A stretch of 64,000 nucleotides of DNA, taken from Lentisphaeria bacterium. Its GTDB lineage: Bacteria; Verrucomicrobiota; Lentisphaeria; JABSQK01; JAWLHB01. Shown here one piece after another: positions 1 to 64,000 of this stretch. A model generated the notes under the pieces. It ran no database searches. It had not been told where the DNA came from and saw only the letters and a program-made list of their open reading frames with translations. Positions within the stretch are counted from its first letter, which is position 1. Each line of letters starts with the position of its first letter. Location of the stretch: positions 1 to 64,000 of the forward strand of contig JAWLHB010000002.1 in the NCBI GenBank assembly GCA_041690595.1, read 5' to 3'. The position numbers were made by a program, and so were the translations under genes.

Positions 1-375
1 CGTTTGCGTGTTGGTTCTCAGGAAGAAGGGACCGGTCGCCGGCGAGGGACTTGGGGGACCGGCGACCGTTTTCGGGTTGGGACTCAGGAAGAAGGGAACG
101 GCCGCAGGCGAGGGACTTGGGGGACCGGCGGCCGTTTCGGGTTGGGATCAGGGAAAAAGCGGAAAGAAGGGAGCGGCCGCCGGCGAGGGACTTGGGGGGA
201 CCGGCGGCCGCTGCGGGTTGGGGGAATGGTGAAAGAAAGGAGCGACCGCCGGCGAGGGACTTTGGGGGGACCGGCGGCCGCTGCGCTTTGGGGGAGTTTC
301 CTCCCCCGATTCGGGAAAAGGGAGCGACCGCCGGCGAGGGACTTTGGGGGGACCGGCGGCCGCATCGGGTTGGGA
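1..375. repeat. Array of 5 palindromic (REP-like) repeats, probably continuing upstream of the window
   Basis: Core CGGYCGCCGG-CGAGGGACTT(T)GGGGG(G)A-CCGGCGRCCG at about 33-68, 99-134, 172-212, 241-282 and 323-363. The linkers resemble each other (CGGGTTGGG...GAAGGG). Confidence 0.85.
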
Positions 376-541
376 ATTGAGGGGAGGTATAGTCATAGTG
401 AAAGTAGTGCGGCTGCCGACGGAGGACATGAATACCGACAGCCGCGCTGGTGGTGGTGAAAAGCGTAAGACCGCCGAAAATGTGGCTATGGAGGTGCGAC
501 GGTCGCATTGCATCTATCCCTGCTTTCTGACTTGAAAATGA

Positions 542-578
542 GCGGTTACCGGCGACGAACCAAAGAGCCGATAACCGC
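542..578. terminator. Hairpin just downstream of csbD, possible terminator
   Basis: GCGGTTACCGGC...GCCGATAACCGC imperfect inverted repeat; no clear U-tract. Confidence 0.4.
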
Positions 579-593
579 CGGGTGGGGGAATCG

Positions 594-791
594 TTACCGG
601 TTGCTCATGTAGCTGTTGACTTCCTTCTCGGCTTCGTCCCGGCGATAGCCGTAGGCTTGCTGAACACGACCGACCAGCTTGTCGTAGCTCCCGTCAATCT
701 GCTGGAGATCGTCATCCGTGAGCTTGCCCCACTTCTGCTTGATGTCGCCCTTCATCTCGGTCCACTTGCCCTTGAGAATATCCTTATTCAT
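594..791 (-). CDS. csbD: CsbD/YjbJ family stress protein
   Basis: MNKDILKGKWTEMKGDIKQKWGKLTDDDLQQIDG is a typical CsbD signature; GGAGG lies upstream of the ATG at 791. Confidence 0.92.
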   Translation of the reverse strand: MNKDILKGKWTEMKGDIKQKWGKLTDDDLQQIDGSYDKLVGRVQQAYGYRRDEAEKEVNSYMSNR

Positions 792-853
792 GAGTCGCCT
801 CCGCGGTAAAATGAGTTGTACCAGAAAATTCATCGAATCGCAAGTTCTTATAC

Positions 854-870
854 AGCAAAGGGCATGCCAA
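854..870 (-). promoter_or_regulatory. sigma54 (-24/-12) promoter for csbD
   Basis: Minus strand reads TTGGCATGCCCTTTGCT, matching TGGCAYG-N4-TTGC, about 60 nt upstream of the csbD start. Confidence 0.65.
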
Positions 871-906
871 GTCTTGGAATATGTTCCTCAGGCAGAGATG
901 GACGAT

Positions 907-1085
907 TCCCGCCGCCGAACCGCAGGCGGAAGTGTCGCATACTGTGAACAAGGTGTACATCGGATTTACAGCGACCCGACGCTGCTCACTTTCGAGGGTG
1001 AAGTGGGCCGTAAAGCAGCCATATCCGCCGCGGCAGGCAACGATGGAACGACCGTACTTGAGCTCAACGAGAGGCCTTGACGGGA
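907..1085. ncRNA. Candidate structured RNA, about 180 nt (6S-like size), identity and strand uncertain
   Basis: The ends can pair (TCCCGCCG at 907-914 and TGACGGGA at 1078-1085), nested stems lie at 961-1027, and no credible ORF covers the region. Confidence 0.3.
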
Positions 1086-1147
1086 GAGTAAAGAATCATG
1101 AACGCGCCTTCCGTAATCCCGGCATCCGGAGAACGGGTCGCCTTCCG

Positions 1148-2257
1148 TCAATAGAGTTCGCGGGCCACGTAATCTGCCAGCAGCATTCCGTCGCGCGTGA
1201 GGCGCAGGGTGTCCTCGTCGAGGACAACGATGCCTTGCTTTGCCAGGTTGCGCAGCGTCTCGCCACGCAACTGAAGGTAATCGAAGCCGGCGTGCTCCTG
1301 GAACGAGCTGCGGGTCCATCCATCGACATGGCGCAGACCAGTGGCCAGAATCTCGACAGCGCGGCGGTCTGGTGGTAGCCAATCGCGTTCGGGCGCTTCA
1401 CCCGCGCTCCAGCGTCCCAGGTCGGCGACATTGGTATACCGGGCGTTCCCGTCGTACCAACTGGCGGATGGTCCCAGGCCGATGAAGGTGCTTCCCCGCC
1501 AGACCGCCTCGTTATGGCGGCAGGCATGGCCAGGCCGCGCCAGATTCGATACCTCATATCGGAGGAGGCCGCCGGCCGCAAGCAGCTCGTCAGTGCGATG
1601 CCACATTGCGACAACGCTGTCGTCATCCGCTTCACGATCCATGCGCCGGGCGAGGGGGGTACCCGGCTCGAGCATCAGCGAATATGCGGAGATGTGATCT
1701 GGCCGAAGCTCCAGAACCCGCCGGAGATCGTCCTCCCACTGCGCCAGCGTCTGACCCGGGATGGCATAGATCAGGTCGCAGCCGATGGACAAGAAATCGT
1801 GTTCGCGCAGCAGCTCCACAAGCTGGTGAATGCGCTCCGCCGACCCGGCTCGCCCGATGCGCTGCCGCAACTCCGGAGAAAAGCTCTGCAGCCCCAGAGA
1901 GATGCGGTTGACACCCCCCTGCCGCAGCAGGCGCAACTTATCGGCGCTCATGGAGACGGGATTGGCCTCGGTCGTGAACTCGCACCCCGGCGCCAGTGTC
2001 GCGTGACGATGCAGAATCTCCAACAGCTCCGCCCATTCTTCAACCGAGAGGAAGGATGGGGTCCCACCGCCGATGTAGATGGACTGAAGCGGCTCGCACA
2101 GAGGCAGCCGCACAGCCGCCTCGGCGGCAAGTGCCTGCATGAAAGTGCGCCGCTCGATCGGGTCCGTGCCCACGCGCTTGTAGAAGGCGCAGTAGTCGCA
2201 CGCCCGCACGCAGAAGGGAATGTGGATATAGAGATGGGCAGGGCGCGGAAGGGTCAT
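1148..2257 (-). CDS. hemW: Radical SAM heme chaperone HemW (HemN-like)
   Basis: LYIHIPFCVRACDYCAF, IYIGGGTPS, TEANP, RISLGLQSF, DLIYAIPGQ and YEVSN motifs. Confidence 0.9.
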   Translation of the reverse strand: MTLPRPAHLYIHIPFCVRACDYCAFYKRVGTDPIERRTFMQALAAEAAVRLPLCEPLQSIYIGGGTPSFLSVEEWAELLEILHRHATLAPGCEFTTEANPVSMSADKLRLLRQGGVNRISLGLQSFSPELRQRIGRAGSAERIHQLVELLREHDFLSIGCDLIYAIPGQTLAQWEDDLRRVLELRPDHISAYSLMLEPGTPLARRMDREADDDSVVAMWHRTDELLAAGGLLRYEVSNLARPGHACRHNEAVWRGSTFIGLGPSASWYDGNARYTNVADLGRWSAGEAPERDWLPPDRRAVEILATGLRHVDGWTRSSFQEHAGFDYLQLRGETLRNLAKQGIVVLDEDTLRLTRDGMLLADYVARELY

Positions 2258-2343
2258 CGACAATGGCGGCTTTCGCAGGTGGAGAAGTAGGAGTATATTG
2301 CCGGTGCTTACGAACGCACAATGGAAGGGGGCACACCGCTACT

Positions 2344-2925
2344 ATGCAAGCAACACCATGGATTGAAAAGCTGTTGCACCGGGCAAGTTTGCGCGCCCGT
2401 ACCAATCTTGATCGCGAAGAAGACTATCAGTTCCTCAAAAGACATTCTCTCTTCCAGGAGTTCTCCCCCCCGGCATTCGTCTACTTCTACAAGCACCTCA
2501 TCGAGCGACGCTACAAGCGCCACGAGTTGATCTTCAAGGAAGGCAATCCCGGCATCTGCCTCTTCATCGTGAAGAAGGGGCGAGTGGAGATCTTCACACA
2601 GGAAGAAGAAGAAGAAGAAGAGGTGACCAGCCAGCGAGCCGTCTACACGACACTGGGCGAAGGGACCCTCTTCGGCGAGCTGAGCCTGATCGCCATGTCG
2701 TATCGCACCTCGTCCGCCCGCGCCCTGGAGCACGGCAGCCAGTTGCTGACGCTTTCCCTCTATGATCTGAAGAGCTTGTGCGACCAGTACCCCCGCGACG
2801 GGATCAAGCTGATGAAGGTCATGGCGGCCACCCTCGGCAATCACCTCGTTGAAATGGATCGCCGACTGGGAGAATCGCTCCGCGAGATCGAGCAGCTCAA
2901 GGAGAAGCTGGCGAAGCATGAATGA
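2344..2925 (+). CDS. Cyclic nucleotide-binding (Crp-type) domain protein without an obvious HTH
   Basis: IFKEGNPGICLFIVKKGRVEI, GTLFGELSL and RTSSARA cNMP-binding motifs; coiled-coil-like tail. Confidence 0.85.
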   Translation: MQATPWIEKLLHRASLRARTNLDREEDYQFLKRHSLFQEFSPPAFVYFYKHLIERRYKRHELIFKEGNPGICLFIVKKGRVEIFTQEEEEEEEVTSQRAVYTTLGEGTLFGELSLIAMSYRTSSARALEHGSQLLTLSLYDLKSLCDQYPRDGIKLMKVMAATLGNHLVEMDRRLGESLREIEQLKEKLAKHE

Positions 2926-4243
2926 ACGCAAGCTCTTTCGGGCACTCCTGGTCGTCAATCTGGTGACCTTTATCTTCATTCCCCTGTCGCTGTTGCTCCT
3001 GTACAACGTGCGGGCAATCCTCTCGCCGATCCTCTCCGCCTTGCTGCTGGCATACCTGCTCTACCCGGTCGTGGCCCTGGGGAATCGCTTCGGCATCCCA
3101 AAGGTTCTGATGGTACTGGGCGTCGTAACGCTCCTGATTGGCTCGACCGTGCTCATCGGCTTCTCCCTCAAGCCCGCACTGCAGGAACAACTGCGCTTTC
3201 TCTTCGAGAATACGCAGACCACAACCCCGCCTGCCGTCTCCACCGCCGAGCAGCGCATTCTCGATACCCTCGCCATCGAGACACTGCCACCCGACGAGAC
3301 ATCCGTCACGATCGGACCCGACGACGCGTCGACGACGCGGGATGACGCCAACCTCGATGAGGATCTGGAGAAGGTCGTGGCACGGGCGGTCGCCAAGGAA
3401 TTCGATGAGGCAAAGGAAGATACCGAGGAGATCGCCCCCGACCGCATGGCATCCAATCGCCTCCAGCAGATCGTCGACCGCTTTCTCAATACACTCCGCA
3501 AACGGGGATGGTTGACGATGGAACGAAGCGCCCTCCTCGCCGGAGCCGCCGACTTCATTGCCCGGGAGAGCCTCGGCGTTCTCCGCTCCTTCACCCAGGT
3601 GGCCGTCCAGTGGGGACGCTTCCTCATGATCTTCTTCTTTGTCCTGATCTTTGCCCTGCTCGACGGCGACAAGCTGCAGAAGACCATCGTGCAGTTGATC
3701 CCGAACGAATTTTTCGAGTCGTCGGTCTTCGTCCTGCACAAAACGCAGCAGATTCTGGGTGCGTATCTGCGCGGCCTCTTCGTCGAGAACCTGATCATCT
3801 TTGTCGTGGCCTTCTGCCTGATGCTGCCGCTGCGCTTCATCAACGGGATACCGTTGCTCCTGGTCCTGGTGGTTGCCGCCATCATCGCGATCACGAATGT
3901 GATTCGGATCATCGGCCCCATCATCGGCGGCATTATTGGAGTGATCCTGGCGCTGACGGCGACCACGGATCTGACGGTGCTCGGCGGCATCATCGTCGTG
4001 GCGGTCATCGTTCAGTTGCTGGACAATGTGCTGATCCTTCCGCTGGTGATGCGCGACCAGGTGGCGATTCACCCGGTGGTCTGCCTGCTGGGCGTGATCG
4101 CCGGCGGCATCCTCGCGGGTGTTCTGGGGATGATCCTGGCGATTCCAGTGATCGGCGGCATCAAGGTCCTCTACCGGGTCATGTCCATCGAGATGAAGCG
4201 TTTCGTCGAACCCGGTCAATACGAAGATTATACGCGCGAATAG
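2918..4243 (+). CDS. AI-2E (PerM/UPF0118) family transporter
   Basis: LLAYLLYPVV, AYLRG, VQLLDNVLILPLVM and IHPVVCLLGVIAGG...GMILAIP; start overlaps the upstream stop (ATGAATGA). Confidence 0.88.
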   Translation: MNERKLFRALLVVNLVTFIFIPLSLLLLYNVRAILSPILSALLLAYLLYPVVALGNRFGIPKVLMVLGVVTLLIGSTVLIGFSLKPALQEQLRFLFENTQTTTPPAVSTAEQRILDTLAIETLPPDETSVTIGPDDASTTRDDANLDEDLEKVVARAVAKEFDEAKEDTEEIAPDRMASNRLQQIVDRFLNTLRKRGWLTMERSALLAGAADFIARESLGVLRSFTQVAVQWGRFLMIFFFVLIFALLDGDKLQKTIVQLIPNEFFESSVFVLHKTQQILGAYLRGLFVENLIIFVVAFCLMLPLRFINGIPLLLVLVVAAIIAITNVIRIIGPIIGGIIGVILALTATTDLTVLGGIIVVAVIVQLLDNVLILPLVMRDQVAIHPVVCLLGVIAGGILAGVLGMILAIPVIGGIKVLYRVMSIEMKRFVEPGQYEDYTRE

Positions 4244-4266
4244 CGCAGACATACAGGGAGAAGAGG

Positions 4267-5118
4267 ATGCCGATTACGGTCAACGGCCAGACAATTACCG
4301 ATGCCGAGCTGGAGCGCGAAATCCAACGGCTTGCCCAGCAGCGCCAAGGGCAGACAGCCCCCCGCGAACAGGAGCCCTTTCTCCAGCACATGCAGCAGAA
4401 GAAGCTGCGACGGGAGGCTGAAGACCATGCCATCGGCCGCATACTCCTCGCCATGGAAGCTGCGCACCGCTTCCCCGAGGTGCCCCAGGAAGAGATCGAT
4501 CGCATCTACGAGGAGGCGTATGGCAAACGCCCGGCGGGCAGTCAGGATGAGGAACAATCGCGCCGCCGGCAGATCAAGGGCTACATCCGCGTGCAGATGC
4601 TGCTCGGCACCTGCACCCAAGCCGTGGAAGCGCCCGACGATAACCAGATCTTCCAGCACTACATGCGACATCGCGAAGAGTTCACCCGCCCCGAACTCGT
4701 GCACGCTTCGCATATCGTCAAGCATCTCAAGGAGGGCGAACCGGATGCGGCCGCCCGCCTGGCACTCGAAAGCGCCCGTGACGAGCTGCGCCAAGGCAAA
4801 GCCTTTGCCGAGGTGGCTGCCTCCTCTTCCGATTGCCCCGATCGCGGCGGTGATCTCGGCACTTTCCCCCGCGGCCAGATGGTCGACGAGTTCGACGATG
4901 TCGTCTTCAGCCTGAAAGATGGTGAGTGCAGCGAGATCTTTCAAACGCAGTTCGGGTTGCATATCGCCATGGTGCATGAGCGCATCCCCCCGCAGGAAGT
5001 CCCGCTCGAGGAGGTCCGCGAGCAGCTTCGCCAGCACCTCATGCAGGAACGTCAGACGAACGCCGTCGAGGCTCTCATCGCCGAGCTGCGCGAGAAGGCC
5101 ACGATCGAGCGCGGTTGA
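4267..5118 (+). CDS. PpiC/parvulin-type peptidyl-prolyl cis-trans isomerase
   Basis: HASHIV, FAEVA..SSDCP, GGDLGTFPRGQMVDEFDDVVFSL and QTQFGLHI; GAGG RBS before the ATG. Confidence 0.9.
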   Translation: MPITVNGQTITDAELEREIQRLAQQRQGQTAPREQEPFLQHMQQKKLRREAEDHAIGRILLAMEAAHRFPEVPQEEIDRIYEEAYGKRPAGSQDEEQSRRRQIKGYIRVQMLLGTCTQAVEAPDDNQIFQHYMRHREEFTRPELVHASHIVKHLKEGEPDAAARLALESARDELRQGKAFAEVAASSSDCPDRGGDLGTFPRGQMVDEFDDVVFSLKDGECSEIFQTQFGLHIAMVHERIPPQEVPLEEVREQLRQHLMQERQTNAVEALIAELREKATIERG

Positions 5119-5183
5119 CCTGTCCCGCAAAGAGCGTATGGTTCCGCCAATGCAGAAAAAAACGCACCCCGGGTTGAACGGAT

Positions 5184-6557
5184 ATGGCAGACGCCGCGGC
5201 TTTACTTATACGGTTTGACGATGTCACTGGTGGTAATTCTCCACCGGCCACGGCTCGCTGCGGGGATCATCTGCTCCAGCTCATCCCATTCCATATCTGC
5301 CACCATGTTGAAAGTGGCTCTCCACGCGCCCTGCTGGAGGAGCTGCCGTCCGCCGGCGTGCGGCTGGTCGTGAACGAACGCCATGATCACGGGGTCTGCC
5401 TCAAGCTCGCCTTCCGCTACGCCCTCGAACGGAATCTCCAGGCGGTGATCGTGGCCGGAAACGGCACCTGCACCCCGCCCCGGCCCTTGCTCGACGCCAT
5501 GCCCGACATCCTCTCCGGTGCTGCCGGCGCCCTCTACCTTGGCGCCAGCACCAGCGCCTTTTCCCGCTTCCTTGCTCCCGGTGGGCAGCCGCGACTCGAC
5601 TGGTCCTGGTGCGCGTATTCCGTCGCCGCCCTCCGCGAACTCCCCTTCATGCTCAACGGCCGCGATTCCATCTTCGATGCCGAACTGGCCATCCAGTTTA
5701 CCCTCAGCGACTATCCGGTACGCTGGCTGGAAGGCGACCCTGGCTCCGGCCATCGCCCCTCGCACCACGGCCTGCGTCATCTCAGGCGTCAAGCCATGGC
5801 CTTGATGCGCTATCGCTTTCACTCCCTGGGCATACTTTATCAGCTCAATTTCGACGTGCGTCGACACCAGACGGATTACACGCCCAAGTTCGGCTATGCA
5901 TCCTCGCACGAATACGCCCTGGACTGTATCCCCCAGGGAGCTTCAGTCCTCGATCTCGGAGCAGGGGAAGACGCCTACATGGCCGGACCGCTGCGCGAAA
6001 AAGGCTGCCGCGTCTTTGCCGCCGACATGCGTCCCATCGACAACCCGCTCGTGGAGGAGGCCTATCAGCTCGACCTCAATAGCGATCCCCTGCCCCCCTC
6101 GGTCGGCAATGTGGACGTGGTCCTGCTACTTGACGTCATCGAGCACCTGGTCGACCCCGAGCGGCTGCTGATCGACCTGCGTAACCAGGCGAGCTATGAA
6201 CGCACGCGCGTGATCGTCACCACCCCGAATATCGCCTTCATCGTCACCCGGCTGATGCTGCTGATCGGCCAGTTCAACTATGGCAAGAGCGGCATCCTCG
6301 ACCGCACCCACACGCGCCTTTTCACCTATCGCTCGCTGCGGCGCACCTTGCGCCAATGCGGGTATGTCATCGAAGAGGTGCGCGGGGTACCGGCCCCTTT
6401 CCCCAAGGCGCTCGGCGAAACGCCTCTCGCCAATTTCCTCCTGCGCTTCAACCAGCTGCTTATCGGCCTGAGCAAGAGCCTCTTCGCCTACCAGCTCTTC
6501 GTGACGCTGCGGCTGGATCCCACCTACGACACCGTGCGCCGCGGCCACGAGCGCTGA
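5184..6557 (+). CDS. Fusion of a degenerate GT2-like N-terminus and a class I SAM methyltransferase
   Basis: C-terminal VLDLGAG, LLDVIEHL, TTPNIA and GILDRTHTRLFT; N-terminal YSVAALRELPF..FDAELAIQ resembles the tail of GT2 domains. Confidence 0.75.
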   Translation: MADAAALLIRFDDVTGGNSPPATARCGDHLLQLIPFHICHHVESGSPRALLEELPSAGVRLVVNERHDHGVCLKLAFRYALERNLQAVIVAGNGTCTPPRPLLDAMPDILSGAAGALYLGASTSAFSRFLAPGGQPRLDWSWCAYSVAALRELPFMLNGRDSIFDAELAIQFTLSDYPVRWLEGDPGSGHRPSHHGLRHLRRQAMALMRYRFHSLGILYQLNFDVRRHQTDYTPKFGYASSHEYALDCIPQGASVLDLGAGEDAYMAGPLREKGCRVFAADMRPIDNPLVEEAYQLDLNSDPLPPSVGNVDVVLLLDVIEHLVDPERLLIDLRNQASYERTRVIVTTPNIAFIVTRLMLLIGQFNYGKSGILDRTHTRLFTYRSLRRTLRQCGYVIEEVRGVPAPFPKALGETPLANFLLRFNQLLIGLSKSLFAYQLFVTLRLDPTYDTVRRGHER

Positions 6558-7814
6558 TCATTCCGCCTCTGCTTCGGCCTCGTCCATCAGGGCCCGCAAC
6601 TGCTTCAACAGCGCCTCCGGATACGGTCGGTCTTCACGCCGCTTGGCCAACATGCTGTCGATGAGGGCGCAGAACGGAGGACTGATGTCGTCCCGATAGC
6701 GATCGAGCTTCATCGGTTCGGTATTGAGATGATGATCGAGCATCGCCATCGGCGCGTCATCCGGGTATGGGGGACGCAGCGTAAGCGCATAGTAGAGGGT
6801 GATCCCCAGGGAATAAACGTCTGCCCGAATGTCGAGATCTTCGCTGCCGCGGATATATTCCGGCGAGATGAAGAAGGGGGTGCCGCACATGTCGTCCCGG
6901 GAGGAGAGGGTCTCTTCCCGAATGTTGCGGCAAAGGCCGAAATCGAGCAGCTTGGCGCTGCCGTCTCGGGTGATCAGGATGTTGTGCGGCTTGATGTCCC
7001 GGTGGATGAGCTGGTGATTCGCGAGGTGCTGCAGCGCCTTCAGGATGTCCAGCGCCATCAGCGTCACCGTCCCTTCGTCCATCGGCCCGTTGGCGCCGAT
7101 GATCTCTTCCAGCGTCATCCCGTCCAGGTACTCCATCACCAGGTAATACGCGGATTCCGACTGACCGAAGTCCAGCAGATCCACAATGTGCGCATGCTTC
7201 AGGCGGCAGTGCGCATACGCCTCCCGCAGAAAGCGCGTCTTGAAGCGCTGATCCGTCATCAGCTCTGGAGAAAACATCTTCAGCGCCACCTCATGCGGCG
7301 GATCCAGCGAATGGTCCCGAGCGACATAAACAGTAGAGAAACCGCCATCACCCAGCTTGCTGGTGATCTCATAGCGCCCATTCAGCAAGGAGCCGAAACC
7401 CAGACCATAGCTCTTGAGCGACGCCAGCTTGTGCTTCTTGAGCGCGGTGCCGACTTTGGCAAGCAGCTCGCCCGCCGTAACCGGTTTCACCAGATAATCG
7501 TCGGCCCCCATGGCGAGCCCTTCCTCCACCGTCCGCTCGCTGTCGTCCGAAGAGACAATGACAATGGACAGGGCGTTGAGCCGCTCATCCTTGCGGAGGA
7601 TGTCGAGCACCTCCAGACCGGACATGCCGGGCATCTCAATGTCCAGCAGCACCAGATCCACCGCCTTCTTCTTCAGCATCGCCAGCGCCTGGTCCCCACG
7701 CATGCATTGCACCACATCATAGCCTCGTTGCGTGAGGGCGTGCAGATAGAAGGCGAGGACGAATTCTTCGTCATCGACACACATTACCACTGGACGAACT
7801 GGATCTTGAGTCAT
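6558..7814 (-). CDS. Response-regulator receiver fused to a Hanks-type Ser/Thr protein kinase
   Basis: REC motifs VDDE, LLDIEMPG, DYLVKP; kinase motifs LGDGGFSTVY, VALK, HRDIKPHN, DFG, GTPFFISPE. Confidence 0.92.
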   Translation of the reverse strand: MTQDPVRPVVMCVDDEEFVLAFYLHALTQRGYDVVQCMRGDQALAMLKKKAVDLVLLDIEMPGMSGLEVLDILRKDERLNALSIVIVSSDDSERTVEEGLAMGADDYLVKPVTAGELLAKVGTALKKHKLASLKSYGLGFGSLLNGRYEITSKLGDGGFSTVYVARDHSLDPPHEVALKMFSPELMTDQRFKTRFLREAYAHCRLKHAHIVDLLDFGQSESAYYLVMEYLDGMTLEEIIGANGPMDEGTVTLMALDILKALQHLANHQLIHRDIKPHNILITRDGSAKLLDFGLCRNIREETLSSRDDMCGTPFFISPEYIRGSEDLDIRADVYSLGITLYYALTLRPPYPDDAPMAMLDHHLNTEPMKLDRYRDDISPPFCALIDSMLAKRREDRPYPEALLKQLRALMDEAEAEAE

Positions 7815-7940
7815 GTCATGGCATTTCATATCTTGGTGAGGCTATCGATTCAGGGGTAATGTATCGCAGGCTAAGGACTATTCAACGCCCTCATGCCTCT
7901 AATCCAGCCTGACGAATCACGAAGCATGCACGACGCAATG

Positions 7941-7976
7941 GATCCGACCAGATCCGACCGATCCGACCGATCCGAC
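7941..7976. repeat. Short tandem repeat (GATCCGACC) x4
   Basis: GATCCGAC at 7941, 7951, 7960 and 7969. Confidence 0.85.
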
Positions 7977-9613
7977 TAATCTTCACGCAGGCTGATCCCT
8001 CGCCTTTGCTCCTCGAGAGCGAGTTCGATCAGACGCATACTACCGGTGCCGTGGCCAAGATCGCGAAGCAGCCGCGCGCGAACATGATAGGGAACCGCCC
8101 TGTCGGGTGTACGGACGAAGACGAGCATGGCCAGCACCATGACCAGCCAGCTAACGGCCACCAAGCGCCAGGCGAGCGCAAGCCGGGCGTCACCATCCTC
8201 TTCCGCCGGCGCAGTCCATCGCCACAGGAAGACGAAGAGTGCCAGAAGCAGAACCAGCAGGGGCGCAACTCCCCACCATCCGCGCAACCCCACCAGATCG
8301 CCGCCGTTCAACGCCCGATAACCAAAACCCGCCAGCGGCACGATGACTTCCACCAGCGGATTGGCAATGTCATCTGGCGGATACGGCATGATCGCGATGG
8401 CCAGCAGGTTCTGCACAAAGCTGACCGCCAGCAACAGCCAGCCCATCACCCGCACCCGCGGCAGCGGCGCCAGCAGCAGGCAGACAAAGGGCAGGATGAC
8501 CACCTGGTAGCGCGAGCCATACGCCCAGCCGCTGTGCCAGCCGAAATAGCCTGCATTCCAGAGCAGAAAGACAACGGCCGTGGCCATCACCATCCACCAT
8601 TCGCGCCGCAGCTCCCGGCGCCGCCACATCGCCACCGCCCCCGGGACCGCAAGAATCAGCACCGGCGAGATCGCCAACAGTCCCCGATCCGGCAGAAAAA
8701 GCAGCCGCAGCAGGATCAGCGGGTTTGGCATCGTGATCCCCATCACCCCCCGGCTCGTCCCCTCGCGAAAGCTCTCCAAGGCCAGGCTCCCATAGGACAA
8801 CGCAAAGGGCGACCCGAAATGCTTCGCATTGAACCACATCAGCAACCCCGCCATCACTGCCCCACCCACGACGAAGGCGCCAAAGAGCTGCCAGCGCGGC
8901 CGTCGGCTGGCGAAGTAGACAGTCAGGATCACGGCCAGCAGCGCGGCTGGATAATCGGTCAGCGTCGCCCAACCCGCCAGAATGCCGGCGCCCCATGCCA
9001 ACAGACCGGCGCGGAGCCAGGCCGGTCGACCCTCCGGTTTCGTCGCTACCCGATGCAGAATGTAGAAGCTGCCGATCCCCAGAGCGGCGGTCAGCACATG
9101 GCCGCTGAACATGGTTGCATGCTGCCACGCGATCGTGCCGATGCCGTAAGCCAGGCCGGTGAAGAGCCCCTGCCGCGGGCTTCCACTCCAGCGCAGGGCC
9201 AGCAGGTAGACCAGCAGCGCCGCCAGAGCATGTGGCAAAGCCGCGGTAAAAAATTCCAGCAGCACCACCGTCGGCAGGTTGAGCACCCCCTCGCGACCCA
9301 GAGGCGTTCGGTAAAGCAGCCAGTGTAGCGGCGCCGCCAGCAGCGTCTGACCGATCCCCTTGTTACTGTACGTATGGCCGCCACTGCTCGAAATGTCGAT
9401 GGTCAAATGCGCATACTGGTCGATGTGCCAGGTGCCATGCTCGGCCAGCGACGCCGAGGTGAACATGCGCACCCGTGTATTGTCATACTCCATCGGGTGC
9501 TTGAAGTAGACGCCGGCCAGCAGGCAGAGGACGAAGAGCGTCAGTTCGATCCGTCGCTGCACCATCCACGTGCGCCACGAGGCCCCCCTCGCCGGTTGTT
9601 CCCTATCCGCCAT
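7976..9613 (-). CDS. Polytopic membrane protein, GT-C (ArnT/PMT-like) glycosyltransferase candidate
   Basis: Many hydrophobic segments; YDN, YSNKGIG, DRGLL.ISP and GWAYGSRY motifs resemble uncharacterised GT-C proteins. Confidence 0.6.
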   Translation of the reverse strand: MADREQPARGASWRTWMVQRRIELTLFVLCLLAGVYFKHPMEYDNTRVRMFTSASLAEHGTWHIDQYAHLTIDISSSGGHTYSNKGIGQTLLAAPLHWLLYRTPLGREGVLNLPTVVLLEFFTAALPHALAALLVYLLALRWSGSPRQGLFTGLAYGIGTIAWQHATMFSGHVLTAALGIGSFYILHRVATKPEGRPAWLRAGLLAWGAGILAGWATLTDYPAALLAVILTVYFASRRPRWQLFGAFVVGGAVMAGLLMWFNAKHFGSPFALSYGSLALESFREGTSRGVMGITMPNPLILLRLLFLPDRGLLAISPVLILAVPGAVAMWRRRELRREWWMVMATAVVFLLWNAGYFGWHSGWAYGSRYQVVILPFVCLLLAPLPRVRVMGWLLLAVSFVQNLLAIAIMPYPPDDIANPLVEVIVPLAGFGYRALNGGDLVGLRGWWGVAPLLVLLLALFVFLWRWTAPAEEDGDARLALAWRLVAVSWLVMVLAMLVFVRTPDRAVPYHVRARLLRDLGHGTGSMRLIELALEEQRRGISLRED

Positions 9614-9803
9614 CGCAAACTCCGTGAAGACGCTTTTCGGCCGCTGAAGCAAGATCGCGCGTTAATGTAGGGCGCCGCCCCCGCTTTGCAACAATCTCCC
9701 AACGTCGCGCTTTTGGATACAGAACAAGCGACTTTGGTCATGGTCAGCCGCGCTGGACGCGCTATGTGTAAAGACATACCTGAAAACCGGGGAGGTCTTC
9801 CGT

Positions 9804-10847
9804 ATGAGCCGAGAACTTGCACTGCGTACGATTCAGCTTCTGCCAACCGATCAGTTGGCCCACACCGAGTACAGCTTGGGCTATCACCACAATTACATCC
9901 GTGAGGTCACCGGTCTCGAACCGGGACACGAGGCCATGGTCAGCCTCTATGACCACTGGGGCGTCGATTTCCTCTTCGGTGTCAACGATGGCCTGCACGG
10001 CAACTGGCTGCAGCGCGGCCGCGCCACCGACATGGGCCATGCCATCTATGCCGCCGACGGCAGCGACCAGCGCGAAACCGCCGTTTGCCCCTTCACCACT
10101 GTCGACGACGTCTACGCCTTCGACCCGATCGAGGAGTACGGCCTGCCCGATCGTGCCGAACAGGTCGCCGCTTACCAGAAGCAGCTTGACGATAACCGCT
10201 CCGCCTTTCCGCGCCAACTGGGCACCGGCGGCTACTACAAGACTATCATCTCCGGCGCCATTCAGGCCTTCGGCTGGGACATGCTCCTCCTTGCCGCCGC
10301 CGATCCCGTCAAGATGGAAGAGGTGATCGACCGCATCTTCCGCTTCACCCAATTCCACATGAATGCCTGGGTCGATACCGATGCCGAAGTCATCATTCAG
10401 CACGACGACTTCGTCTGGACCTCCGGCCCCTTTGTGCGGCCGGACTACTACCGCCAGGTTATCATCCCCCGCTACGCCGAGCTGTGGAAACCGCTCAAGG
10501 CTGCCGGCAAGAAGATCCTCTTCTGCTCCGATGGTCTATTCACCATGTTCATGGACGACCTCGCCAAGGCGGGCGCCGAGGGCTTCATCTTCGAGCCATG
10601 CAACGACTTCGCCTGGGTTGTCGAGCGCTTCGGCCAGAGCCACTGCCTGGTCGGCAGCGGTGTCGATTGTCGGGATATGACCTTCCATTCCTGGGAGACC
10701 GTTCAGGCCGCCATGGATTCCACCTTCGAACTGGCCCGCAAGTGCAAGGGGCTCATCTGGGCTGTCGGCAATCACCTTCCCGCCAATATCCCCCAGGAAA
10801 TCATGGAACGCTACATCGCCTATTTTCAGGCGAATCGCGGCAAGTAG
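9804..10847 (+). CDS. Uroporphyrinogen decarboxylase / MtaA-CmuA family protein
   Basis: IQHDDF, YRQVIIPRY, ILFCSDG, CLVG and GNHLPANIP; GGAGG RBS. Confidence 0.8.
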   Translation: MSRELALRTIQLLPTDQLAHTEYSLGYHHNYIREVTGLEPGHEAMVSLYDHWGVDFLFGVNDGLHGNWLQRGRATDMGHAIYAADGSDQRETAVCPFTTVDDVYAFDPIEEYGLPDRAEQVAAYQKQLDDNRSAFPRQLGTGGYYKTIISGAIQAFGWDMLLLAAADPVKMEEVIDRIFRFTQFHMNAWVDTDAEVIIQHDDFVWTSGPFVRPDYYRQVIIPRYAELWKPLKAAGKKILFCSDGLFTMFMDDLAKAGAEGFIFEPCNDFAWVVERFGQSHCLVGSGVDCRDMTFHSWETVQAAMDSTFELARKCKGLIWAVGNHLPANIPQEIMERYIAYFQANRGK

Positions 10848-10959
10848 AAGCGAAACGGGATGGTTCCGGTGAATATGTGCGCCGGCCTCTGCGTCTATGT
10901 GACTGAAGCAGGCGCCTGCAATCGCCAATCTTCACCATCTAACCAGAGGGAACCATCCT

Positions 10960-11430
10960 GTGAAAACTCACTATCTGATCATCGTCGCCGCCATCGCCAT
11001 CACGCTCACCGGCATGGCGGCGCCTCCTCACTTCCAAGGCGCAAAGCAATCCACCGGCAGCGTCGCGACCAGGCAGGATTACGAAAAGTACAACCACGCC
11101 AGACATGGCGGCGGCAATGACAGGCACGGCCGCGACGACTACAAGCACGGCCGCGACAAGGACAGGCACGATTACCACCCGCGCAAGCACCACGATAGCC
11201 ATCGTGGCTATGGACATGTGCGGAACGGGTACTGGACCCATCGCGAAGTGCGCTGTTGGATCGAGCCTCGCTACGAGCGCATCTGGCAGCCTGCCAGCTT
11301 TACCTGGCACTACGATTCGTGCCGTGGTGGCTGGTTCCAGCTCCAGATAGGCGGCGGCAGCTATGTCACCACCTGCATCCCCGGCTACTGGGGCACCCGC
11401 ACCGAACGCATCTGGGTTCCACACCGATAA
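10960..11430 (+). CDS. Small secreted His/Arg/Tyr/Trp-rich protein
   Basis: GTG start after GAGGG; signal peptide; DRHGRDDYKHGRDKDRHDYH segment; GYW/IPGYW/RIWVP motifs. Confidence 0.7.
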   Translation: MKTHYLIIVAAIAITLTGMAAPPHFQGAKQSTGSVATRQDYEKYNHARHGGGNDRHGRDDYKHGRDKDRHDYHPRKHHDSHRGYGHVRNGYWTHREVRCWIEPRYERIWQPASFTWHYDSCRGGWFQLQIGGGSYVTTCIPGYWGTRTERIWVPHR

Positions 11431-11671
11431 AGCATCGCCCACGCTCGGGGTCAAACCTACACCATCCACTTCGGCAGGGCCGGCCACGTCCACGGTCTCG
11501 CCGATGGTAGAGCCCACGGCACGCACTGCCGGCAGACCGTCGATTCTGACCAGCGGCTGAAAGCGCCGGCCCTTCCAGCCGGCGCTCATCGGTTTTATGC
11601 GGGCGGCAAGCCGCACCTTATGCCCTGTGCGGAGAACTGCGCAAAAGTAGCGCGTGGAGCGATACTTTGTA

Positions 11672-11699
11672 TTGACAGAATTGGTATACGGGATAAAGT
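11672..11699 (+). promoter_or_regulatory. sigma70-type promoter
   Basis: TTGACA-N16-TAAAGT upstream of the gene at 11774. Confidence 0.55.
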
Positions 11700-11773
11700 C
11701 ATGAACAACATACCGCCGGGCTTGGCGAAGTGGGGTTGATCCGGCTGCGTAAAACCAAAGGGGATAATAAGCC

Positions 11774-13828
11774 ATGCATGTTCTTCGCATTGCATTCAAC
11801 TGGTTTGCAGTGATTGTCGGGGCACTCACTATTCATGTGGCCGCGGCTGGCGAAGTCGCACTTCCAGGCACCGATCTGCACGTCGAGATGAGTGCGGACT
11901 TGCAGGCACGACCACTCTCGCCGAGTGCGCCAGACATTGTTCTCTACTACGCGGATGCAGGCGAAAATGCCGCGATCCAGGCGGTTCGCCAGGCAGCCGG
12001 CCTGACGGCGGAAGGCATGGCCGCAAAATACGAACAACTGATGGCTCAAGCTTTTGCCACCTTCCGGCAGACCAGCTCCGACACCAGGACCGTGGGAAGC
12101 CTCCAGGTGTTGCGGCGAACGTATGCAGCGGCCGGGGGCGGCCAGAACGTCTCGGTCGAAACTTTGTTTATCCCCCACCCACAACAGGGAATGATTCTGC
12201 ATGCGATCTGCCAGCCGCACCGGCAAGCGGCGATGACCCAGATTCTCCAGAGCCTGCGCGGCCCACAGGCCACCCACGTGCAGGTTCCCGGAACGAGCTA
12301 TCGTGTGGCACTGCCCGCCAACTGGCAGAGCCAGCACGTCGCCCAGGATGGCAACGAAAGCATCACGATCATGCCGGCCGATGGAACTGTGGCGGTGAAT
12401 CTCGCTGGAGCCGGCCTGTCCGGGATTCCCAACGCACCGGAGCTGCTGCGGGGAGCAATGTCGCAGATGGGGCAGGGATTGCAGCAGCAGGGTTACCACC
12501 GTGTCGACCAGAAAAGTGAACTCACCGACTCCCGTCTGCGCCTCTACGAGCGCTATCAGGGCAGCGCTGGCAACGTCGCGGCAACGCACGTGATTGCCAT
12601 TCAGCAGGACGGCAACGAGGCACTCATCGTCAACGCCATGTATCCAGATGCCACGGCTGCTACCCACGGCAGAACCATCCAGCAGCTCATCGACGACCTT
12701 GCCGGTAAGCCGGCCGCCGCGGCGACGCCCGCACGTCCCCCCGTTCCAGTCATCACCGCGGGCCCACCGGCAACTCCCGCCGTCGCCGCACCAACCACTC
12801 CCGGTGTGCCCCCACCAACACCCACAGCCAAACCAACCACGCCTGCCGCCAACGGCACGACGCGCGTTTCAGCGCCCGGCTTCACCTTCTCATTCGAAGC
12901 ACCTGCCGACTGGGCCGTCAGTGCCGCCGGCAACAAGATCCTCGTCACTGCCCCCGCGGATCACCGCGCGGGACTGAGCTTCAGCCTGCAGCGACTGACG
13001 CGACGCCCCGACGGCAAACACGCCGATCTGGCGACATCTGTTGCCACCGCCTTGGAGTTGGCCGCCAAGCTGCCGGAGGCGGAGGTGGTGGGCAACGCCC
13101 CTTACACAATCGCCGGCCAGACCGGCCACATGGTCACGGTAACCTACCGGCAGGACAACGTGCTGCAACGTATGAATCAGGTGCTGCTGGCGACGCCCGA
13201 GTCCATCTACTGGCTGGGTTATACAGGAAGCGACAGAATCGCGATGATCCACCAGGCACTCTTCAGCCATGCCTTGAAGAGCGCCGAGTGCCCCGATGCG
13301 ATCACCCAGACGCCGGTGACCACGACCGCACCCGCGGTTCCCTCCCTGCCGGCCGCACCAACGGGCTACCATTGGTTTACGGAGGAAACCTCAGGACTGC
13401 GCTGGCATACCCCCAGCAGTTGGCCCGTGGAGAAGATCGGCGCCAATCCGACCCTCCTGCCGCCTGCCGGAGATGCGCTCGCCGACGCCGGCGGCATCAA
13501 GATACAGAACCTCGACCGCACCGTCGACCGCTATCAGAATCTGGGCTCCGCCGTCAAGGAACTGATGGCCTTCATTTCGCAGAACCGCGGCACCGTCCTC
13601 AACATGGGCGAACAAACCATTCACGAACTGAAATGCCATGTGACCGAGTTCACGGTGAGCCTCAACGAAGAAAGTCACCACATGTGGTTCATCCATGTGG
13701 AGCGCCCGCAAACCATCGCCCTCCTGCAGTACGATGCCTGCGGCACCGTCTTCACCCGCGCCAAACTGGCTCAAGCGATGCGACCGCACGTGAATGCCAT
13801 GATGCACTCACTGCACGAAGCCGACTGA
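11774..13828 (+). CDS. Secreted multidomain protein with repeated PsbP/DcrB-like domains and Pro/Ala/Thr linkers
   Basis: Signal peptide; recurring domain starts (VALPANW, FEAPADW, WHTPSSW) separated by PAT-rich linkers. Confidence 0.65.
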   Translation: MHVLRIAFNWFAVIVGALTIHVAAAGEVALPGTDLHVEMSADLQARPLSPSAPDIVLYYADAGENAAIQAVRQAAGLTAEGMAAKYEQLMAQAFATFRQTSSDTRTVGSLQVLRRTYAAAGGGQNVSVETLFIPHPQQGMILHAICQPHRQAAMTQILQSLRGPQATHVQVPGTSYRVALPANWQSQHVAQDGNESITIMPADGTVAVNLAGAGLSGIPNAPELLRGAMSQMGQGLQQQGYHRVDQKSELTDSRLRLYERYQGSAGNVAATHVIAIQQDGNEALIVNAMYPDATAATHGRTIQQLIDDLAGKPAAAATPARPPVPVITAGPPATPAVAAPTTPGVPPPTPTAKPTTPAANGTTRVSAPGFTFSFEAPADWAVSAAGNKILVTAPADHRAGLSFSLQRLTRRPDGKHADLATSVATALELAAKLPEAEVVGNAPYTIAGQTGHMVTVTYRQDNVLQRMNQVLLATPESIYWLGYTGSDRIAMIHQALFSHALKSAECPDAITQTPVTTTAPAVPSLPAAPTGYHWFTEETSGLRWHTPSSWPVEKIGANPTLLPPAGDALADAGGIKIQNLDRTVDRYQNLGSAVKELMAFISQNRGTVLNMGEQTIHELKCHVTEFTVSLNEESHHMWFIHVERPQTIALLQYDACGTVFTRAKLAQAMRPHVNAMMHSLHEAD

Positions 13829-13855
13829 AACACGCCTTTGCATGGAGAGGCCAAC

Positions 13856-16800
13856 ATGGCCAGATTCTTGATGATGTATGCTGTGGCGGCAGTATGCCTG
13901 CTGTCGACGGCACGGGCCGATGTCGATGATACACTGGCGAAGATCAAGCATCGGCAGAAGATCCTTGCCGGGATGGAGCCTGGCAGCGCGACCATCGCCC
14001 GCGCCGAACTGAAAGAGCTGTACGAGCAGCTATCCAAAGAAGCCAATGACGACCAGTTGCGCAAAACCGGCGAATTGATGCTGGACATGTTCAGTGGCTT
14101 GAAAACGGTCATGACCGACTACTATGCGAGCAACGACCACGGTCGCGGCAGCGCCTATATCCCGCGCGAGATGATCTTTCTCACCGCGGCAGACACCATC
14201 AACAAGTACAAGACCGTGGCGGGTGCGCCCATCTTTCAGGCAGGTGGCGTGGACATCAGCGAGGACAAGCTGAAGGCTGCCACCAGCTTTGCCGACGAGC
14301 TTCTGGGCATCAGCCGCGCCTTCTCGGAGCAGCCGGAGCCGGAATCGCAGGTGCTCGCCGGAAAAATGAAGGCATTGTCAGGGCTCATGTCGAACTTCGG
14401 CGACGACCTCCCGATTCCCGTCGTCAACAAGTTGATCAAGGCCCTCGGCGACGTCACCAGCGAGATGATCGGCGCCGTCCTCGACATCGAGGACAAGCTC
14501 AACGCGCGCAACCCTTTCCTGAACGCGGCCACTGTAGGCGACGGTGGCGCGGCCACTGCCTGGAAGCACCAGATCAAAGAAGATCTGGCGCGCGTGACTG
14601 GCCTGCGCGATGCCTATGTCGAAGCGTGGTCCGGTCGGCAGCACGTCTGGCTCTTCGACCGCAACGGCAAGCACTACGACAAGGCCACCGACCGGGAGTA
14701 CCCCGGCAACTTCATCCCCATATCGCGCCAGCCGGCCTTTGCGGGTCAGAGTCAGGAGCAGATCATCCGTACCTTGCGCCGCCGCTTTCGCCTGCTGCAT
14801 CAGGCCGGCATCGAATCACCAACCATCGACCAGATCCTCTATGAAAGCACCCGTGTCCTGCGACCGAATGTGGTCATCGCCCATGACGCCATCGTGCCTG
14901 GCGAGGGCTTTCCGCTGCGAATCGATGCGTACCGTGCGCTCGACGGCGAACGGCTGCCACAGGCCAGCGGCATTACCTTCGAAATTCGCCAGCCTGGCGG
15001 TCTCCTTGGCGACCAGATAGACACTGCCGCGCATGGCCAGACCATCACGTGGACTGCACCAGCCGCGCCGGGCAAGCATACGCTGACCGTGACTCTCACG
15101 GAAGCCTCGATCCAGGCTGGCTGGCGCCTCGAATGGAACGCCCCGGTGACCGCACATTATGTAATCGGCGAGAAGACCAGGCTGCTCCTGAAACTCCAGC
15201 AGGAGACCGTCGCCACGACCCGACGCAACCCGCTGAGGATGGTACTCCGTCTCCACCCCGACGATGAAGATCTACCCGCCATCGCCACCGGCCGCTTGAT
15301 ACTGCGCACGGATCCCGACGATGTCGTCCGCCTGGCGAAAGCTTCAGCCGATTGGGAGCTGGCTTCCGGCAGCTCCGCTGACGGATCCCTCGACCTTACC
15401 GGCGGGCAGGGAAGCCTGAACGAACTGATCAACCCCATACGCATCGCGCTCATACCCGCCTCGCCCGACGGCATGCCACCCGGCGCGGTCCGCATCATCG
15501 CCGAATATCTGGACGAGTTGGGGGCGGACAGGAATCGCGCGCTGCGACAATCCGCCCGTGCCGAGGCCGTCATGCGCATTGTCGACCCCCCGACACTGGC
15601 AGTCGATCGCTTTGTGCTGACGGCTCGCGCGGATGCGCAATCCGGTCGCTATACACTCGCCTTGCAAGCAACCGACAGCGCGGGCAAGCCGGTTCGAGAC
15701 GGCCGAGTCACGCTGCAGTGTGAAGATGGCGGTTTCTTCCCGGGAATGAATGGCGAGCATGTGGAACTGGCAGGCCACCGGGAAACCGTCTGGGTCGCAC
15801 CGGAAAATCCGCCGGAGAACGTGCGCTTTCGCCTGACATACTCCGGTGCGCAGGGGGAAGATTGCATCTACACCGAGGCGAAGCAGATCGTCCTCGTGAA
15901 ACTGCCCGGCAACGCCGCCGGGGAGGAGGAGGCTCTGCTGCTGCCTGCCGAGATCGCAGCCGGCATTGCCGCCGCCACTGTAAGCCTGCCAGACGATGAG
16001 ACGATCGAAGAGGAAGAGGCGACGCTGCTGCCCCCGAGCGCCGTCTCGGCTCAGGTAGCACCGGACGATCAGGCCGAGGACGAGGCGAGTTTAATCCCGG
16101 GCCTGCCCGCGAGCGCGACGATACCCCCCTCGACCACCGCCGAACCAGCCACGACGGCCATTTCGGATCCGGAGGTTCAGAAGGCCTTTGCCGCCTTCGG
16201 CGTCGGCAACGCGTCGCCGGTGACTGCACCGGCGGCAGAGCCGCAAACACCGGCGACCCCCGTTCCCGCCTACGGCGATGTGGCGGGGCTGCCGCTTGCG
16301 CCGTCATTTACCCCGGTACCCGTAAATCCACAGGCCGAGCGACTCGATCCTGCCACCCTGCGTGGCTATCGCTCCCCGCTTATCGAGCCCCCCATTTCCA
16401 TACCCGCTTTCCCTTGGAACGAAACGCGCCCGACCACCGGGGATCTGCCCGGCCACCTGATGCAATGGTGCCGCGCCCCCTACCCAGTCGCCGACGAGAA
16501 GGAAGGACGCGCCAAACGCGACGTGCGTACCAACGGCAATCTCACCGAAGTCCTCGAGACTTTCCAGATCGCAGGCCATGAACTCCGGCGAAAGTACCAG
16601 AATAACAAACTGGAGTACGCGGAAATCCGCTCGCCCGACCGGCAGACCACGTACGCCCTCAACTTCGTCTGGAATAAGCCTCCCGATCGGAGCAAAGGCG
16701 TCAACACCAACGATCCGACCACAGTCTTCGGCCAGGATGTGGTGGTCGATACGCTGATGCGCTACACGATCGAGCGCAAAACCCCCGAAAACACCGAGAA

Positions 16801-17461
16801 CGTGCGAATGGTCTACGACCTGAACGGCAACTGCACGGAAGAAAGAACCGTTATCGACTCGCGCATCCTGACCGACCAGCGGACCTGGCGCAACGACAAG
16901 CTCGTGGAAGAGCAGCGTATGATCGATAATACCCTCGTCTGCCAATCGCGCAACGAAGAAGGCACGATGCTTAGCATCGAGTGCTACTCCTACTTTCGCC
17001 GCACATCTGGCGATTGGGCAAAGCTCAAGAACGGTCCAAAGATCGACTTTCATCTCAACGGCCTGCCGCGGCAGGCGCTGGTCTATGAGCAGGACGAGCC
17101 GGATGGCAAGAAGGTGGAATGGCATGCCACGGGCCATCTGAAGGAGCTGACCATCAAGGAAGGCGAAACGCTCGTCTTCAGTCAGAGAGGTTCGGAGCAT
17201 GGCAGGCTGATCGCCCAGAACGTTCGGATCAGCGAAACCCAGATGGTGGGCATCAGCTGGTCGAACCACGAAGACAAGTACAGAATCGAGATGTACGTCC
17301 GGGACACCGCCGCCGGTCACAACCACAACATCCCGTTCAATGCCTCTGGTTTGCGGGACGGGGAAGAGTTCTGGCAGCAGTTGCGTCCAAGCAAACGCCT
17401 GAAGCGCATCTACTGGAAGAATGGGGTTAAGGTTCAGGAATCCGGCTCAATCACCAAGTAG
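13856..17461 (+). CDS. Large secreted mosaic protein (beta-rich middle, acidic linker, MORN-variant-like C-terminus)
   Basis: Long ORF with signal peptide; C-terminal KNGPKIDFHLNG, DGKKVEWHATG, RDGEEF and YWKNGVKV repeats. Confidence 0.7.
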   Translation: MARFLMMYAVAAVCLLSTARADVDDTLAKIKHRQKILAGMEPGSATIARAELKELYEQLSKEANDDQLRKTGELMLDMFSGLKTVMTDYYASNDHGRGSAYIPREMIFLTAADTINKYKTVAGAPIFQAGGVDISEDKLKAATSFADELLGISRAFSEQPEPESQVLAGKMKALSGLMSNFGDDLPIPVVNKLIKALGDVTSEMIGAVLDIEDKLNARNPFLNAATVGDGGAATAWKHQIKEDLARVTGLRDAYVEAWSGRQHVWLFDRNGKHYDKATDREYPGNFIPISRQPAFAGQSQEQIIRTLRRRFRLLHQAGIESPTIDQILYESTRVLRPNVVIAHDAIVPGEGFPLRIDAYRALDGERLPQASGITFEIRQPGGLLGDQIDTAAHGQTITWTAPAAPGKHTLTVTLTEASIQAGWRLEWNAPVTAHYVIGEKTRLLLKLQQETVATTRRNPLRMVLRLHPDDEDLPAIATGRLILRTDPDDVVRLAKASADWELASGSSADGSLDLTGGQGSLNELINPIRIALIPASPDGMPPGAVRIIAEYLDELGADRNRALRQSARAEAVMRIVDPPTLAVDRFVLTARADAQSGRYTLALQATDSAGKPVRDGRVTLQCEDGGFFPGMNGEHVELAGHRETVWVAPENPPENVRFRLTYSGAQGEDCIYTEAKQIVLVKLPGNAAGEEEALLLPAEIAAGIAAATVSLPDDETIEEEEATLLPPSAVSAQVAPDDQAEDEASLIPGLPASATIPPSTTAEPATTAISDPEVQKAFAAFGVGNASPVTAPAAEPQTPATPVPAYGDVAGLPLAPSFTPVPVNPQAERLDPATLRGYRSPLIEPPISIPAFPWNETRPTTGDLPGHLMQWCRAPYPVADEKEGRAKRDVRTNGNLTEVLETFQIAGHELRRKYQNNKLEYAEIRSPDRQTTYALNFVWNKPPDRSKGVNTNDPTTVFGQDVVVDTLMRYTIERKTPENTENVRMVYDLNGNCTEERTVIDSRILTDQRTWRNDKLVEEQRMIDNTLVCQSRNEEGTMLSIECYSYFRRTSGDWAKLKNGPKIDFHLNGLPRQALVYEQDEPDGKKVEWHATGHLKELTIKEGETLVFSQRGSEHGRLIAQNVRISETQMVGISWSNHEDKYRIEMYVRDTAAGHNHNIPFNASGLRDGEEFWQQLRPSKRLKRIYWKNGVKVQESGSITK

Positions 17462-17471
17462 GAAAAGGATC

Positions 17472-17999
17472 ATGAAAAGGAAGGTCGGATGGTCATTGCT
17501 GCTTCTGGGCATCATTGTTTTCTTTGCCGCCAACATCTTCAACTCGGGCAAGGAGGTGGCGCGGGAGGTCTATCGCAACGCCGGGCACTACGAACGGACG
17601 GTCGAAACCCAGGCTGGCCTGGGCTACGAGGTTCGCATATGGGTGATTGGTGAAGAAACCGGCCTGCAGCAATGGGCCGAAGCTGAGGCGGTGCTGACCA
17701 TTGTCGACGCACAGGGAGTCACCCTATTCAGCAAAGGAGTTCGCGCCGATCGAGCCAGCTCACAGCAGACTGGTGGCGTGACGCGGGCGCAGAATGGTAC
17801 CAGCCACAGGTGGGCTCCCGTGAACGAGGGGCCCGTCACCATAGCCATCGATTTGCTCGCGGGTGACAAGGTAGAGCTGGAGGTATTCGAGGATCTGAAC
17901 CAGTTGGCCAGCATACTTCCAGGGCTGTCGATCCTGCTCGCTTTCAGCGGTCTGGTGACGGTGCTGCGAAGTCGCGCACGGAAGAACGGCGCCGCGTGA
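17472..17999 (+). CDS. Hypothetical membrane protein (N- and C-terminal TM helices)
   Basis: AAGGA RBS, starts 10 nt after the previous stop, two hydrophobic segments. Confidence 0.7.
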   Translation: MKRKVGWSLLLLGIIVFFAANIFNSGKEVAREVYRNAGHYERTVETQAGLGYEVRIWVIGEETGLQQWAEAEAVLTIVDAQGVTLFSKGVRADRASSQQTGGVTRAQNGTSHRWAPVNEGPVTIAIDLLAGDKVELEVFEDLNQLASILPGLSILLAFSGLVTVLRSRARKNGAA

Positions 18000-18003
18000 C
18001 CGT

Positions 18004-21000
18004 TCAACGCTCTCGCCGGCGGTAGAGCACGATGCGCTCCACATCCTTGACCGCATCGAAAAGCTCACGCAGCAGCGGCAGCACCTCGCTCCGCGCCGCC
18101 GGCAGATCGTCGATCGTCTCGATCGTGATGCTGGTCAGCGGCTGAAAGCGCCGGTTCAGCAGGTGAAGCAGCGGCCCCAGCACCTCCTCCGGCGCCGTTC
18201 CCCCAATCGGCGCGTGAAACGTAATCGCCGCACCGCTCCGCGCCACCGTCATCAGCAGTTCCGCCCCCCGATACACCAGCCAGTTTCCTGACACCCGCCG
18301 CGGCAGCACCCCACGCAAAGCCGGCAGCCGCAGCCCGCACAGACTCGCCGGATCCCGCGCATTCAGCCAGTACACCGGCTGATGCGACCGCTCCCGAAGG
18401 AAATGCCGCAGCCCGTCGTGCGACATGAACTGCAACCCCGGAATCCCCTCGAAGAAGCTCCCGCTGACAATCTCCCCCGCCAGCTCCATCAACCGCAGGG
18501 TACGGAAGAGGCTGCCCCACCGGAACAACGCCCCCTCCCGCTCGAGCAGCTCACGGAAGAGCACCCCATAGCGATCCAGCAGGATGCGCACCCGCTCGCG
18601 ATTGCGCTCGTCCGCCGCCAGCGCGTCATCCTCCGCGGGCGCGTTCGGCAGCAGATACCAGGCGCCGCTCCCCGGCAGGCTCTGCCGCCACTGGTCGAAG
18701 CCGCGCCGCCGGTGGCTCGGCCGATGCGCGCGCCGCTGGGGTTCGACGGGAACACTCGCTGTCGGCGTGGAAAACCGGCTCGCGATCCCCTGGCGCAGGA
18801 GCTGCGCGCTGTCGTTTGCCACATGCCCCTGCCAGACGCCGCGCCAAAGAAGCTCGGTCAACGCTCCCGGCGCCATGTCGCTCTCTTGCGCCAGGCGGCT
18901 GAAGGTATAGCGGCCACCGGCATCGGGAAAGAGCCGCGCCAACTCCTCCGGCAGACGGCGGCTTCGCTCCGCGATCAGCTCGACGTCGGCGGGATTGGCA
19001 AAGGTGATCAACTGCTTGCCCCGCCCCATCCAGAGCAGCCCCCCGGTCTGCAGCAGGGAGTCCAGCCAGGCGGGATCATACTCCTCGCAGCGGGCGGGCA
19101 GGTACTCCCCCTCCCAATCCGCCGGCGCCGTCACCCACCCAGTCAGGATCTCCAGACAGTCCGCCACATGGTCAATCCCGCTGCCCCGCGGCACGAGCCC
19201 CTGCCGTTCCGCCAGGAAGAGCGCCAGGTGTGTCAGCGGTTTCGCCTGCACTTCCGGCCGCGCCTCGGCCCGCGCCAGCCGCAGCAGGATCTCGAAGGAG
19301 TCGCTGTCGCAGCACAACGGCTCGTCACGGCCGATCACCAGCGGCCCCTCGATCATGCGCTCCGTGTCAACCAGATCCATCAGCGCGCCATCCAGCCGCT
19401 CCTTCGCCACGCCCAGCGTCTCGCCCAACCACTCCCGCGAGACCGGGCCGCAATAGGTCAGCCACTCCGCCAGCAGCGCGAGCAACCACTCGTCGTCTTC
19501 GCCCCACAAGGCCCGGCACAGCCGCGCTTCATCTTCCCGCGCGGCAATCAAGCTCCCCCGCCCCCCAGGCTTCTCCAGCCGAATCAGCTTCGGCTCGATG
19601 GCGGCGAGCAACTCGGGCGTCGCCTCCGCCAGGAGCGTTTCCCACTCCTCCGCCGGGACCGGTCCCCGTTCCTGCAGCCACCCCAGCAGATCCTCCGGCG
19701 TATCCGGCGCATACCCCGGTGCCAGCCGTTGACGCTTCGCCACGTAATCCGTCACGATCGAGGCCGGGACACGCGGCCGAAGTTCCGGCGTGAAGACCGC
19801 CTCCTGCAGCAGTTCCTCGCTCAGCCGGGTACCGCCGCCGGCGCGTGGTTGATCATCCTCGTACATATACGCGTTGATCTGCCGCCACGCCATCGTGCGG
19901 GCAAAGGGGCTGGGGGTCAGGCGCCGCACCTCCGACCAGGCGATCGCTCCCGTGCGCAACTCGTCCAGGCGCGCCCGCAGGGTCGGCAGGTCGAACTCAT
20001 CCCGCAGGCAGGTCCGCCAGGCCTCCAGGGTCAGCGGGAAGTCTTCGAGATCTCGCACGGAGGCGAGCAAGCGTTGCGCGCGCAGCCGTGAAACCCACAG
20101 CGGGAGCCGTTCCTTGAGCCGCTGCCGGGTGATCAGCAACGCCCGCCCCGCCGCCTCCCGGAACCGCGCCCCGAAATAGCCGGACCCTTCCAGGCTTTCC
20201 CGCAGCAGCGGCTCGATCCGCTCCGCCTCGACCAAGGCCATCACCTCCGCCCCTTCCACCTCCCGCTCGCAGATCAGGTAGATGCAATCGTCGCCGGCAA
20301 AGACCTCGATCGACTCCCCGAAATGCTCCTGCCAGGCCGCCTGCAGCGCCAGCGCATACGGATAATTCACCGTGCCGCCCCACAAGGTGTGAAGCACAAC
20401 CTGGTACGCCCCGGCCACGCCCCCGGGGCCGCTCCGCACATGCTCCACCAGCAGATGATGGCGATGCGGCAAAGCCGCCTGCGTCCGCTCCCGCTGGTGA
20501 TCCAGATACCCCAGCAGATGCCCGACCGTCCACTCATCCAGCCCCGTGCGAGCCCGCAGCTCCATCGCCAGTCGCGGATCCTCACGCCGCACCTCGATTT
20601 CTTCCAGGAGTTCCGCCAGCAACCGCGAGAAATGCGCATCCCGGTTGATGCTTTCGCCTCGCCAGAAGGGTGCTTCCGCCTCACCGGCCGAGGCGGGCCG
20701 CACCAGCACGTCGTTGTGGGTGATCTGCTCGATCCGCCACCGGCGATTCCCGAAGGAAAGCACCTCCCCCACCCGACTCTCCCACACGTACTCCTCGTCG
20801 AGTTCACCCAGGAGCGCCCCGCTCTCCTGATGGCGCAGATGGAAGTAGCCGCGGTCGGGAATGGTGCCCCCGCCGGAATAGAGCGCCAGCCGTGTCCCCT
20901 TGCGTGCCGTCACCGTCCCCGCCAGCGCATCGATCACGATCCGAGCCTGCAACTCGCGAAGGCGCCGCTGCGCGTATCGGCCCGCCAGCATGTTCAGCAC

Positions 21001-22356
21001 CAGATCGAACTGCCGCCGCGTCAGATGCCGGTAAGGCCAGGCCCGCCGCACCTCGTGAAAGAGGCTCTCGATTGGCCAAGGCTCCACCACCACCATCGCC
21101 GCGATGATCTGCGCCAGCACGTCCAGAGTACCGCTGATCGGCACAATCGGCTCGATATCTCCCGTCCGAATCGCGGCGGCAAGCGTCGCGCACGCCACCA
21201 GATCCTGCCCATGCGTGGCGATCAGCAGCCCCCGGCTCACCTCCCCCACCCGATGGCCGGAGCGCCCCGTCCGCTGCACTGCCGCGGCGATCCCCGATGG
21301 AGCCTGTACCATCACCACCTCGTCCAGCGTGCCGATGTCGATTCCCAACTCCAGGGAGTTCGTCGCCACGATCGCCTTCAGGCGCCCCGCCTTCATCCGC
21401 TGCTCCACCTCCATGCGCATCTCCCGCGACAGCGCCCCGTGATGCGCATAGGCGATCGGCTCATCACAGCCCTGGTTGAGCAGCTGCGTCAACTGCTCGC
21501 AAAGCCGGCGCGTCCGGGCGAAGATAAGCGTCGACCGATGCCGTGCCAGCCGCTCCCGCAGCTTGTCCACGATGGCGGGCCAGATCGAGCCCTCCGCGCT
21601 CAGCCGCTCCATCTCCTCGAAAGGCGCGATAACCGCGATCTCGTACCGCCGCGTCGACGGGGATTCGATGCAGGTCACCTCTCGCGGCACATAGCGCTCC
21701 GGCGCCTCCAGCCGCCTGCCCCCCACCCAGGCCGCCACCTCGTCCAGCGGCCGCAAGGTCGCCGACAAGGCCAGTCTCTGGAACTCCCCCGCCAGCGGCA
21801 CGAGACGTTCCACCGCGCTGATCAGGTGAATTCCCCGCTTCTCCCCCACGATCGCGTGCACCTCGTCCATGATCACCGTCCGCGGGGAGCTGAGCATGTC
21901 CCGCCCACCCGCGGACATCAGCAGCAGGTTCAGGCTCTCCGGGGTGGTGATCAGGATCTCCGGGGGATGACGAAACATGCGCCGGCGCTCCTCCTGGGGC
22001 GTATCCCCGCTGCGCGTCAGCACCCGGATCTCCGGCATCGGCTCACCTGCCGCGGCAAAGCGCGCGCGCAGCCCCGCCAGCGGGCTCAGCAAGTTGCGCT
22101 GGATGTCGTTGTTGAGCGCCTTGAGCGGCGACACATACAGCACGCTCGTCTCCCCCAGAGGCCAGACACCCGCGATCAACTGGTTGAGGGCCCACAGAAA
22201 GGCAGTCAGCGTCTTGCCGCTCCCCGTTGGAGCCGTCACCAGTACATGGTCGCCCGCGGCAATGGCGGGCCAGGCGCGAGCCTGCACCTCCGTCGGTCTC
22301 CCGATCGACTCGTCGAACCAGCGCGCCACAAGAGGATGAAAACCCGCGGGCAGCAT
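18004..22356 (-). CDS. lhr: Lhr family ATP-dependent helicase
   Basis: APTGSGKT, YVSPLKALNND, RSGDT, DEVH, LSAT, HHGALS, SLELGIDIG, QRTGRSGH, GGTIPDRG and C-terminal LLDRYGVLFRE. Confidence 0.95.
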   Translation of the reverse strand: MLPAGFHPLVARWFDESIGRPTEVQARAWPAIAAGDHVLVTAPTGSGKTLTAFLWALNQLIAGVWPLGETSVLYVSPLKALNNDIQRNLLSPLAGLRARFAAAGEPMPEIRVLTRSGDTPQEERRRMFRHPPEILITTPESLNLLLMSAGGRDMLSSPRTVIMDEVHAIVGEKRGIHLISAVERLVPLAGEFQRLALSATLRPLDEVAAWVGGRRLEAPERYVPREVTCIESPSTRRYEIAVIAPFEEMERLSAEGSIWPAIVDKLRERLARHRSTLIFARTRRLCEQLTQLLNQGCDEPIAYAHHGALSREMRMEVEQRMKAGRLKAIVATNSLELGIDIGTLDEVVMVQAPSGIAAAVQRTGRSGHRVGEVSRGLLIATHGQDLVACATLAAAIRTGDIEPIVPISGTLDVLAQIIAAMVVVEPWPIESLFHEVRRAWPYRHLTRRQFDLVLNMLAGRYAQRRLRELQARIVIDALAGTVTARKGTRLALYSGGGTIPDRGYFHLRHQESGALLGELDEEYVWESRVGEVLSFGNRRWRIEQITHNDVLVRPASAGEAEAPFWRGESINRDAHFSRLLAELLEEIEVRREDPRLAMELRARTGLDEWTVGHLLGYLDHQRERTQAALPHRHHLLVEHVRSGPGGVAGAYQVVLHTLWGGTVNYPYALALQAAWQEHFGESIEVFAGDDCIYLICEREVEGAEVMALVEAERIEPLLRESLEGSGYFGARFREAAGRALLITRQRLKERLPLWVSRLRAQRLLASVRDLEDFPLTLEAWRTCLRDEFDLPTLRARLDELRTGAIAWSEVRRLTPSPFARTMAWRQINAYMYEDDQPRAGGGTRLSEELLQEAVFTPELRPRVPASIVTDYVAKRQRLAPGYAPDTPEDLLGWLQERGPVPAEEWETLLAEATPELLAAIEPKLIRLEKPGGRGSLIAAREDEARLCRALWGEDDEWLLALLAEWLTYCGPVSREWLGETLGVAKERLDGALMDLVDTERMIEGPLVIGRDEPLCCDSDSFEILLRLARAEARPEVQAKPLTHLALFLAERQGLVPRGSGIDHVADCLEILTGWVTAPADWEGEYLPARCEEYDPAWLDSLLQTGGLLWMGRGKQLITFANPADVELIAERSRRLPEELARLFPDAGGRYTFSRLAQESDMAPGALTELLWRGVWQGHVANDSAQLLRQGIASRFSTPTASVPVEPQRRAHRPSHRRRGFDQWRQSLPGSGAWYLLPNAPAEDDALAADERNRERVRILLDRYGVLFRELLEREGALFRWGSLFRTLRLMELAGEIVSGSFFEGIPGLQFMSHDGLRHFLRERSHQPVYWLNARDPASLCGLRLPALRGVLPRRVSGNWLVYRGAELLMTVARSGAAITFHAPIGGTAPEEVLGPLLHLLNRRFQPLTSITIETIDDLPAARSEVLPLLRELFDAVKDVERIVLYRRRER

Positions 22357-22361
22357 GATTC

Positions 22362-22853
22362 TCACCCTTCCTGGGCTTCGCCATCTGGTGCCGGAAGCGA
22401 CGTGCAGGCCACCTCCACCGCGTCGGCGATGTAGGAAATGTACCCCGCCAGCGTGATCCCGTCCTCCAGCAGCAGCTCGTCGAGCTGCATGTGCGACTCC
22501 AGCTTCACGGAGGTGCGATTGTCCAGGCCATGTTCGGCGAGGTACTCGTCGATCGCGAAAAGCACCACGCTGTTGTCCCAGTCGAACATGTACATGCTGG
22601 CGATATCGTGCATGTTGTGCTCCGGGTGCAGCCTCTCCGCCGGTACGTTGGCCTGCGCCGCGATATGACGACGCACATGACAGCAAAGCCCACCGAGATC
22701 CCCCGTGCGCCCCAGCGCCGCCGCAAACCGTTCGTCATCCATCCGCTCCGTCGCATTCAGGAAGAGACGGCGATTGCGCGCCGCGATCAGGTGAAAGATC
22801 AGCAGCAGGAGCGGAAAGACGCCGATCACCAGGATCAGGATTATCGTTTTCAT
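22362..22853 (-). CDS. Hypothetical protein with N-terminal TM anchor
   Basis: GAGG RBS; fits tightly between the neighbouring minus-strand genes. Confidence 0.7.
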   Translation of the reverse strand: MKTIILILVIGVFPLLLLIFHLIAARNRRLFLNATERMDDERFAAALGRTGDLGGLCCHVRRHIAAQANVPAERLHPEHNMHDIASMYMFDWDNSVVLFAIDEYLAEHGLDNRTSVKLESHMQLDELLLEDGITLAGYISYIADAVEVACTSLPAPDGEAQEG

Positions 22854-22877
22854 CGCCGTACCTCGGTTGGGCCCGCC

Positions 22878-25800
22878 CTATTGCGGATAGAGCAACAGCT
22901 CGGGCATGTCCGCGCGCAGCTTAACGTAGAGCCACTCGCCATCCGTTTCGATGGTCGCTCCCTTGCCCGTGTCCACCGTCCACTCGCCAGGCAAACGAAA
23001 TCTGACTTGGGCGCCCACATGCTCGTTGCGCGGCCGGATCACTGGAAACTCGCCGCCAAGAATGAGGCTCACCCCCTGGTCGCAGGCCAGCGCAATCTCC
23101 CCGTACTGTACGGAACCCGCCGCGCCCAACGACAGCACCACACCGCCGCTCCGATCCTGTACACTCGCTGCCGTCCCCAGGAAGCGAAGACCCTCCGCCT
23201 CCACCGCCCGCTCCGTCGGCGACAGGAAGCTGTAGTCGGTGCCGAATTCCCCCTGCACCTTGATCACGTGGCCATCGGCCAGGGTCGTGAAGGTCGGCAC
23301 CGGCTCATCCGCGCGACGCGGGAAGATGGCCACGAAGTAGGCGCCATCACCCCCCATCTGCAGGTGAAAAAGGTCCATGTACTCCTCATACAGATGGATC
23401 GGGGTGTACTTGTAGTCCCGGCCCCACCGCAACGTGTGGCGCGGTGTCTCGCGCGGGCTCGCGACATAATACTCCACATCGACCCCGAACTGCCCAAGCG
23501 CCGTGAAACGGTCCCCCTCCAGCGCCCGCGGCGGCAGGATCTGCTTGCCCGGCTTGTCCGCCAGGAAGGCCTCCCGATCGCGCACCTCGTCCGGTGTGCC
23601 AATCTTGTCGGTGATCGTCCAGAACTGCCACATGGTCGGCTGGTCCCCGGTCACCGTGTCCCGCAGGACCAGGTAATTCGTCCCCCCAGGCAGATAGTCG
23701 CGGACAAAGAGAACCTGCCGCGTCCAATCCACCGGCCCCGTCGCCTCCCGCTCGACGGGCGGCCAGGCCGGGACCTCGTTCAGATGGTTGTGGCCACCGA
23801 AATGGTTGATCGTCTGCGCCGATTCGATGGTCAGCTTCGCCGACACGTAATCCTGGTGCGGCAGCGCGGAACTCTCCGTGACCCGCCGCTGCCCCCGGTG
23901 AAAGAAACGCGCCTGCCGCTCTTCGATGGTGCCGCTCCCGCGCGCCGGAAGCACCCGGCTCAACAGGATCTCCTCCCGCTCCGCATAGCCCCCCGCGAAC
24001 CGCGACGAGATGGGCACACCCTTCGCCCAGATGCAGGGAAAGTTCCCGCTCTCGCTCGGATAGCCGAAGCTGTACTCGATCATGAAGGCAATGTACCACT
24101 CATCCTCCGTGCCGATCCCGTGCCGCATCAGCGTGCCCGTCTCGGGAAAGAAGTCGAATCCCCACTCCGGCACCTCCGCCGGCAGAGTCTCGTCCGCGTA
24201 GACGTACTCCCAGCCGCCCATCTGCGTGTTGGCGATCTGCAGGCTCTTACCCGTCTGCAGCCAGCTCCACTGCTGGTGACGCGAATAGACAGGATCGAGA
24301 TCCCGCTGCGCCCGCGCCATGATGCCCGCCAGCCCGAACTGCCCACCCGCTCCCGCCCGGCCCAGAGGCGCCGTGCCGGCAAGGCCCGCCTTGCGCTGGC
24401 CGCCGCTGCGCGGATCCAGAGGCGTATAGTACTTCGCCAGCCACGTAAAGAGCAGCTTCAGCCGGGGGTCATCCAGGTAATCCGCAAAATCGCTCTTCTC
24501 GTGGAAACCCGCGTTGTGAGCGGCAATCACGAACGGCAGCAGCGCGCTCGCCGAAACGTGTGCATAATTGCACACACTTTCCGGCCACTCCCCCTTCGGG
24601 CCAACCGATTCGGCCAGCCACTTCTCCATCATCGCCATGGCCGGATGCGCCCACTCCCGCGCCTTCGGGTGATCGAAGAGCAGCGCCGCGATCATCCCCA
24701 GGTTCAGCGTATACGACACGCTCATGTTCTGGTTGCCCGAGCAGTAGCCGCGTTCCATCGACCAGGTGGAGGGATCCGCCATCAGGTAGCCGAGGTAGGC
24801 CATCTGGCCCTGCAGCTTCGGCACCTCCTCCGCCGGCACCAGGCCACTGTCGATCAAGGCATCGTAGAGTCCCACCAGGATTCCCACGTGCCGCATCCGA
24901 TCGAAATCTCCCAGAAGCCCAAGATGATTGCGCAACCGCTCCACCAGCAGCGCATCCGCCGCGAAAGCCGCCGTGCCATCCCGCAGCCAGAGCCCCAGTG
25001 CATCCGCATCCGAACCATGCGGCCCTGCCTGCATCCCCTTCCACCGGCTCGCCAGCCGCTGCTTCTCCTCGGCCGTCACCGGTCGGCTTGCCTGCGCCTG
25101 AGCCACCTCCGCCGCCGTCATGTAGACATGCGGATGCGCCGCCTCCGGCGCGCGCTCCCACGACAACTGCCAGTCCTTCAACTCGTTCAGCGCCCGCGAC
25201 TGCTTGGGCACCGCCTCCAGCAGCGCATCCACGAACCACTTGCGATGACCGCTCGCCAGATTGAAGTCCGCCGCAAAATCCCCCTCCTCCGTCTTCACCA
25301 GATAGACCCACTTCTGCCGCTGGCGCGGATTCCCCCACGAGGCCCATGTTCCCGGCGCCGCCGGCTCCACCCACACCCCCGGATCCCGCTGCATCAGGCG
25401 AAAGAGGCTCCCCGCCTCCGCCGTATTGAAATCCCACTTCGTGCGGGTCGTGCCATCCCACCAGTCTTCCCACGGCACCAGCGCCGCGCGCCGCCCCGCC
25501 GGCTCGTCCGCCAACATCACCTCCATCTCCTCGAAGACCCACTTGCCCCCCTCGTACACCTGCTTGCCCCACGGGTTGCGCTCGTTGTAGAACTCCGCCT
25601 TCGTGTGCATCCGCAACGCCTCGCGCCCCGGCGTCAACAGCAGCTGCCATCCATCCTCGACCGGCCGGTTCGCGGCGATCCGCTCCCCCTCGTTGAAGCC
25701 CGCGTAATCGACCAGCCGGGCCGCGGCGGCCGCATCGTATGGCGTCACCAGCATCCCCCACTCCAGACGGGAATCACCCGCTCCCAGCCGCACCTCCAGG

Positions 25801-26447
25801 CTCAACTGGCGACCATCCTCGTAATCGTACCGGCATTCCCACGCCGCCACCGCCGGGCCTTCCGCCGTCACCCGCGCCGTGTACCCGACGACCTTGCCAG
25901 GCCCCGTCAGCCGACTCCCGCCAAACCAGCGCCCGTCGCTCAGCCACAGCCCGGCCACCGGCCCCGACACCGCCGATGCCGCCATCCCCGTCTCATAACG
26001 CTGTTCCCCCTCGATCAGCCGCACGCCGATCGTCGAGGTGGCCAGTTCCACCATGCCGGCCTCGCGCCTCACCTGGAGATCGCCTGCCTCCGTCAGCGGC
26101 GGCGCATCCTTCTTACCGTAGGCCAGCATATACTCGCGCTTTTCCTGCGCCGAAAGATCCGTCACCCAGACCAACTGGCCGCTCTTCGCGCTTCCATCCG
26201 GCCAAAGCTCCAGCTTCATCAACTGCACCGGCACCCGACCATCCGGCCCCGTCAGCACCAGCGAACCCACCGCACAGGCGCCCTCCGCAAAGGCAACCGG
26301 ATACTCGACCACCTCCCGCCGCCACTCCTGTCCAAGCCAATCCCGAAGCTCGAAGCGCAGACTCTCCGCCCCCGCTGAGATCGTCATGCCCACCACCGCC
26401 ATTGCCACTCCGAAAGCCCTGAACATAAGCGTCGCTCCCCTTTTCAT
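22878..26447 (-). CDS. Large secreted protein, heparinase II/III-like polysaccharide lyase candidate
   Basis: Signal peptide; GNQNM, GEWPESVCNYAH, FFPETGTLMRH and WTRQVLFV resemble alpha/alpha-toroid plus beta-sandwich lyases. Confidence 0.6.
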   Translation of the reverse strand: MKRGATLMFRAFGVAMAVVGMTISAGAESLRFELRDWLGQEWRREVVEYPVAFAEGACAVGSLVLTGPDGRVPVQLMKLELWPDGSAKSGQLVWVTDLSAQEKREYMLAYGKKDAPPLTEAGDLQVRREAGMVELATSTIGVRLIEGEQRYETGMAASAVSGPVAGLWLSDGRWFGGSRLTGPGKVVGYTARVTAEGPAVAAWECRYDYEDGRQLSLEVRLGAGDSRLEWGMLVTPYDAAAAARLVDYAGFNEGERIAANRPVEDGWQLLLTPGREALRMHTKAEFYNERNPWGKQVYEGGKWVFEEMEVMLADEPAGRRAALVPWEDWWDGTTRTKWDFNTAEAGSLFRLMQRDPGVWVEPAAPGTWASWGNPRQRQKWVYLVKTEEGDFAADFNLASGHRKWFVDALLEAVPKQSRALNELKDWQLSWERAPEAAHPHVYMTAAEVAQAQASRPVTAEEKQRLASRWKGMQAGPHGSDADALGLWLRDGTAAFAADALLVERLRNHLGLLGDFDRMRHVGILVGLYDALIDSGLVPAEEVPKLQGQMAYLGYLMADPSTWSMERGYCSGNQNMSVSYTLNLGMIAALLFDHPKAREWAHPAMAMMEKWLAESVGPKGEWPESVCNYAHVSASALLPFVIAAHNAGFHEKSDFADYLDDPRLKLLFTWLAKYYTPLDPRSGGQRKAGLAGTAPLGRAGAGGQFGLAGIMARAQRDLDPVYSRHQQWSWLQTGKSLQIANTQMGGWEYVYADETLPAEVPEWGFDFFPETGTLMRHGIGTEDEWYIAFMIEYSFGYPSESGNFPCIWAKGVPISSRFAGGYAEREEILLSRVLPARGSGTIEERQARFFHRGQRRVTESSALPHQDYVSAKLTIESAQTINHFGGHNHLNEVPAWPPVEREATGPVDWTRQVLFVRDYLPGGTNYLVLRDTVTGDQPTMWQFWTITDKIGTPDEVRDREAFLADKPGKQILPPRALEGDRFTALGQFGVDVEYYVASPRETPRHTLRWGRDYKYTPIHLYEEYMDLFHLQMGGDGAYFVAIFPRRADEPVPTFTTLADGHVIKVQGEFGTDYSFLSPTERAVEAEGLRFLGTAASVQDRSGGVVLSLGAAGSVQYGEIALACDQGVSLILGGEFPVIRPRNEHVGAQVRFRLPGEWTVDTGKGATIETDGEWLYVKLRADMPELLLYPQ

Positions 26448-26537
26448 GATGATTCGACTGTGCGCTGGAAAAAGATAACTCACCCCCGCGCGGAATGCAC
26501 CCGCAACTTCCACATCCCTCCACCGCCTCTCCCCCTC

Positions 26538-26565
26538 TTGACATCGATCCGCGCCACCCTATTGT
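26538..26565 (+). promoter_or_regulatory. sigma70-type promoter for the GH28 gene
   Basis: TTGACA-N16-TATTGT. Confidence 0.55.
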
Positions 26566-26613
26566 CAGGTGCCTCCCCTGCATCCGCCCAACTTCCCATC
26601 AGGAGTACCCCTC

Positions 26614-27786
26614 GTGAGCGAACGCTTCGACATCCTCGAGTACGGCGCCTCCCCCGACGGCGAGACCCTCTGCACCCAGGCCATCCAGAGCGCCATCGAC
26701 GCCTGTCATCATACTGGTGGTGGCCAGGTCTTCTGCGGCGCGGGCACCTTCCTTACCGGCTCTCTCACCATCCGCGGCGGCGTCGAACTCCACCTCGCCG
26801 CCGGCTGTCGCCTGATCGCCAGTCCGCACCTGCACGACTATGCGCCCCTCACCGCCAATGGCTTTCACGGCCAGTTCGCTCCCGAAAAGTCGGCCCATGC
26901 CCTCCTGGTCGCCATCGACGCGGAAGATATCGCCATTACCGGCTCCGGCACCTTCGATGGCGCCGGTTTCGCCTTCTACACCGATGCGGATCCCTCCGGC
27001 AAGTTCAACAAACCCGATACCCCCCGTCCACGCCTCGTCATGTTCTTCCGCTGCCGCAAGGTACGTATCCAGGACGCCACCTTCGTCGATGCCCCATGCT
27101 GGACGATCTGGCTGATGCAGTGCCAGGATGTCCGCATCCATCGACTCACCATCACCGGAAACCGGCGCATGCGCAACGTCGACGGCATCGATCTCGACGC
27201 CTGCCGCGATGTTATCGTCAGCGACTGCCGAATCGATTCCGAAGACGATTGCCTGGTCCTCCGCGCTATCCAGAAGCTCTACGATACCCCCGCCGTCTGC
27301 GAGAACGTCGTCGTCACCAACTGCGTGCTCGACAGCGGCTGCCAGGCCGTCCGCGTCGGCTGTCCGGGTGACGGCGTCATCCGCAACTGCTCCTTTACCA
27401 ATCTGGTCATCCACAGCGCCAACAACGGCATCATCTGCGAGCACCCCCATCGCTACCTCCCGGCGGGCAACCCCGGCTCCGCCCACATCGCCAACATCCT
27501 CTTCTCCAACATCCTCATCGACTGCCGAAGAACCCCGATCAAGCTGCTGGTGGAAGAGGGTATCGCCCTGCCCAGCCTGGCCGCCTTCAGCTTCTCCGAT
27601 CTCCAGATTCGCAGCGGCGGCCCCTGCCTCGTCCAAGGCTGCTCCCAGACCATCATCCGCGATGTCAGCTTCAGCAATATCCGCATCGAAACCTCCGGCG
27701 ACGATGCCATCCTCTGCCGCCATTGCGACGGCGTCCATCTCTCCAATGTCACCCTCTCCAACCGCGCCACCACCTCGCCACCATGA
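26614..27786 (+). CDS. Glycoside hydrolase family 28 (polygalacturonase-like beta-helix)
   Basis: YGASPDG..CTQAIQSAID, GTFLTG, ITGSGTFDG, NVDGID and EDDC; AGGAG RBS before the GTG. Confidence 0.88.
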   Translation: MSERFDILEYGASPDGETLCTQAIQSAIDACHHTGGGQVFCGAGTFLTGSLTIRGGVELHLAAGCRLIASPHLHDYAPLTANGFHGQFAPEKSAHALLVAIDAEDIAITGSGTFDGAGFAFYTDADPSGKFNKPDTPRPRLVMFFRCRKVRIQDATFVDAPCWTIWLMQCQDVRIHRLTITGNRRMRNVDGIDLDACRDVIVSDCRIDSEDDCLVLRAIQKLYDTPAVCENVVVTNCVLDSGCQAVRVGCPGDGVIRNCSFTNLVIHSANNGIICEHPHRYLPAGNPGSAHIANILFSNILIDCRRTPIKLLVEEGIALPSLAAFSFSDLQIRSGGPCLVQGCSQTIIRDVSFSNIRIETSGDDAILCRHCDGVHLSNVTLSNRATTSPP

Positions 27787-27869
27787 AAAATCACGCCGGA
27801 TTCAGACGAGGAACCCACGATCAGCCTCAACTTTATTTTAGTAGAATTTTAGCCTCTCGAATATAGGGC

Positions 27870-27898
27870 TTGAGTTTCAGCTTATCCGCAAGTATAGT
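27870..27898 (+). promoter_or_regulatory. sigma70-type promoter
   Basis: TTGAGT-N17-TATAGT in an AT-rich gap upstream of 27940. Confidence 0.6.
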
Positions 27899-27939
27899 GA
27901 GCTCTTCAGAAGGCGCTCAACCCATCCACGGAGAATCCG

Positions 27940-28632
27940 ATGAAGCTGGCCCCCCGTTTCACCTTGATCGAGTTGTTGGTCGTCGTGGCTATCATAGCCG
28001 TTCTCGCTTCGATGTTGCTACCTGCCTTGAGCAAGGCCAGGGACACCGCGAAAGGCAGCCTCTGCCAATCCAAGCTGAAGCAGCACGCCATGGCCCAGTT
28101 CATGTACCGCGGTGATTTCGACCAGTGGATTCCGCCCATGAGCGACGGTTCGGGGGCTCCCCGCAATTCGGAGTTCCCTTACCGCCTCCTCGAGTACCTC
28201 GCCGTCGACAAGGAAAGCTACCACAACTACAATCCCGACGAGAACATGTTCTTCTGTCCCGGCGAGAACCTCCGCGACCACAGCGGCGGCAACGCCGTCT
28301 ACAAGTTCAGCTTCTGGATCGGGTGGGGATGGGGCGTCCGCTCCACCTACAACATGAACTCGCTCCTCGGCGTCAACCCGGCCCAGACCACCATCTTCAA
28401 GATGCGAAAGAACGTCAACAAGCCCGACATGACCGTCCTCTACATGGATGGCGCCTTCGGGGCCCGTACCGATTACTCCTACATGTACGGCAAGGCCCGC
28501 CATGGCGGCGAATCCAAGGTCAACCTCGCCTTCAACGACGGCCACGTCAGCTGGCAACTCTACGACGTCCTCAACACCACCTATCGCGGCGTTCCCGCCT
28601 CCGCCCTCCCCTTCTGGAATCCAGACAAATAG
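27940..28632 (+). CDS. Prepilin-type N-terminal domain protein with H-Xn-DG C-terminal motif (DUF1559-like)
   Basis: [49 protein letters not shown]. Confidence 0.9.
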
Positions 28633-28746
28633 CGACTTCACCCGCGGAAGCGGCATCCTCCTGCCCCATCATCCCACTTGGCGCCGCACGCCTCCCGCAT
28701 TATCTTAGCCGGCATACGCACCACACCTCCGCATAAGGAAGTCGCC

Positions 28747-30006
28747 ATGCTTGCTGGATTCTCACACACCGATATCACGCCCCCCATCGGCACCCACAAG
28801 GTCGGATGGCTCAAGGTCATCGTCCCCGACCATGTCGCCGATCCCCTCGCCGCCCGCATCGCCATCTTCGACGACGGCACCACCCGCATCGCCTTCATCC
28901 AGCTCGACACCCTCTCCATCCGCTGGAGCGATACCGACGACATCCGCCGCCGCATCGCCGAACGCCACGCCTTCCCCCCAGCCAGCATCCTCGTCGCCGC
29001 CACCCATAACCATGGCGGCCCCGCCATCGCCAACATCGGCAATGTCAAGCGCGACGACGCCTACGTCGCAAGCCTCAAGCAGAAGGTCGTCGACGCCTTC
29101 GGCGCCGCCCTCGACGCCCGCCAGGAGGTCGAACTCGGCTTCGCCTCCGTCGCCGAATACCGCCTCTCGCACAACCGGCGGATCGTGCAGCGCGACGGCA
29201 TCACCAGGACCCATGGCGATCTCTTCTCCCCGGACGCTCTCTGCGTGGAAGGTCCGATCGATCCCGAAGTGGCCGTCCTCGCCGCCCGCCGTCCAGACAC
29301 CGGCCAGCTCGTCGGCGCCATTGTCAACTTCGCCTGTCATCCCGTTCACCATGGGGGCGATAACGCCTTCTCCAGCGGTTATCCCGGAGTCCTCTGCCGC
29401 GCCCTGATCGACAGCGGCATGCAGGGCGCCCTCTTCCTCAACGGCGCCTGCGGCAATATCGCCCACGGCAACCGCATCCTCAATCAACCCCTCGAACATG
29501 ACGCCATGGGCAGCCAGCTCGCCGAAGATGCCATGCGCGCCATTGCCGACATGACCTGGTCCACCGACTGGCCTCTCACCGCCGCTTCCACCCGCGTCGA
29601 CCTCCCCTACCGGAACGCCGACGACGACGAGATTGCCGGCACCCTGCGCGGCGCCCAGCGCTTCATTGACTCCGCCATCTACGATCGCGGCATGCCCACC
29701 CTCCTGGAACGAATCCGTAGCCGCGGCACACAGCCGGCGGAAGTCCAGATGCTCGGCCTCGGCAACCTGCGCTTCGTCGCCATCCCCAGCGAGTATTTCG
29801 TCGAGTTCGGATTGCGCATCAAGGAAGAGGCGTGGCCGCGCCGCGCCCTCGTCGTCAGCCATGCCAACGGCATGGTCGGCTATCTCCCCACGGCTGCCGC
29901 CTTCACCCGCGGCGGCTACGAAACCACCTTCACCGGCTCCAGCCGGCAGGCCCCCGAATCGGGCGACCTCCTGGCTGACGCCGCCATCCAACTGGCCCGT
30001 CAATGA
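28747..30006 (+). CDS. Neutral/alkaline ceramidase-like hydrolase
   Basis: DITPP, ATHNHGGP, NRR, GPIDP, NFACHP, GACGN, GGYE. Confidence 0.8.
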   Translation: MLAGFSHTDITPPIGTHKVGWLKVIVPDHVADPLAARIAIFDDGTTRIAFIQLDTLSIRWSDTDDIRRRIAERHAFPPASILVAATHNHGGPAIANIGNVKRDDAYVASLKQKVVDAFGAALDARQEVELGFASVAEYRLSHNRRIVQRDGITRTHGDLFSPDALCVEGPIDPEVAVLAARRPDTGQLVGAIVNFACHPVHHGGDNAFSSGYPGVLCRALIDSGMQGALFLNGACGNIAHGNRILNQPLEHDAMGSQLAEDAMRAIADMTWSTDWPLTAASTRVDLPYRNADDDEIAGTLRGAQRFIDSAIYDRGMPTLLERIRSRGTQPAEVQMLGLGNLRFVAIPSEYFVEFGLRIKEEAWPRRALVVSHANGMVGYLPTAAAFTRGGYETTFTGSSRQAPESGDLLADAAIQLARQ

Positions 30007-31340
30007 CCACATCCATCCTGCACGCCGGCGCCGCCTCCATCCGTATCAATGGCAACATCGGTGACGATCTGGTCGGCCAGTTGCACCGCCGCATCGCGGT
30101 GCGCATCCGCGACGACCTCGAAGCCAATGCCATCTACCTCGCTGACGGCACCGACCAGGTACTCCTGATCAGCCTCGACCTCTGCGGCCTCTTCCTCACC
30201 GACTGGGTCCGCCAAAGCTGCCAGGCCATCGAGGCTGCCTCCGGCGTCCCGGCGCGCAACGTCATCACCGCCTCCTCCCACACCCATACCGGCCCCACCA
30301 CCGCCCAGCTCCTTCACGATTCACCTACCAACGAGCGGTACCTGACCGAGCTTCGGGAAGCTCTCTGCACCCTCGCCCGTCAGGCCAAGGATGCTGCCCG
30401 CCCCGCCGAGGCCGCCTGGGCATCCGGCCACGCCCGCATCGGCTACAATCGCCGACTCTGCTGGGCCGACGGCACCCACTCCATGTATGGCGACGCCACC
30501 CGCCCCGACTTCGCCGGCATCGAGGGCCCCGACGATCCCCAGCACAATCTCCTCGCCCTCTTTGCCGAAGATGACACCCTCATCGCCCTCCTCCACAACA
30601 ACAGCTGCCACGCCACCAGCGTGGAAGGCGACGACTACTACTCCGCCGACTTCCCCGGCGAAGCCCGCCGCCTCCTCCGCGAAACCCTTCGCCCCGACCT
30701 CCCCGTCCTCTACCTCCAGGGCGCCAGCGGCGACATCAGCCCGTGGCAGATGGTTCCCCGCGCCCGCCGTTACGACGGCCAGCAGCGCCTGCACGAGATC
30801 GGCGCCACCCTCGCCGCCGAAAGCCTGCGCCTCCTGCGCGACGCGCCGCGCCATTCCAGCCCCATCCTCCGCCATGCCTGGCAGGATCTCCGCCTCCCCG
30901 TCCGCACCCTCACGGAGGCCCAACTCGCCGCCGCCCGCGCCGTCGAAGTCGCCGGCGAAGCCAGCTCCGGTCGCGCCCATTACGTCCTCCAGGTCGACGG
31001 CGCCCTGCGCCTGCACCACGACTTCCACGACAAGCCCATCGACACCCTCGCCATCCATGTTCTCCGCATCGGCGACTTCGCCATCGTCACCAATCCCTGC
31101 GAACTCTACTGCCAGTTCGGCCTCGACATCAAACGCCGAAGCCCCGCCGCCGTCACCGCCGTCACCCAGCTCGCCGACGGTTTCTCCGGCTACTGCCCCA
31201 CCCTCCATGCGGTCCACGGTGGCGGCTATTCCGCCGATACCACTTGGTGGACCCGCCTCACCCCCGACGCCGGCTACCGCCTCGTCGAAGCCTCCGCCTG
31301 CCTCCTCCATCAGCAGTTCACCCCCACGCCCAGGAGCTGA
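30003..31340 (+). CDS. Neutral/alkaline ceramidase-like hydrolase
   Basis: SHTHTGP, NRR, GPDDP, SCHAT, SADFPG, GASGD, GGY; ATGA overlap with the upstream gene. Confidence 0.8.
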   Translation: MTTSILHAGAASIRINGNIGDDLVGQLHRRIAVRIRDDLEANAIYLADGTDQVLLISLDLCGLFLTDWVRQSCQAIEAASGVPARNVITASSHTHTGPTTAQLLHDSPTNERYLTELREALCTLARQAKDAARPAEAAWASGHARIGYNRRLCWADGTHSMYGDATRPDFAGIEGPDDPQHNLLALFAEDDTLIALLHNNSCHATSVEGDDYYSADFPGEARRLLRETLRPDLPVLYLQGASGDISPWQMVPRARRYDGQQRLHEIGATLAAESLRLLRDAPRHSSPILRHAWQDLRLPVRTLTEAQLAAARAVEVAGEASSGRAHYVLQVDGALRLHHDFHDKPIDTLAIHVLRIGDFAIVTNPCELYCQFGLDIKRRSPAAVTAVTQLADGFSGYCPTLHAVHGGGYSADTTWWTRLTPDAGYRLVEASACLLHQQFTPTPRS

Positions 31341-31402
31341 CCCGCCTCCCCCGATTCGCCTCGCGGCGCCCCCCGCCCTCCATCGTTTCCTTTGGGTACG
31401 TG

Positions 31403-31430
31403 TTGAAAGTTAACGCTACCTCTGTATAAT
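31403..31430 (+). promoter_or_regulatory. sigma70-type promoter
   Basis: TTGAAA-N16-TATAAT upstream of 31513. Confidence 0.65.
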
Positions 31431-31512
31431 ATCACTGCCCTGCTGAACGTACCCCTCTCACCCACTCCAGTGGCGCGCGGGCCTCTTACCTGCCCGGCGT
31501 CCCCTGCTCACC

Positions 31513-32160
31513 ATGCGAAAAAACAAGATCCTTTCCAGTGAGTTCTACGAGTTCAAGCTCCTCAAGCACGTCGAAGACTCACCACGGCTGAGCAACCGCA
31601 AGGCCGCCGACATCCTCGGGGTCAGCCTCAAGCTCGCCCACGATGTCCTCACCCGCATGGTCACCAAGGGCTACTTCCACGTCAAGAAGCATCATGCCCG
31701 CCGCTGGGACTACTTCCTCACCCCCACCGGCATCTCCGAGAAAGCCCGTCTCACCTACGACTTCATCGACTTCAGCATGAGCTTCTACCGCGAAGCACGA
31801 CGCCTGAGCGCCGAACTCTGCCGCGACCTGGCCGAGCAGGACAAACGCCGCGTCTCCTTCCTCGGCAGTGGCGATCTCGCCGAGATCACCTACCTCGGCG
31901 TCAAGGAATGGGACCTCTCCCTGCAGCACGTCTACGATCAGCAGCCCGCCGGCAAACGCTTCATGCAGCGCGACATCGTCCCCCTTGCCCAACTCCCCAA
32001 GGACGATGCCGACATCCTCATCGTCTGCCTCTACGACTCGGCCATGCCCCTGCGCAACAACTACCTCCCCAAGGGACTCGCGCCCCTCCCCCACATGCGC
32101 TGGATCTTCAACTGCCCCGCTGAGATCGCCCAGGATCCGGCGCCGCCCGGTGGCGGGTGA
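31513..32160 (+). CDS. Winged-helix (MarR-like, EPS-locus-type) transcriptional regulator
   Basis: SNRKAADILGVSL HTH, YFLTPTGISEKARLT, then a Rossmann-like FLGSGDLAEI segment. Confidence 0.8.
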   Translation: MRKNKILSSEFYEFKLLKHVEDSPRLSNRKAADILGVSLKLAHDVLTRMVTKGYFHVKKHHARRWDYFLTPTGISEKARLTYDFIDFSMSFYREARRLSAELCRDLAEQDKRRVSFLGSGDLAEITYLGVKEWDLSLQHVYDQQPAGKRFMQRDIVPLAQLPKDDADILIVCLYDSAMPLRNNYLPKGLAPLPHMRWIFNCPAEIAQDPAPPGGG

Positions 32161-32728
32161 TCTCACGCGAGAGGAAGTGACGCAGAAAGGTCGCCACCTC
32201 CTCGCTACTCCCGGTGTAGACCGTCACCGGCCGATAGCTGCTCGTCCGCGCCAGCGTCACGATGTAGGTCCAGGTCGATCGCCGCTCCCAGCCATGGCGA
32301 CTCCGCTGCTCCTTCTCGATCGCCTCGATATCCACCACGCGGATATCCAGCAGCGGCACCTTCGCCTTACGCAGAGAGGCAAAAGGTCTATCCTCCATCC
32401 GGAAGTACTGACGATCCAGCGTGATCGTCTTCTTCTTCACCAGCAGAAAGAGCACCATCAGGCTCCCCGCCAGCCCTAGCACCACCGCTCCCCCCGTCAC
32501 CGGATCATCCAGCCGCAACTGGTCCAGCCCCTGCCGAATCGCCAGGTACGCCAGGTACCCGCTTCCCCCCAGCCAGAGCAACACCAGCGCCACCCGCGCC
32601 GCCACCGTCGGCTGGACCACCACCTTCAAGCCATCACCCACCCGCGCCACCCGCACTCCCGCCGGCGCCTCCAGATCCCCCTCGTGCGCCAGCTTCTCCA
32701 GCAACTCCGCATACGCCCGCTTATCCAT
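32108..32728 (-). CDS. Hypothetical membrane protein (2 TM)
   Basis: AGGAGGAG RBS, two hydrophobic segments; 3' end overlaps the convergent regulator gene. Confidence 0.65.
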   Translation of the reverse strand: MDKRAYAELLEKLAHEGDLEAPAGVRVARVGDGLKVVVQPTVAARVALVLLWLGGSGYLAYLAIRQGLDQLRLDDPVTGGAVVLGLAGSLMVLFLLVKKKTITLDRQYFRMEDRPFASLRKAKVPLLDIRVVDIEAIEKEQRSRHGWERRSTWTYIVTLARTSSYRPVTVYTGSSEEVATFLRHFLSREITRHRAAPDPGRSQRGS

Positions 32729-32819
32729 CCCATCTCCTCCTGTTCTCAATTCCACCCCTACCTTAACTCCCAACCCACCCACCATCAACCCGTCAAAAAT
32801 CTCCTCATGGTCCGTCCGG

Positions 32820-32905
32820 GAATCCCGACGGGATTCTGCCCCATAGCCCAGGGTTGTGCCGCGGCTACCCTGGGCTGGGGGACGATGCCCCTTCAGGGCA
32901 TTCCT
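32820..32905. repeat. Solo REP-like palindrome cluster
   Basis: GAATCCC-GAC-GGGATTC, AGCCCAGGGT...ACCCTGGGCT and ATGCCC-CTTCA-GGGCAT hairpins. Confidence 0.7.
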
Positions 32906-32929
32906 GGCGTGTTACGCCAAGGAGGAAGC

Positions 32930-33397
32930 GTGACGGTCACAGCCCAGACCAGAACCGCTAACGAGGAAAGGCTTCCGCCGCGCAGTACTTGGTACTTCAG
33001 CAACTGGAGTGTTGCGGTTGGCTATCCGATTTCCAGGAATTTCATCCGCTCCAAGCCCCCCAGAGGCAAGGGCATGGATGCCAAGATCGTCTTCGACGGC
33101 AAGAGCCTCACCTTCGACAACGGCTTCAACAGCGACAAGGAGATCCGCCAGATCACCGCCGAAGCCGACTACATCCAGAACCTCTTGACCGCCCTCCTCG
33201 CAACCCTGCCCGCCGCGGCCTGCACCTTCACCGACTCCCGCCCCATGCCCATCCGCCCGCTCCTCGTCTATCCCGGGTGGTACATCGACTACAGCAAAGC
33301 CAAAGGCGCCAGCGTGCGCGTCATCAACGACACCATGCTCGTCGACCATATCAACAATTCCACCAGAACCCTCGCTGTCTCAACGCCCAGCCCCTGA
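32930..33397 (+). pseudogene. Fragment of a NERD-like nuclease-domain gene
   Basis: RSKP..AKIVFDG..IRQ..AEADYI..IRPLLVYPGWYI resembles the C-terminal half of NERD domains. The N-terminal catalytic part is absent and the stop codon comes from the first tandem repeat. Confidence 0.5.
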
Positions 33398-33979
33398 GAC
33401 GGAGCAGGTCTGGCCTTTACGCTACGGCCGTCCCGAAGGGACATGGGAATCTAGCCGGGGCGCTTCAGCCCCCGGATCTGGCAGCTCACCATTTCCGCGC
33501 CCCGAAGCGGGCGCCGGCAAAGTTGTCTCAACGCCCAGCCCCTGAGACGGAGCAGGTCTGGCCTTTACGCTGCGGCAGTCCCGAAGGGACATGGGAATCT
33601 AGCCGGGGCGCTTCAGCCCCCGGATCTGGCAGCTCACCATTTCCGCGCCCCGAAGCGGGCGCCGGCAAAGTTGTCTCAACGCCCAGCCCCTGAGACGGAG
33701 CAGGTCTGGCCTTTACGCTACGGCAGTCCCGAAGGGACATGGGAATCTAGCCGGGGCGCTTCAGCCCCCGGATCTGGCAGTTCACCATTTCCGCGCCCCG
33801 AAGCGGGCGCCGGCAAAGTTGTCTCAACGCCCAGCCCCTGAGACGGAGCAGGTCTGGCCTTTACGCTACGGCCGTCCCGAAGGGACATGGGAATCTAGCC
33901 GGGGCGCTTCAGCCCCCGGATCTGGCAGTTCACCATTTCCGCGCCCCGAAGCGGGCGCCGGCAAGGTTGTCTCAACGCC
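33377..33979. repeat. Tandem array, 4 x 148 bp plus an 11-bp partial copy, of a multi-hairpin REP-like unit
   Basis: GTCTCAACGCC starts at 33377, 33525, 33673, 33821 and 33969. The unit contains GTCCCGAAGGGAC, CCGGGGCGCTTCAGCCCCCGG and GCGCCCCGAAGCGGGCGC. Confidence 0.97.
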
Positions 33980-34430
33980 AGATGTAACGCGTGTCATACG
34001 CTACTCCATGGCGTTCCAGGAACCCCAGAAACTCCTCCTGGAAGGAACGGTGACGATGATGTTCCGCTTGTTTCTGGATGTACCGCATAACCTGGTGCAG
34101 CTGCGATTCGCTGACTGAAAACGCTCCATAGCCATCCTGCCAGCCAAAATGACGATTGACCTTCTTGACATTGTTGAGCCATGACGACGAGTTCCCCTTT
34201 ACCTTCTGCATTAGGTCCGACAAGGAATTCGACGGTTTCAACCTGACAGCCAGGTGGACATGATCCGCCATTCCCCCGATCTGCAGACAGCTTCCGCCTT
34301 CGCCTCGGACGATTCCCCCCATATAGGCGTATAGATCATCCTGGAAATCAGGATGTATCAACGTATCCCGGTTCTTGGTGCTGAATATGAGGTGGAAGTT
34401 TAGATTGGTGAAGGTGCCGGCCATAGTCAT
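33972..34430 (-). mobile_element. tnpA: IS200/IS605-family HUH (Y1) transposase TnpA, REP-associated (RAYT-like)
   Basis: HLIFSTKNR, GGMADHVHL (HUH), KGNSS, WQDGYGAFSVS, catalytic YIQKQ; no tnpB nearby. Confidence 0.93.
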
Positions 34431-34452
34431 TCTCCCACAGGATTAATCAGCT

Positions 34453-35020
34453 GCCGGCGCCCCTTCGACTTCGGGGCGCCGGATCAACAGGCGAATACTG
34501 AATCCGGGGGCTGAAGCCCCCCGGCTACATCCCAATGTCCCTTCGGGACAGCCTCACTTTAACTGCTGATTGCACGATTCGCCACTATGTGCCAGCCCAT
34601 TCTGAGAACGTTGCCAGCGCCCCTTTCGGGGCGCCGGATTAACAGCGAATCCGTAATCCGGGGGCTGAAGCGCCCCGGCTACATCCCAATGTCCCTTCGG
34701 GACAGCCTCTCGCCACGGCTACTTCATGATGTCCTTCGGGACAGCCTCTCGCCACGGCTACATCCCAATGTCCCTTCGGGACAGCCTCTCGCCACGGCTA
34801 CATCATGATGTCCTTCGGGACAGCCTCGCCAGGCGAATCCGTAATCCGGGGGCTGAAGCGCCACCGCTACATCCCAATGTCCCTTCGGGACAGCCTCTCG
34901 CCACGGCTACTTCATGATGTCCTTCGGGACAGCCTCGCCAGGCAAATCCGTAATCCGGGGGCTGAAGCGCCACCGCTACATCCCAATGTCCCTTCAGGAC
35001 AGCCTCGCGCCACGGCTGCA
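34453..35020. repeat. Mosaic array of REP-like hairpins, inverted relative to the 33.4-34.0 kb array
   Basis: Eight copies of GTCC(C)TTCRGGACAGCC and four copies of ATCCGGGGGCTGAAGC..C.GCTAC; the minus strand reads GTAG followed by a palindrome. Confidence 0.95.
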
Positions 35021-35083
35021 TACCTTGGTCCCTGCAGGCACCGGATCAGGCTCTTCCCCTTGAGGGAGAGGGATCTCTTGCCC

Positions 35084-35407
35084 TTACGCTATGGTCAACC
35101 TGCCGCCTGCCGAAAGCGATGTCTGCACTCGCCAGTTTCCTTCTCCCTCCGTGAATGCCGCGGCAAGTGACTCGCCGTCGAGGCTCAGGCATTGCGGCTT
35201 CCGCGTCAGCACGAGATTCAGCTCGCCGGCATGGTGGACAGTCGCGCTGAGGGTGCTATCGCTATAGGCAGTGTCGGCGATTCCGTGATCGGCATCGAGG
35301 ATTTGTTGTTGACAGTATGCCGGAGAGATGGCCAGGAGGATGCTTGCGTGGGGGCGTAGCGCCACCTCGATAGCCTGCCTGAAGGTGCTGGTTTGCAGCT
35401 TCCACAC
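35084..35407 (-). pseudogene. Probable C-terminal gene remnant directly after the tRNA 3' end
   Basis: 107-aa beta-rich ORF (LSLDGESL..WRV...GRLTIA) resembling a hydrolase C-terminal accessory domain, starting about 20 nt from the tRNA CCA. Confidence 0.3.
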
Positions 35408-35428
35408 ATTCTTGAGGCTGGAGGGAAG

Positions 35429-35504
35429 TGGTACACCCGCTCGGGATCGAACCGAGGACTCGCGGATTAAGAGTCCGCTGCTCTACCAGCTGAGCTACGG
35501 GTGC
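35429..35504 (-). tRNA. tRNA-Lys (anticodon CTT)
   Basis: GCACCCGTAGCTCAGCTGGTAGAGCAGCGGACTCTTAATCCGCGAGTCCTCGGTTCGATCCCGAGCGGGTGTACCA; 76 nt, cloverleaf, encoded CCA. Confidence 0.97.
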
Positions 35505-35702
35505 ACCTCGAACAATTGGCAGGTCAGTACTTTAGCTGCCGGCCCGACGAGATCAAATCGTTTTGCGAAAAAAAAGGCGCTTTTCGGGGGGCAGGCGCGT
35601 GAGGCTTGCCGATTCTTGCGGCGGGGGGAGAGTCGGTCTATCGTAGGTAGTCCGGCGGGTCCTTTGGATTCGCTCCTATTCAACTTCAAACGGGAGAATA
35701 GT

Positions 35703-36470
35703 ATGATACGCACACTGTTGACGATCGCGGGGGCCTGTCTGGCTCTTCCGCTGCTGGCGGCCCTGCAGGAGAAGGAGGTCGAGTACACGCATGGTGACGA
35801 GGCGCTGCAGGGGTACATGGTCTGGGACGAGGCGGCCGCGGCAAAGGGCAAGCTGCCGACGGTGCTGATCGTCCACCAGTGGATGGGACTTGGCGATTAT
35901 GAGAAAGCACGGGCGCGAATGCTGGCGGAGATGGGCTATCTGGCCTTTGCGATCGACATGTACGGAAAGGGAACGCGCGCCGAAAGCCGTGAGCAGGCGC
36001 GGGCCTTGACGACAAAGTTCCGCGGTGATCGGCAGCTGATGCGCAGCCGGGCGAATGCGGCGCTGGAGCATGCCCGAACGCTGCCGCAAGCGGATGCCGG
36101 GCGCATCGCGGCAATCGGCTACTGCTTCGGTGGCGGGGTGGTGCTGGAGCTGGCGCGCAGCGGCGCGGAGCTGGCGGGGGTAGTCAGTTTTCATGGCAAT
36201 CTGGATACGCCGAATGCAGCGGACGCGAAGCAGAGCAAAGCGGCGATCCTGGTCTGCCATGGGGCCGCCGACAGCAGCGTGAAGATGGACCAGGTGGTGG
36301 CCTTCGTGGAAGAGATGGAGGCGACGGATGTCGACTGGTACATGACCATCTACGCGGACGCGGTGCATGGCTTCACGCATTTCGACGACGAGTCGCGCCA
36401 TGACGAGGTGGCGGATGAGCGTTCCTGGCGGGAGATGCAGGAGTTCTTCGCGGAGATCTTTGCGAAGTGA
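35703..36470 (+). CDS. Dienelactone hydrolase family protein with signal peptide
   Basis: HQWMG, AIGYCFGG nucleophile elbow, SFHG, HGAAD, HGFT. Confidence 0.92.
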   Translation: MIRTLLTIAGACLALPLLAALQEKEVEYTHGDEALQGYMVWDEAAAAKGKLPTVLIVHQWMGLGDYEKARARMLAEMGYLAFAIDMYGKGTRAESREQARALTTKFRGDRQLMRSRANAALEHARTLPQADAGRIAAIGYCFGGGVVLELARSGAELAGVVSFHGNLDTPNAADAKQSKAAILVCHGAADSSVKMDQVVAFVEEMEATDVDWYMTIYADAVHGFTHFDDESRHDEVADERSWREMQEFFAEIFAK

Positions 36471-36643
36471 TCCGGCATCGCTTCAAAGGGTTGACGGGAA
36501 AAATAGTTGGAAAGATCGGGTTGGGGCGCCTCCACATCTCTTGCCCGAGGTGCTATCTTTCCGGAAGTTGCCGGTTTGGCAAGCAGGGGCGAATGGCTTT
36601 GTAAGTACGAGATCCACCCCACGACAAGGAGCCGCAAGGCGGA

Positions 36644-37555
36644 ATGATGATGATCAAGAAGCTCAATGACGAATTCGGTATGGACCGGGCGCTGACCTTC
36701 GAGGATGGCCCCGGAGGATTGATACTGGCGCACATCACCAGCAAACAAGCCAATGCGACCGTCGCGCTGCATGGCGCGCACGTGCTGAGCTATACGCCCG
36801 CCGGCCATGAGGATCTGCTCTGGCTGAGCCGCGACAGCATCTTTGCCCCCGGCGAGCCCATCCGCGGCGGCATCCCCATCTGCTGGCCATGGTTTGGCGC
36901 GCATCCCGAGCATAGTTCGCTTCCGGCCCATGGCTTCGCCAGGCGTCGCCAGTGGGAGGTGGAGAGCACCAGCGAGCTGGACGATGGGGCCATTCAGATT
37001 CGCCTCGCCCTGCGGGATGATGAAGAGAGCCGGCAAATCTGGCCGCATCCTTTCGAGCTGACGGCCCAGGTAACCGTCGGCGCCAAGCTGCGGCTCGAGC
37101 TCACCATGCATAACCCCGGGCCTGACGCATACACGATCACGGCAGCGCTGCACAGCTACTTCTGCGTCCGCAACATCGCCGATGTGGTGATTCACGGGTT
37201 GGATGGCTGCACCTACATCGACACAGTCGGTGGCGCCAACAGCCGCCACAAGCAGAATGGCGCGATCACCATCAACGAAGAGGTCGACCGTATCTATCTG
37301 GACACCACCGCCGACGTGCTGATCGATACGCCTTCGCGCCATCGCCGCCTTCGGGTGGCCAAGGAAGGGAGCCTGAGCACGGTGGTGTGGAATCCGTGGA
37401 TAGCGAAGGCCGTACGCATGCCGGATTTCGGTAACGACGAATACGGTTCCATGGTCTGCGTGGAGAGCGCCAACAACGCCAACGATGTGGTGAAGCTGGC
37501 CCCAGGTGCTTCGCACACCACCACGACCATCATCAGCGCCGAAACGCTGGGGTAG
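36644..37555 (+). CDS. D-hexose-6-phosphate mutarotase (YeaD-like, aldose 1-epimerase family)
   Basis: HGAHVLSY, IRGGIPICWPWFG, HGFAR, ALHSYF, VVWNPW, VCVE. Confidence 0.93.
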   Translation: MMMIKKLNDEFGMDRALTFEDGPGGLILAHITSKQANATVALHGAHVLSYTPAGHEDLLWLSRDSIFAPGEPIRGGIPICWPWFGAHPEHSSLPAHGFARRRQWEVESTSELDDGAIQIRLALRDDEESRQIWPHPFELTAQVTVGAKLRLELTMHNPGPDAYTITAALHSYFCVRNIADVVIHGLDGCTYIDTVGGANSRHKQNGAITINEEVDRIYLDTTADVLIDTPSRHRRLRVAKEGSLSTVVWNPWIAKAVRMPDFGNDEYGSMVCVESANNANDVVKLAPGASHTTTTIISAETLG

Positions 37556-37603
37556 TAAGCAGCCAAATCCAGGCCCTCTGGGTGTGGGCCGTCTCACGAG
37601 CAA

Positions 37604-37656
37604 AGCGCCAGGTTCCTGGCCCGGAAGCTCCCGTTGGCCAAGGGAACCTGTGCGCT
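37604..37656. terminator. Long GC-rich hairpin between convergent genes
   Basis: AGCGC-CAGGTTCC-TGGCC...GGCCA-GGAACCTG-GCGCT. Confidence 0.5.
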
Positions 37657-37704
37657 ATCGCATGTACTGGCCCCGCGGAACCTCGAATTGAGCTGAGAAC
37701 GTCG

Positions 37705-39525
37705 TCAGTTACAAGCGACTTGGGCAACGGACAGAGGCGGCAGATGGATACTGTTGTTGTGGATCGTGAGCTCGGCTGACGTGCCTTCGGTGTCGTGCGG
37801 ATGATCGCCGGCACGGTAGTGGCCGCGGACGGCGGTGGCGCCCTTCAGCGTGATATCGACTGAGGCATTCATTGAACGGTTGATGAGAATCAGATGTGTG
37901 CCATCTTCCGTATCGAGGGCGCTGGCAACAATGCCTGGGTGATCGCCGATAGTTATCGGCGAATCGAGTTCAATGGCGCGGGGCTGGCCGGGCAGGACAT
38001 CGCGATAAAGGTTGAAGACATCGGCAACAAGACCCCGGCGCACTTGATCACGTTCAACCGCAAAGAGCCCCATGCCGGCCAACAGGTGATAGTAATTGCT
38101 GAACTGCGCGACTGGAGCAGTCGCGATAAGATGGCTCAGTACGGTGGCGACAAAGAGGCCGTGTTGGATGTCCTGCGGCTCATTGAAGCGAGGTTGGTAG
38201 TGAGCGCCTTGCGTCCAGAATCCCCATTCGCTCAGGCCGACGCCGATATCGAGTCCACGCGCCTGCACATCCTCGACGGCATCGGTGACCTTGCGGTTCA
38301 GCCAAGCCGCCTCGTCGAGCATTTTGACGTGCTTCTCTTCGCCGCTCAGATCGGTGCGGCAGATGCAGTATATCTGCATGGCGATGAGATCGGCGAGGTG
38401 ACCGACCCGATCGAGAACGACGGATCGCCACGGTGGGCGTACGGTGCTCCAAGGCGGGGTTGTCCCCTGCTCCTGGCCGAGTAGCATGATGATTGCGTTC
38501 GGGTAATGCTCGCGGATGCCGGGCACCATCGCCTCGACCTCTTCAACGAACATCTCGGCGGTCATGTACGAGCGTTCCCAACTGCCATAGTGTTCGTTGC
38601 CCAGTTGCCAAACGGTGACCGGTGGCTCCAGCCCTTGGTCGCGCCACCACTGGGCACAATAAGCAGCCCACTCAGCGGCCTCTCCAGGCACTTGACTCCC
38701 GATGTTGACTACGAAATGGGGGCGTATGGCGAGGTCACGACAGAGCGCCAGATATTCGTCAGTTCCGAAATCGTAGCGCATGACACCTTTGAACACCGGA
38801 TCCGGCAAGGCCGGCCGCAGGTGTTGCTCGCCGGTGCCATAGCGCCAGTGATAGGCAGTGGTGACACAGCCGCCGGGGAAACGCAGATCGGGGATCCGAA
38901 AGTCGGCTAACGCCTGCCGCACGTCTTTGCGAACCAGGCCGCCTTCGGCCGGTTGCAGCCACACCTGATCGATAAAGATCACGCCACGCTCGGCAACCCA
39001 GATGAAGAAGACGGCATCATCGTCATCGTGGGTCATATCCAGAGTCACACGATAGGGACGATAACTGGCAGCGGCAACCGTGATGTCGGCGCTGGCATAC
39101 GGCACGGTTCCCGGCCCGCTGCGCGCCACGCCGACCGTTATGCGAGTGGGTTTTCCCCACGTTCGTGCCCAGATGACAACCTCCAGAGTCTCGCCAGCCC
39201 GCACCCAGCGACCAGGCTGAAGAATGCCGGCGCCCTGTGCCTGGTTGTTGATGTTCTCGATGCGCTGGGCATCGTGCCCCATGACGCCATCGCCAGCGCA
39301 GAGCTGGCAAGCAAACCCAACGTAATTGTTGGTTGAGGTCGCCCATTCAGGCGCGATACCGGTTGCGGGCTGAGGCGGGCCGAGGAAGCGATGATTGTCC
39401 AGGCGATTGCTCATCAGCTCACCCACTGTAAACTGGTATACCTCCAGATTATGGCCGACAAGCGTGGCGGGCGCAGTGTGACCCAAGGGGGCTCCGATCG
39501 TGAGTGTCGCGGACAACGCTGTCAT
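37705..39525 (-). CDS. GH51 alpha-L-arabinofuranosidase-like glycoside hydrolase
   Basis: LRFPGGC, YHWR, FGTDEY, WQLGNE (acid/base) and LSEWG (nucleophile). Confidence 0.85.
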   Translation of the reverse strand: MTALSATLTIGAPLGHTAPATLVGHNLEVYQFTVGELMSNRLDNHRFLGPPQPATGIAPEWATSTNNYVGFACQLCAGDGVMGHDAQRIENINNQAQGAGILQPGRWVRAGETLEVVIWARTWGKPTRITVGVARSGPGTVPYASADITVAAASYRPYRVTLDMTHDDDDAVFFIWVAERGVIFIDQVWLQPAEGGLVRKDVRQALADFRIPDLRFPGGCVTTAYHWRYGTGEQHLRPALPDPVFKGVMRYDFGTDEYLALCRDLAIRPHFVVNIGSQVPGEAAEWAAYCAQWWRDQGLEPPVTVWQLGNEHYGSWERSYMTAEMFVEEVEAMVPGIREHYPNAIIMLLGQEQGTTPPWSTVRPPWRSVVLDRVGHLADLIAMQIYCICRTDLSGEEKHVKMLDEAAWLNRKVTDAVEDVQARGLDIGVGLSEWGFWTQGAHYQPRFNEPQDIQHGLFVATVLSHLIATAPVAQFSNYYHLLAGMGLFAVERDQVRRGLVADVFNLYRDVLPGQPRAIELDSPITIGDHPGIVASALDTEDGTHLILINRSMNASVDITLKGATAVRGHYRAGDHPHDTEGTSAELTIHNNSIHLPPLSVAQVACN

Positions 39526-39614
39526 CAAGAGCTCCAGATAGCAGGAAGGTTTGAGTGGCACAGCGGGATTCCTGGAAGGCGGCTCCACCCTGCAAGGTCA
39601 CCCCATGCCCAATA

Positions 39615-40349
39615 TCAGTACCTGTTACTCTTCTTGGAAATACTGTACCAGGATTGGCCCGGATCGTTGAAGGCACCGAACTCATAGGGGAAGCTGCGCA
39701 CTTCGCCGGTCACCATCAAGGCATTGGAGCGAGTTCCATGGTACATCGGTGGTCGGCCGTAGGTAATCAGCGTCCAGCGCCAACCGAACGTCATTGGTGC
39801 GCCGCCAGAGGGACCATCGATGATCAGGAACTTGTCTTCGCGGAAAGCTTCGCGGCCTTGTTTGTAGACCTCATGCACGGGGCCGGCCCGGTTGATTTGA
39901 GTGGTGCCATTGGCCAGGATGATGGGGAACTCAAAAAAAGGCATGGCGTAGGTCCAGCCTGCGTCGGTGTTGACGGCTCCGGGGCACTTGAAGGTGTCTG
40001 GCGAGCCGTTGTACTCGTAGAGCGACTGCAACCAGTTCTGCCAGGGATAGCCCACACTGGGAATCATGGGCCGTTTGATCTGCCAGGCCATTTCAGCGGG
40101 AGGTGTGGCTCCAGATGGTCCGGTCATGTCGCCCATCACGGGGTAGTGGCCATCATTGTCATCGCCGTACATGACCATACTGAGCAAGAGCTGCTTGAGA
40201 TTATTCATGCACACGGTTTCATGAGCCTTGATGCGGGCTTTGCTCAAGGCGGGCAGCAGCATCGACGCCAGAATGGCGATTATCGCCACGACGACCAACA
40301 ACTCTATCAGCGTGAAGGACAAGCGATGTATGGGGGTTCGGGAATGCAC
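39615..40349 (-). CDS. Prepilin-type N-terminal domain protein (DUF1559-like)
   Basis: AGGAG RBS plus [42 protein letters not shown]; variant tail [14 protein letters not shown]. Confidence 0.88.
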
Positions 40350-40378
40350 GGTGAGAGTCTCCTTCTGGCTTGTTTTTT

Positions 40379-41458
40379 TCAGGTTGACTGACGTTGGATC
40401 AGATTGGGGGTTGCGAGGTAACTGCGGCGATGCGGCACGCGCTCGTGAATACCGGATCGGCTCTCCTGGATCAGGATAGCGCAAAGCTCGGCCATGGATT
40501 CGTAGCCGCGGTCGATCGATGTCAACTCGTAGGCCTCCGACCATGGCGTTTCGCCTCCGGACACGAGCGCAAGATCGTCGGGCATGGAGAGCCCGATCTT
40601 ACCTGCCAGGCGGGCAATCTGAGCGGAGCGATGTGAGGTGGAACAGACCAGAGCCGGTGCGCGGTCCGCCGATGCCAGATAATCTTCCAAGTGGTCATCG
40701 GCGGTGTCGCCAGCTCTGATGTCCACCAGTTGTACCAATGGCAAGCGAGCCTTGCGAAGCTCACGATTGAGGCCCGATGCCAGCTGCCTGGCTTCAAAAT
40801 CCGGCAGATACTTGCCCTCGAAGTCCCTGAAAATCCCAGCCAGGTCGATACGCTCATGACCACGCTCGATCAGATGCCGGGCCGCGAGTGAGCCGACGGC
40901 GAGAAGATCCGGAGCCACCTGATCCAACGGCCGGCAACCCGGCTCGGGATCCAGCGAGATCACCCGGGTCCGCGGCGATTCTGCCAGGATATGCTCCGCC
41001 AGGACCGTGCTGTGCACGATCACCGTCGGCGGCAGATCTTCCATCAAATGGTGAAAAGCAGGTAATGCAAGCACCGCTTCAAGTTCCAGCCCCGCCGTGT
41101 TCACGGACCGCGTCGCCACGTTTAGCTGGCGCAACTGGCGCAGGAGCCGGTCCGTGAAATCCGCCCAGATATGGCCGTCGCAACGCATGATCAGGCCGAT
41201 CGTTTGCTCGCCTGTGGGCACGGAGCGTTCCTGCACGAAGGTTCCAGCCCCGGCCCGGCGCAACAAGTAGCCCTGTTTGACGAGCTCCGTCAGCGCGTGA
41301 TGCGCAGTCGGCGTGGCCACACCATAATGCTCGGCCAGCTTCGCCGTCGCCAGCAGCTTGTCACCAGCCTTTAACTGTCCACCATGGATCTGGCTCAGCA
41401 GGTCGTCGAGCATGTATTGAGACGCTGGTGGCTTGTCGACTACCGATTGCGAATGCAC
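40379..41458 (-). CDS. GntR-HTH / LacI-type sugar-binding transcriptional regulator (start uncertain, 41458 or 41413)
   Basis: GDKL...[68 protein letters not shown]. Confidence 0.88.
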
Positions 41459-41488
41459 AATAGAATAACTCCGAATGATTTTGTAAGA

Positions 41489-41517
41489 AGTATAGAAGAT
41501 CTGCTGATGAAATGCAA
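41489..41517 (-). promoter_or_regulatory. sigma70-type promoter for the regulator-pilin-GH51 operon
   Basis: Minus strand TTGCAT-N17-TATACT. Confidence 0.7.
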
Positions 41518-41685
41518 GACAGTCTTTTGTCCGAAGAGAGTCCCGACGCCAACACGGGCAGCCAACAGCCTCCACAAGCAGGATGGAAGGGGGTCGACCT
41601 TCGGGTGGCCAGGGAAGAGCCAGAGCACAGCAGTGTGGCAGCACCGAAAAACTGGATCAGGCCTGCCACGGCCCGAGGTTCGGCA

Positions 41686-42684
41686 TCATCTCTGTTCGGC
41701 CAGCTTCGGGCCCTCGCGCACCGGTTGATTGACAAAACGTGTGTAGATCCGGGCGGCGGAGATGTCGTCGATCGCCGCCACGACCTCTTCAGGGAGGCGC
41801 TGGTCGGCGACCTTATAGAGCTCCTGGAAGTGCTCAGGCCTGGAGCCACCCACAATCACGGCACTAACCTCGGGCTTGGCCAGAAGCCAGAGAGTGGCGA
41901 GTTGATTGGGCTTCAGCTTCCGGTCGGACGCGTGCTCTTCGAGCTGCCGCACGATCTCCGTCACACGGTCATCCTCGATGTAAGCCTGCATCTTTGAGTT
42001 TCCGTCACCGCGGGAACCTTTGGGGGCGCCGTTGCCGCGATGATACTTGCCGGTGAGGATGCCTCCGCAGAGCGGGCCATAGCACATGAGCGCGATGTTG
42101 AAGCGCCGACAGAAAGGAAGGGTTTCGGCCTCGATCTGGCGGTCGAGGACGTTGTAGTTGGCCTGAATCGAGATCAGGGGCTCGCACCGCATGGCCTTGC
42201 TTTCGCCGATCATCCATGCCATCTGCCACGCGTAATGATTGCTGACGCCGATGTAGCGCACCTTGCCCTCGCGCACCAGGCCGTCGAGGGTGATCAGCGT
42301 CTCCTCGACCGGCGTCATCGCGTCGGGATGATGCAACTGGTAGAGATCGACGTAGTCGGTCTTCAAGAGGCGAAGACTCCGCTCGATGGAGTCGCGGATA
42401 TTGACGCGGCTGTTTCGGCCGACGCGTCCATCGCGGCATTCCCGGGTATAGACTTTGGTGGCCAGGAAGACGCGCTCCCGCTTTTCTGCCGAGAGTATCT
42501 TTCCGAGCAGCTCTTCGCTGGCGCCGTAGCTGTCGGCCGTGTCGATGAAGTTGACACCGGCGTCGAGAGCTTCGTCCACCACGCGGCGACTGCCGTCGAG
42601 GTCGAGTTTCTTGCCGAAGGTCATGGCGCCAAGGCAATAGCGGGAGACTTCCATTCCCGTGCCGCCGAATTGGTTATACTGCAT
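41686..42684 (-). CDS. Aldo/keto reductase
   Basis: LGAMTFG, IDTADSYG, LATK, DYVDLYQLH, GKVRYIGVSN. Confidence 0.95.
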   Translation of the reverse strand: MQYNQFGGTGMEVSRYCLGAMTFGKKLDLDGSRRVVDEALDAGVNFIDTADSYGASEELLGKILSAEKRERVFLATKVYTRECRDGRVGRNSRVNIRDSIERSLRLLKTDYVDLYQLHHPDAMTPVEETLITLDGLVREGKVRYIGVSNHYAWQMAWMIGESKAMRCEPLISIQANYNVLDRQIEAETLPFCRRFNIALMCYGPLCGGILTGKYHRGNGAPKGSRGDGNSKMQAYIEDDRVTEIVRQLEEHASDRKLKPNQLATLWLLAKPEVSAVIVGGSRPEHFQELYKVADQRLPEEVVAAIDDISAARIYTRFVNQPVREGPKLAEQR

Positions 42685-42700
42685 GATCGATTCTCCGTGT

Positions 42701-43573
42701 TCAGGGTGGATCCAGCTTGTTGCGCAGACCGGAGGACTGGCCGCCGCGTTCGCTGTGGGGTTGCACCTTTTCGTCGAGATCGAGCCCGGCGAGGCGCGGG
42801 TGTTCGCGGGTGAAGTCGTCTTGCGGTTTGTAGCCCAGCAAGTCCCTTGCCGTCTGAATCTCCATGCAATTGAAGAGATTGTCGCTGAGGCCATGAACAA
42901 TGGCGAAGAGGAGCTCCTCGTCATCGATGCTGCATTGCAGAAGCTGGACCATGTCGCGGTGTGAGATGAAGGCGTTGAGCATGGGCAGGCTCTCCTCGTT
43001 GCGCGCTGCCTCGATCGGCTGAAAGGCGCCGATGCGGATGGCGATCACGGAGACGCCGTGCTGCGTGGCGATGTAGCGGCCCATCGCTTCGCCGAAGCAC
43101 TTGGTCACGCCGTAAAGGTCGCCGGGATTGACGGGATCGGCGGCATGCACCTGGTACCCTTCCTCGTAGCCGGAGACCGCATGGATCGAAGAGGCATAGA
43201 TGACCCGGCGGCAACCGGCCGCGACGGCGGCGGTCATCGTATTGAAGGTGCCCGTGATGTTGTTGGTCAACATCGATTCCCACTCGGCTTCCGGAGATGG
43301 GTCAGCCGCCATGTGGACAATGGTATCCTGGCCGTCGAACAACTCCTTGAGCCGATCCAGATCATCGAGGGTCGCCCGCACGACGGTGCCACAGGCTTCG
43401 ATCTCGCTGGTGTCATCGTCGTGATGGGCCATGAGCGTCAAGTCGTAGCGCTCCTGAGAGGCGGCGGCAAAAGCGCCGCCAATGCGGCCGGCGGCCCCGG
43501 TAATCAGCACGCGGCGAGGCTGCGGCTCGGGGTGGCGCCGCGATTGCTGATAGAAAATATGGGATGTAGTCAT
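42701..43573 (-). CDS. NAD-dependent epimerase/dehydratase (uronate dehydrogenase-like SDR)
   Basis: LITGAAGRIG, NITGTFN, YASSIHA, YGVTK, IRIG. Confidence 0.88.
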   Translation of the reverse strand: MTTSHIFYQQSRRHPEPQPRRVLITGAAGRIGGAFAAASQERYDLTLMAHHDDDTSEIEACGTVVRATLDDLDRLKELFDGQDTIVHMAADPSPEAEWESMLTNNITGTFNTMTAAVAAGCRRVIYASSIHAVSGYEEGYQVHAADPVNPGDLYGVTKCFGEAMGRYIATQHGVSVIAIRIGAFQPIEAARNEESLPMLNAFISHRDMVQLLQCSIDDEELLFAIVHGLSDNLFNCMEIQTARDLLGYKPQDDFTREHPRLAGLDLDEKVQPHSERGGQSSGLRNKLDPP

Positions 43574-43727
43574 CGTGCACCGTTGGGTCATCGTTGGGGT
43601 GGAGGTGAGCTGCCGGATAATTTTACAATAGCCGAATTGGAGGCGGCAATGACAGATCGACGACACACATCGCGAATTTGCAGTTGCACATGGAGCAAAG
43701 GCGACTTACTTTGAGTGGCTTATCGAC

Positions 43728-46481
43728 ATGCGAAGAACTCCAGCCGTCGCAGCCTTCATGCATACTATAAATGGCGAAGTCAGTCCGATCTCCACGGCCG
43801 CAAAGTGGGGGTGGATTCCCTTCCCCCTGCTCATCACCGCCATTGGCGTGGCCAATATCGCCAGCAAGGACGGCACGGTTTTCGAACCTCCGTTGCTGCT
43901 GCCGATTCTGAATTTCGTTTTTCTGACGGCAATTTCGCTCTTCATTGCGTATGTGGCCGCTCATAGCTATGTCCGTAGCGGGCAGCGCCTCATCCTGCTG
44001 CTCGGATGCGGTATGCTGATGCTCAGCCTGATCAGTCTTTTTGCCTCACTTGCCATCTACGCGGGTGCGCACAACCTGGCGCTGACCAGCTACAACAGTG
44101 GTCTGCTGCTCTTCGCGATCTGCAATGGGCTGGCAGCGATCATGGCGATGGCCGGTGTGGTCGACAACGGCTCGCATCGGGGCTTCACGGTACTGCTGAC
44201 CTATGCGGCGGTCGTCACGGTAGTGGGGCTGCTGCTGCTGGCTTCTTTCGAGGGCATGTTGCCCGTCTATTTCACGGAAGGAAGCGGTGGAACAACCTTC
44301 CGGCAGGCCATCCTGGGGTTGACGGTGGGGATTCTCTCATGCGCTTGCGCCGTACTCTTCTCCGCGGCAATGCGCCGCAAGTGGGAGTTCGGGTATTGGT
44401 ACGGCTATGCGCTCGGCCTGATCGCTCTTGGCGTCATCGCCATCATGATGAGCGATCGACTCGGCAATCCCGTTGGCTGGGTCGGCCGCTTCAGCCAATA
44501 CCTCGGCAGTGTCTACCTGCTCGTCGCGGTCCTCATCTCGGCACGGCAGAGCGGCATCTGGATGTCGCCGGTTCAGCTTGCGCTGGAGCACAGCGAGGCG
44601 CGGTTTGAACTGCTGGCGCAAGCCACCTCGGAAGGAATCCTCATCAGCCAGAAGGGGGTCATCGTCGACTGCAACAATCAGGCGGCTAAGATGCTGGGTT
44701 GGGGAATCGACTCGCTGACCGGCAGACATCTGGACGAAGTTCTGCCCACCCTCTGGACAAACTCCAACGGCAAGCCCGAGGTCCAGGTGAAACTCAGCGA
44801 TGGACGGACCACCGTTCTCGAAGTGAGCGCCCGTGCCCTGCGGGAAGGGAAGAACGACCTCCATGTCTGTATCCTGCGCGACATCACGGAACGGATTGCC
44901 GCTGAAGAGGCGCTGCGCAACAGCGAGGTCCAGTTGCGCCTCATCGTCAACCATTCCCGCGATGGCATTCACCGATTCGACCTGCGAAAGCGGAAGTACA
45001 CCTTCCTGAGCCCGGCGCTGGAAGATCTCACTGGCTTTGGTGTCGTGGAACTGATGATGATGAGCGACGACGACTTCTTTTCCCGTGTTCACCCAGATGA
45101 TCGGGAGAACTATCGCGAGTATCTGACAGAGGTTACGGCCAGCGACGAGAAACGCCCACCGGTGACGTACCGCTGGCGGATCAAGTCCGGCGAGTATCGG
45201 TGGATCAGCGATACCCGCCGCGCCATCCGCGACGACGAGGGGCATGCTACGGCGCTGATCGGGGTGAGCCGGGATATTACCAGCCATGTGGAGGCGGAGG
45301 AAGAGCTTCGCCGATCGCGGCATGAACTGGAGCAGCGGGTGCACGAGCGGACGGTCGAGCTGCGGGAACGCGCCGACCAACTCGCCCGCCTGGCAGGAGA
45401 GTTGGCGCTGGTGGAGCAGCGCGAACGCCATCGACTGGCGCAGGTCCTGCACGATCATCTCCAGCAGTTGCTCGTCGCTGCCCGCATGCGCCTGGTGCTG
45501 CTGCGCCGGAACCTGGCGGAGAATCAGCATGGCGCGCTTGCCGACGTGGCGGAACTGATCAGTGAATCCATCGATGCCTCCAGATCGCTGACCGTGGAAC
45601 TCTCACCGCCGATTCTGCATCAGGGCGGACTGCAGGCCGGCATCGAATGGTTGAAGCGATGGATGCAGGACAAGCACGGGTTCAATGTCGACATCGAGGT
45701 CCGGCAAGGCTTGCCGGACGAGCCGGAAGAGATCCGCGTCCTCATTTTCCAGGCTGTCCGTGAACTGCTGCTCAATGCCACCAAGCATTCGGGCGAAACG
45801 GAGGCGAAGGTGATCCTCGACGGCCGTCCCGACCTGCTGATGATCACGGTCAGCGACGAGGGGGTCGGCTTCGAGCCGACCAGTAATCCCCGGCGCGATC
45901 CCGAGCAACGCTCAGGCTTCGGCCTCTTCAGCATCCGGGAACGCCTTGTCATGATCGGCGGCAACATCGAGATTGACTCCAGTCCCGGCAACGGCTCCCG
46001 CTTCATTCTGCGCGTCCCCCGCAAGCCGGCGGAACGGGCGAGCGGGCAGGAGTTGGAGCCTTCCGATGCGCAACTCATTCAGCAGAACGACAACCGGCAG
46101 CCCCGGCAGGCGCTGCGGGTGCTGCTGGTGGACGATCATGTGATGATGCGGCAGGGGCTCGCCTCGCTGCTCGGGGAAGAGGAGGATGTCATCGTCGTTG
46201 GAGAGGGGACCAACGGCCGTGAAGCCGTCGAGCTGGCGCGTCGCCTCCAACCGGATCTGATTCTGATGGATATTTCCATGCCGGAAATGGACGGCATCGA
46301 GGCGACCCGCCAGATATGCGCGGAGCTTGGGGATGTACCGATCATCGGGCTGTCGATGTTCGACGAGGAAGATCGGGCCGCCGCCATGATCGCGGCGGGC
46401 GCGCGAGCCTACCTCACTAAGAGCGGCGATCTGGACAGACTGCTTCTGGAGATCCGCAACCTCGCCGCCGCCACCGTCTGA
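43728..46481 (+). CDS. Hybrid sensor kinase: multi-TM, 2 PAS, HisKA_3, HATPase, C-terminal REC (start uncertain)
   Basis: ERHRLAQVLHDHLQQ, ELLLNATKH, DEGVGF, GFGL, LLVDDH and LMDISMPEMDG. Confidence 0.92.
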   Translation: MRRTPAVAAFMHTINGEVSPISTAAKWGWIPFPLLITAIGVANIASKDGTVFEPPLLLPILNFVFLTAISLFIAYVAAHSYVRSGQRLILLLGCGMLMLSLISLFASLAIYAGAHNLALTSYNSGLLLFAICNGLAAIMAMAGVVDNGSHRGFTVLLTYAAVVTVVGLLLLASFEGMLPVYFTEGSGGTTFRQAILGLTVGILSCACAVLFSAAMRRKWEFGYWYGYALGLIALGVIAIMMSDRLGNPVGWVGRFSQYLGSVYLLVAVLISARQSGIWMSPVQLALEHSEARFELLAQATSEGILISQKGVIVDCNNQAAKMLGWGIDSLTGRHLDEVLPTLWTNSNGKPEVQVKLSDGRTTVLEVSARALREGKNDLHVCILRDITERIAAEEALRNSEVQLRLIVNHSRDGIHRFDLRKRKYTFLSPALEDLTGFGVVELMMMSDDDFFSRVHPDDRENYREYLTEVTASDEKRPPVTYRWRIKSGEYRWISDTRRAIRDDEGHATALIGVSRDITSHVEAEEELRRSRHELEQRVHERTVELRERADQLARLAGELALVEQRERHRLAQVLHDHLQQLLVAARMRLVLLRRNLAENQHGALADVAELISESIDASRSLTVELSPPILHQGGLQAGIEWLKRWMQDKHGFNVDIEVRQGLPDEPEEIRVLIFQAVRELLLNATKHSGETEAKVILDGRPDLLMITVSDEGVGFEPTSNPRRDPEQRSGFGLFSIRERLVMIGGNIEIDSSPGNGSRFILRVPRKPAERASGQELEPSDAQLIQQNDNRQPRQALRVLLVDDHVMMRQGLASLLGEEEDVIVVGEGTNGREAVELARRLQPDLILMDISMPEMDGIEATRQICAELGDVPIIGLSMFDEEDRAAAMIAAGARAYLTKSGDLDRLLLEIRNLAAATV

Positions 46482-46493
46482 GACCTCCTGGCG

Positions 46494-49400
46494 CTATTGC
46501 GGAAGGATCTCGATGAGTCGCGTCTCGAAGGCCGGGATCTCCACCACCAGCTTGGCATCGACGATGCGATACCTGCTCATGGTCTCGTAGTCCCTGGCGC
46601 TGTAGCCCGCGGCCTTCATCCCGAGCATGTCGGCATGGATGGCGAGTTCCATCTTCACGGCTTCACGCCGGTAGTTGGTGAGGCCGATCAAGGCACGTTC
46701 GCCGGGACGGTACCAGGCAATGGGCAGGAGTGCATCGCTGCCGCCGGTGACGGCCGCGGGGCCATCATCCCAGTACCGCCAGACTTTCGCGCCGGGCCGC
46801 TCCAGCAACTCGACGACCGGGCGCAGCAGCGCATAGCCGGCGCGACCCTCGCCCCAATAGACGTCGTGCACGAGAAGGGCGCCGGTATAGGAGCGGGGTA
46901 TCAGCCAGGAATCGGCAGTGCCTTCGTCGCCCTTAGCGACGGGCCAGGCGCCGGCGAGTTCGCCATTGGTCACCATCAGGTGGTAGGCGGGGGTGAAGCG
47001 CTCCTGCATCATGCCCTGGCCGAATTTCCAATCGAGGTCCGTGGTGATCGTGGCGAAGGCATGGATGGGCAAGATGTTGTTGGAGGAGACGCGAGCCATG
47101 GTGATGGGGGGCATGCCGCGCTCCGCCATGAACTGAAAGGTGCGCTTTGCCAATTCGCGCAGGCCCCAGATTCCCGTGGAGGGGCGAATCGAGCCATCCG
47201 GCAGGGTATAGGCCATGGACTGGCGCGTGTTGGTCGTGGCGGCGAGGAAGAGGTTGTCCCAGAAGACGCCTTGACCGCGCCCCACCGCGAAGGCGCGGTC
47301 ATACCAGTGCAGGTGGTAGTCGAGGAAACTCTCGTTCGGCACGATCTTCAGGTCGTGGTTCACCTCCGTGCCCTGCGCCTGCCAGTCCGTTCGCCAGTCG
47401 CTCATGCCCCACTCGTCCTGATAGGTGAGAAACTCCTCTTCGAGGAGGTGGCAGGCGCGGTTGTAGTAGTAGATCATGCGCTCGTCGTGACGGACGCCCG
47501 AGAGACTGCGCCGTACGGTCTCCTCCCAGAGCTGAAACGGCGACTGCCCCTGCCAGCTCAACTCGGTGAAGGGGGCGAAGAGCGGCGCATAATGGGCGAC
47601 CACCGCATCGATATCCGCTGGCGCGAGTGCTCCTTCGAGATTCGACTGGGCCAGGCGCTGCCAGACCAGGAGATCCCGATTCGGCGGATAAACTCCGGCC
47701 AAAGGGGTGAAGCCGCCCCAGCAGGTCGCGCTTGACATGGCGCGATAGCCCTGCCGCTGGTACATGTAGCGCCACGCCTGCGCGTCGAGGCGAGGCTTGA
47801 CCGGCGCCGCCTGCAAGCCGAAGGTGATCACCCGCGGTTGTTGGATCAGGATCGGCTGGTTGACCAGGTTGACCTGCAGCACGCTCTCCTTCTCGTCGCG
47901 CAGCAGGACCACATTCGGCGTGACCGGATTCCAACTCCAGCCGCGGTCGTTGGCCGCAAACCAACAGAGACCGCGCGCCGGCGTCCCCAGATAGACGTAG
48001 CTGCAGAAGTTCGGCGGCAGATCGCGGACGGGTATTTCCTGCGACGACCAGACGCTTCCCTGGCGCCCGGGCACCAGCATGGTCACCGCATTGCGGGAGC
48101 CATCGCCGATGGCGTGCAGATGGGTTGCCGCCTCGTTGAGCAACGGGATCTCCAGTTGCAGCATCTCCAGCGGCGCGGCGGTGGCGGTCAGGGTCAAGTC
48201 GACCCGCATCATACCGTCGTACTCCCAGGTGATCTCGGCGGTGGCGGCAAAGCCTTCGGCGGTGAAGCTGCACCTGGCCCTGGCCATGTGGCTGTCCGTC
48301 TGGATGAACTGGAGGCGTTCGGCCTTCAGCTCGCTCTCGCGTCCATTCATGCGAATGACGTAGCGCATGGGGCGCGCCAGCAGCGGCTTCTCGATGCGGG
48401 TGTTCTGGGCCGCCACGATCGCCTGGTTCCAGAGGCCAAAATCATTCATGTCGTGCTGTCGGAGGACCGTCCGGACACTCTTGCCGTCGACGACGATGGG
48501 GGTGAAGGGGGGAAAGACGCGATCGGTCACGCCGTACTTCTTACCTTCCCACGGGAAGCGGCGACGGATGAAGGGTTTGATGCGCGGTTCACCCGGGACA
48601 TTCGTCCCCGTGGCGATCAGGGCGATCTCGTACTCCCCGTCCAGCGGCGGCAGGTCGACCCCCTTTTCCTGGCTGCCGCCCACGATGCGGTCGAAGACAA
48701 TTTCGGCGATAGCCTCCTGCGACCCGCGCTTGCGAATCTCGGCCCGCAAGGCGGTCAGCCTGGCTTCCGCGGGCAGGTGGCGGACGGAGGCGCGCACGCG
48801 GAGGCGATTGGCGCCGGGATAGTAAGCGAAGTCGAAATCGATGGGATGGGCCGGATCGACGTGTGTTTTCCAGATGAAGGGCCCGGTGTGCAGCCAGGTG
48901 GTGCGATGGCGGAAGAAGGTGGTCTGCTTATCGATGCTGGTGACGGCGGCCTGAAGGGTCCACTGCCGCGAGGTGGGATCCTCTTCGCGCAGGTCCAGAG
49001 AGCGGCTCTCGTCTGGCGGAATGTGCAGGACGCTCTCGCGTACCAGGTCGGGCATGCCCTCGCGCTCGACGCGGAGTGCAGCCAGAACGTGTATTTCCTT
49101 GTCGAGCGTATTGAGGACCTGGAGTTCGCGATGCAGTTTGCCGGCGTGGGAAGCGCCTCGTTCCAGCAGGGAGACAACGGGTATGGGGGTACCGACGAAG
49201 CGCAGGCGGCTTTCGCCCATGGCCGCCTGCTGGCGGGGCCGCTGCCAGTTGCGCCGAATGTCGATCAACCAAGTGCCGTCGCCGCTCATGCGGCGGGGGG
49301 AGATGGTGGCCACGGGAATGGCAATCTCGCAGTTCCACCAACCATCTTCAAAGCTGCTGGCGGTCTGCCACCTGGCCTCGTAACTCTCCTCGCGGTCCGT

Positions 49401-49814
49401 GCTTCCGCGGGGATGCATGCGGCTCCACCGATAGCCTTTCGCGTTGCAGAGAAACTGATAGCGGCTTCCATCGACAGCCTCGGGCGCCGGATCGATCCAG
49501 ATCTCGATGGAGTCGTCCTGAGCGAGCTTGGCGACAGGCAGGTGGACCTCGGCGAGGATGCCGCCTTCGACCGGCATCTGGGAACGGACGGCCACGTAGA
49601 TGTGGGAGCTTGTGGCCATGATCCAGCCACTGGCCTCCCGAGGATCGTCGACAAAGTCATCGATCCGGCTTCCCATGCGCCACTCACCGTCACCGATCAC
49701 GCCATCGATGACCGGCGGGCCGGAGGCGAGTGGGAGGACGATCTGCCGGGAGGTCTCCCGAGCCTCAGCGCACAGGCAGGTGACGAGGGCGATGAGGAGA
49801 ATGAGAATGCGCAT
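46494..49814 (-). CDS. Large secreted putative glycoside hydrolase (CBM9-like N-terminus, DUF6067-like middle)
   Basis: Signal peptide; PVIDG..DGEW, DDSIEIWIDP, WNCEIAIP, NDRGW, LQAAPVKP, GVFWDN; paralog of 60176-63592. Confidence 0.75.
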   Translation of the reverse strand: MRILILLIALVTCLCAEARETSRQIVLPLASGPPVIDGVIGDGEWRMGSRIDDFVDDPREASGWIMATSSHIYVAVRSQMPVEGGILAEVHLPVAKLAQDDSIEIWIDPAPEAVDGSRYQFLCNAKGYRWSRMHPRGSTDREESYEARWQTASSFEDGWWNCEIAIPVATISPRRMSGDGTWLIDIRRNWQRPRQQAAMGESRLRFVGTPIPVVSLLERGASHAGKLHRELQVLNTLDKEIHVLAALRVEREGMPDLVRESVLHIPPDESRSLDLREEDPTSRQWTLQAAVTSIDKQTTFFRHRTTWLHTGPFIWKTHVDPAHPIDFDFAYYPGANRLRVRASVRHLPAEARLTALRAEIRKRGSQEAIAEIVFDRIVGGSQEKGVDLPPLDGEYEIALIATGTNVPGEPRIKPFIRRRFPWEGKKYGVTDRVFPPFTPIVVDGKSVRTVLRQHDMNDFGLWNQAIVAAQNTRIEKPLLARPMRYVIRMNGRESELKAERLQFIQTDSHMARARCSFTAEGFAATAEITWEYDGMMRVDLTLTATAAPLEMLQLEIPLLNEAATHLHAIGDGSRNAVTMLVPGRQGSVWSSQEIPVRDLPPNFCSYVYLGTPARGLCWFAANDRGWSWNPVTPNVVLLRDEKESVLQVNLVNQPILIQQPRVITFGLQAAPVKPRLDAQAWRYMYQRQGYRAMSSATCWGGFTPLAGVYPPNRDLLVWQRLAQSNLEGALAPADIDAVVAHYAPLFAPFTELSWQGQSPFQLWEETVRRSLSGVRHDERMIYYYNRACHLLEEEFLTYQDEWGMSDWRTDWQAQGTEVNHDLKIVPNESFLDYHLHWYDRAFAVGRGQGVFWDNLFLAATTNTRQSMAYTLPDGSIRPSTGIWGLRELAKRTFQFMAERGMPPITMARVSSNNILPIHAFATITTDLDWKFGQGMMQERFTPAYHLMVTNGELAGAWPVAKGDEGTADSWLIPRSYTGALLVHDVYWGEGRAGYALLRPVVELLERPGAKVWRYWDDGPAAVTGGSDALLPIAWYRPGERALIGLTNYRREAVKMELAIHADMLGMKAAGYSARDYETMSRYRIVDAKLVVEIPAFETRLIEILPQ

Positions 49815-49912
49815 GGAGGCTCCAGGAAAGATGCGTCAAGGCTCTGAAAGGCACGACAATTTAATCTGCCACCATGGCCACGCATTACAATGCAGCACAC
49901 CGCTCCCGCCAG

Positions 49913-50227
49913 TCAACCCTCGCGTTCCAACTCCCGCCGCGGCGCAGGCAGGCTGGGAAAGAGTTGGCGATGCAGCAGCTCGTCGACGAGGTTACTCCGG
50001 CGCAGGCAGGGATCGTCGGCCCGGAGGCGGTGCACCTTGCCACGCCGGGTGACCACATCGATACTGCCATCCTCCTGAACGGAACTCACGGTCCAGTACT
50101 TGTCCACAAAGTACCAGTAGGTTTCGCCATGCTCGCTGGGAGCGATCTTTCTGGCGCGCGGCCCGGGCTTGGACGACGCCTTCTGTTTGCGATAGACAAT
50201 ATGGTCGCCAACCTTCAACTTCTTCAT
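49913..50227 (-). CDS. Small basic hypothetical protein
   Basis: VGDHIVYRKQK..PGPRA..PSEHGETY.Y.VDKYWTV; AGGA RBS; protein-like composition. Confidence 0.7.
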   Translation of the reverse strand: MKKLKVGDHIVYRKQKASSKPGPRARKIAPSEHGETYWYFVDKYWTVSSVQEDGSIDVVTRRGKVHRLRADDPCLRRSNLVDELLHRQLFPSLPAPRRELEREG

Positions 50228-50277
50228 GCTCATTTTCCTGGCTGCACGTTAACCGGTCTATGGCCGTCCGCGACGCG

Positions 50278-51786
50278 TCAGAAAGACATACGCTGCGCGA
50301 TCCGGTTCTTGACGGCTTCGTCCGTTGTCGTTTGAAAGATTTCGCGGAGGAGCTGCTGGGTTTCCGGAGATGGACTGTTGAGCAGGGCCTGCGCGGTTTC
50401 GAGGCGCACGGTGGAACTCTCGTCATCCATGGAAATCTTGACGATCTCCGGCCACTCGGGCAGACGGTGGGCGACGACGTAATGAATGGCCTTGCCACGT
50501 ACGCCAGGGCTCTCATCGAGGAGCAGTTCCATGAGCAGGTCGCCGGCCTTGTTGCGCGGCTGCATGGCGGCCAGGGTGACGGCAAGCTCGCGCACGTCGC
50601 CATGGCGGCTGGAGATGAGCTTGCGGATCCAGTCGAGCATGTTGTCGGGGCGCTGGTCGGGCGGCATCATCATGACCAGCATGCCGGCTTCCTGACGGAC
50701 GGGGGCAAAGCTGTCGTCGAGCAGCGACCACAGTTGTTCAAATTTGATTTCTCCGGGGTGTCGTCGGCCGAAGCTCTTGAGGGCGGCGAGGCGATAGCGG
50801 GTGTTGCGGTGCTCCAGGAGGCGGCGCAGGGCTTGCTTGCCGGGGTCGCCGATGCGATCGAGCGACTCGATGATGCGTTCGGCGTTCTCGTGGCGCATGC
50901 GATGATCATCGAGAGCCGCCAGCAGTTGCTCCAGGAAGTGGGCGTCGCCCTGCTGAAGAAGGGCGAGTTGAGCCTCGGTGGCGACGGCGAAATCGTCATC
51001 CTTGGCCAGCTTGAGGAGGGGCTCGCGGGTGATCTGCAGTGGCAGGCGGCCAAGATTCTGCGCAAGCTGCAGGCGAATGATGGAATCGGGATCCTCGATA
51101 AGGGGAGTGGTGACGGCAATCAGACGTCGGGGATCGCCGGCGACGAGCATGACGGCCTGCTCGAGCGCGAGCATGCGGATGTCGCGGTCCTTGTCCTCGA
51201 GCAGGGGCAGAACTGCCTCGACGTCGAGATAGCGACTGAGCAGGGTGAAGTGACGGAGCATGTTCTTGCGCACCGTGGCGTCACTGTCGCGAAAGGCCTG
51301 GCGCACAGCCTGCCGGGCCGGCGGCGAGAGGGCACCGCTCGCCTCGGGAGGAAGGCCCGGGAAGCCGATGCGCTGCATCAACAGGGCCTGCTGAAGGAAG
51401 GTAGAGACGATACGGCGAATGTGGACATTCTCGTCCTCCAGCATGAGGATGAAGTGCTCGCCAGCCTCGGCAAACTGGCGATTCTCGACAATTGCCACCA
51501 AGGCGGACTGGCGGATCTGCGCGTCGGGATCGCGCAGGGCCTGGAGCACCGCCTGCACCGCCGCGGGATGACGATACTTGCTGAGCACCAGAACGGCTCG
51601 CTTGCGATCATCCACCGAGGCCGACCGAAGATCCTTCACCGCTTTGGCGACCGTTTCAGCTTCGCTCTCGTGGGCGCTTTCCGGGGGGGGCGGCGCCTGC
51701 CCAGCGGCGGGACGCACCGCCACGATTCCGCAGATCATGCAGAGGATAATGAGGTGCAGAAGCCTGCAAGCTGGATGATCGACCAC
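50278..51786 (-). CDS. Secreted HEAT-repeat protein
   Basis: Repeated L.D.D..VR..A motifs after a signal peptide. Confidence 0.88.
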   Translation of the reverse strand: MVDHPACRLLHLIILCMICGIVAVRPAAGQAPPPPESAHESEAETVAKAVKDLRSASVDDRKRAVLVLSKYRHPAAVQAVLQALRDPDAQIRQSALVAIVENRQFAEAGEHFILMLEDENVHIRRIVSTFLQQALLMQRIGFPGLPPEASGALSPPARQAVRQAFRDSDATVRKNMLRHFTLLSRYLDVEAVLPLLEDKDRDIRMLALEQAVMLVAGDPRRLIAVTTPLIEDPDSIIRLQLAQNLGRLPLQITREPLLKLAKDDDFAVATEAQLALLQQGDAHFLEQLLAALDDHRMRHENAERIIESLDRIGDPGKQALRRLLEHRNTRYRLAALKSFGRRHPGEIKFEQLWSLLDDSFAPVRQEAGMLVMMMPPDQRPDNMLDWIRKLISSRHGDVRELAVTLAAMQPRNKAGDLLMELLLDESPGVRGKAIHYVVAHRLPEWPEIVKISMDDESSTVRLETAQALLNSPSPETQQLLREIFQTTTDEAVKNRIAQRMSF

Positions 51787-51831
51787 GCTGGTCCTCGCGT
51801 TTCCGTATGAGTGTTGAGAGCCTTCGACAGG

Positions 51832-52449
51832 TTAGACGCCGAGCAAGCCGGCTTGTTGCAATTCCCTGGCAATGCGCTCGGCCATCCTGCGATAGCCGTC
51901 GGCATTGGGGTGGATCGCGTCAGACATCAGCTCGTCCCGGTTGCGGATGCCATCGAGAATCTCGGGAATATATAACACCCCATAGGCTTTGCACAGCTTG
52001 CCGTACTCACGATTGCGCGTCGGGTTGAGCGGTCCGGTGATCCCGGTGAAGACGACGACGGCGCCGCTGTCGATCAGAGTCTGGAAGATGGTCTCGAGGT
52101 TGGCGCGGGTTTCGTCCCAGGGTTTGCGCTGGAGGATGTCGTTGCCGCCGAGGGTGACGATGACGATGCCGAATTCGCTGCCGGCAAATCGCGCGAGCTT
52201 GGCGACGCCATCGGAGGTGGTGTCGCCGCTGGTTCCCCAGGCCTGCACGGGGCGGCCGGTGATCTGGGCGAGATGCGCGGGATAGGACTCTGCTTCCTTG
52301 GCGCCGACGCCGGATACGAGGCTGTCGCCAAAGCAGCAGATGATGGTGTTACGCGGAGGGACGTTGGCCAGCTCGCGGCCGCATCCACAGAGGAGGAGCA
52401 CGAGCATCGCGCCAACGGCGGACGGGAGGCTATAGAGGTTGTTCGTCAT
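51832..52449 (-). CDS. SGNH/GDSL arylesterase (TesA-like), probable lipoprotein
   Basis: FGDSL, SGDTT, LGGND, DAIHPN; lipobox LCGC. Confidence 0.92.
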   Translation of the reverse strand: MTNNLYSLPSAVGAMLVLLLCGCGRELANVPPRNTIICCFGDSLVSGVGAKEAESYPAHLAQITGRPVQAWGTSGDTTSDGVAKLARFAGSEFGIVIVTLGGNDILQRKPWDETRANLETIFQTLIDSGAVVVFTGITGPLNPTRNREYGKLCKAYGVLYIPEILDGIRNRDELMSDAIHPNADGYRRMAERIARELQQAGLLGV

Positions 52450-53185
52450 AATACTGGGAGATGTTGATCCGCCTGCGAACGCTGGCGGTGGCCCGTTCGC
52501 AAGAGATGAGATGGCGATGGTGAAAGCAGATGTCGCCCGGCGCCAACTTGAGCAGGAGCGCCGAGCTTTCGTCTACGGGTTCGGTGATGGCGTGCCAGCG
52601 GGAGTTGGCGACCTTGGCATGAGGCAGGAGCCCCCGGCGATGGCTGCCCGGCACGACCCACAGTTCGCCTCCTTCGCGCGACGATGCGAGGAGCGGCATC
52701 CAGGAACGTATCCCCTGACAATCGTGGCCGTCAAGTCGCCAGGAAAACTCCGCTTGATGCCAGGGCACGGCGATACTGGCACCCGGCTCCCAGACGACGA
52801 CCTTCAGCAGGAAGATCCTGGCAGCCATTGCCCCCAGGAGGATCATGGCCACGCGCTGCAACTCGGCGTGGGTAGCGCAGGCATCGAAGGCGGGATCGGG
52901 CGCGGGGAAGCGGGTCATCACGAGCTGACGGATCATGCCGTCGTCCGGCAGGCTGGAGCCATCGCCGGGAGAGCCGACGGCGATGTGGCGCGCGGGATAG
53001 CGACCTTCAAGGAGGCCGTCCGTCCGTTCGATCATGGTGCCAATGGTGCTCCGCGGCAGCAGCGCTCGCAGGATCACATATCCTTTCTGGCGATAGTCCT
53101 GAGAGGCGGCGAAATCGAGTTGGTCGTGCACGGTCTGCCCCGGGCTGCGGTTGCAAAGCCGTACCATACGCGCAACCAGTGTCAA
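52430..53185 (-). CDS. PhyH-like (phytanoyl-CoA dioxygenase fold) protein, apparently degenerate
   Basis: YRQKGYVI, PWHQ, SWMPL, GELWVVPGSH, LAPGDICFHH. Confidence 0.7.
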   Translation of the reverse strand: MTLVARMVRLCNRSPGQTVHDQLDFAASQDYRQKGYVILRALLPRSTIGTMIERTDGLLEGRYPARHIAVGSPGDGSSLPDDGMIRQLVMTRFPAPDPAFDACATHAELQRVAMILLGAMAARIFLLKVVVWEPGASIAVPWHQAEFSWRLDGHDCQGIRSWMPLLASSREGGELWVVPGSHRRGLLPHAKVANSRWHAITEPVDESSALLLKLAPGDICFHHRHLISCERATASVRRRINISQYYDEQPL

Positions 53186-53225
53186 CAGTCAACAGGCAGG
53201 CGCGAATGCGGCAGGAACCGCGAGC

Positions 53226-54077
53226 TTACCAGAAGCGCCACCAGGGCTTGGGGGCTGGAGCAGCTTCGACCGGACGCAGGGCGCTATCTTCGGCCTCCAG
53301 CTCCTCCTCCATCTCGCGCGTCATCATGATGGTGCGGGCGCCGGAGATATCGTCCTCCGCGTCCAGCTCGACACCTTGCAGCTTCGCTTCATCTTCGCGG
53401 GTCATGATGAGGGTGCGGTCCCCGGCGGGATCGTCCTCCTCGTCATCGAGCTTGACGGAAGCAGCGGCCGCGTTGCCGGCGCGGTAGGCCTCTTCGTCCA
53501 ACTCGTCCTCAGGGTCGACCAGTCCGCCGTCATAGTCGAAAGGCTCCTCGTCGTCGAGGGTCGCCAGGAGGGGATAGACGATGAACTGGGCTTCGCCGAG
53601 GGTGTCGAAGTTGTAGCCAAGCCCCAGCGCGAGGTCGAGGATGGCATCCTCGTCGAGGTCAGCGAGGTTGATCTGCTCTTCAGCAGGCAGAGGCTCACCG
53701 AAATCCTCGGCAAGCGCACCGCCGGTGACGAGCAGGTCACGCCGCTTTTCGCCCTTCTGATAGAGACTGAGGCCGTAGGTGCCGCTGCCGGCTTCGACCA
53801 TGATCGCAAGAACCTTTCCATAATCGCGCGAAAAGGCGGCGAGTGCCTCCTCTTCGGTGTAGAGGACCATTTCCGGGTCGAGAATACTGGTCCACCCGCG
53901 GTGGAAGGCGACAGCCTTGTCCTCGGGCTCATCGAGGGCCTCCATGGCGGCGGCAAACCCGTCAGCGTCCAGGGTGGCGTCCTCATCAGGCAGATCGTAC
54001 TGGCTCTGCAGGAAGAAGTCCGGTACGGCACCGCGCGCATCTCCCTCGATAGCGATGACACACATATGAAGGCTCAT
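53226..54077 (-). CDS. Highly acidic hypothetical protein ending PWWRFW
   Basis: GAGGAG RBS; GWTSILDPE and GTYGLSLYQKGEKRR domain followed by a D/E-rich tail. Confidence 0.75.
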   Translation of the reverse strand: MSLHMCVIAIEGDARGAVPDFFLQSQYDLPDEDATLDADGFAAAMEALDEPEDKAVAFHRGWTSILDPEMVLYTEEEALAAFSRDYGKVLAIMVEAGSGTYGLSLYQKGEKRRDLLVTGGALAEDFGEPLPAEEQINLADLDEDAILDLALGLGYNFDTLGEAQFIVYPLLATLDDEEPFDYDGGLVDPEDELDEEAYRAGNAAAASVKLDDEEDDPAGDRTLIMTREDEAKLQGVELDAEDDISGARTIMMTREMEEELEAEDSALRPVEAAPAPKPWWRFW

Positions 54078-54319
54078 GGCGGTTGTCTCCTCAGCTTCTC
54101 CGATCACTTGGCAGGCATGCCTGGGTGGCAAACCGTCCGCGATCTTGCGCATACAGTAGCGCGTCAACGCCTAACCACCAATCGCAACCGCAAATCGCCC
54201 CCCAGAGCGAGGAGGCGGTAGCGTGGGAAGAAGGGGAAGAAGGAAGCGACAGCGCAGTGGGGCAGTTCGCGAAGCGGGCGAAGCGGACGCGAGAGGAGCG
54301 TAGTGACGAAGTACCGGTG

Positions 54320-55102
54320 CTATCGTGCCAATTCTGCGGGCTGGGGCATTTCGTCGAATGTTCGCCCGTCGAGCAGGCGACCAGCCTTCTTCTTGTTTAC
54401 CCCTCCCCATTGTTTGAAAAAGAAGGGGACGGACTGCCTGGCACATCGCTGTTGAACCCCGCGCACCCATTCGGCCTCCATAGGCCTGGCACCGGGGCCG
54501 GACTCGCCGCCGACGATCACCCAGTGAATGCCGTCCAAGGTCAGGTGCGGCAGGGGGCCAAGCAGGGGTTCGCAGGAGAGGAAGCGAGTAAGGCTTCCCA
54601 CGGCCCGCAGGTTATCGACGCGCTCCAGGACCTCCTCACTCTCGACGCTGGTGCCCATCCAGATGTTCGGCGTCCACGTCAGGTGCGCGGAGATGGCGGC
54701 CGCCCGCTCCGGCCGTTTGGTCAACACCTGAAAGGTGTGCATGCGGCAGGCGTTCATGACGGCGAACATCTCCTGGATGAAGTCCAGCGGCACGTTCTCA
54801 TGGAACGGGTCGCTCATGGAATTGACGAAGAGCACGCGAGGCTGCCGCCACGTGTGGGGCTCCCGCAAAGCATCCCAATCCAGGAAGATGGCTCCGTTCC
54901 AGCGGCCTTGCGGCGTCAGCACCTTCTCGTAGTTGGCGGTGCGACCAGGGTCGTCGCCACGATCACGCGCCGCTCTGGCCATAGCCACCAGTCGCTTAGC
55001 CATGCGCTCGGCATAGCAGTGCTTGCACCCCTGGCTAACCTTGGAACAGCCAACCACCGGGTTCCACACGGATTCCGTCCACTCGATCTTACTATTAGCC
55101 AT
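54320..55102 (-). CDS. DUF5131 / phage Gp37-Gp68 family protein
   Basis: SKIEWT..WNPVVGCSKVSQGCKHCYAE, FVNSMSDPFH, FQVLTKR, SCEPLLG, WVIVGGESG, FFKQWGG. Confidence 0.93.
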   Translation of the reverse strand: MANSKIEWTESVWNPVVGCSKVSQGCKHCYAERMAKRLVAMARAARDRGDDPGRTANYEKVLTPQGRWNGAIFLDWDALREPHTWRQPRVLFVNSMSDPFHENVPLDFIQEMFAVMNACRMHTFQVLTKRPERAAAISAHLTWTPNIWMGTSVESEEVLERVDNLRAVGSLTRFLSCEPLLGPLPHLTLDGIHWVIVGGESGPGARPMEAEWVRGVQQRCARQSVPFFFKQWGGVNKKKAGRLLDGRTFDEMPQPAELAR

Positions 55103-55216
55103 CGGCCAATGCCCTTATGGTGACGAGTCGAGGCTTTCCGATGCAGCAGTCATAGCTGAAACCGATCCGCCCAGAGTAGTCGACCACCTTTGCCCCGCAG
55201 TTCTGCCTGGCCGATT

Positions 55217-56440
55217 TCAACTATGAATGGGGGCCTTTTGGAGTTCGTGGAGGAGTGCGTCGACGCGGTCCAGGAAGGCTGCCTGCATGGGACGCAGGGG
55301 GCTGATGTTGGCTTCGTAGGCGCCTTGCTCCTGAATCTCGTCGGTAGGGATGTAACCGATGAAATCGTTGACGACGGAGAAGAGGAAGGTGTGCGCGAAG
55401 GGGCTGCGCTCACGAATCATGGCGCGGTACTCGCTGACTACTTCACCCGGAGCGCCGACGATTGCCAGATCGCCGACCCGCAGTCCAGAGAGAGCGGTTT
55501 GCACCTGCTTTCCCTGCTGGGCGTAGGGGAAGTAGATGGCCATGCGCCCATCCAGCGCCCAGGTTGTGGTGAAGGACCAGGGCTCGCTGGCCCCCGCCAC
55601 CGCACGTCCGGCCAGCGGCTTCAAGGTGGGCAACGCTTCGAGGATGTGGGCGGCGAGCCGCTCGCCAATGTCGCGCACTACTGCCGGATCCGCCTGGCAG
55701 CCGTTCACGGGATCGATATTGGCGTGTCCGGAAACGGTGATATGCGAAGTCCTCACCTGCCCCGAGGCTTCAAGTGCATCCTTCATGTAGCTGACGTAGT
55801 CCCCGGAGATGCCGAGATTGGCGCCGCTGTAGGCGACCGGATGACAACCGAAGCTGACCAGCAGCGCCTCCAGAGTGCCGTCTGGGCGACGCACGCCGAG
55901 CAGGTCGGCGGTCGGGTCCGCATAGCCGGGATTGCTGCCCTCAGGGTCGCGGAAGCGGTTGGTCCACGTGCCATCCTCGAGTTGGATGCGACGGTTGCTG
56001 CAGAGCTCCGGTGCCGATGCCTGCCCGACCAGCAACTCGCCGGTGGCGCGAGCGCCCCAGGCGGAGACGGCCACATCCACCAGTCTGTCGGCCAGGTCGC
56101 GAAAGTAGCCGCTTTCCAGCTCCGACTGTTCTCGCCAGAGGGCGTCGGTGACGTGGGGACCGGAGTGCGTGTGGGTGGCCGCCAGCATGATCGCGCTGAC
56201 CGGCAGGCCAAGCCGCTCGGCGACGGTCTTGCGCACGCGGTCGCTCAGCAGGATGTTGAAGGCGCCCACATCCGCGGTCAACAGAAGCCACCCGCCCTCC
56301 TCGGCTCCACAGGCCAGGGCCTCCGCCCGCAAGGGATGTTCCACGGAGGTGGAGGTTCGGGGGTTATAGCCCCACAGGGTGACGCCGACAGGCGGGGTGA
56401 TATCGATCCGGGCGGTTCCGATGTTGAGAGAGTTGCTCAT
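55217..56440 (-). CDS. Neutral/alkaline ceramidase-like hydrolase
   Basis: DITPP, ATHTHSGP, NRR, FGCHP, SGDY, PGE, GYIP, YE. Confidence 0.8.
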   Translation of the reverse strand: MSNSLNIGTARIDITPPVGVTLWGYNPRTSTSVEHPLRAEALACGAEEGGWLLLTADVGAFNILLSDRVRKTVAERLGLPVSAIMLAATHTHSGPHVTDALWREQSELESGYFRDLADRLVDVAVSAWGARATGELLVGQASAPELCSNRRIQLEDGTWTNRFRDPEGSNPGYADPTADLLGVRRPDGTLEALLVSFGCHPVAYSGANLGISGDYVSYMKDALEASGQVRTSHITVSGHANIDPVNGCQADPAVVRDIGERLAAHILEALPTLKPLAGRAVAGASEPWSFTTTWALDGRMAIYFPYAQQGKQVQTALSGLRVGDLAIVGAPGEVVSEYRAMIRERSPFAHTFLFSVVNDFIGYIPTDEIQEQGAYEANISPLRPMQAAFLDRVDALLHELQKAPIHS

Positions 56441-56586
56441 GCGGTCATGCTCCAGCGGGTGAACACTTGAATGGGATGAGAATGTACATCAAGAAGGGGA
56501 TTCTCCAAACCTGAGGCCGGAGACTAGGGAGTGAGGCGAGGGGGGAGGCCAGGAGAGTAGATTTAAATATTGGTTCATTCTATTAT

Positions 56587-56644
56587 TGAAAGAAATTTAA
56601 TCTTGCGATATGGTTATATCCTTGTCAGAATAACGTGGTATGAT
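56587..56644 (+). promoter_or_regulatory. AT-rich promoter region
   Basis: TTGAAA-N17-TATGGT and an extended -10 (TGGTATGAT) upstream of 56670. Confidence 0.45.
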
Positions 56645-56669
56645 CAACAACGTTCAAATGAGGCAGGGT

Positions 56670-57653
56670 ATGCGTCAGTTCATGTTTTTAAGTGTGCTGG
56701 TGTGCCTGGTGGCGGGGTCTGTGTCGGTGTCTGCTCAAGTCACCGTACGTGGGGGAATCGTCACGGCGTCTTACCAGGAAGCGTTTGGCTGGGAACCGAC
56801 TGTGGATGAGCGTCGGTACTGGGAAGGACGGACGGACTGGCAGACGCAGCAGCAGCTGGTCAACATGCACCTGAGCTACCAGAAGGGAGATGCCGGCACT
56901 CAGAACAGGATGATCCAGACCTGCTACGCTTTCAACGTGATGCCGACACCCACGGAAGCAGCGTATCAGTACTGGCGTGGGCAGATCTCGAATCAGCCAC
57001 GGGTGTTCGTGCAGTTGGCGCGCGATATCGGTGCCTGGAACAGCAACCGCGCGGCCATGATCCGGGGCTCCTATCAACAGGCATTTGGTCGCCCGAGTGA
57101 TAATGGCGAGTACAACTACTGGATCGGCCGGTTGGATTTTGCGGATCAGAACGCACTCACGGAGCTGCACCGGCAGTACATCCGAGCCAATTCGGGCGTA
57201 GCGGACGACGTCATCAAGCGTTCGTATCAGCTTGCGTTCGGCCGCGATCCGGTGCCGGGTGAGTGGAACTTCTGGCGCCAGCAGATGCAGCAGCGGACGA
57301 TGCTGTGCGGCGAGCTGGTGGACGCGCATAACCGCTGGAAGTCCTCCACGCCCGCGCTGGTCAATCAGAATACAACCTGGGGGCAGAAGATTCAGCAAGG
57401 GGCTTGGCACATCAACAACGCCCTCGAGCTGCTGGTCAAGCTGACGGATGGCAACTACCTGAAATTTCCCGCCGGCAGCTACAAAGTGGAAGGCGGTCGC
57501 ATTCTCAGCCACAACGGCGCCCAACTGATCGGCTTGGACGGCGCCTCACTGATCGGCAACGACGCCGGCAGTCTCATCTCGAACAACTCGTCGCTGATCG
57601 GCATGGATGGCGCCACGCTGATCGGCGCGGATGGCGCAAGCTTCCGCCGTTGA
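56670..57653 (+). CDS. Secreted protein with DUF4214-like repeats and C-terminal LIGxDGAS repeats
   Basis: Signal peptide; SYQxAFGR.P...E..YW repeats; tail LIGLDGAS-LIGNDAGS-LISNNSS-LIGMDGAT-LIGADGAS. Confidence 0.8.
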   Translation: MRQFMFLSVLVCLVAGSVSVSAQVTVRGGIVTASYQEAFGWEPTVDERRYWEGRTDWQTQQQLVNMHLSYQKGDAGTQNRMIQTCYAFNVMPTPTEAAYQYWRGQISNQPRVFVQLARDIGAWNSNRAAMIRGSYQQAFGRPSDNGEYNYWIGRLDFADQNALTELHRQYIRANSGVADDVIKRSYQLAFGRDPVPGEWNFWRQQMQQRTMLCGELVDAHNRWKSSTPALVNQNTTWGQKIQQGAWHINNALELLVKLTDGNYLKFPAGSYKVEGGRILSHNGAQLIGLDGASLIGNDAGSLISNNSSLIGMDGATLIGADGASFRR

Positions 57654-57664
57654 AAAGGCCTACC

Positions 57665-59134
57665 ATGCTGAAGATCACCTCCTTCTGCCTGCTGGCGTTC
57701 TGCTGCGCCATGCTGACTTCCTGCCGCGCCGCGGAAGCCGACGGCAAAGCCGAGCTGCTGAAGCTCTCGCTGCACGACAAGGTTGGCTATTGCGACCTGG
57801 CGGTTGCGGCGGACGGAGTCATTCATGCGCTCTTCACGGACCAGCCTGCCTGGGACAAACCGCTCTACCTGTACTACACGGCGAGCCGCGATGGCGGCGC
57901 CAGCTGGAGCCAGCCCGACATCATCAGTGACGATGAGTCGGGCGAGGCGGCCAGCTATGCACGGGTGCTGGTGGATGGCGCCGGAAGAGCCTACGCCATC
58001 TGGAAGTATGTGCACGGCAGCACGATTCTTGACGGCCCCGGCGGGACGGCGGCGGGACGGCTGGTGTACCGCTGTCTCGACGGCGCCAAGTGGTCGCGCC
58101 GTATACCACTGGGCGAAGAGAAGATCCACCGCTATTCGTGGTTCGCGACGCGGGATGCTGGCGGAAGTGTGCACGTGGCGTGGAGTCAGATCCCGCCCGA
58201 TGCCGCCAGCTTCAGCACCTGGACGAACCACGCCAGTCTGGTTCGTCAGGCAACGCTGGATGGCGCCACCGCCAGCCTGCGCGATCTCCGCAGTCCAAAG
58301 CCGCTGCTGACGGAGCAGGAGCAGGCGGCGATGAAGGCTGCCGGCAATTATCCGCCGTATGAGGAGACCACCCCCCGCATGGAGGGGGTGATCGACCTGC
58401 GGGGCGTCGTGGCCGCGGATGGCGCCGTGCGCTTCACCGCCAAGGATTTCGGCGTCTTGGACGCCGCCGGCACCAAGGGCGGTGACCGCATCGTCTACTG
58501 GGACGGCGAGTACCATGTTCTCTACGAGTATCCGCGCTTCGAGACCCACAACACCTTCAACAACCCAACCACATTGCTGCAGGATGGCATGGGTCGCCTG
58601 CATGTGATGCGGGCGCCGGAGAAGGCTGCCAGGCCAGTGGTGCGCGACTACCCACTGGAGGAACGCGCGTTGGCCGATCCCACCGACGCCATTGCGGTGC
58701 CCACCCCAACCGGCACCATGCTCAACTGGCAGGCCCATGCGCTGGCTGACGGCAGTCTCGCGGTCACCGCCGCGATCTCCCTGAAGGGCGGCTACAGACC
58801 TGACGACGTGGAGTTGTACCTGGTCCTCTCCAGCGGTGACGGTGTATGGAGTGAGCCGTTGTGCCTGACGGACAACGCGGTGTCGCAGAACTACTTCCGC
58901 AAGGAAACCGGCGGGAGCAACGCGATTGCCGCTCAGTACGACTACATCCCGCGCCATGCGGCCCTCGCACGCGCGCCGGATGGGGACGTGTACGTCCTCA
59001 TGGTCAACAATGAAAGCACGCTGCTCGGCATCACCAATGGGGGTGTGGATGGCAGCGGGCGCGCGGTCAGCGTCACCAGCGTGGGCCGTGTCGACTCCCC
59101 AGCGGTGTATTTCACGAAAGTGGCGCTTCGCTGA
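57665..59134 (+). CDS. Lipoprotein with BNR/Asp-box motif (sialidase-like beta-propeller)
   Basis: Lipobox LTSC; YTASRDGGASWS, SSGDGVWSEP, VHVAW. Confidence 0.7.
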   Translation: MLKITSFCLLAFCCAMLTSCRAAEADGKAELLKLSLHDKVGYCDLAVAADGVIHALFTDQPAWDKPLYLYYTASRDGGASWSQPDIISDDESGEAASYARVLVDGAGRAYAIWKYVHGSTILDGPGGTAAGRLVYRCLDGAKWSRRIPLGEEKIHRYSWFATRDAGGSVHVAWSQIPPDAASFSTWTNHASLVRQATLDGATASLRDLRSPKPLLTEQEQAAMKAAGNYPPYEETTPRMEGVIDLRGVVAADGAVRFTAKDFGVLDAAGTKGGDRIVYWDGEYHVLYEYPRFETHNTFNNPTTLLQDGMGRLHVMRAPEKAARPVVRDYPLEERALADPTDAIAVPTPTGTMLNWQAHALADGSLAVTAAISLKGGYRPDDVELYLVLSSGDGVWSEPLCLTDNAVSQNYFRKETGGSNAIAAQYDYIPRHAALARAPDGDVYVLMVNNESTLLGITNGGVDGSGRAVSVTSVGRVDSPAVYFTKVALR

Positions 59135-59159
59135 GGCGTCGAGTTGGGGAGAATGGCGC

Positions 59160-59204
59160 CCCACTCCTCCTCCCTGAAGTGCTGCGGGGGGAGGAGGAGT
59201 TGGG
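59160..59204. repeat. Purine/pyrimidine-asymmetric palindrome (REP-like or terminator)
   Basis: ACTCCTCCTCCC at 59163-59174 pairs with GGGAGGAGGAGT at 59189-59200. Confidence 0.65.
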
Positions 59205-59432
59205 AGGATTGGATGCGCAAGCGGCCACTGAGGCGAGTGGCATTAACAGGATGGGGCCTCGGGCAGGACCGAGGTTTTGCCGGACGTCGGGGGGACGGAC
59301 TTTCCGGGATTTTGGGGTGTTTGCATTCCAGATAATGAGCACTACCTTAGCAGATAGATAGCAGAGATAGAGTAGGTAATGTTTCGAGCCCAAACACCTG
59401 GCGCTTCGACGCCATCATCCGGAGGTAAGAGT

Positions 59433-60161
59433 ATGTACCGCAGCCGAGTCTACACCTTCACGCTTATCGAACTGCTGGTCGTGGTGGCGATCATCTCGAT
59501 TCTGGCGAGTATGCTTCTTCCTGCCCTTTCCCAGGCGCGTAATATGGCGCGCCGCACCTCGTGCCTGAACAACACGAAGCAGATCGCCATGGCTCAGATC
59601 CAGTACATCGACGATTTCGATCGCGGGCTGTATGGATACGATGCCTCTACTGGGGAAGCGAGTTGTCTGCAGTACAGCTACTGGACCCCGCCCCTTTACG
59701 GGCACGGCCTGCTCATCGAGAACGGCTACATGCCCATCGGCAACGCCTTTTTCTGTCCCACGATGACCTTCCGGGTGCGCAACTGGATGGAACCGTTTTA
59801 TGGACCAGCGAGCGTGCGCAACTGGCAGGTGAAGAATACGGGCGTCTTTTCGAGCTATTCGTGGCCGTATGCGTGGCTGAGGTATACGCCCGTGAAGTAT
59901 AAGCTGCCGGCGTCGTGGGAAGGCGACACGCCATTGGTCGCCGATGCGTGGAAAAATGAGAACGGCGGTGGTACGCAACCGATGTATCACGAACGGCAGG
60001 GGCTGAACGTCGGCTACCTGGACGGGTCGGCCAAATGGGTCACCATGCTGGGCCAGCCCAATCTGGCCAGCTATACGCAGTGGGGCAATACCAACCAGGA
60101 TGGTGGCGGCGGGTACATCACCGGCTTCTGGGTGCTTTTGCGTAACGAATACAACAAGTGA
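59433..60161 (+). CDS. Prepilin-type N-terminal domain protein with H-Xn-DG motif (DUF1559-like)
   Basis: [63 protein letters not shown]. Confidence 0.9.
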
Positions 60162-60175
60162 GCGGGAGTAACGAG

Positions 60176-63100
60176 ATGAAGAAGGGATTATCCATGCTTG
60201 CGGCGGCACTGACGGCAGCCTCTATTGCCTCGGGGGCCGACGCTTCCCACCGCGTCCCCCAGGCAAGACTGCCCTTGATGAAGACGGCCCCGACGATCGA
60301 TGGCGTGATCAACCCGGGTGAATGGGATGGCGCCATTCGTATGGAACGCTTCTGCGGCGTTCGCGATCCGATGCTCACGGGCGGCGAAGCGAGCTTTTGG
60401 GTCGGCAGCGACGGCGAGCGGCTTTACATCGCGGTGGAAAGCGAAACGCCACCTGAGGGGCAGCTGCTGGACCGGGTGGAGCCGGCGGCCCAGGATGGCG
60501 ATGCGCGCGTCTGGCTGGATGATTCCATCGAGTTGGTGATCGATCCACTGATGGGGGCCGACGAGAGCCGCCGGCGTCTCTATCATGCGATTCTGAACGC
60601 CCGCGGCGCGGTTTACGACCAGAAGCATTCGACCAAGGGTGGTGGCGAAGCCTGGCGGGGCAACTGGGAGACCAAGAGCACGATCATCAGTGATCGCTGG
60701 CATTTCGAAGTGGCACTCCCGCTGGCGGACATGGACGTAAAGCCGGAGGATCTGAGTCAGCCGTTCGGCGTGCGGGTCTGCCGCAACTGGATGCGTGCGG
60801 CGGGACCAAAACAAAGCGAGTGGAGTTCCGTGGGCGGCGCCTTCCTTTCGACGGAGACCATGCCGGCCCTGCTTTGGGATGCGGCCGCGCCAGTCGTGCA
60901 GACGCTGCAGCTGCGTGACGATGATGGCGACGGTGTCCACCTGAAGGTGGCCATTCACAATCCGCATGCGGAGCCGCTTCAGCTTCGCGCGAGGCTCCTC
61001 TTCCAGCCCAAGTCTTCAGCCAACGCGAACTTCGACGAGGTGATCGAGGTCGCGGCGGGGGAGAAGCGGATTGTCGAGCTGGCAGCGGGGATGGCGGTTG
61101 GCGATGAAGCGTACACGCTGATCGAGGTGACCTCGGTCGATGGCACAGCCACCTACTATCAACGGGATTTTCGTTGGAAGCTTGATCGGGAAGAGCCTTT
61201 CTTCATCCTGGACGAGCACGATGCGAAGCGGGTCAACCTGCAGTTTGCCTATTTCCCCTACCATCATCAGGTGAAGGTGCGGATCGATCTCTCCGGCCTG
61301 AAGGAGAAGGAGAGCGTGACGGGCGTTCGGCTGGTTCTCCAGAAGAAGGGAGGCGCGTCCCTGGCGGAGATCGCGATGCCGACGCTTGAGGACTTCAAGA
61401 GTGAGCTCGAATGGGCGATTCCGGAGTTGGCCGAAGGGGAGTACCAACTGGTCGCTCACCTGCAAGGGGTAGAGACCGAGCCAGTGGCGGTCGATTTCGT
61501 GCGTCACACCTTCGAGTGGGAGCACAACCAGATCGGCATGTCGGACATTCTCATCCCTCCCTATACGCCGATCGAGGTGGACGGGAACCAGGTCTCGACC
61601 GTTCTGCGTCGGCATGACGTGGGGGCGACGGGCCTCTGGGAGCAAGTGTCCAGCCTCGACAAGCCGCTGCTGAAGGGACCGATGCGCCTGGAGGTGCAGG
61701 CAAATGGCCAGAGCATTCCCGCCATCGGTGACGGGCTCACCTTCAGCGAGAAGAAGCCTACCCGGGCGCTGGCCCAGGGCTCCTGGCAGGCAGGCCCACT
61801 GAAGGGCACCGTGCAGACCGATTGGGACTTCGACGGCGCGATGATCTGGAGCCTGACCATCGATCCCACGGACGAGCCGGTCGAGGCCCTGACGCTGACG
61901 ATTCCGCTCGACAACGCCCAGTCGCCGCTGATGCATGCCTGCACGGATGGCATTCGCTTCAACTATGCGGGCGCCGTTCCCGCCGGCGAAGGGAGCGTGT
62001 GGAAGAGCGCCACGGCAGCCAGAAACTCGATCATCGGCTCCTATGTCCCCTACTTGTGGGTCGGGGCGGAGGAACGAGGGCTCTGCGTCTTCGGCGAGAA
62101 CGACAGGGGCTGGATCACGAGCACCGATCTCTCCTGCCAGGAGCTGATTCGCCGCGGCGACACACTGGAGCTGGTCCTGCGTCTGATCGCGCAACCGGCA
62201 ACCATCGACGCGCCGCGCACCATCGTCATCGCCTTCCAGGCTACTCCGGTGAAGCCAATGCCGGAGGATTGGCGGCTCTGGACCTTCGGTTCCTGGCGTG
62301 CGGCGCAGGTGAAAAAGGAAGGGCGCCACCTGGCCTTCTTCGGCTCCTGCTACTATTGGGGCACGGAGACACCATGCCTCGACTGGTACCCGCGCGATGG
62401 CGACATGACCTACATGCACAAGCTTGCCGAGACCCGCCGCACCGGCGAAGTGGACAAGGCCTTCGTCGAGGAGTGGCTGACCGGCTTCGAGCATATCTAT
62501 GCGACGGCGAAGACCCCCGAGGCGCGCAAGAACCTCGAAACCCTTTATCGCAACCACACCAATGCGGGCTTCCATACGATGAAGGGGCAGCCCGACGTGT
62601 TGACCATCTACACCAACGGCCGCGGCGTGCGTTTCGATACTCCAGAAGGCAAGACCTTCCTCGACGAATGGTATCGCGATGCCTATGCCAAGCGGGATTG
62701 GGGGCCGCGAGGTGGGGTGGCCTACGATCTGGATCCCGTCGCCAGCTTCCGCGATTACGCCAGCTGGTACATCAAGGTGATGTCCGACATTGTCGTCGAC
62801 TCCATCTACTGGGACGACCTCTTCCTGCAGTCAAACTTCGACACCATCGGCACTCCGGCGTATGACCATCCGTCGGGGCAGGTACAACCGTCGGTGGGGC
62901 TCTTCAACATGCGGGAATTCGTGCGGCGCACAGCGCGTCTCTACTTGGAGGACGATCGGCCCACGCAAAATATCGTGCACATGACCAATACCGCCATCAC
63001 GCCGGTGCTTTCCTTTGCCCAGCTCAATTATACGTGGGAAGACAAGGCAGGGGCGGCGGATTTCCAGGATCGTTACGACCGCGACTACATCCGCGCCGAG

Positions 63101-63592
63101 AGCATCGGCCTGCAGCAGGGCAATGTGCCGATTGCCTTGTGGCTGGTCCGCGGCACGCGGGATGCCGAGCATGAGGCGTGGGTGGAGCGCACCGGCACCG
63201 GCGTTATGCTGGTACACGAAATCAAGACCAGCGGCGCGGGGACGATCTTCTGGGGCACCTATCAGAAGATGGTGGATTATGGCTATGGTCAACCCGGGGT
63301 GGCGGTCTCCCAGTACTGGCGGGCGGATCACCCCGCGAAGGTGGAAGGTTCCGACGCGGTTTCGCTGGTTGTTTCGAAGCCCGACAGCGCCATGATCCTG
63401 GTCTGCGACTATGGCGATGGCGGCGAGCTTGGCTTGACCCTGGCGCGCGAGTCGTTGGGTCTTCAGGGGCCCATCAAGGCCACCGACATGGAGAATGGCG
63501 AGCCACTGACGGTGACGGCCGGCGGTGCGATTCAGTTCCCGCTGAAGAAACATGACTTCAAACTGATCCTGGTGGAACGTGACCAGCCGTAA
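60176..63592 (+). CDS. Large secreted putative glycoside hydrolase (CBM9-like N-terminus, DUF6067-like middle)
   Basis: PTIDG..PGEW, DDSIELVIDP, WHFEVALP, ENDRGW, FQATPVKP, SIYWDD; paralog of 46494-49814. Confidence 0.75.
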   Translation: MKKGLSMLAAALTAASIASGADASHRVPQARLPLMKTAPTIDGVINPGEWDGAIRMERFCGVRDPMLTGGEASFWVGSDGERLYIAVESETPPEGQLLDRVEPAAQDGDARVWLDDSIELVIDPLMGADESRRRLYHAILNARGAVYDQKHSTKGGGEAWRGNWETKSTIISDRWHFEVALPLADMDVKPEDLSQPFGVRVCRNWMRAAGPKQSEWSSVGGAFLSTETMPALLWDAAAPVVQTLQLRDDDGDGVHLKVAIHNPHAEPLQLRARLLFQPKSSANANFDEVIEVAAGEKRIVELAAGMAVGDEAYTLIEVTSVDGTATYYQRDFRWKLDREEPFFILDEHDAKRVNLQFAYFPYHHQVKVRIDLSGLKEKESVTGVRLVLQKKGGASLAEIAMPTLEDFKSELEWAIPELAEGEYQLVAHLQGVETEPVAVDFVRHTFEWEHNQIGMSDILIPPYTPIEVDGNQVSTVLRRHDVGATGLWEQVSSLDKPLLKGPMRLEVQANGQSIPAIGDGLTFSEKKPTRALAQGSWQAGPLKGTVQTDWDFDGAMIWSLTIDPTDEPVEALTLTIPLDNAQSPLMHACTDGIRFNYAGAVPAGEGSVWKSATAARNSIIGSYVPYLWVGAEERGLCVFGENDRGWITSTDLSCQELIRRGDTLELVLRLIAQPATIDAPRTIVIAFQATPVKPMPEDWRLWTFGSWRAAQVKKEGRHLAFFGSCYYWGTETPCLDWYPRDGDMTYMHKLAETRRTGEVDKAFVEEWLTGFEHIYATAKTPEARKNLETLYRNHTNAGFHTMKGQPDVLTIYTNGRGVRFDTPEGKTFLDEWYRDAYAKRDWGPRGGVAYDLDPVASFRDYASWYIKVMSDIVVDSIYWDDLFLQSNFDTIGTPAYDHPSGQVQPSVGLFNMREFVRRTARLYLEDDRPTQNIVHMTNTAITPVLSFAQLNYTWEDKAGAADFQDRYDRDYIRAESIGLQQGNVPIALWLVRGTRDAEHEAWVERTGTGVMLVHEIKTSGAGTIFWGTYQKMVDYGYGQPGVAVSQYWRADHPAKVEGSDAVSLVVSKPDSAMILVCDYGDGGELGLTLARESLGLQGPIKATDMENGEPLTVTAGGAIQFPLKKHDFKLILVERDQP

Positions 63593-63605
63593 CGCCAAGC
63601 GACGT

Positions 63606-64000
63606 ATGCGTTGGTTCTGCCTGGGAGCGGCGCTGATGCTCTCGGCACCTCTCAAGGCGCAGGAGTGGGAGAGTCCTCTCGACCGCGTTCTGACGCTCTT
63701 CAACGAAAGCATCGTCTTCCATGCGGGCTTCGAAGGAGACGCCGCACAGGCGAATCTTGCCGCCGGCCGAGGGCTGCCCCTCGCGGTGGAAGGCGAGGTG
63801 AGCTTTGCTGACGGGATCGTCGGCAGCGCGCTGGCCAATGGCGTCGTCACCTTCGAAGGTGGGCGGAACCTCGACTTCTCGATGCCGGGAACGCTGCTGC
63901 TCTGGGTCAGTATCTCGCGGGAGATCAGCCCGCCGGAATCGGAAGGCTATGCATTTCCATTGCGGGCCTATGGCAGCGATGCGTCTATTCCGCATGGAAT
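63606..64000 (+). CDS. Secreted LamG/ConA-like domain protein, truncated by the window end
   Basis: Own translation: MRWFCLGAALMLSAPLKAQ...VFHAGFEG...FADGIVGSAL...NLDFSMPGTLLLWV, open to the end of the window. Confidence 0.7.
   Translation, partial: MRWFCLGAALMLSAPLKAQEWESPLDRVLTLFNESIVFHAGFEGDAAQANLAAGRGLPLAVEGEVSFADGIVGSALANGVVTFEGGRNLDFSMPGTLLLWVSISREISPPESEGYAFPLRAYGSDASIPHG

What the first reader, a model, noticed from the sequence alone, without database searches (positions are those of the whole stretch)
18000..56500. Orientation-independent strand skew that flips at the REP/transposase/tRNA locus
Seen (hand counts of selected 60-mers on the + strand, not a full scan): 25501-25560, minus-strand gene, 30 C vs 8 G; 30661-30720, plus-strand gene, 33 C vs 10 G; 36121-36180, plus-strand gene, 14 C vs 33 G; 50761-50820, minus-strand gene, 14 C vs 27 G. 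Synonymous sites therefore follow the DNA strand, not the gene. The bias looks strongest near 28-33 kb and 35.7-36.5 kb and reverses across 33.4-35.5 kb. Established: a C-to-G switch is the signature of a replication origin, but no dnaA/dnaN or DnaA-box cluster is visible. Inference: the hairpin arrays may be a site of recurrent nicking and bidirectional DNA synthesis or repair, leaving a local mutational footprint. Alternatives are an inversion breakpoint or an assembly join at the repeats.
Basis: partly seen in the sequence, partly recalled or inferred. Interest (0 to 1): 0.75.

Follow-up and report, generated by a model that had tools for sequence, protein, structure and literature searches.

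The report
Strand-bias domains independent of replication direction
The C-to-G flip is real, but it is one of about a hundred in this bacterium, whose chromosome carries 30-40 kb patches of strong one-strand G bias that ignore both gene direction and the normal direction of replication, which points to a second, unexplained DNA-renewal process.

Summary
The flip at 33.4-35.5 kb is real and independent of gene direction, but it is neither unique nor the origin. The 8.1-Mb genome has 52 C-to-G and 64 G-to-C sign changes in 7.69 Mb. Beneath them a normal two-arm chromosome persists: a KOPS-like octamer keeps one direction per contig, also across this junction, converges on a single conserved dif-like site on another contig, and T/A skew follows it. 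So the patches are not replichores and are poorly explained by inversions. Their signature (G over C, no T over A, all contexts alike) differs from the replichore signature. Dispersed hairpin repeats point with the local patch (133 of 142 loci), and sharp C-to-G steps are enriched at repeats and tRNAs. A complete relative shows the same decoupling, weaker. Best reading: recurrent one-strand exposure and re-synthesis running outward from intergenic hot spots; that the hairpins or this Y1 enzyme cause it is unproven. The scan noted similar patches with oriented hairpins in two other bacteria (unchecked notes); I found no paper describing it.

The parts
1148..33397 (.). Left arm: + strand C-rich at synonymous sites in plus and minus genes, deepening towards the junction (-0.1 to -0.7)
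8857..8866 (-). KOPS-like polar octamer (position approximate to 2 bases), same direction as all 8 strict copies on this contig
31195..31204 (-). KOPS-like polar octamer (position approximate to 2 bases)
32836..32900 (+). Copy of a dispersed REP-like hairpin family (40 loci), foot-first strand on the C-rich strand as in 20 of 24 skewed loci
33376..33979 (+). Tandem array, 4.1 x 148 bp, 98% alike; each unit has a CTAG-footed imperfect hairpin (33448, 33596, 33744, 33892) and a second short palindrome
33972..34430 (-). Y1 HUH transposase-like gene, 152 aa, HVH and Y---Q--HH motifs (IS200-like subclass 1.2), single copy
34440..35021 (-). Right hairpin array, inverted relative to the left; four GTAG-footed copies (34499, 34652, 34842, 34951), includes 2.5 x 109 bp tandem
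33398..35663 (.). The C-to-G step itself (-0.67 to +0.21 in 4-kb flanks); sixth largest upward step among 2,941 intergenic boundaries
35429..35504 (-). tRNA-Lys(CTT); the only Rfam match in the window
35664..64000 (.). Right arm: + strand G-rich (+0.53 in the first gene, mean +0.18 to contig position 67 kb); T/A skew keeps the contig's sign (-0.07, 877 sites)

Best explanation
The chromosome is replicated in the ordinary way (two replichores, one dif terminus). On top of that a second, strand-specific DNA-turnover process acts in tracts of roughly 10-40 kb that start at fixed intergenic hot spots (repeat clusters, tRNA genes, long spacers) and run outward on one or both sides, regardless of fork or gene direction. 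In each tract the strand reading 5'-3' away from the hot spot is repeatedly removed and re-made (long-patch gap repair or break repair by recombination) while its partner is exposed single-stranded; over time the re-made strand gains G and loses C. Exposed single strand is also where HUH-type hairpin elements insert, so they pile up in the patches and point with them. Tracts from neighbouring hot spots cancel in diffuse G-to-C zones. The window shows one hot spot with a strong left arm and a weak right arm. SHOWN: the patches, their independence from genes and replichores, their distinct substitution signature, repeat orientation and density, enrichment of sharp C-to-G steps at repeats and tRNAs. 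INFERRED: that the anchor is the C-to-G end, that the C-rich strand is the exposed one, that the process is repair synthesis, and what makes the initial nick or break (Y1/HUH nicking, hairpin cleavage by SbcCD, or R-loops; I give HUH nicking about 0.2).
For: (1) Neighbouring genes on opposite strands share + strand skew (r 0.69, 1,445 pairs); intergenic DNA follows too. (2) GC4 autocorrelation is gone by 30 kb while T/A skew stays at 0.13-0.23 out to 300 kb. (3) GGGTGGGG is the top contig-wide polar word (z 7.2), 8 of 8 strict copies one way on this contig, converging at C10 53-59 kb on a dif-like site where GC4 is flat; the site is found in 28 of 41 genomes searched. (4) In patches where the leading strand is C-rich, T/A skew still follows the replichore (+0.09 to +0.10; 37 of 43 domains) and the octamer keeps its direction 35:24 where three same-length decoys go 15:71, 18:67, 23:122. 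(5) Local signature: log G/C shifts 1.6-2.2 in all 12 contexts, T/A about -0.2; replichore signature: T/A +0.2 to +0.3, G/C near 0. (6) Repeat loci follow local skew: 133 of 142 at |skew|>0.2 against 108 expected if skew measured fork-direction probability; density rises from 16 to 68 per Mb; 39 of 39 in anti-replichore and 35 of 38 in pro-replichore patches; two IS-end controls are unbiased (10:11, 8:8). (7) Repeat-bearing spacers show a one-sided upward step (0.32 to 0.48) that matched controls lack (0.35 to 0.36); mean step +0.125 (218 spacers, p 3e-8) and +0.152 at tRNAs (40, p 5e-4) vs +0.007 (772). (8) Smooth gradient inside one 18,145-codon gene (-0.5 to 0.0) and a sign change inside a 3,943-codon gene. 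(9) Duplicates at 75-85% identity have diverged towards their local skew (379 pairs agree, 231 disagree). (10) GTGG-footed repeats have the foot-first strand on the C-rich strand 38:3; TnpA-REP needs the GTAG-bearing single strand (PMC3333891 passages). (11) RecBCD, SbcCD, PriA, MutSL, DnaE2 homologues are present.
Against: No 7-, 8- or 10-mer marks the steps (z-score spread 1.0). 23 of 41 sharp upward steps lack a dispersed repeat core, and 30 sharp downward steps also exist, 6 with repeats (Fisher p 0.044). Within genes of 2.4 kb or more the gradient tracks the flanks only weakly (r 0.11, 548 genes), so much of the change falls at gene boundaries, as rearrangement would give; the genome is heavily rearranged (ribosomal superoperon in three pieces, dnaA/dnaN/recF/gyrB apart). 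Duplicates at 85-95% identity show no trend (221 agree, 211 disagree). Below |skew| 0.2 repeat concordance is only 44 of 69. The largest repeat family follows the replichore as well (47:4) and so does not discriminate. A multi-copy Y1 element family is not clearly oriented. Hairpin strength alone barely predicts steps (t 2.3). T/A skew follows the replichore in only 27 of 44 pro-replichore domains. The 13 repeat cores were chosen from 30 after seeing their bias; all 30 give 194:36. No direct measure of breaks, single-stranded DNA or mutation direction.
Confidence: 0.5

Rival explanations
1. Secondary, conditional replication origins: C-to-G steps are sites where forks are started without DnaA (R-loop or D-loop primed), run 10-40 kb and meet others at G-to-C zones, while the single-origin mode still shapes KOPS and T/A skew.
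For: Profile looks like a fork-direction map with sharp upward jumps and linear declines; tRNA genes enriched at steps; dnaA and dnaN unlinked and no DnaA-box cluster at dnaA; some cyanobacteria with irregular skew use multiple origins (PMC7198777 passages).
Against: A normal replisome going the other way should reverse T/A skew; it does not. The two signatures differ. Repeat concordance exceeds a fork-probability model. RNase HI is present; initiator, clamp and helicase are single-copy; genes show no co-orientation with the G-rich strand.
Confidence: 0.17
2. Inversion or rearrangement mosaic: an older strong G/C replichore skew was shuffled into blocks; G-versus-C memory is long, while T/A skew and KOPS have re-adjusted to the present orientation.
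For: Conserved operons are broken; weak within-gene gradients; some short blocks with abrupt borders on both sides; young duplicates show no local trend; A/T at fourfold sites turns over faster than G/C in an 82% GC4 genome (inference). Inversions are a recognised cause of odd skew plots (PMC8941118, bioRxiv 808410 passages).
Against: Repeats (best non-local match about 86% identical) follow the patch, not the present replichore, in 74 of 77 informative loci, so inversions would have to postdate the repeats yet predate KOPS and T/A recovery. Present replichores have almost no G/C skew and relatives with flat profiles are common. Gradient inside single giant genes. Upward and downward changes differ in position and repeat content, which random inversions would not give.
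Confidence: 0.13
3. Same kind of process but anchored at the G-to-C centres: recurrent breaks there, resection outward, cytosine loss on the exposed (then G-rich) strand, with repeats and tRNAs acting as barriers that end the tract.
For: Mean amplitude peaks 5-9 kb either side of G-to-C centres; repeats are densest 10-20 kb from them; polarity fits textbook cytosine loss in 3' overhangs (own knowledge).
Against: 47 of 64 centres lie inside genes, as chance gives, with no motif; in this window skew grows for 30 kb up to the array and stops there; no T-over-A gain on the G-rich strand and no context preference; foot-first repeat strands lie on the C-rich strand.
Confidence: 0.1
4. Biased gene conversion from incoming DNA: chromosome pieces taken up or transferred as single strands from oriented hairpin start points, with C-containing mismatches escaping repair so the incoming strand becomes C-rich.
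For: Context-free G/C shift without T/A shift fits unequal mismatch repair (C:C escapes; recalled, not checked in a paper); one-sided decay from repeats.
Against: No uptake or transfer machinery was tested; many steps lack repeats; GC4 is only slightly higher in skewed genes (0.83-0.84 vs 0.81).
Confidence: 0.06
5. This particular step is an assembly join, or the chromosomal origin.
For: Tandem arrays of about 600 bp sit at the step; no public contig bridges it. C-to-G is the origin polarity.
Against: The arrays and this tRNA flank are unique in the genome, so no second locus can be swapped in; 40 other sharp steps exist, some with spacers under 130 bp; the polar octamer and T/A skew do not change sign; one DnaA-box match in the window.
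Confidence: 0.04

Closest known systems
Replication-associated GC skew of bacterial replichores (switches at oriC and ter/dif; PMC3025954 passages)
   Same: Strand-tied, gene-independent G-over-C bias at synonymous and intergenic sites; C-to-G step has origin polarity.
   Different: About 116 sign changes, not 2; flat at the real dif site; KOPS-like word and T/A skew carry the replichore signal separately; T/A does not go with G/C.
Orientation bias of IS200/IS605 elements by lagging-strand single-stranded DNA (PMC3971601, PMC3333891, PMC6006769 passages)
   Same: Hairpin elements tied to Y1 HUH enzymes are strongly oriented on the chromosome.
   Different: Here most families follow 30-kb patches, not the replichore, and the foot-first strand is the C-rich one.
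GRINS (PMC8256042, abstract and section 5 read)
   Same: Intense local skew, strongest at third codon positions, recoding working genes, cause unknown.
   Different: GRINS are 0.3-1.4 kb duplicated stretches with correlated GC and TA skews; these patches are tens of kb, single-copy, cover core genes, and GC4 and TA4 are weakly anti-correlated (r -0.16).
DnaA-independent multi-origin replication in cyanobacteria with irregular GC skew (PMC7198777 passages)
   Same: Irregular cumulative skew; dnaA and dnaN unlinked.
   Different: Here a clean two-arm KOPS/dif architecture remains and local amplitude reaches 0.6-0.9 at fourfold sites.
N-shaped skew domains between vertebrate origins and skew at meiotic break hot spots (recalled, no paper read)
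   Same: Sharp upward jumps with linear decline between some neighbours (e.g. C5 107-197 kb).
   Different: Bacterial, far shorter, G/C only, and superimposed on an intact single-terminus chromosome.
TnpA Y1 subclass 1.2 (PMC6006769 section 18)
   Same: Y---Q--HH signature, short core, single copy.
   Different: That subclass is described as generally lacking terminal structures; this gene is flanked by eight GTAG/CTAG-footed hairpins in two inverted arrays.

Membership tests
Chromosomal origin oriC | dnaA/dnaN or DnaA-box cluster at the switch | tested here: not met
   dnaA on C5, dnaN on C18; 1 box match in the window, 81 in the genome, one pair on C12 (box pattern recalled)
Chromosomal origin oriC | One of only two chromosome-wide polarity switches | tested here: not met
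   52 C-to-G changes; polar octamer 8 of 8 one way across the junction; T/A skew same sign both sides
Chromosomal origin oriC | Peak of marker frequency in growing cells | not testable with these tools
   only low-depth contigs available
Terminus (dif) | dif site with converging KOPS | tested here: not met
   lies on C10 at 56,081, not here
Inversion breakpoint | All strand-polar signals reverse across the border | tested here: not met
   T/A skew -0.07 over 877 sites in the right arm, about +0.04 expected if inverted; octamer copies inside the right arm too few to judge
Inversion breakpoint | Broken synteny against a close relative | not testable with these tools
   no genome of the same genus or family is held; metagenome scan found no relative
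GRINS | Duplicated region over 500 bp at over 80% identity | tested here: not met
   patches cover single-copy and core genes; self-comparison finds no such duplicate of the arms among the longest pairs
GRINS | Intense, correlated GC and TA skews | tested here: not met
   r -0.16; TA shift small
Multi-origin replication (cyanobacterial type) | Irregular GC skew; dnaA and dnaN unlinked | tested here: met
Multi-origin replication (cyanobacterial type) | No replichore-scale asymmetry | tested here: not met
   long-range T/A skew and polar octamer
Multi-origin replication (cyanobacterial type) | dnaA dispensable, flat marker frequency | not testable with these tools
   needs culture
TnpA-REP / RAYT (class 2) | HUH motif and Y1 domain | tested here: met
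   HVH; PF01797 92 bits
TnpA-REP / RAYT (class 2) | Y---NP signature | tested here: not met
   reads Y---Q--HH (signatures)
TnpA-REP / RAYT (class 2) | Flanked by inverted REP hairpins with GTAG-type foot | tested here: met
   4 + 4 copies
TnpA-REP / RAYT (class 2) | Cognate REPs dispersed over the chromosome | tested here: not met
   no copy outside the locus
TnpA-REP / RAYT (class 2) | REP-dependent single-strand cleavage | not testable with these tools
   bench assay
TnpA Y1 subclass 1.2 | Y---Q--HH motif and low copy number | tested here: met
TnpA Y1 subclass 1.2 | Subclass-specific C-terminal domain and tree position | not tested
   no profile at hand; the paper's supplement was not opened

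The most novel reading that the evidence does not exclude
These bacteria run a second, origin-independent mode of DNA synthesis that is started at dozens of fixed hairpin or tRNA sites by HUH nicking, re-makes one strand for tens of kilobases, and is self-reinforcing because the exposed strand attracts further hairpin elements in the same orientation; domesticated Y1 enzymes and their repeats would then be recoding the whole chromosome and could act as back-up origins.
Probability: 0.2. Interest if true: 0.93.

Novelty: categorically new. Interest (0 to 1): 0.8.

Why it matters
GC skew in bacteria is read as a record of replication direction and is used to place origins and to judge assemblies (bioRxiv 808410). 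This genome separates two strand biases: a weak T/A and KOPS signal that obeys the replichores and a much stronger local G/C signal that does not. That implies a strand-specific mutational or repair process, strong enough to move synonymous G from 16% to 59% and to shift amino-acid use, that is not in the current list. It gives a testable handle on old questions: why some phyla have irregular skew, what causes G-over-C bias apart from lagging-strand deamination, and where REP elements find single-stranded DNA. It also warns that irregular skew need not mean several origins or misassembly.

Tried and rejected
First gene caller chose antisense frames; replaced. DnaA-box count of 0 was a pattern error, corrected. 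Four runs with 7-13% of the words were laid: short pieces match both arms at low depth, none bridges the junction, so they neither confirm nor break it and say nothing firm on habitat. No k-mer marks steps; no polar word beyond composition inside patches except an effect I ascribe to palindrome avoidance. Skew shows no step at the KOPS-like octamer. Assembly gaps do not explain steps (19 gaps). Gene orientation does not follow skew or replichore. Ribosomal-protein genes lie on both G-rich and C-rich strands. Polarised changes in repeat copies favour the local skew (134 vs 67) but are confounded with motif position, so not used. An all-against-all protein comparison was killed by the time or memory limit and not repeated. 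A planned calibration of the exposed strand from weak-skew regions (32:17) rests on one family only (18:3). Gene calling failed for low-GC relatives and was redone. Whole-chromosome GC4 sampling of the complete relative G035 could not be obtained; only 200 kb of its 5.7 Mb was profiled. The true origin of G000 was not located. Literature: 9 searches combining GC skew with multiple origins, oscillation, REP/RAYT orientation, Lentisphaerae, Verrucomicrobia, Planctomycetes, hairpins and break resection returned no description of replichore-independent skew patches in bacteria; subscription journals are mostly outside the library and no supplements were read.
Full report
Observation. With 5,693 genes from my own codon model and skew measured at fourfold sites corrected per codon box, the + strand goes from about -0.1 at 1-4 kb to -0.7 at 30-33 kb in genes of both orientations, jumps to +0.53 at 35.7 kb and averages +0.18 to 67 kb. 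Only the left arm is a significant gradient (rho -0.79 vs -0.28). The step falls in 33,398-35,663, which holds a 4.1 x 148 bp hairpin array, a Y1 HUH gene, an inverted hairpin array and tRNA-Lys.

It is one of many. The whole genome oscillates: 5-kb values have SD 0.29 and reach 0.6-0.9; there are 52 C-to-G and 64 G-to-C sign changes in the 7.69 Mb of contigs of 30 kb or more, with median domain length 34-35 kb. Adjacent genes correlate at 0.78 on the same strand (3,785 pairs) and 0.69 on opposite strands (1,445 pairs). Fourfold G runs from 0.16 to 0.59 and C from 0.69 to 0.24 while A and T hardly move; intergenic DNA and amino-acid use shift the same way. Core genes such as mutS, uvrA and recBCD lie in patches. 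The window's step ranks sixth of 41 sharp upward steps found among 2,941 intergenic boundaries.

A normal chromosome lies underneath. After removing local skew, T/A skew stays autocorrelated to 300 kb and GGGTGGGG is the top long-range polar word (z 7.2). Its strict forms point one way in 18 of 19 copies on C1 and 8 of 8 on C2, two left and six right of the junction. On C10 it converges between 53 and 59 kb on a dif-like site at 56,081, one of ten hits of a recalled pattern and the only one at a convergence; the same site occurs in 28 of 41 genomes searched, once or twice in most, and GC4 is flat there. I call the word KOPS-like because it points to dif; FtsK binding is untested. dnaA (C5) is not at a polarity switch and has no box cluster. 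In 32 contigs (4.9 Mb) that could be oriented, leading-strand TA4 = 0.057 - 0.080 x local GC4 (478 windows); it stays +0.09 to +0.10 where the leading strand is C-rich, positive in 37 of 43 such domains and 27 of 44 of the opposite kind. In those domains the octamer keeps its direction 35:24, while decoys go 15:71, 18:67 and 23:122. The window's right arm has TA4 -0.07 (877 sites), the contig's sign. The window's step is therefore not oriC or ter, and a simple inversion is disfavoured.

Two signatures. Between G-class and C-class genes log G/C differs by 1.6-2.2 in all 12 neighbour contexts, G/A by about 1, T/C by about 0.85, T/A by about -0.2; between leading and lagging genes T/A differs by +0.2 to +0.3 and G/C by about 0. 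A sequence-specific deaminase or methylase is unlikely (inference).

Repeats. The window's hairpin is confined to the locus, but the genome has many dispersed intergenic families. Per locus they point with local skew: 69:4, 49:5, 37:6, 46:1, 38:1 for five leading cores, two of them against their own composition, while two IS ends are unbiased. Orientation flips with skew at 34 of 42 neighbouring pairs and stays at 51 of 62. For 13 cores picked from 30 after seeing this, 216 merged loci give 133 of 142 concordant at |skew|>0.2 (108 expected if skew were fork probability), 44 of 69 below that, density rising from 16 to 68 per Mb, and 131 of 138 multi-hit loci unanimous; all 30 cores give 194:36. 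They follow the patch in 39 of 39 anti-replichore and 35 of 38 pro-replichore loci; the largest family is an exception in that it also follows the replichore (47:4) and sits almost only in anti-replichore patches (28 vs 2). GTGG-footed families have the foot-first strand on the C-rich strand 38:3, and both window arrays obey this. TnpA-REP acts on the GTAG-bearing single strand and IS200-type enzymes use exposed lagging-strand template (PMC3333891, PMC6006769, PMC3971601, passages), so the C-rich strand is probably the exposed one (inference).

Where tracts start. 35 of 52 C-to-G centres lie at or near gene boundaries, against 17 of 64 G-to-C centres (counted from the list). Of 41 sharp upward steps 18 carry a repeat and 31 a spacer of 300 bp or more; of 30 sharp downward steps 6 and 14; background 8.4% and 22%. 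Repeat spacers show a one-sided step that matched controls lack; tRNA spacers also step upward. Arms ahead of and behind the fork start equally strong (0.34, 0.31; 20 sites). No k-mer marks the steps, and stem length alone is a weak predictor. Gradients occur inside single giant genes, but in 548 ordinary long genes they track the flanks only weakly. Old duplicates have drifted towards local skew; younger ones have not.

Relatives. No genome of the same genus or family is held. Profiles of 54-400 kb from ten others: G025 shows an ordinary one-sided skew; G003, G007, G012 are flat; G001, G002, G004, G020 are modest (SD 0.11-0.19); G014 could not be scored. In the complete chromosome G035 the polar word has 31 matches and exactly two switches, while over 200 kb of one replichore GC4 swings from -0.28 to +0.27 and TA4 is negative in 16 of 20 windows: the same decoupling, weaker. 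Four of the 49 unrelated loci profiled (three Verrucomicrobia, one Phycisphaerales) show strong or switching skew in 20 kb, a lead only.

Mechanism. The best fit is a second, strand-specific turnover process anchored at intergenic hot spots and running outward: one strand is re-made and becomes G-rich, the partner is exposed and collects HUH-type hairpins. The genome has RecBCD, SbcCD, PriA, MutSL, DnaE2, RNase HI/HII and a uracil glycosylase; SbcCD cuts hairpins and RecBCD makes 3' overhangs in E. coli (PMC7326373 passages). Which event starts the tract is open, and repeats may be markers, not causes. Confidence 0.5; secondary origins 0.17; inversion mosaic 0.13; anchoring at G-to-C centres 0.10; conversion from incoming DNA 0.06; join or oriC 0.04.

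The Y1 gene has the Y---Q--HH signature of subclass 1.2, not the Y---NP of RAYTs, yet is flanked by REP-like arrays; it works like a REPtron but is not filed as a RAYT.

Known or new. GRINS differ in scale, duplication and TA coupling (PMC8256042 abstract and section 5). Cyanobacterial multi-origin genomes have irregular skew (PMC7198777 passages). SkewDB and bioRxiv 808410 treat extra peaks as inversions, misassembly or possible extra origins (passages). PMC3116915 passages mention REP arrays in opposite orientation on the two chromosome halves. Nine searches found no account of replichore-independent patches (listed under Tried and rejected); supplements were not read. Earlier notes of this scan report patchy skew with co-oriented hairpins in two other bacteria (e1-6749775, e1-4178435), unchecked here.

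Verdict. Observation confirmed; interpretation partly supported; the real finding is genome-wide and, as far as I could search, undescribed. Interest 0.8.

Noticed in passing
G000:C17:23770-78204 (-): Single ORF of 18,145 codons, a giant protein gene, with a smooth internal skew gradient.
   Followed up: partly
G000:C4:263-269 kb, C32:12.3-19.7 kb, C28:41-45.7 kb: The S10-spc-alpha ribosomal superoperon is broken mid-contig between rpsS and rplV and after secY.
   Followed up: partly
G000:C10:56081: dif-like site at the convergence of a GGGTGGGG KOPS-like word; conserved in 28 of 41 genomes, two copies in G025 and G028 on separate large contigs, which suggests two chromosomes there.
   Followed up: partly
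G000:C5:206.6-208 kb; G035:C1:608 kb: dnaA is far from the polarity switch in both genomes (G035 diverges near 2.44 Mb) and dnaA, dnaN, recF, gyrB are scattered in G000.
   Followed up: partly
G000:C22:19518-29052: CRISPR-like array with 98 repeats sits exactly at a sharp C-to-G step.
   Followed up: no
G000, 43 loci: An AT-rich 17-bp intergenic repeat that resembles a sigma-70 promoter on the opposite strand is oriented with local skew 38:1 and lies in the strongest patches.
   Followed up: partly
G000:C12:39041-39973 and at least 8 other copies or fragments: Multi-copy 310-aa Y1 element family, 91-93% alike, often at contig ends, not clearly oriented by skew.
   Followed up: partly
G000, largest repeat family (89 loci): Follows the replichore 47:4 and occurs almost only where the leading strand is C-rich (28 vs 2); unexplained.
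   Followed up: partly
G000:C42:69.5-74.6 kb and C5:196.8-201 kb: sbcDC and a UvrD/AddA-like gene each lie directly beside a sharp C-to-G step; may be chance.
   Followed up: no
window 18004-22356 (-): Lhr-family helicase gene (1,450 aa) inside the C-rich arm.
   Followed up: no
G000, genes over 1.5 kb: Sense-strand G/C skew falls by about 0.1 from 5' to 3' end in all skew classes.
   Followed up: no
L003, L044, L073, L082: Phycisphaerales and Verrucomicrobia loci with strong or switching local skew within 20 kb.
   Followed up: no
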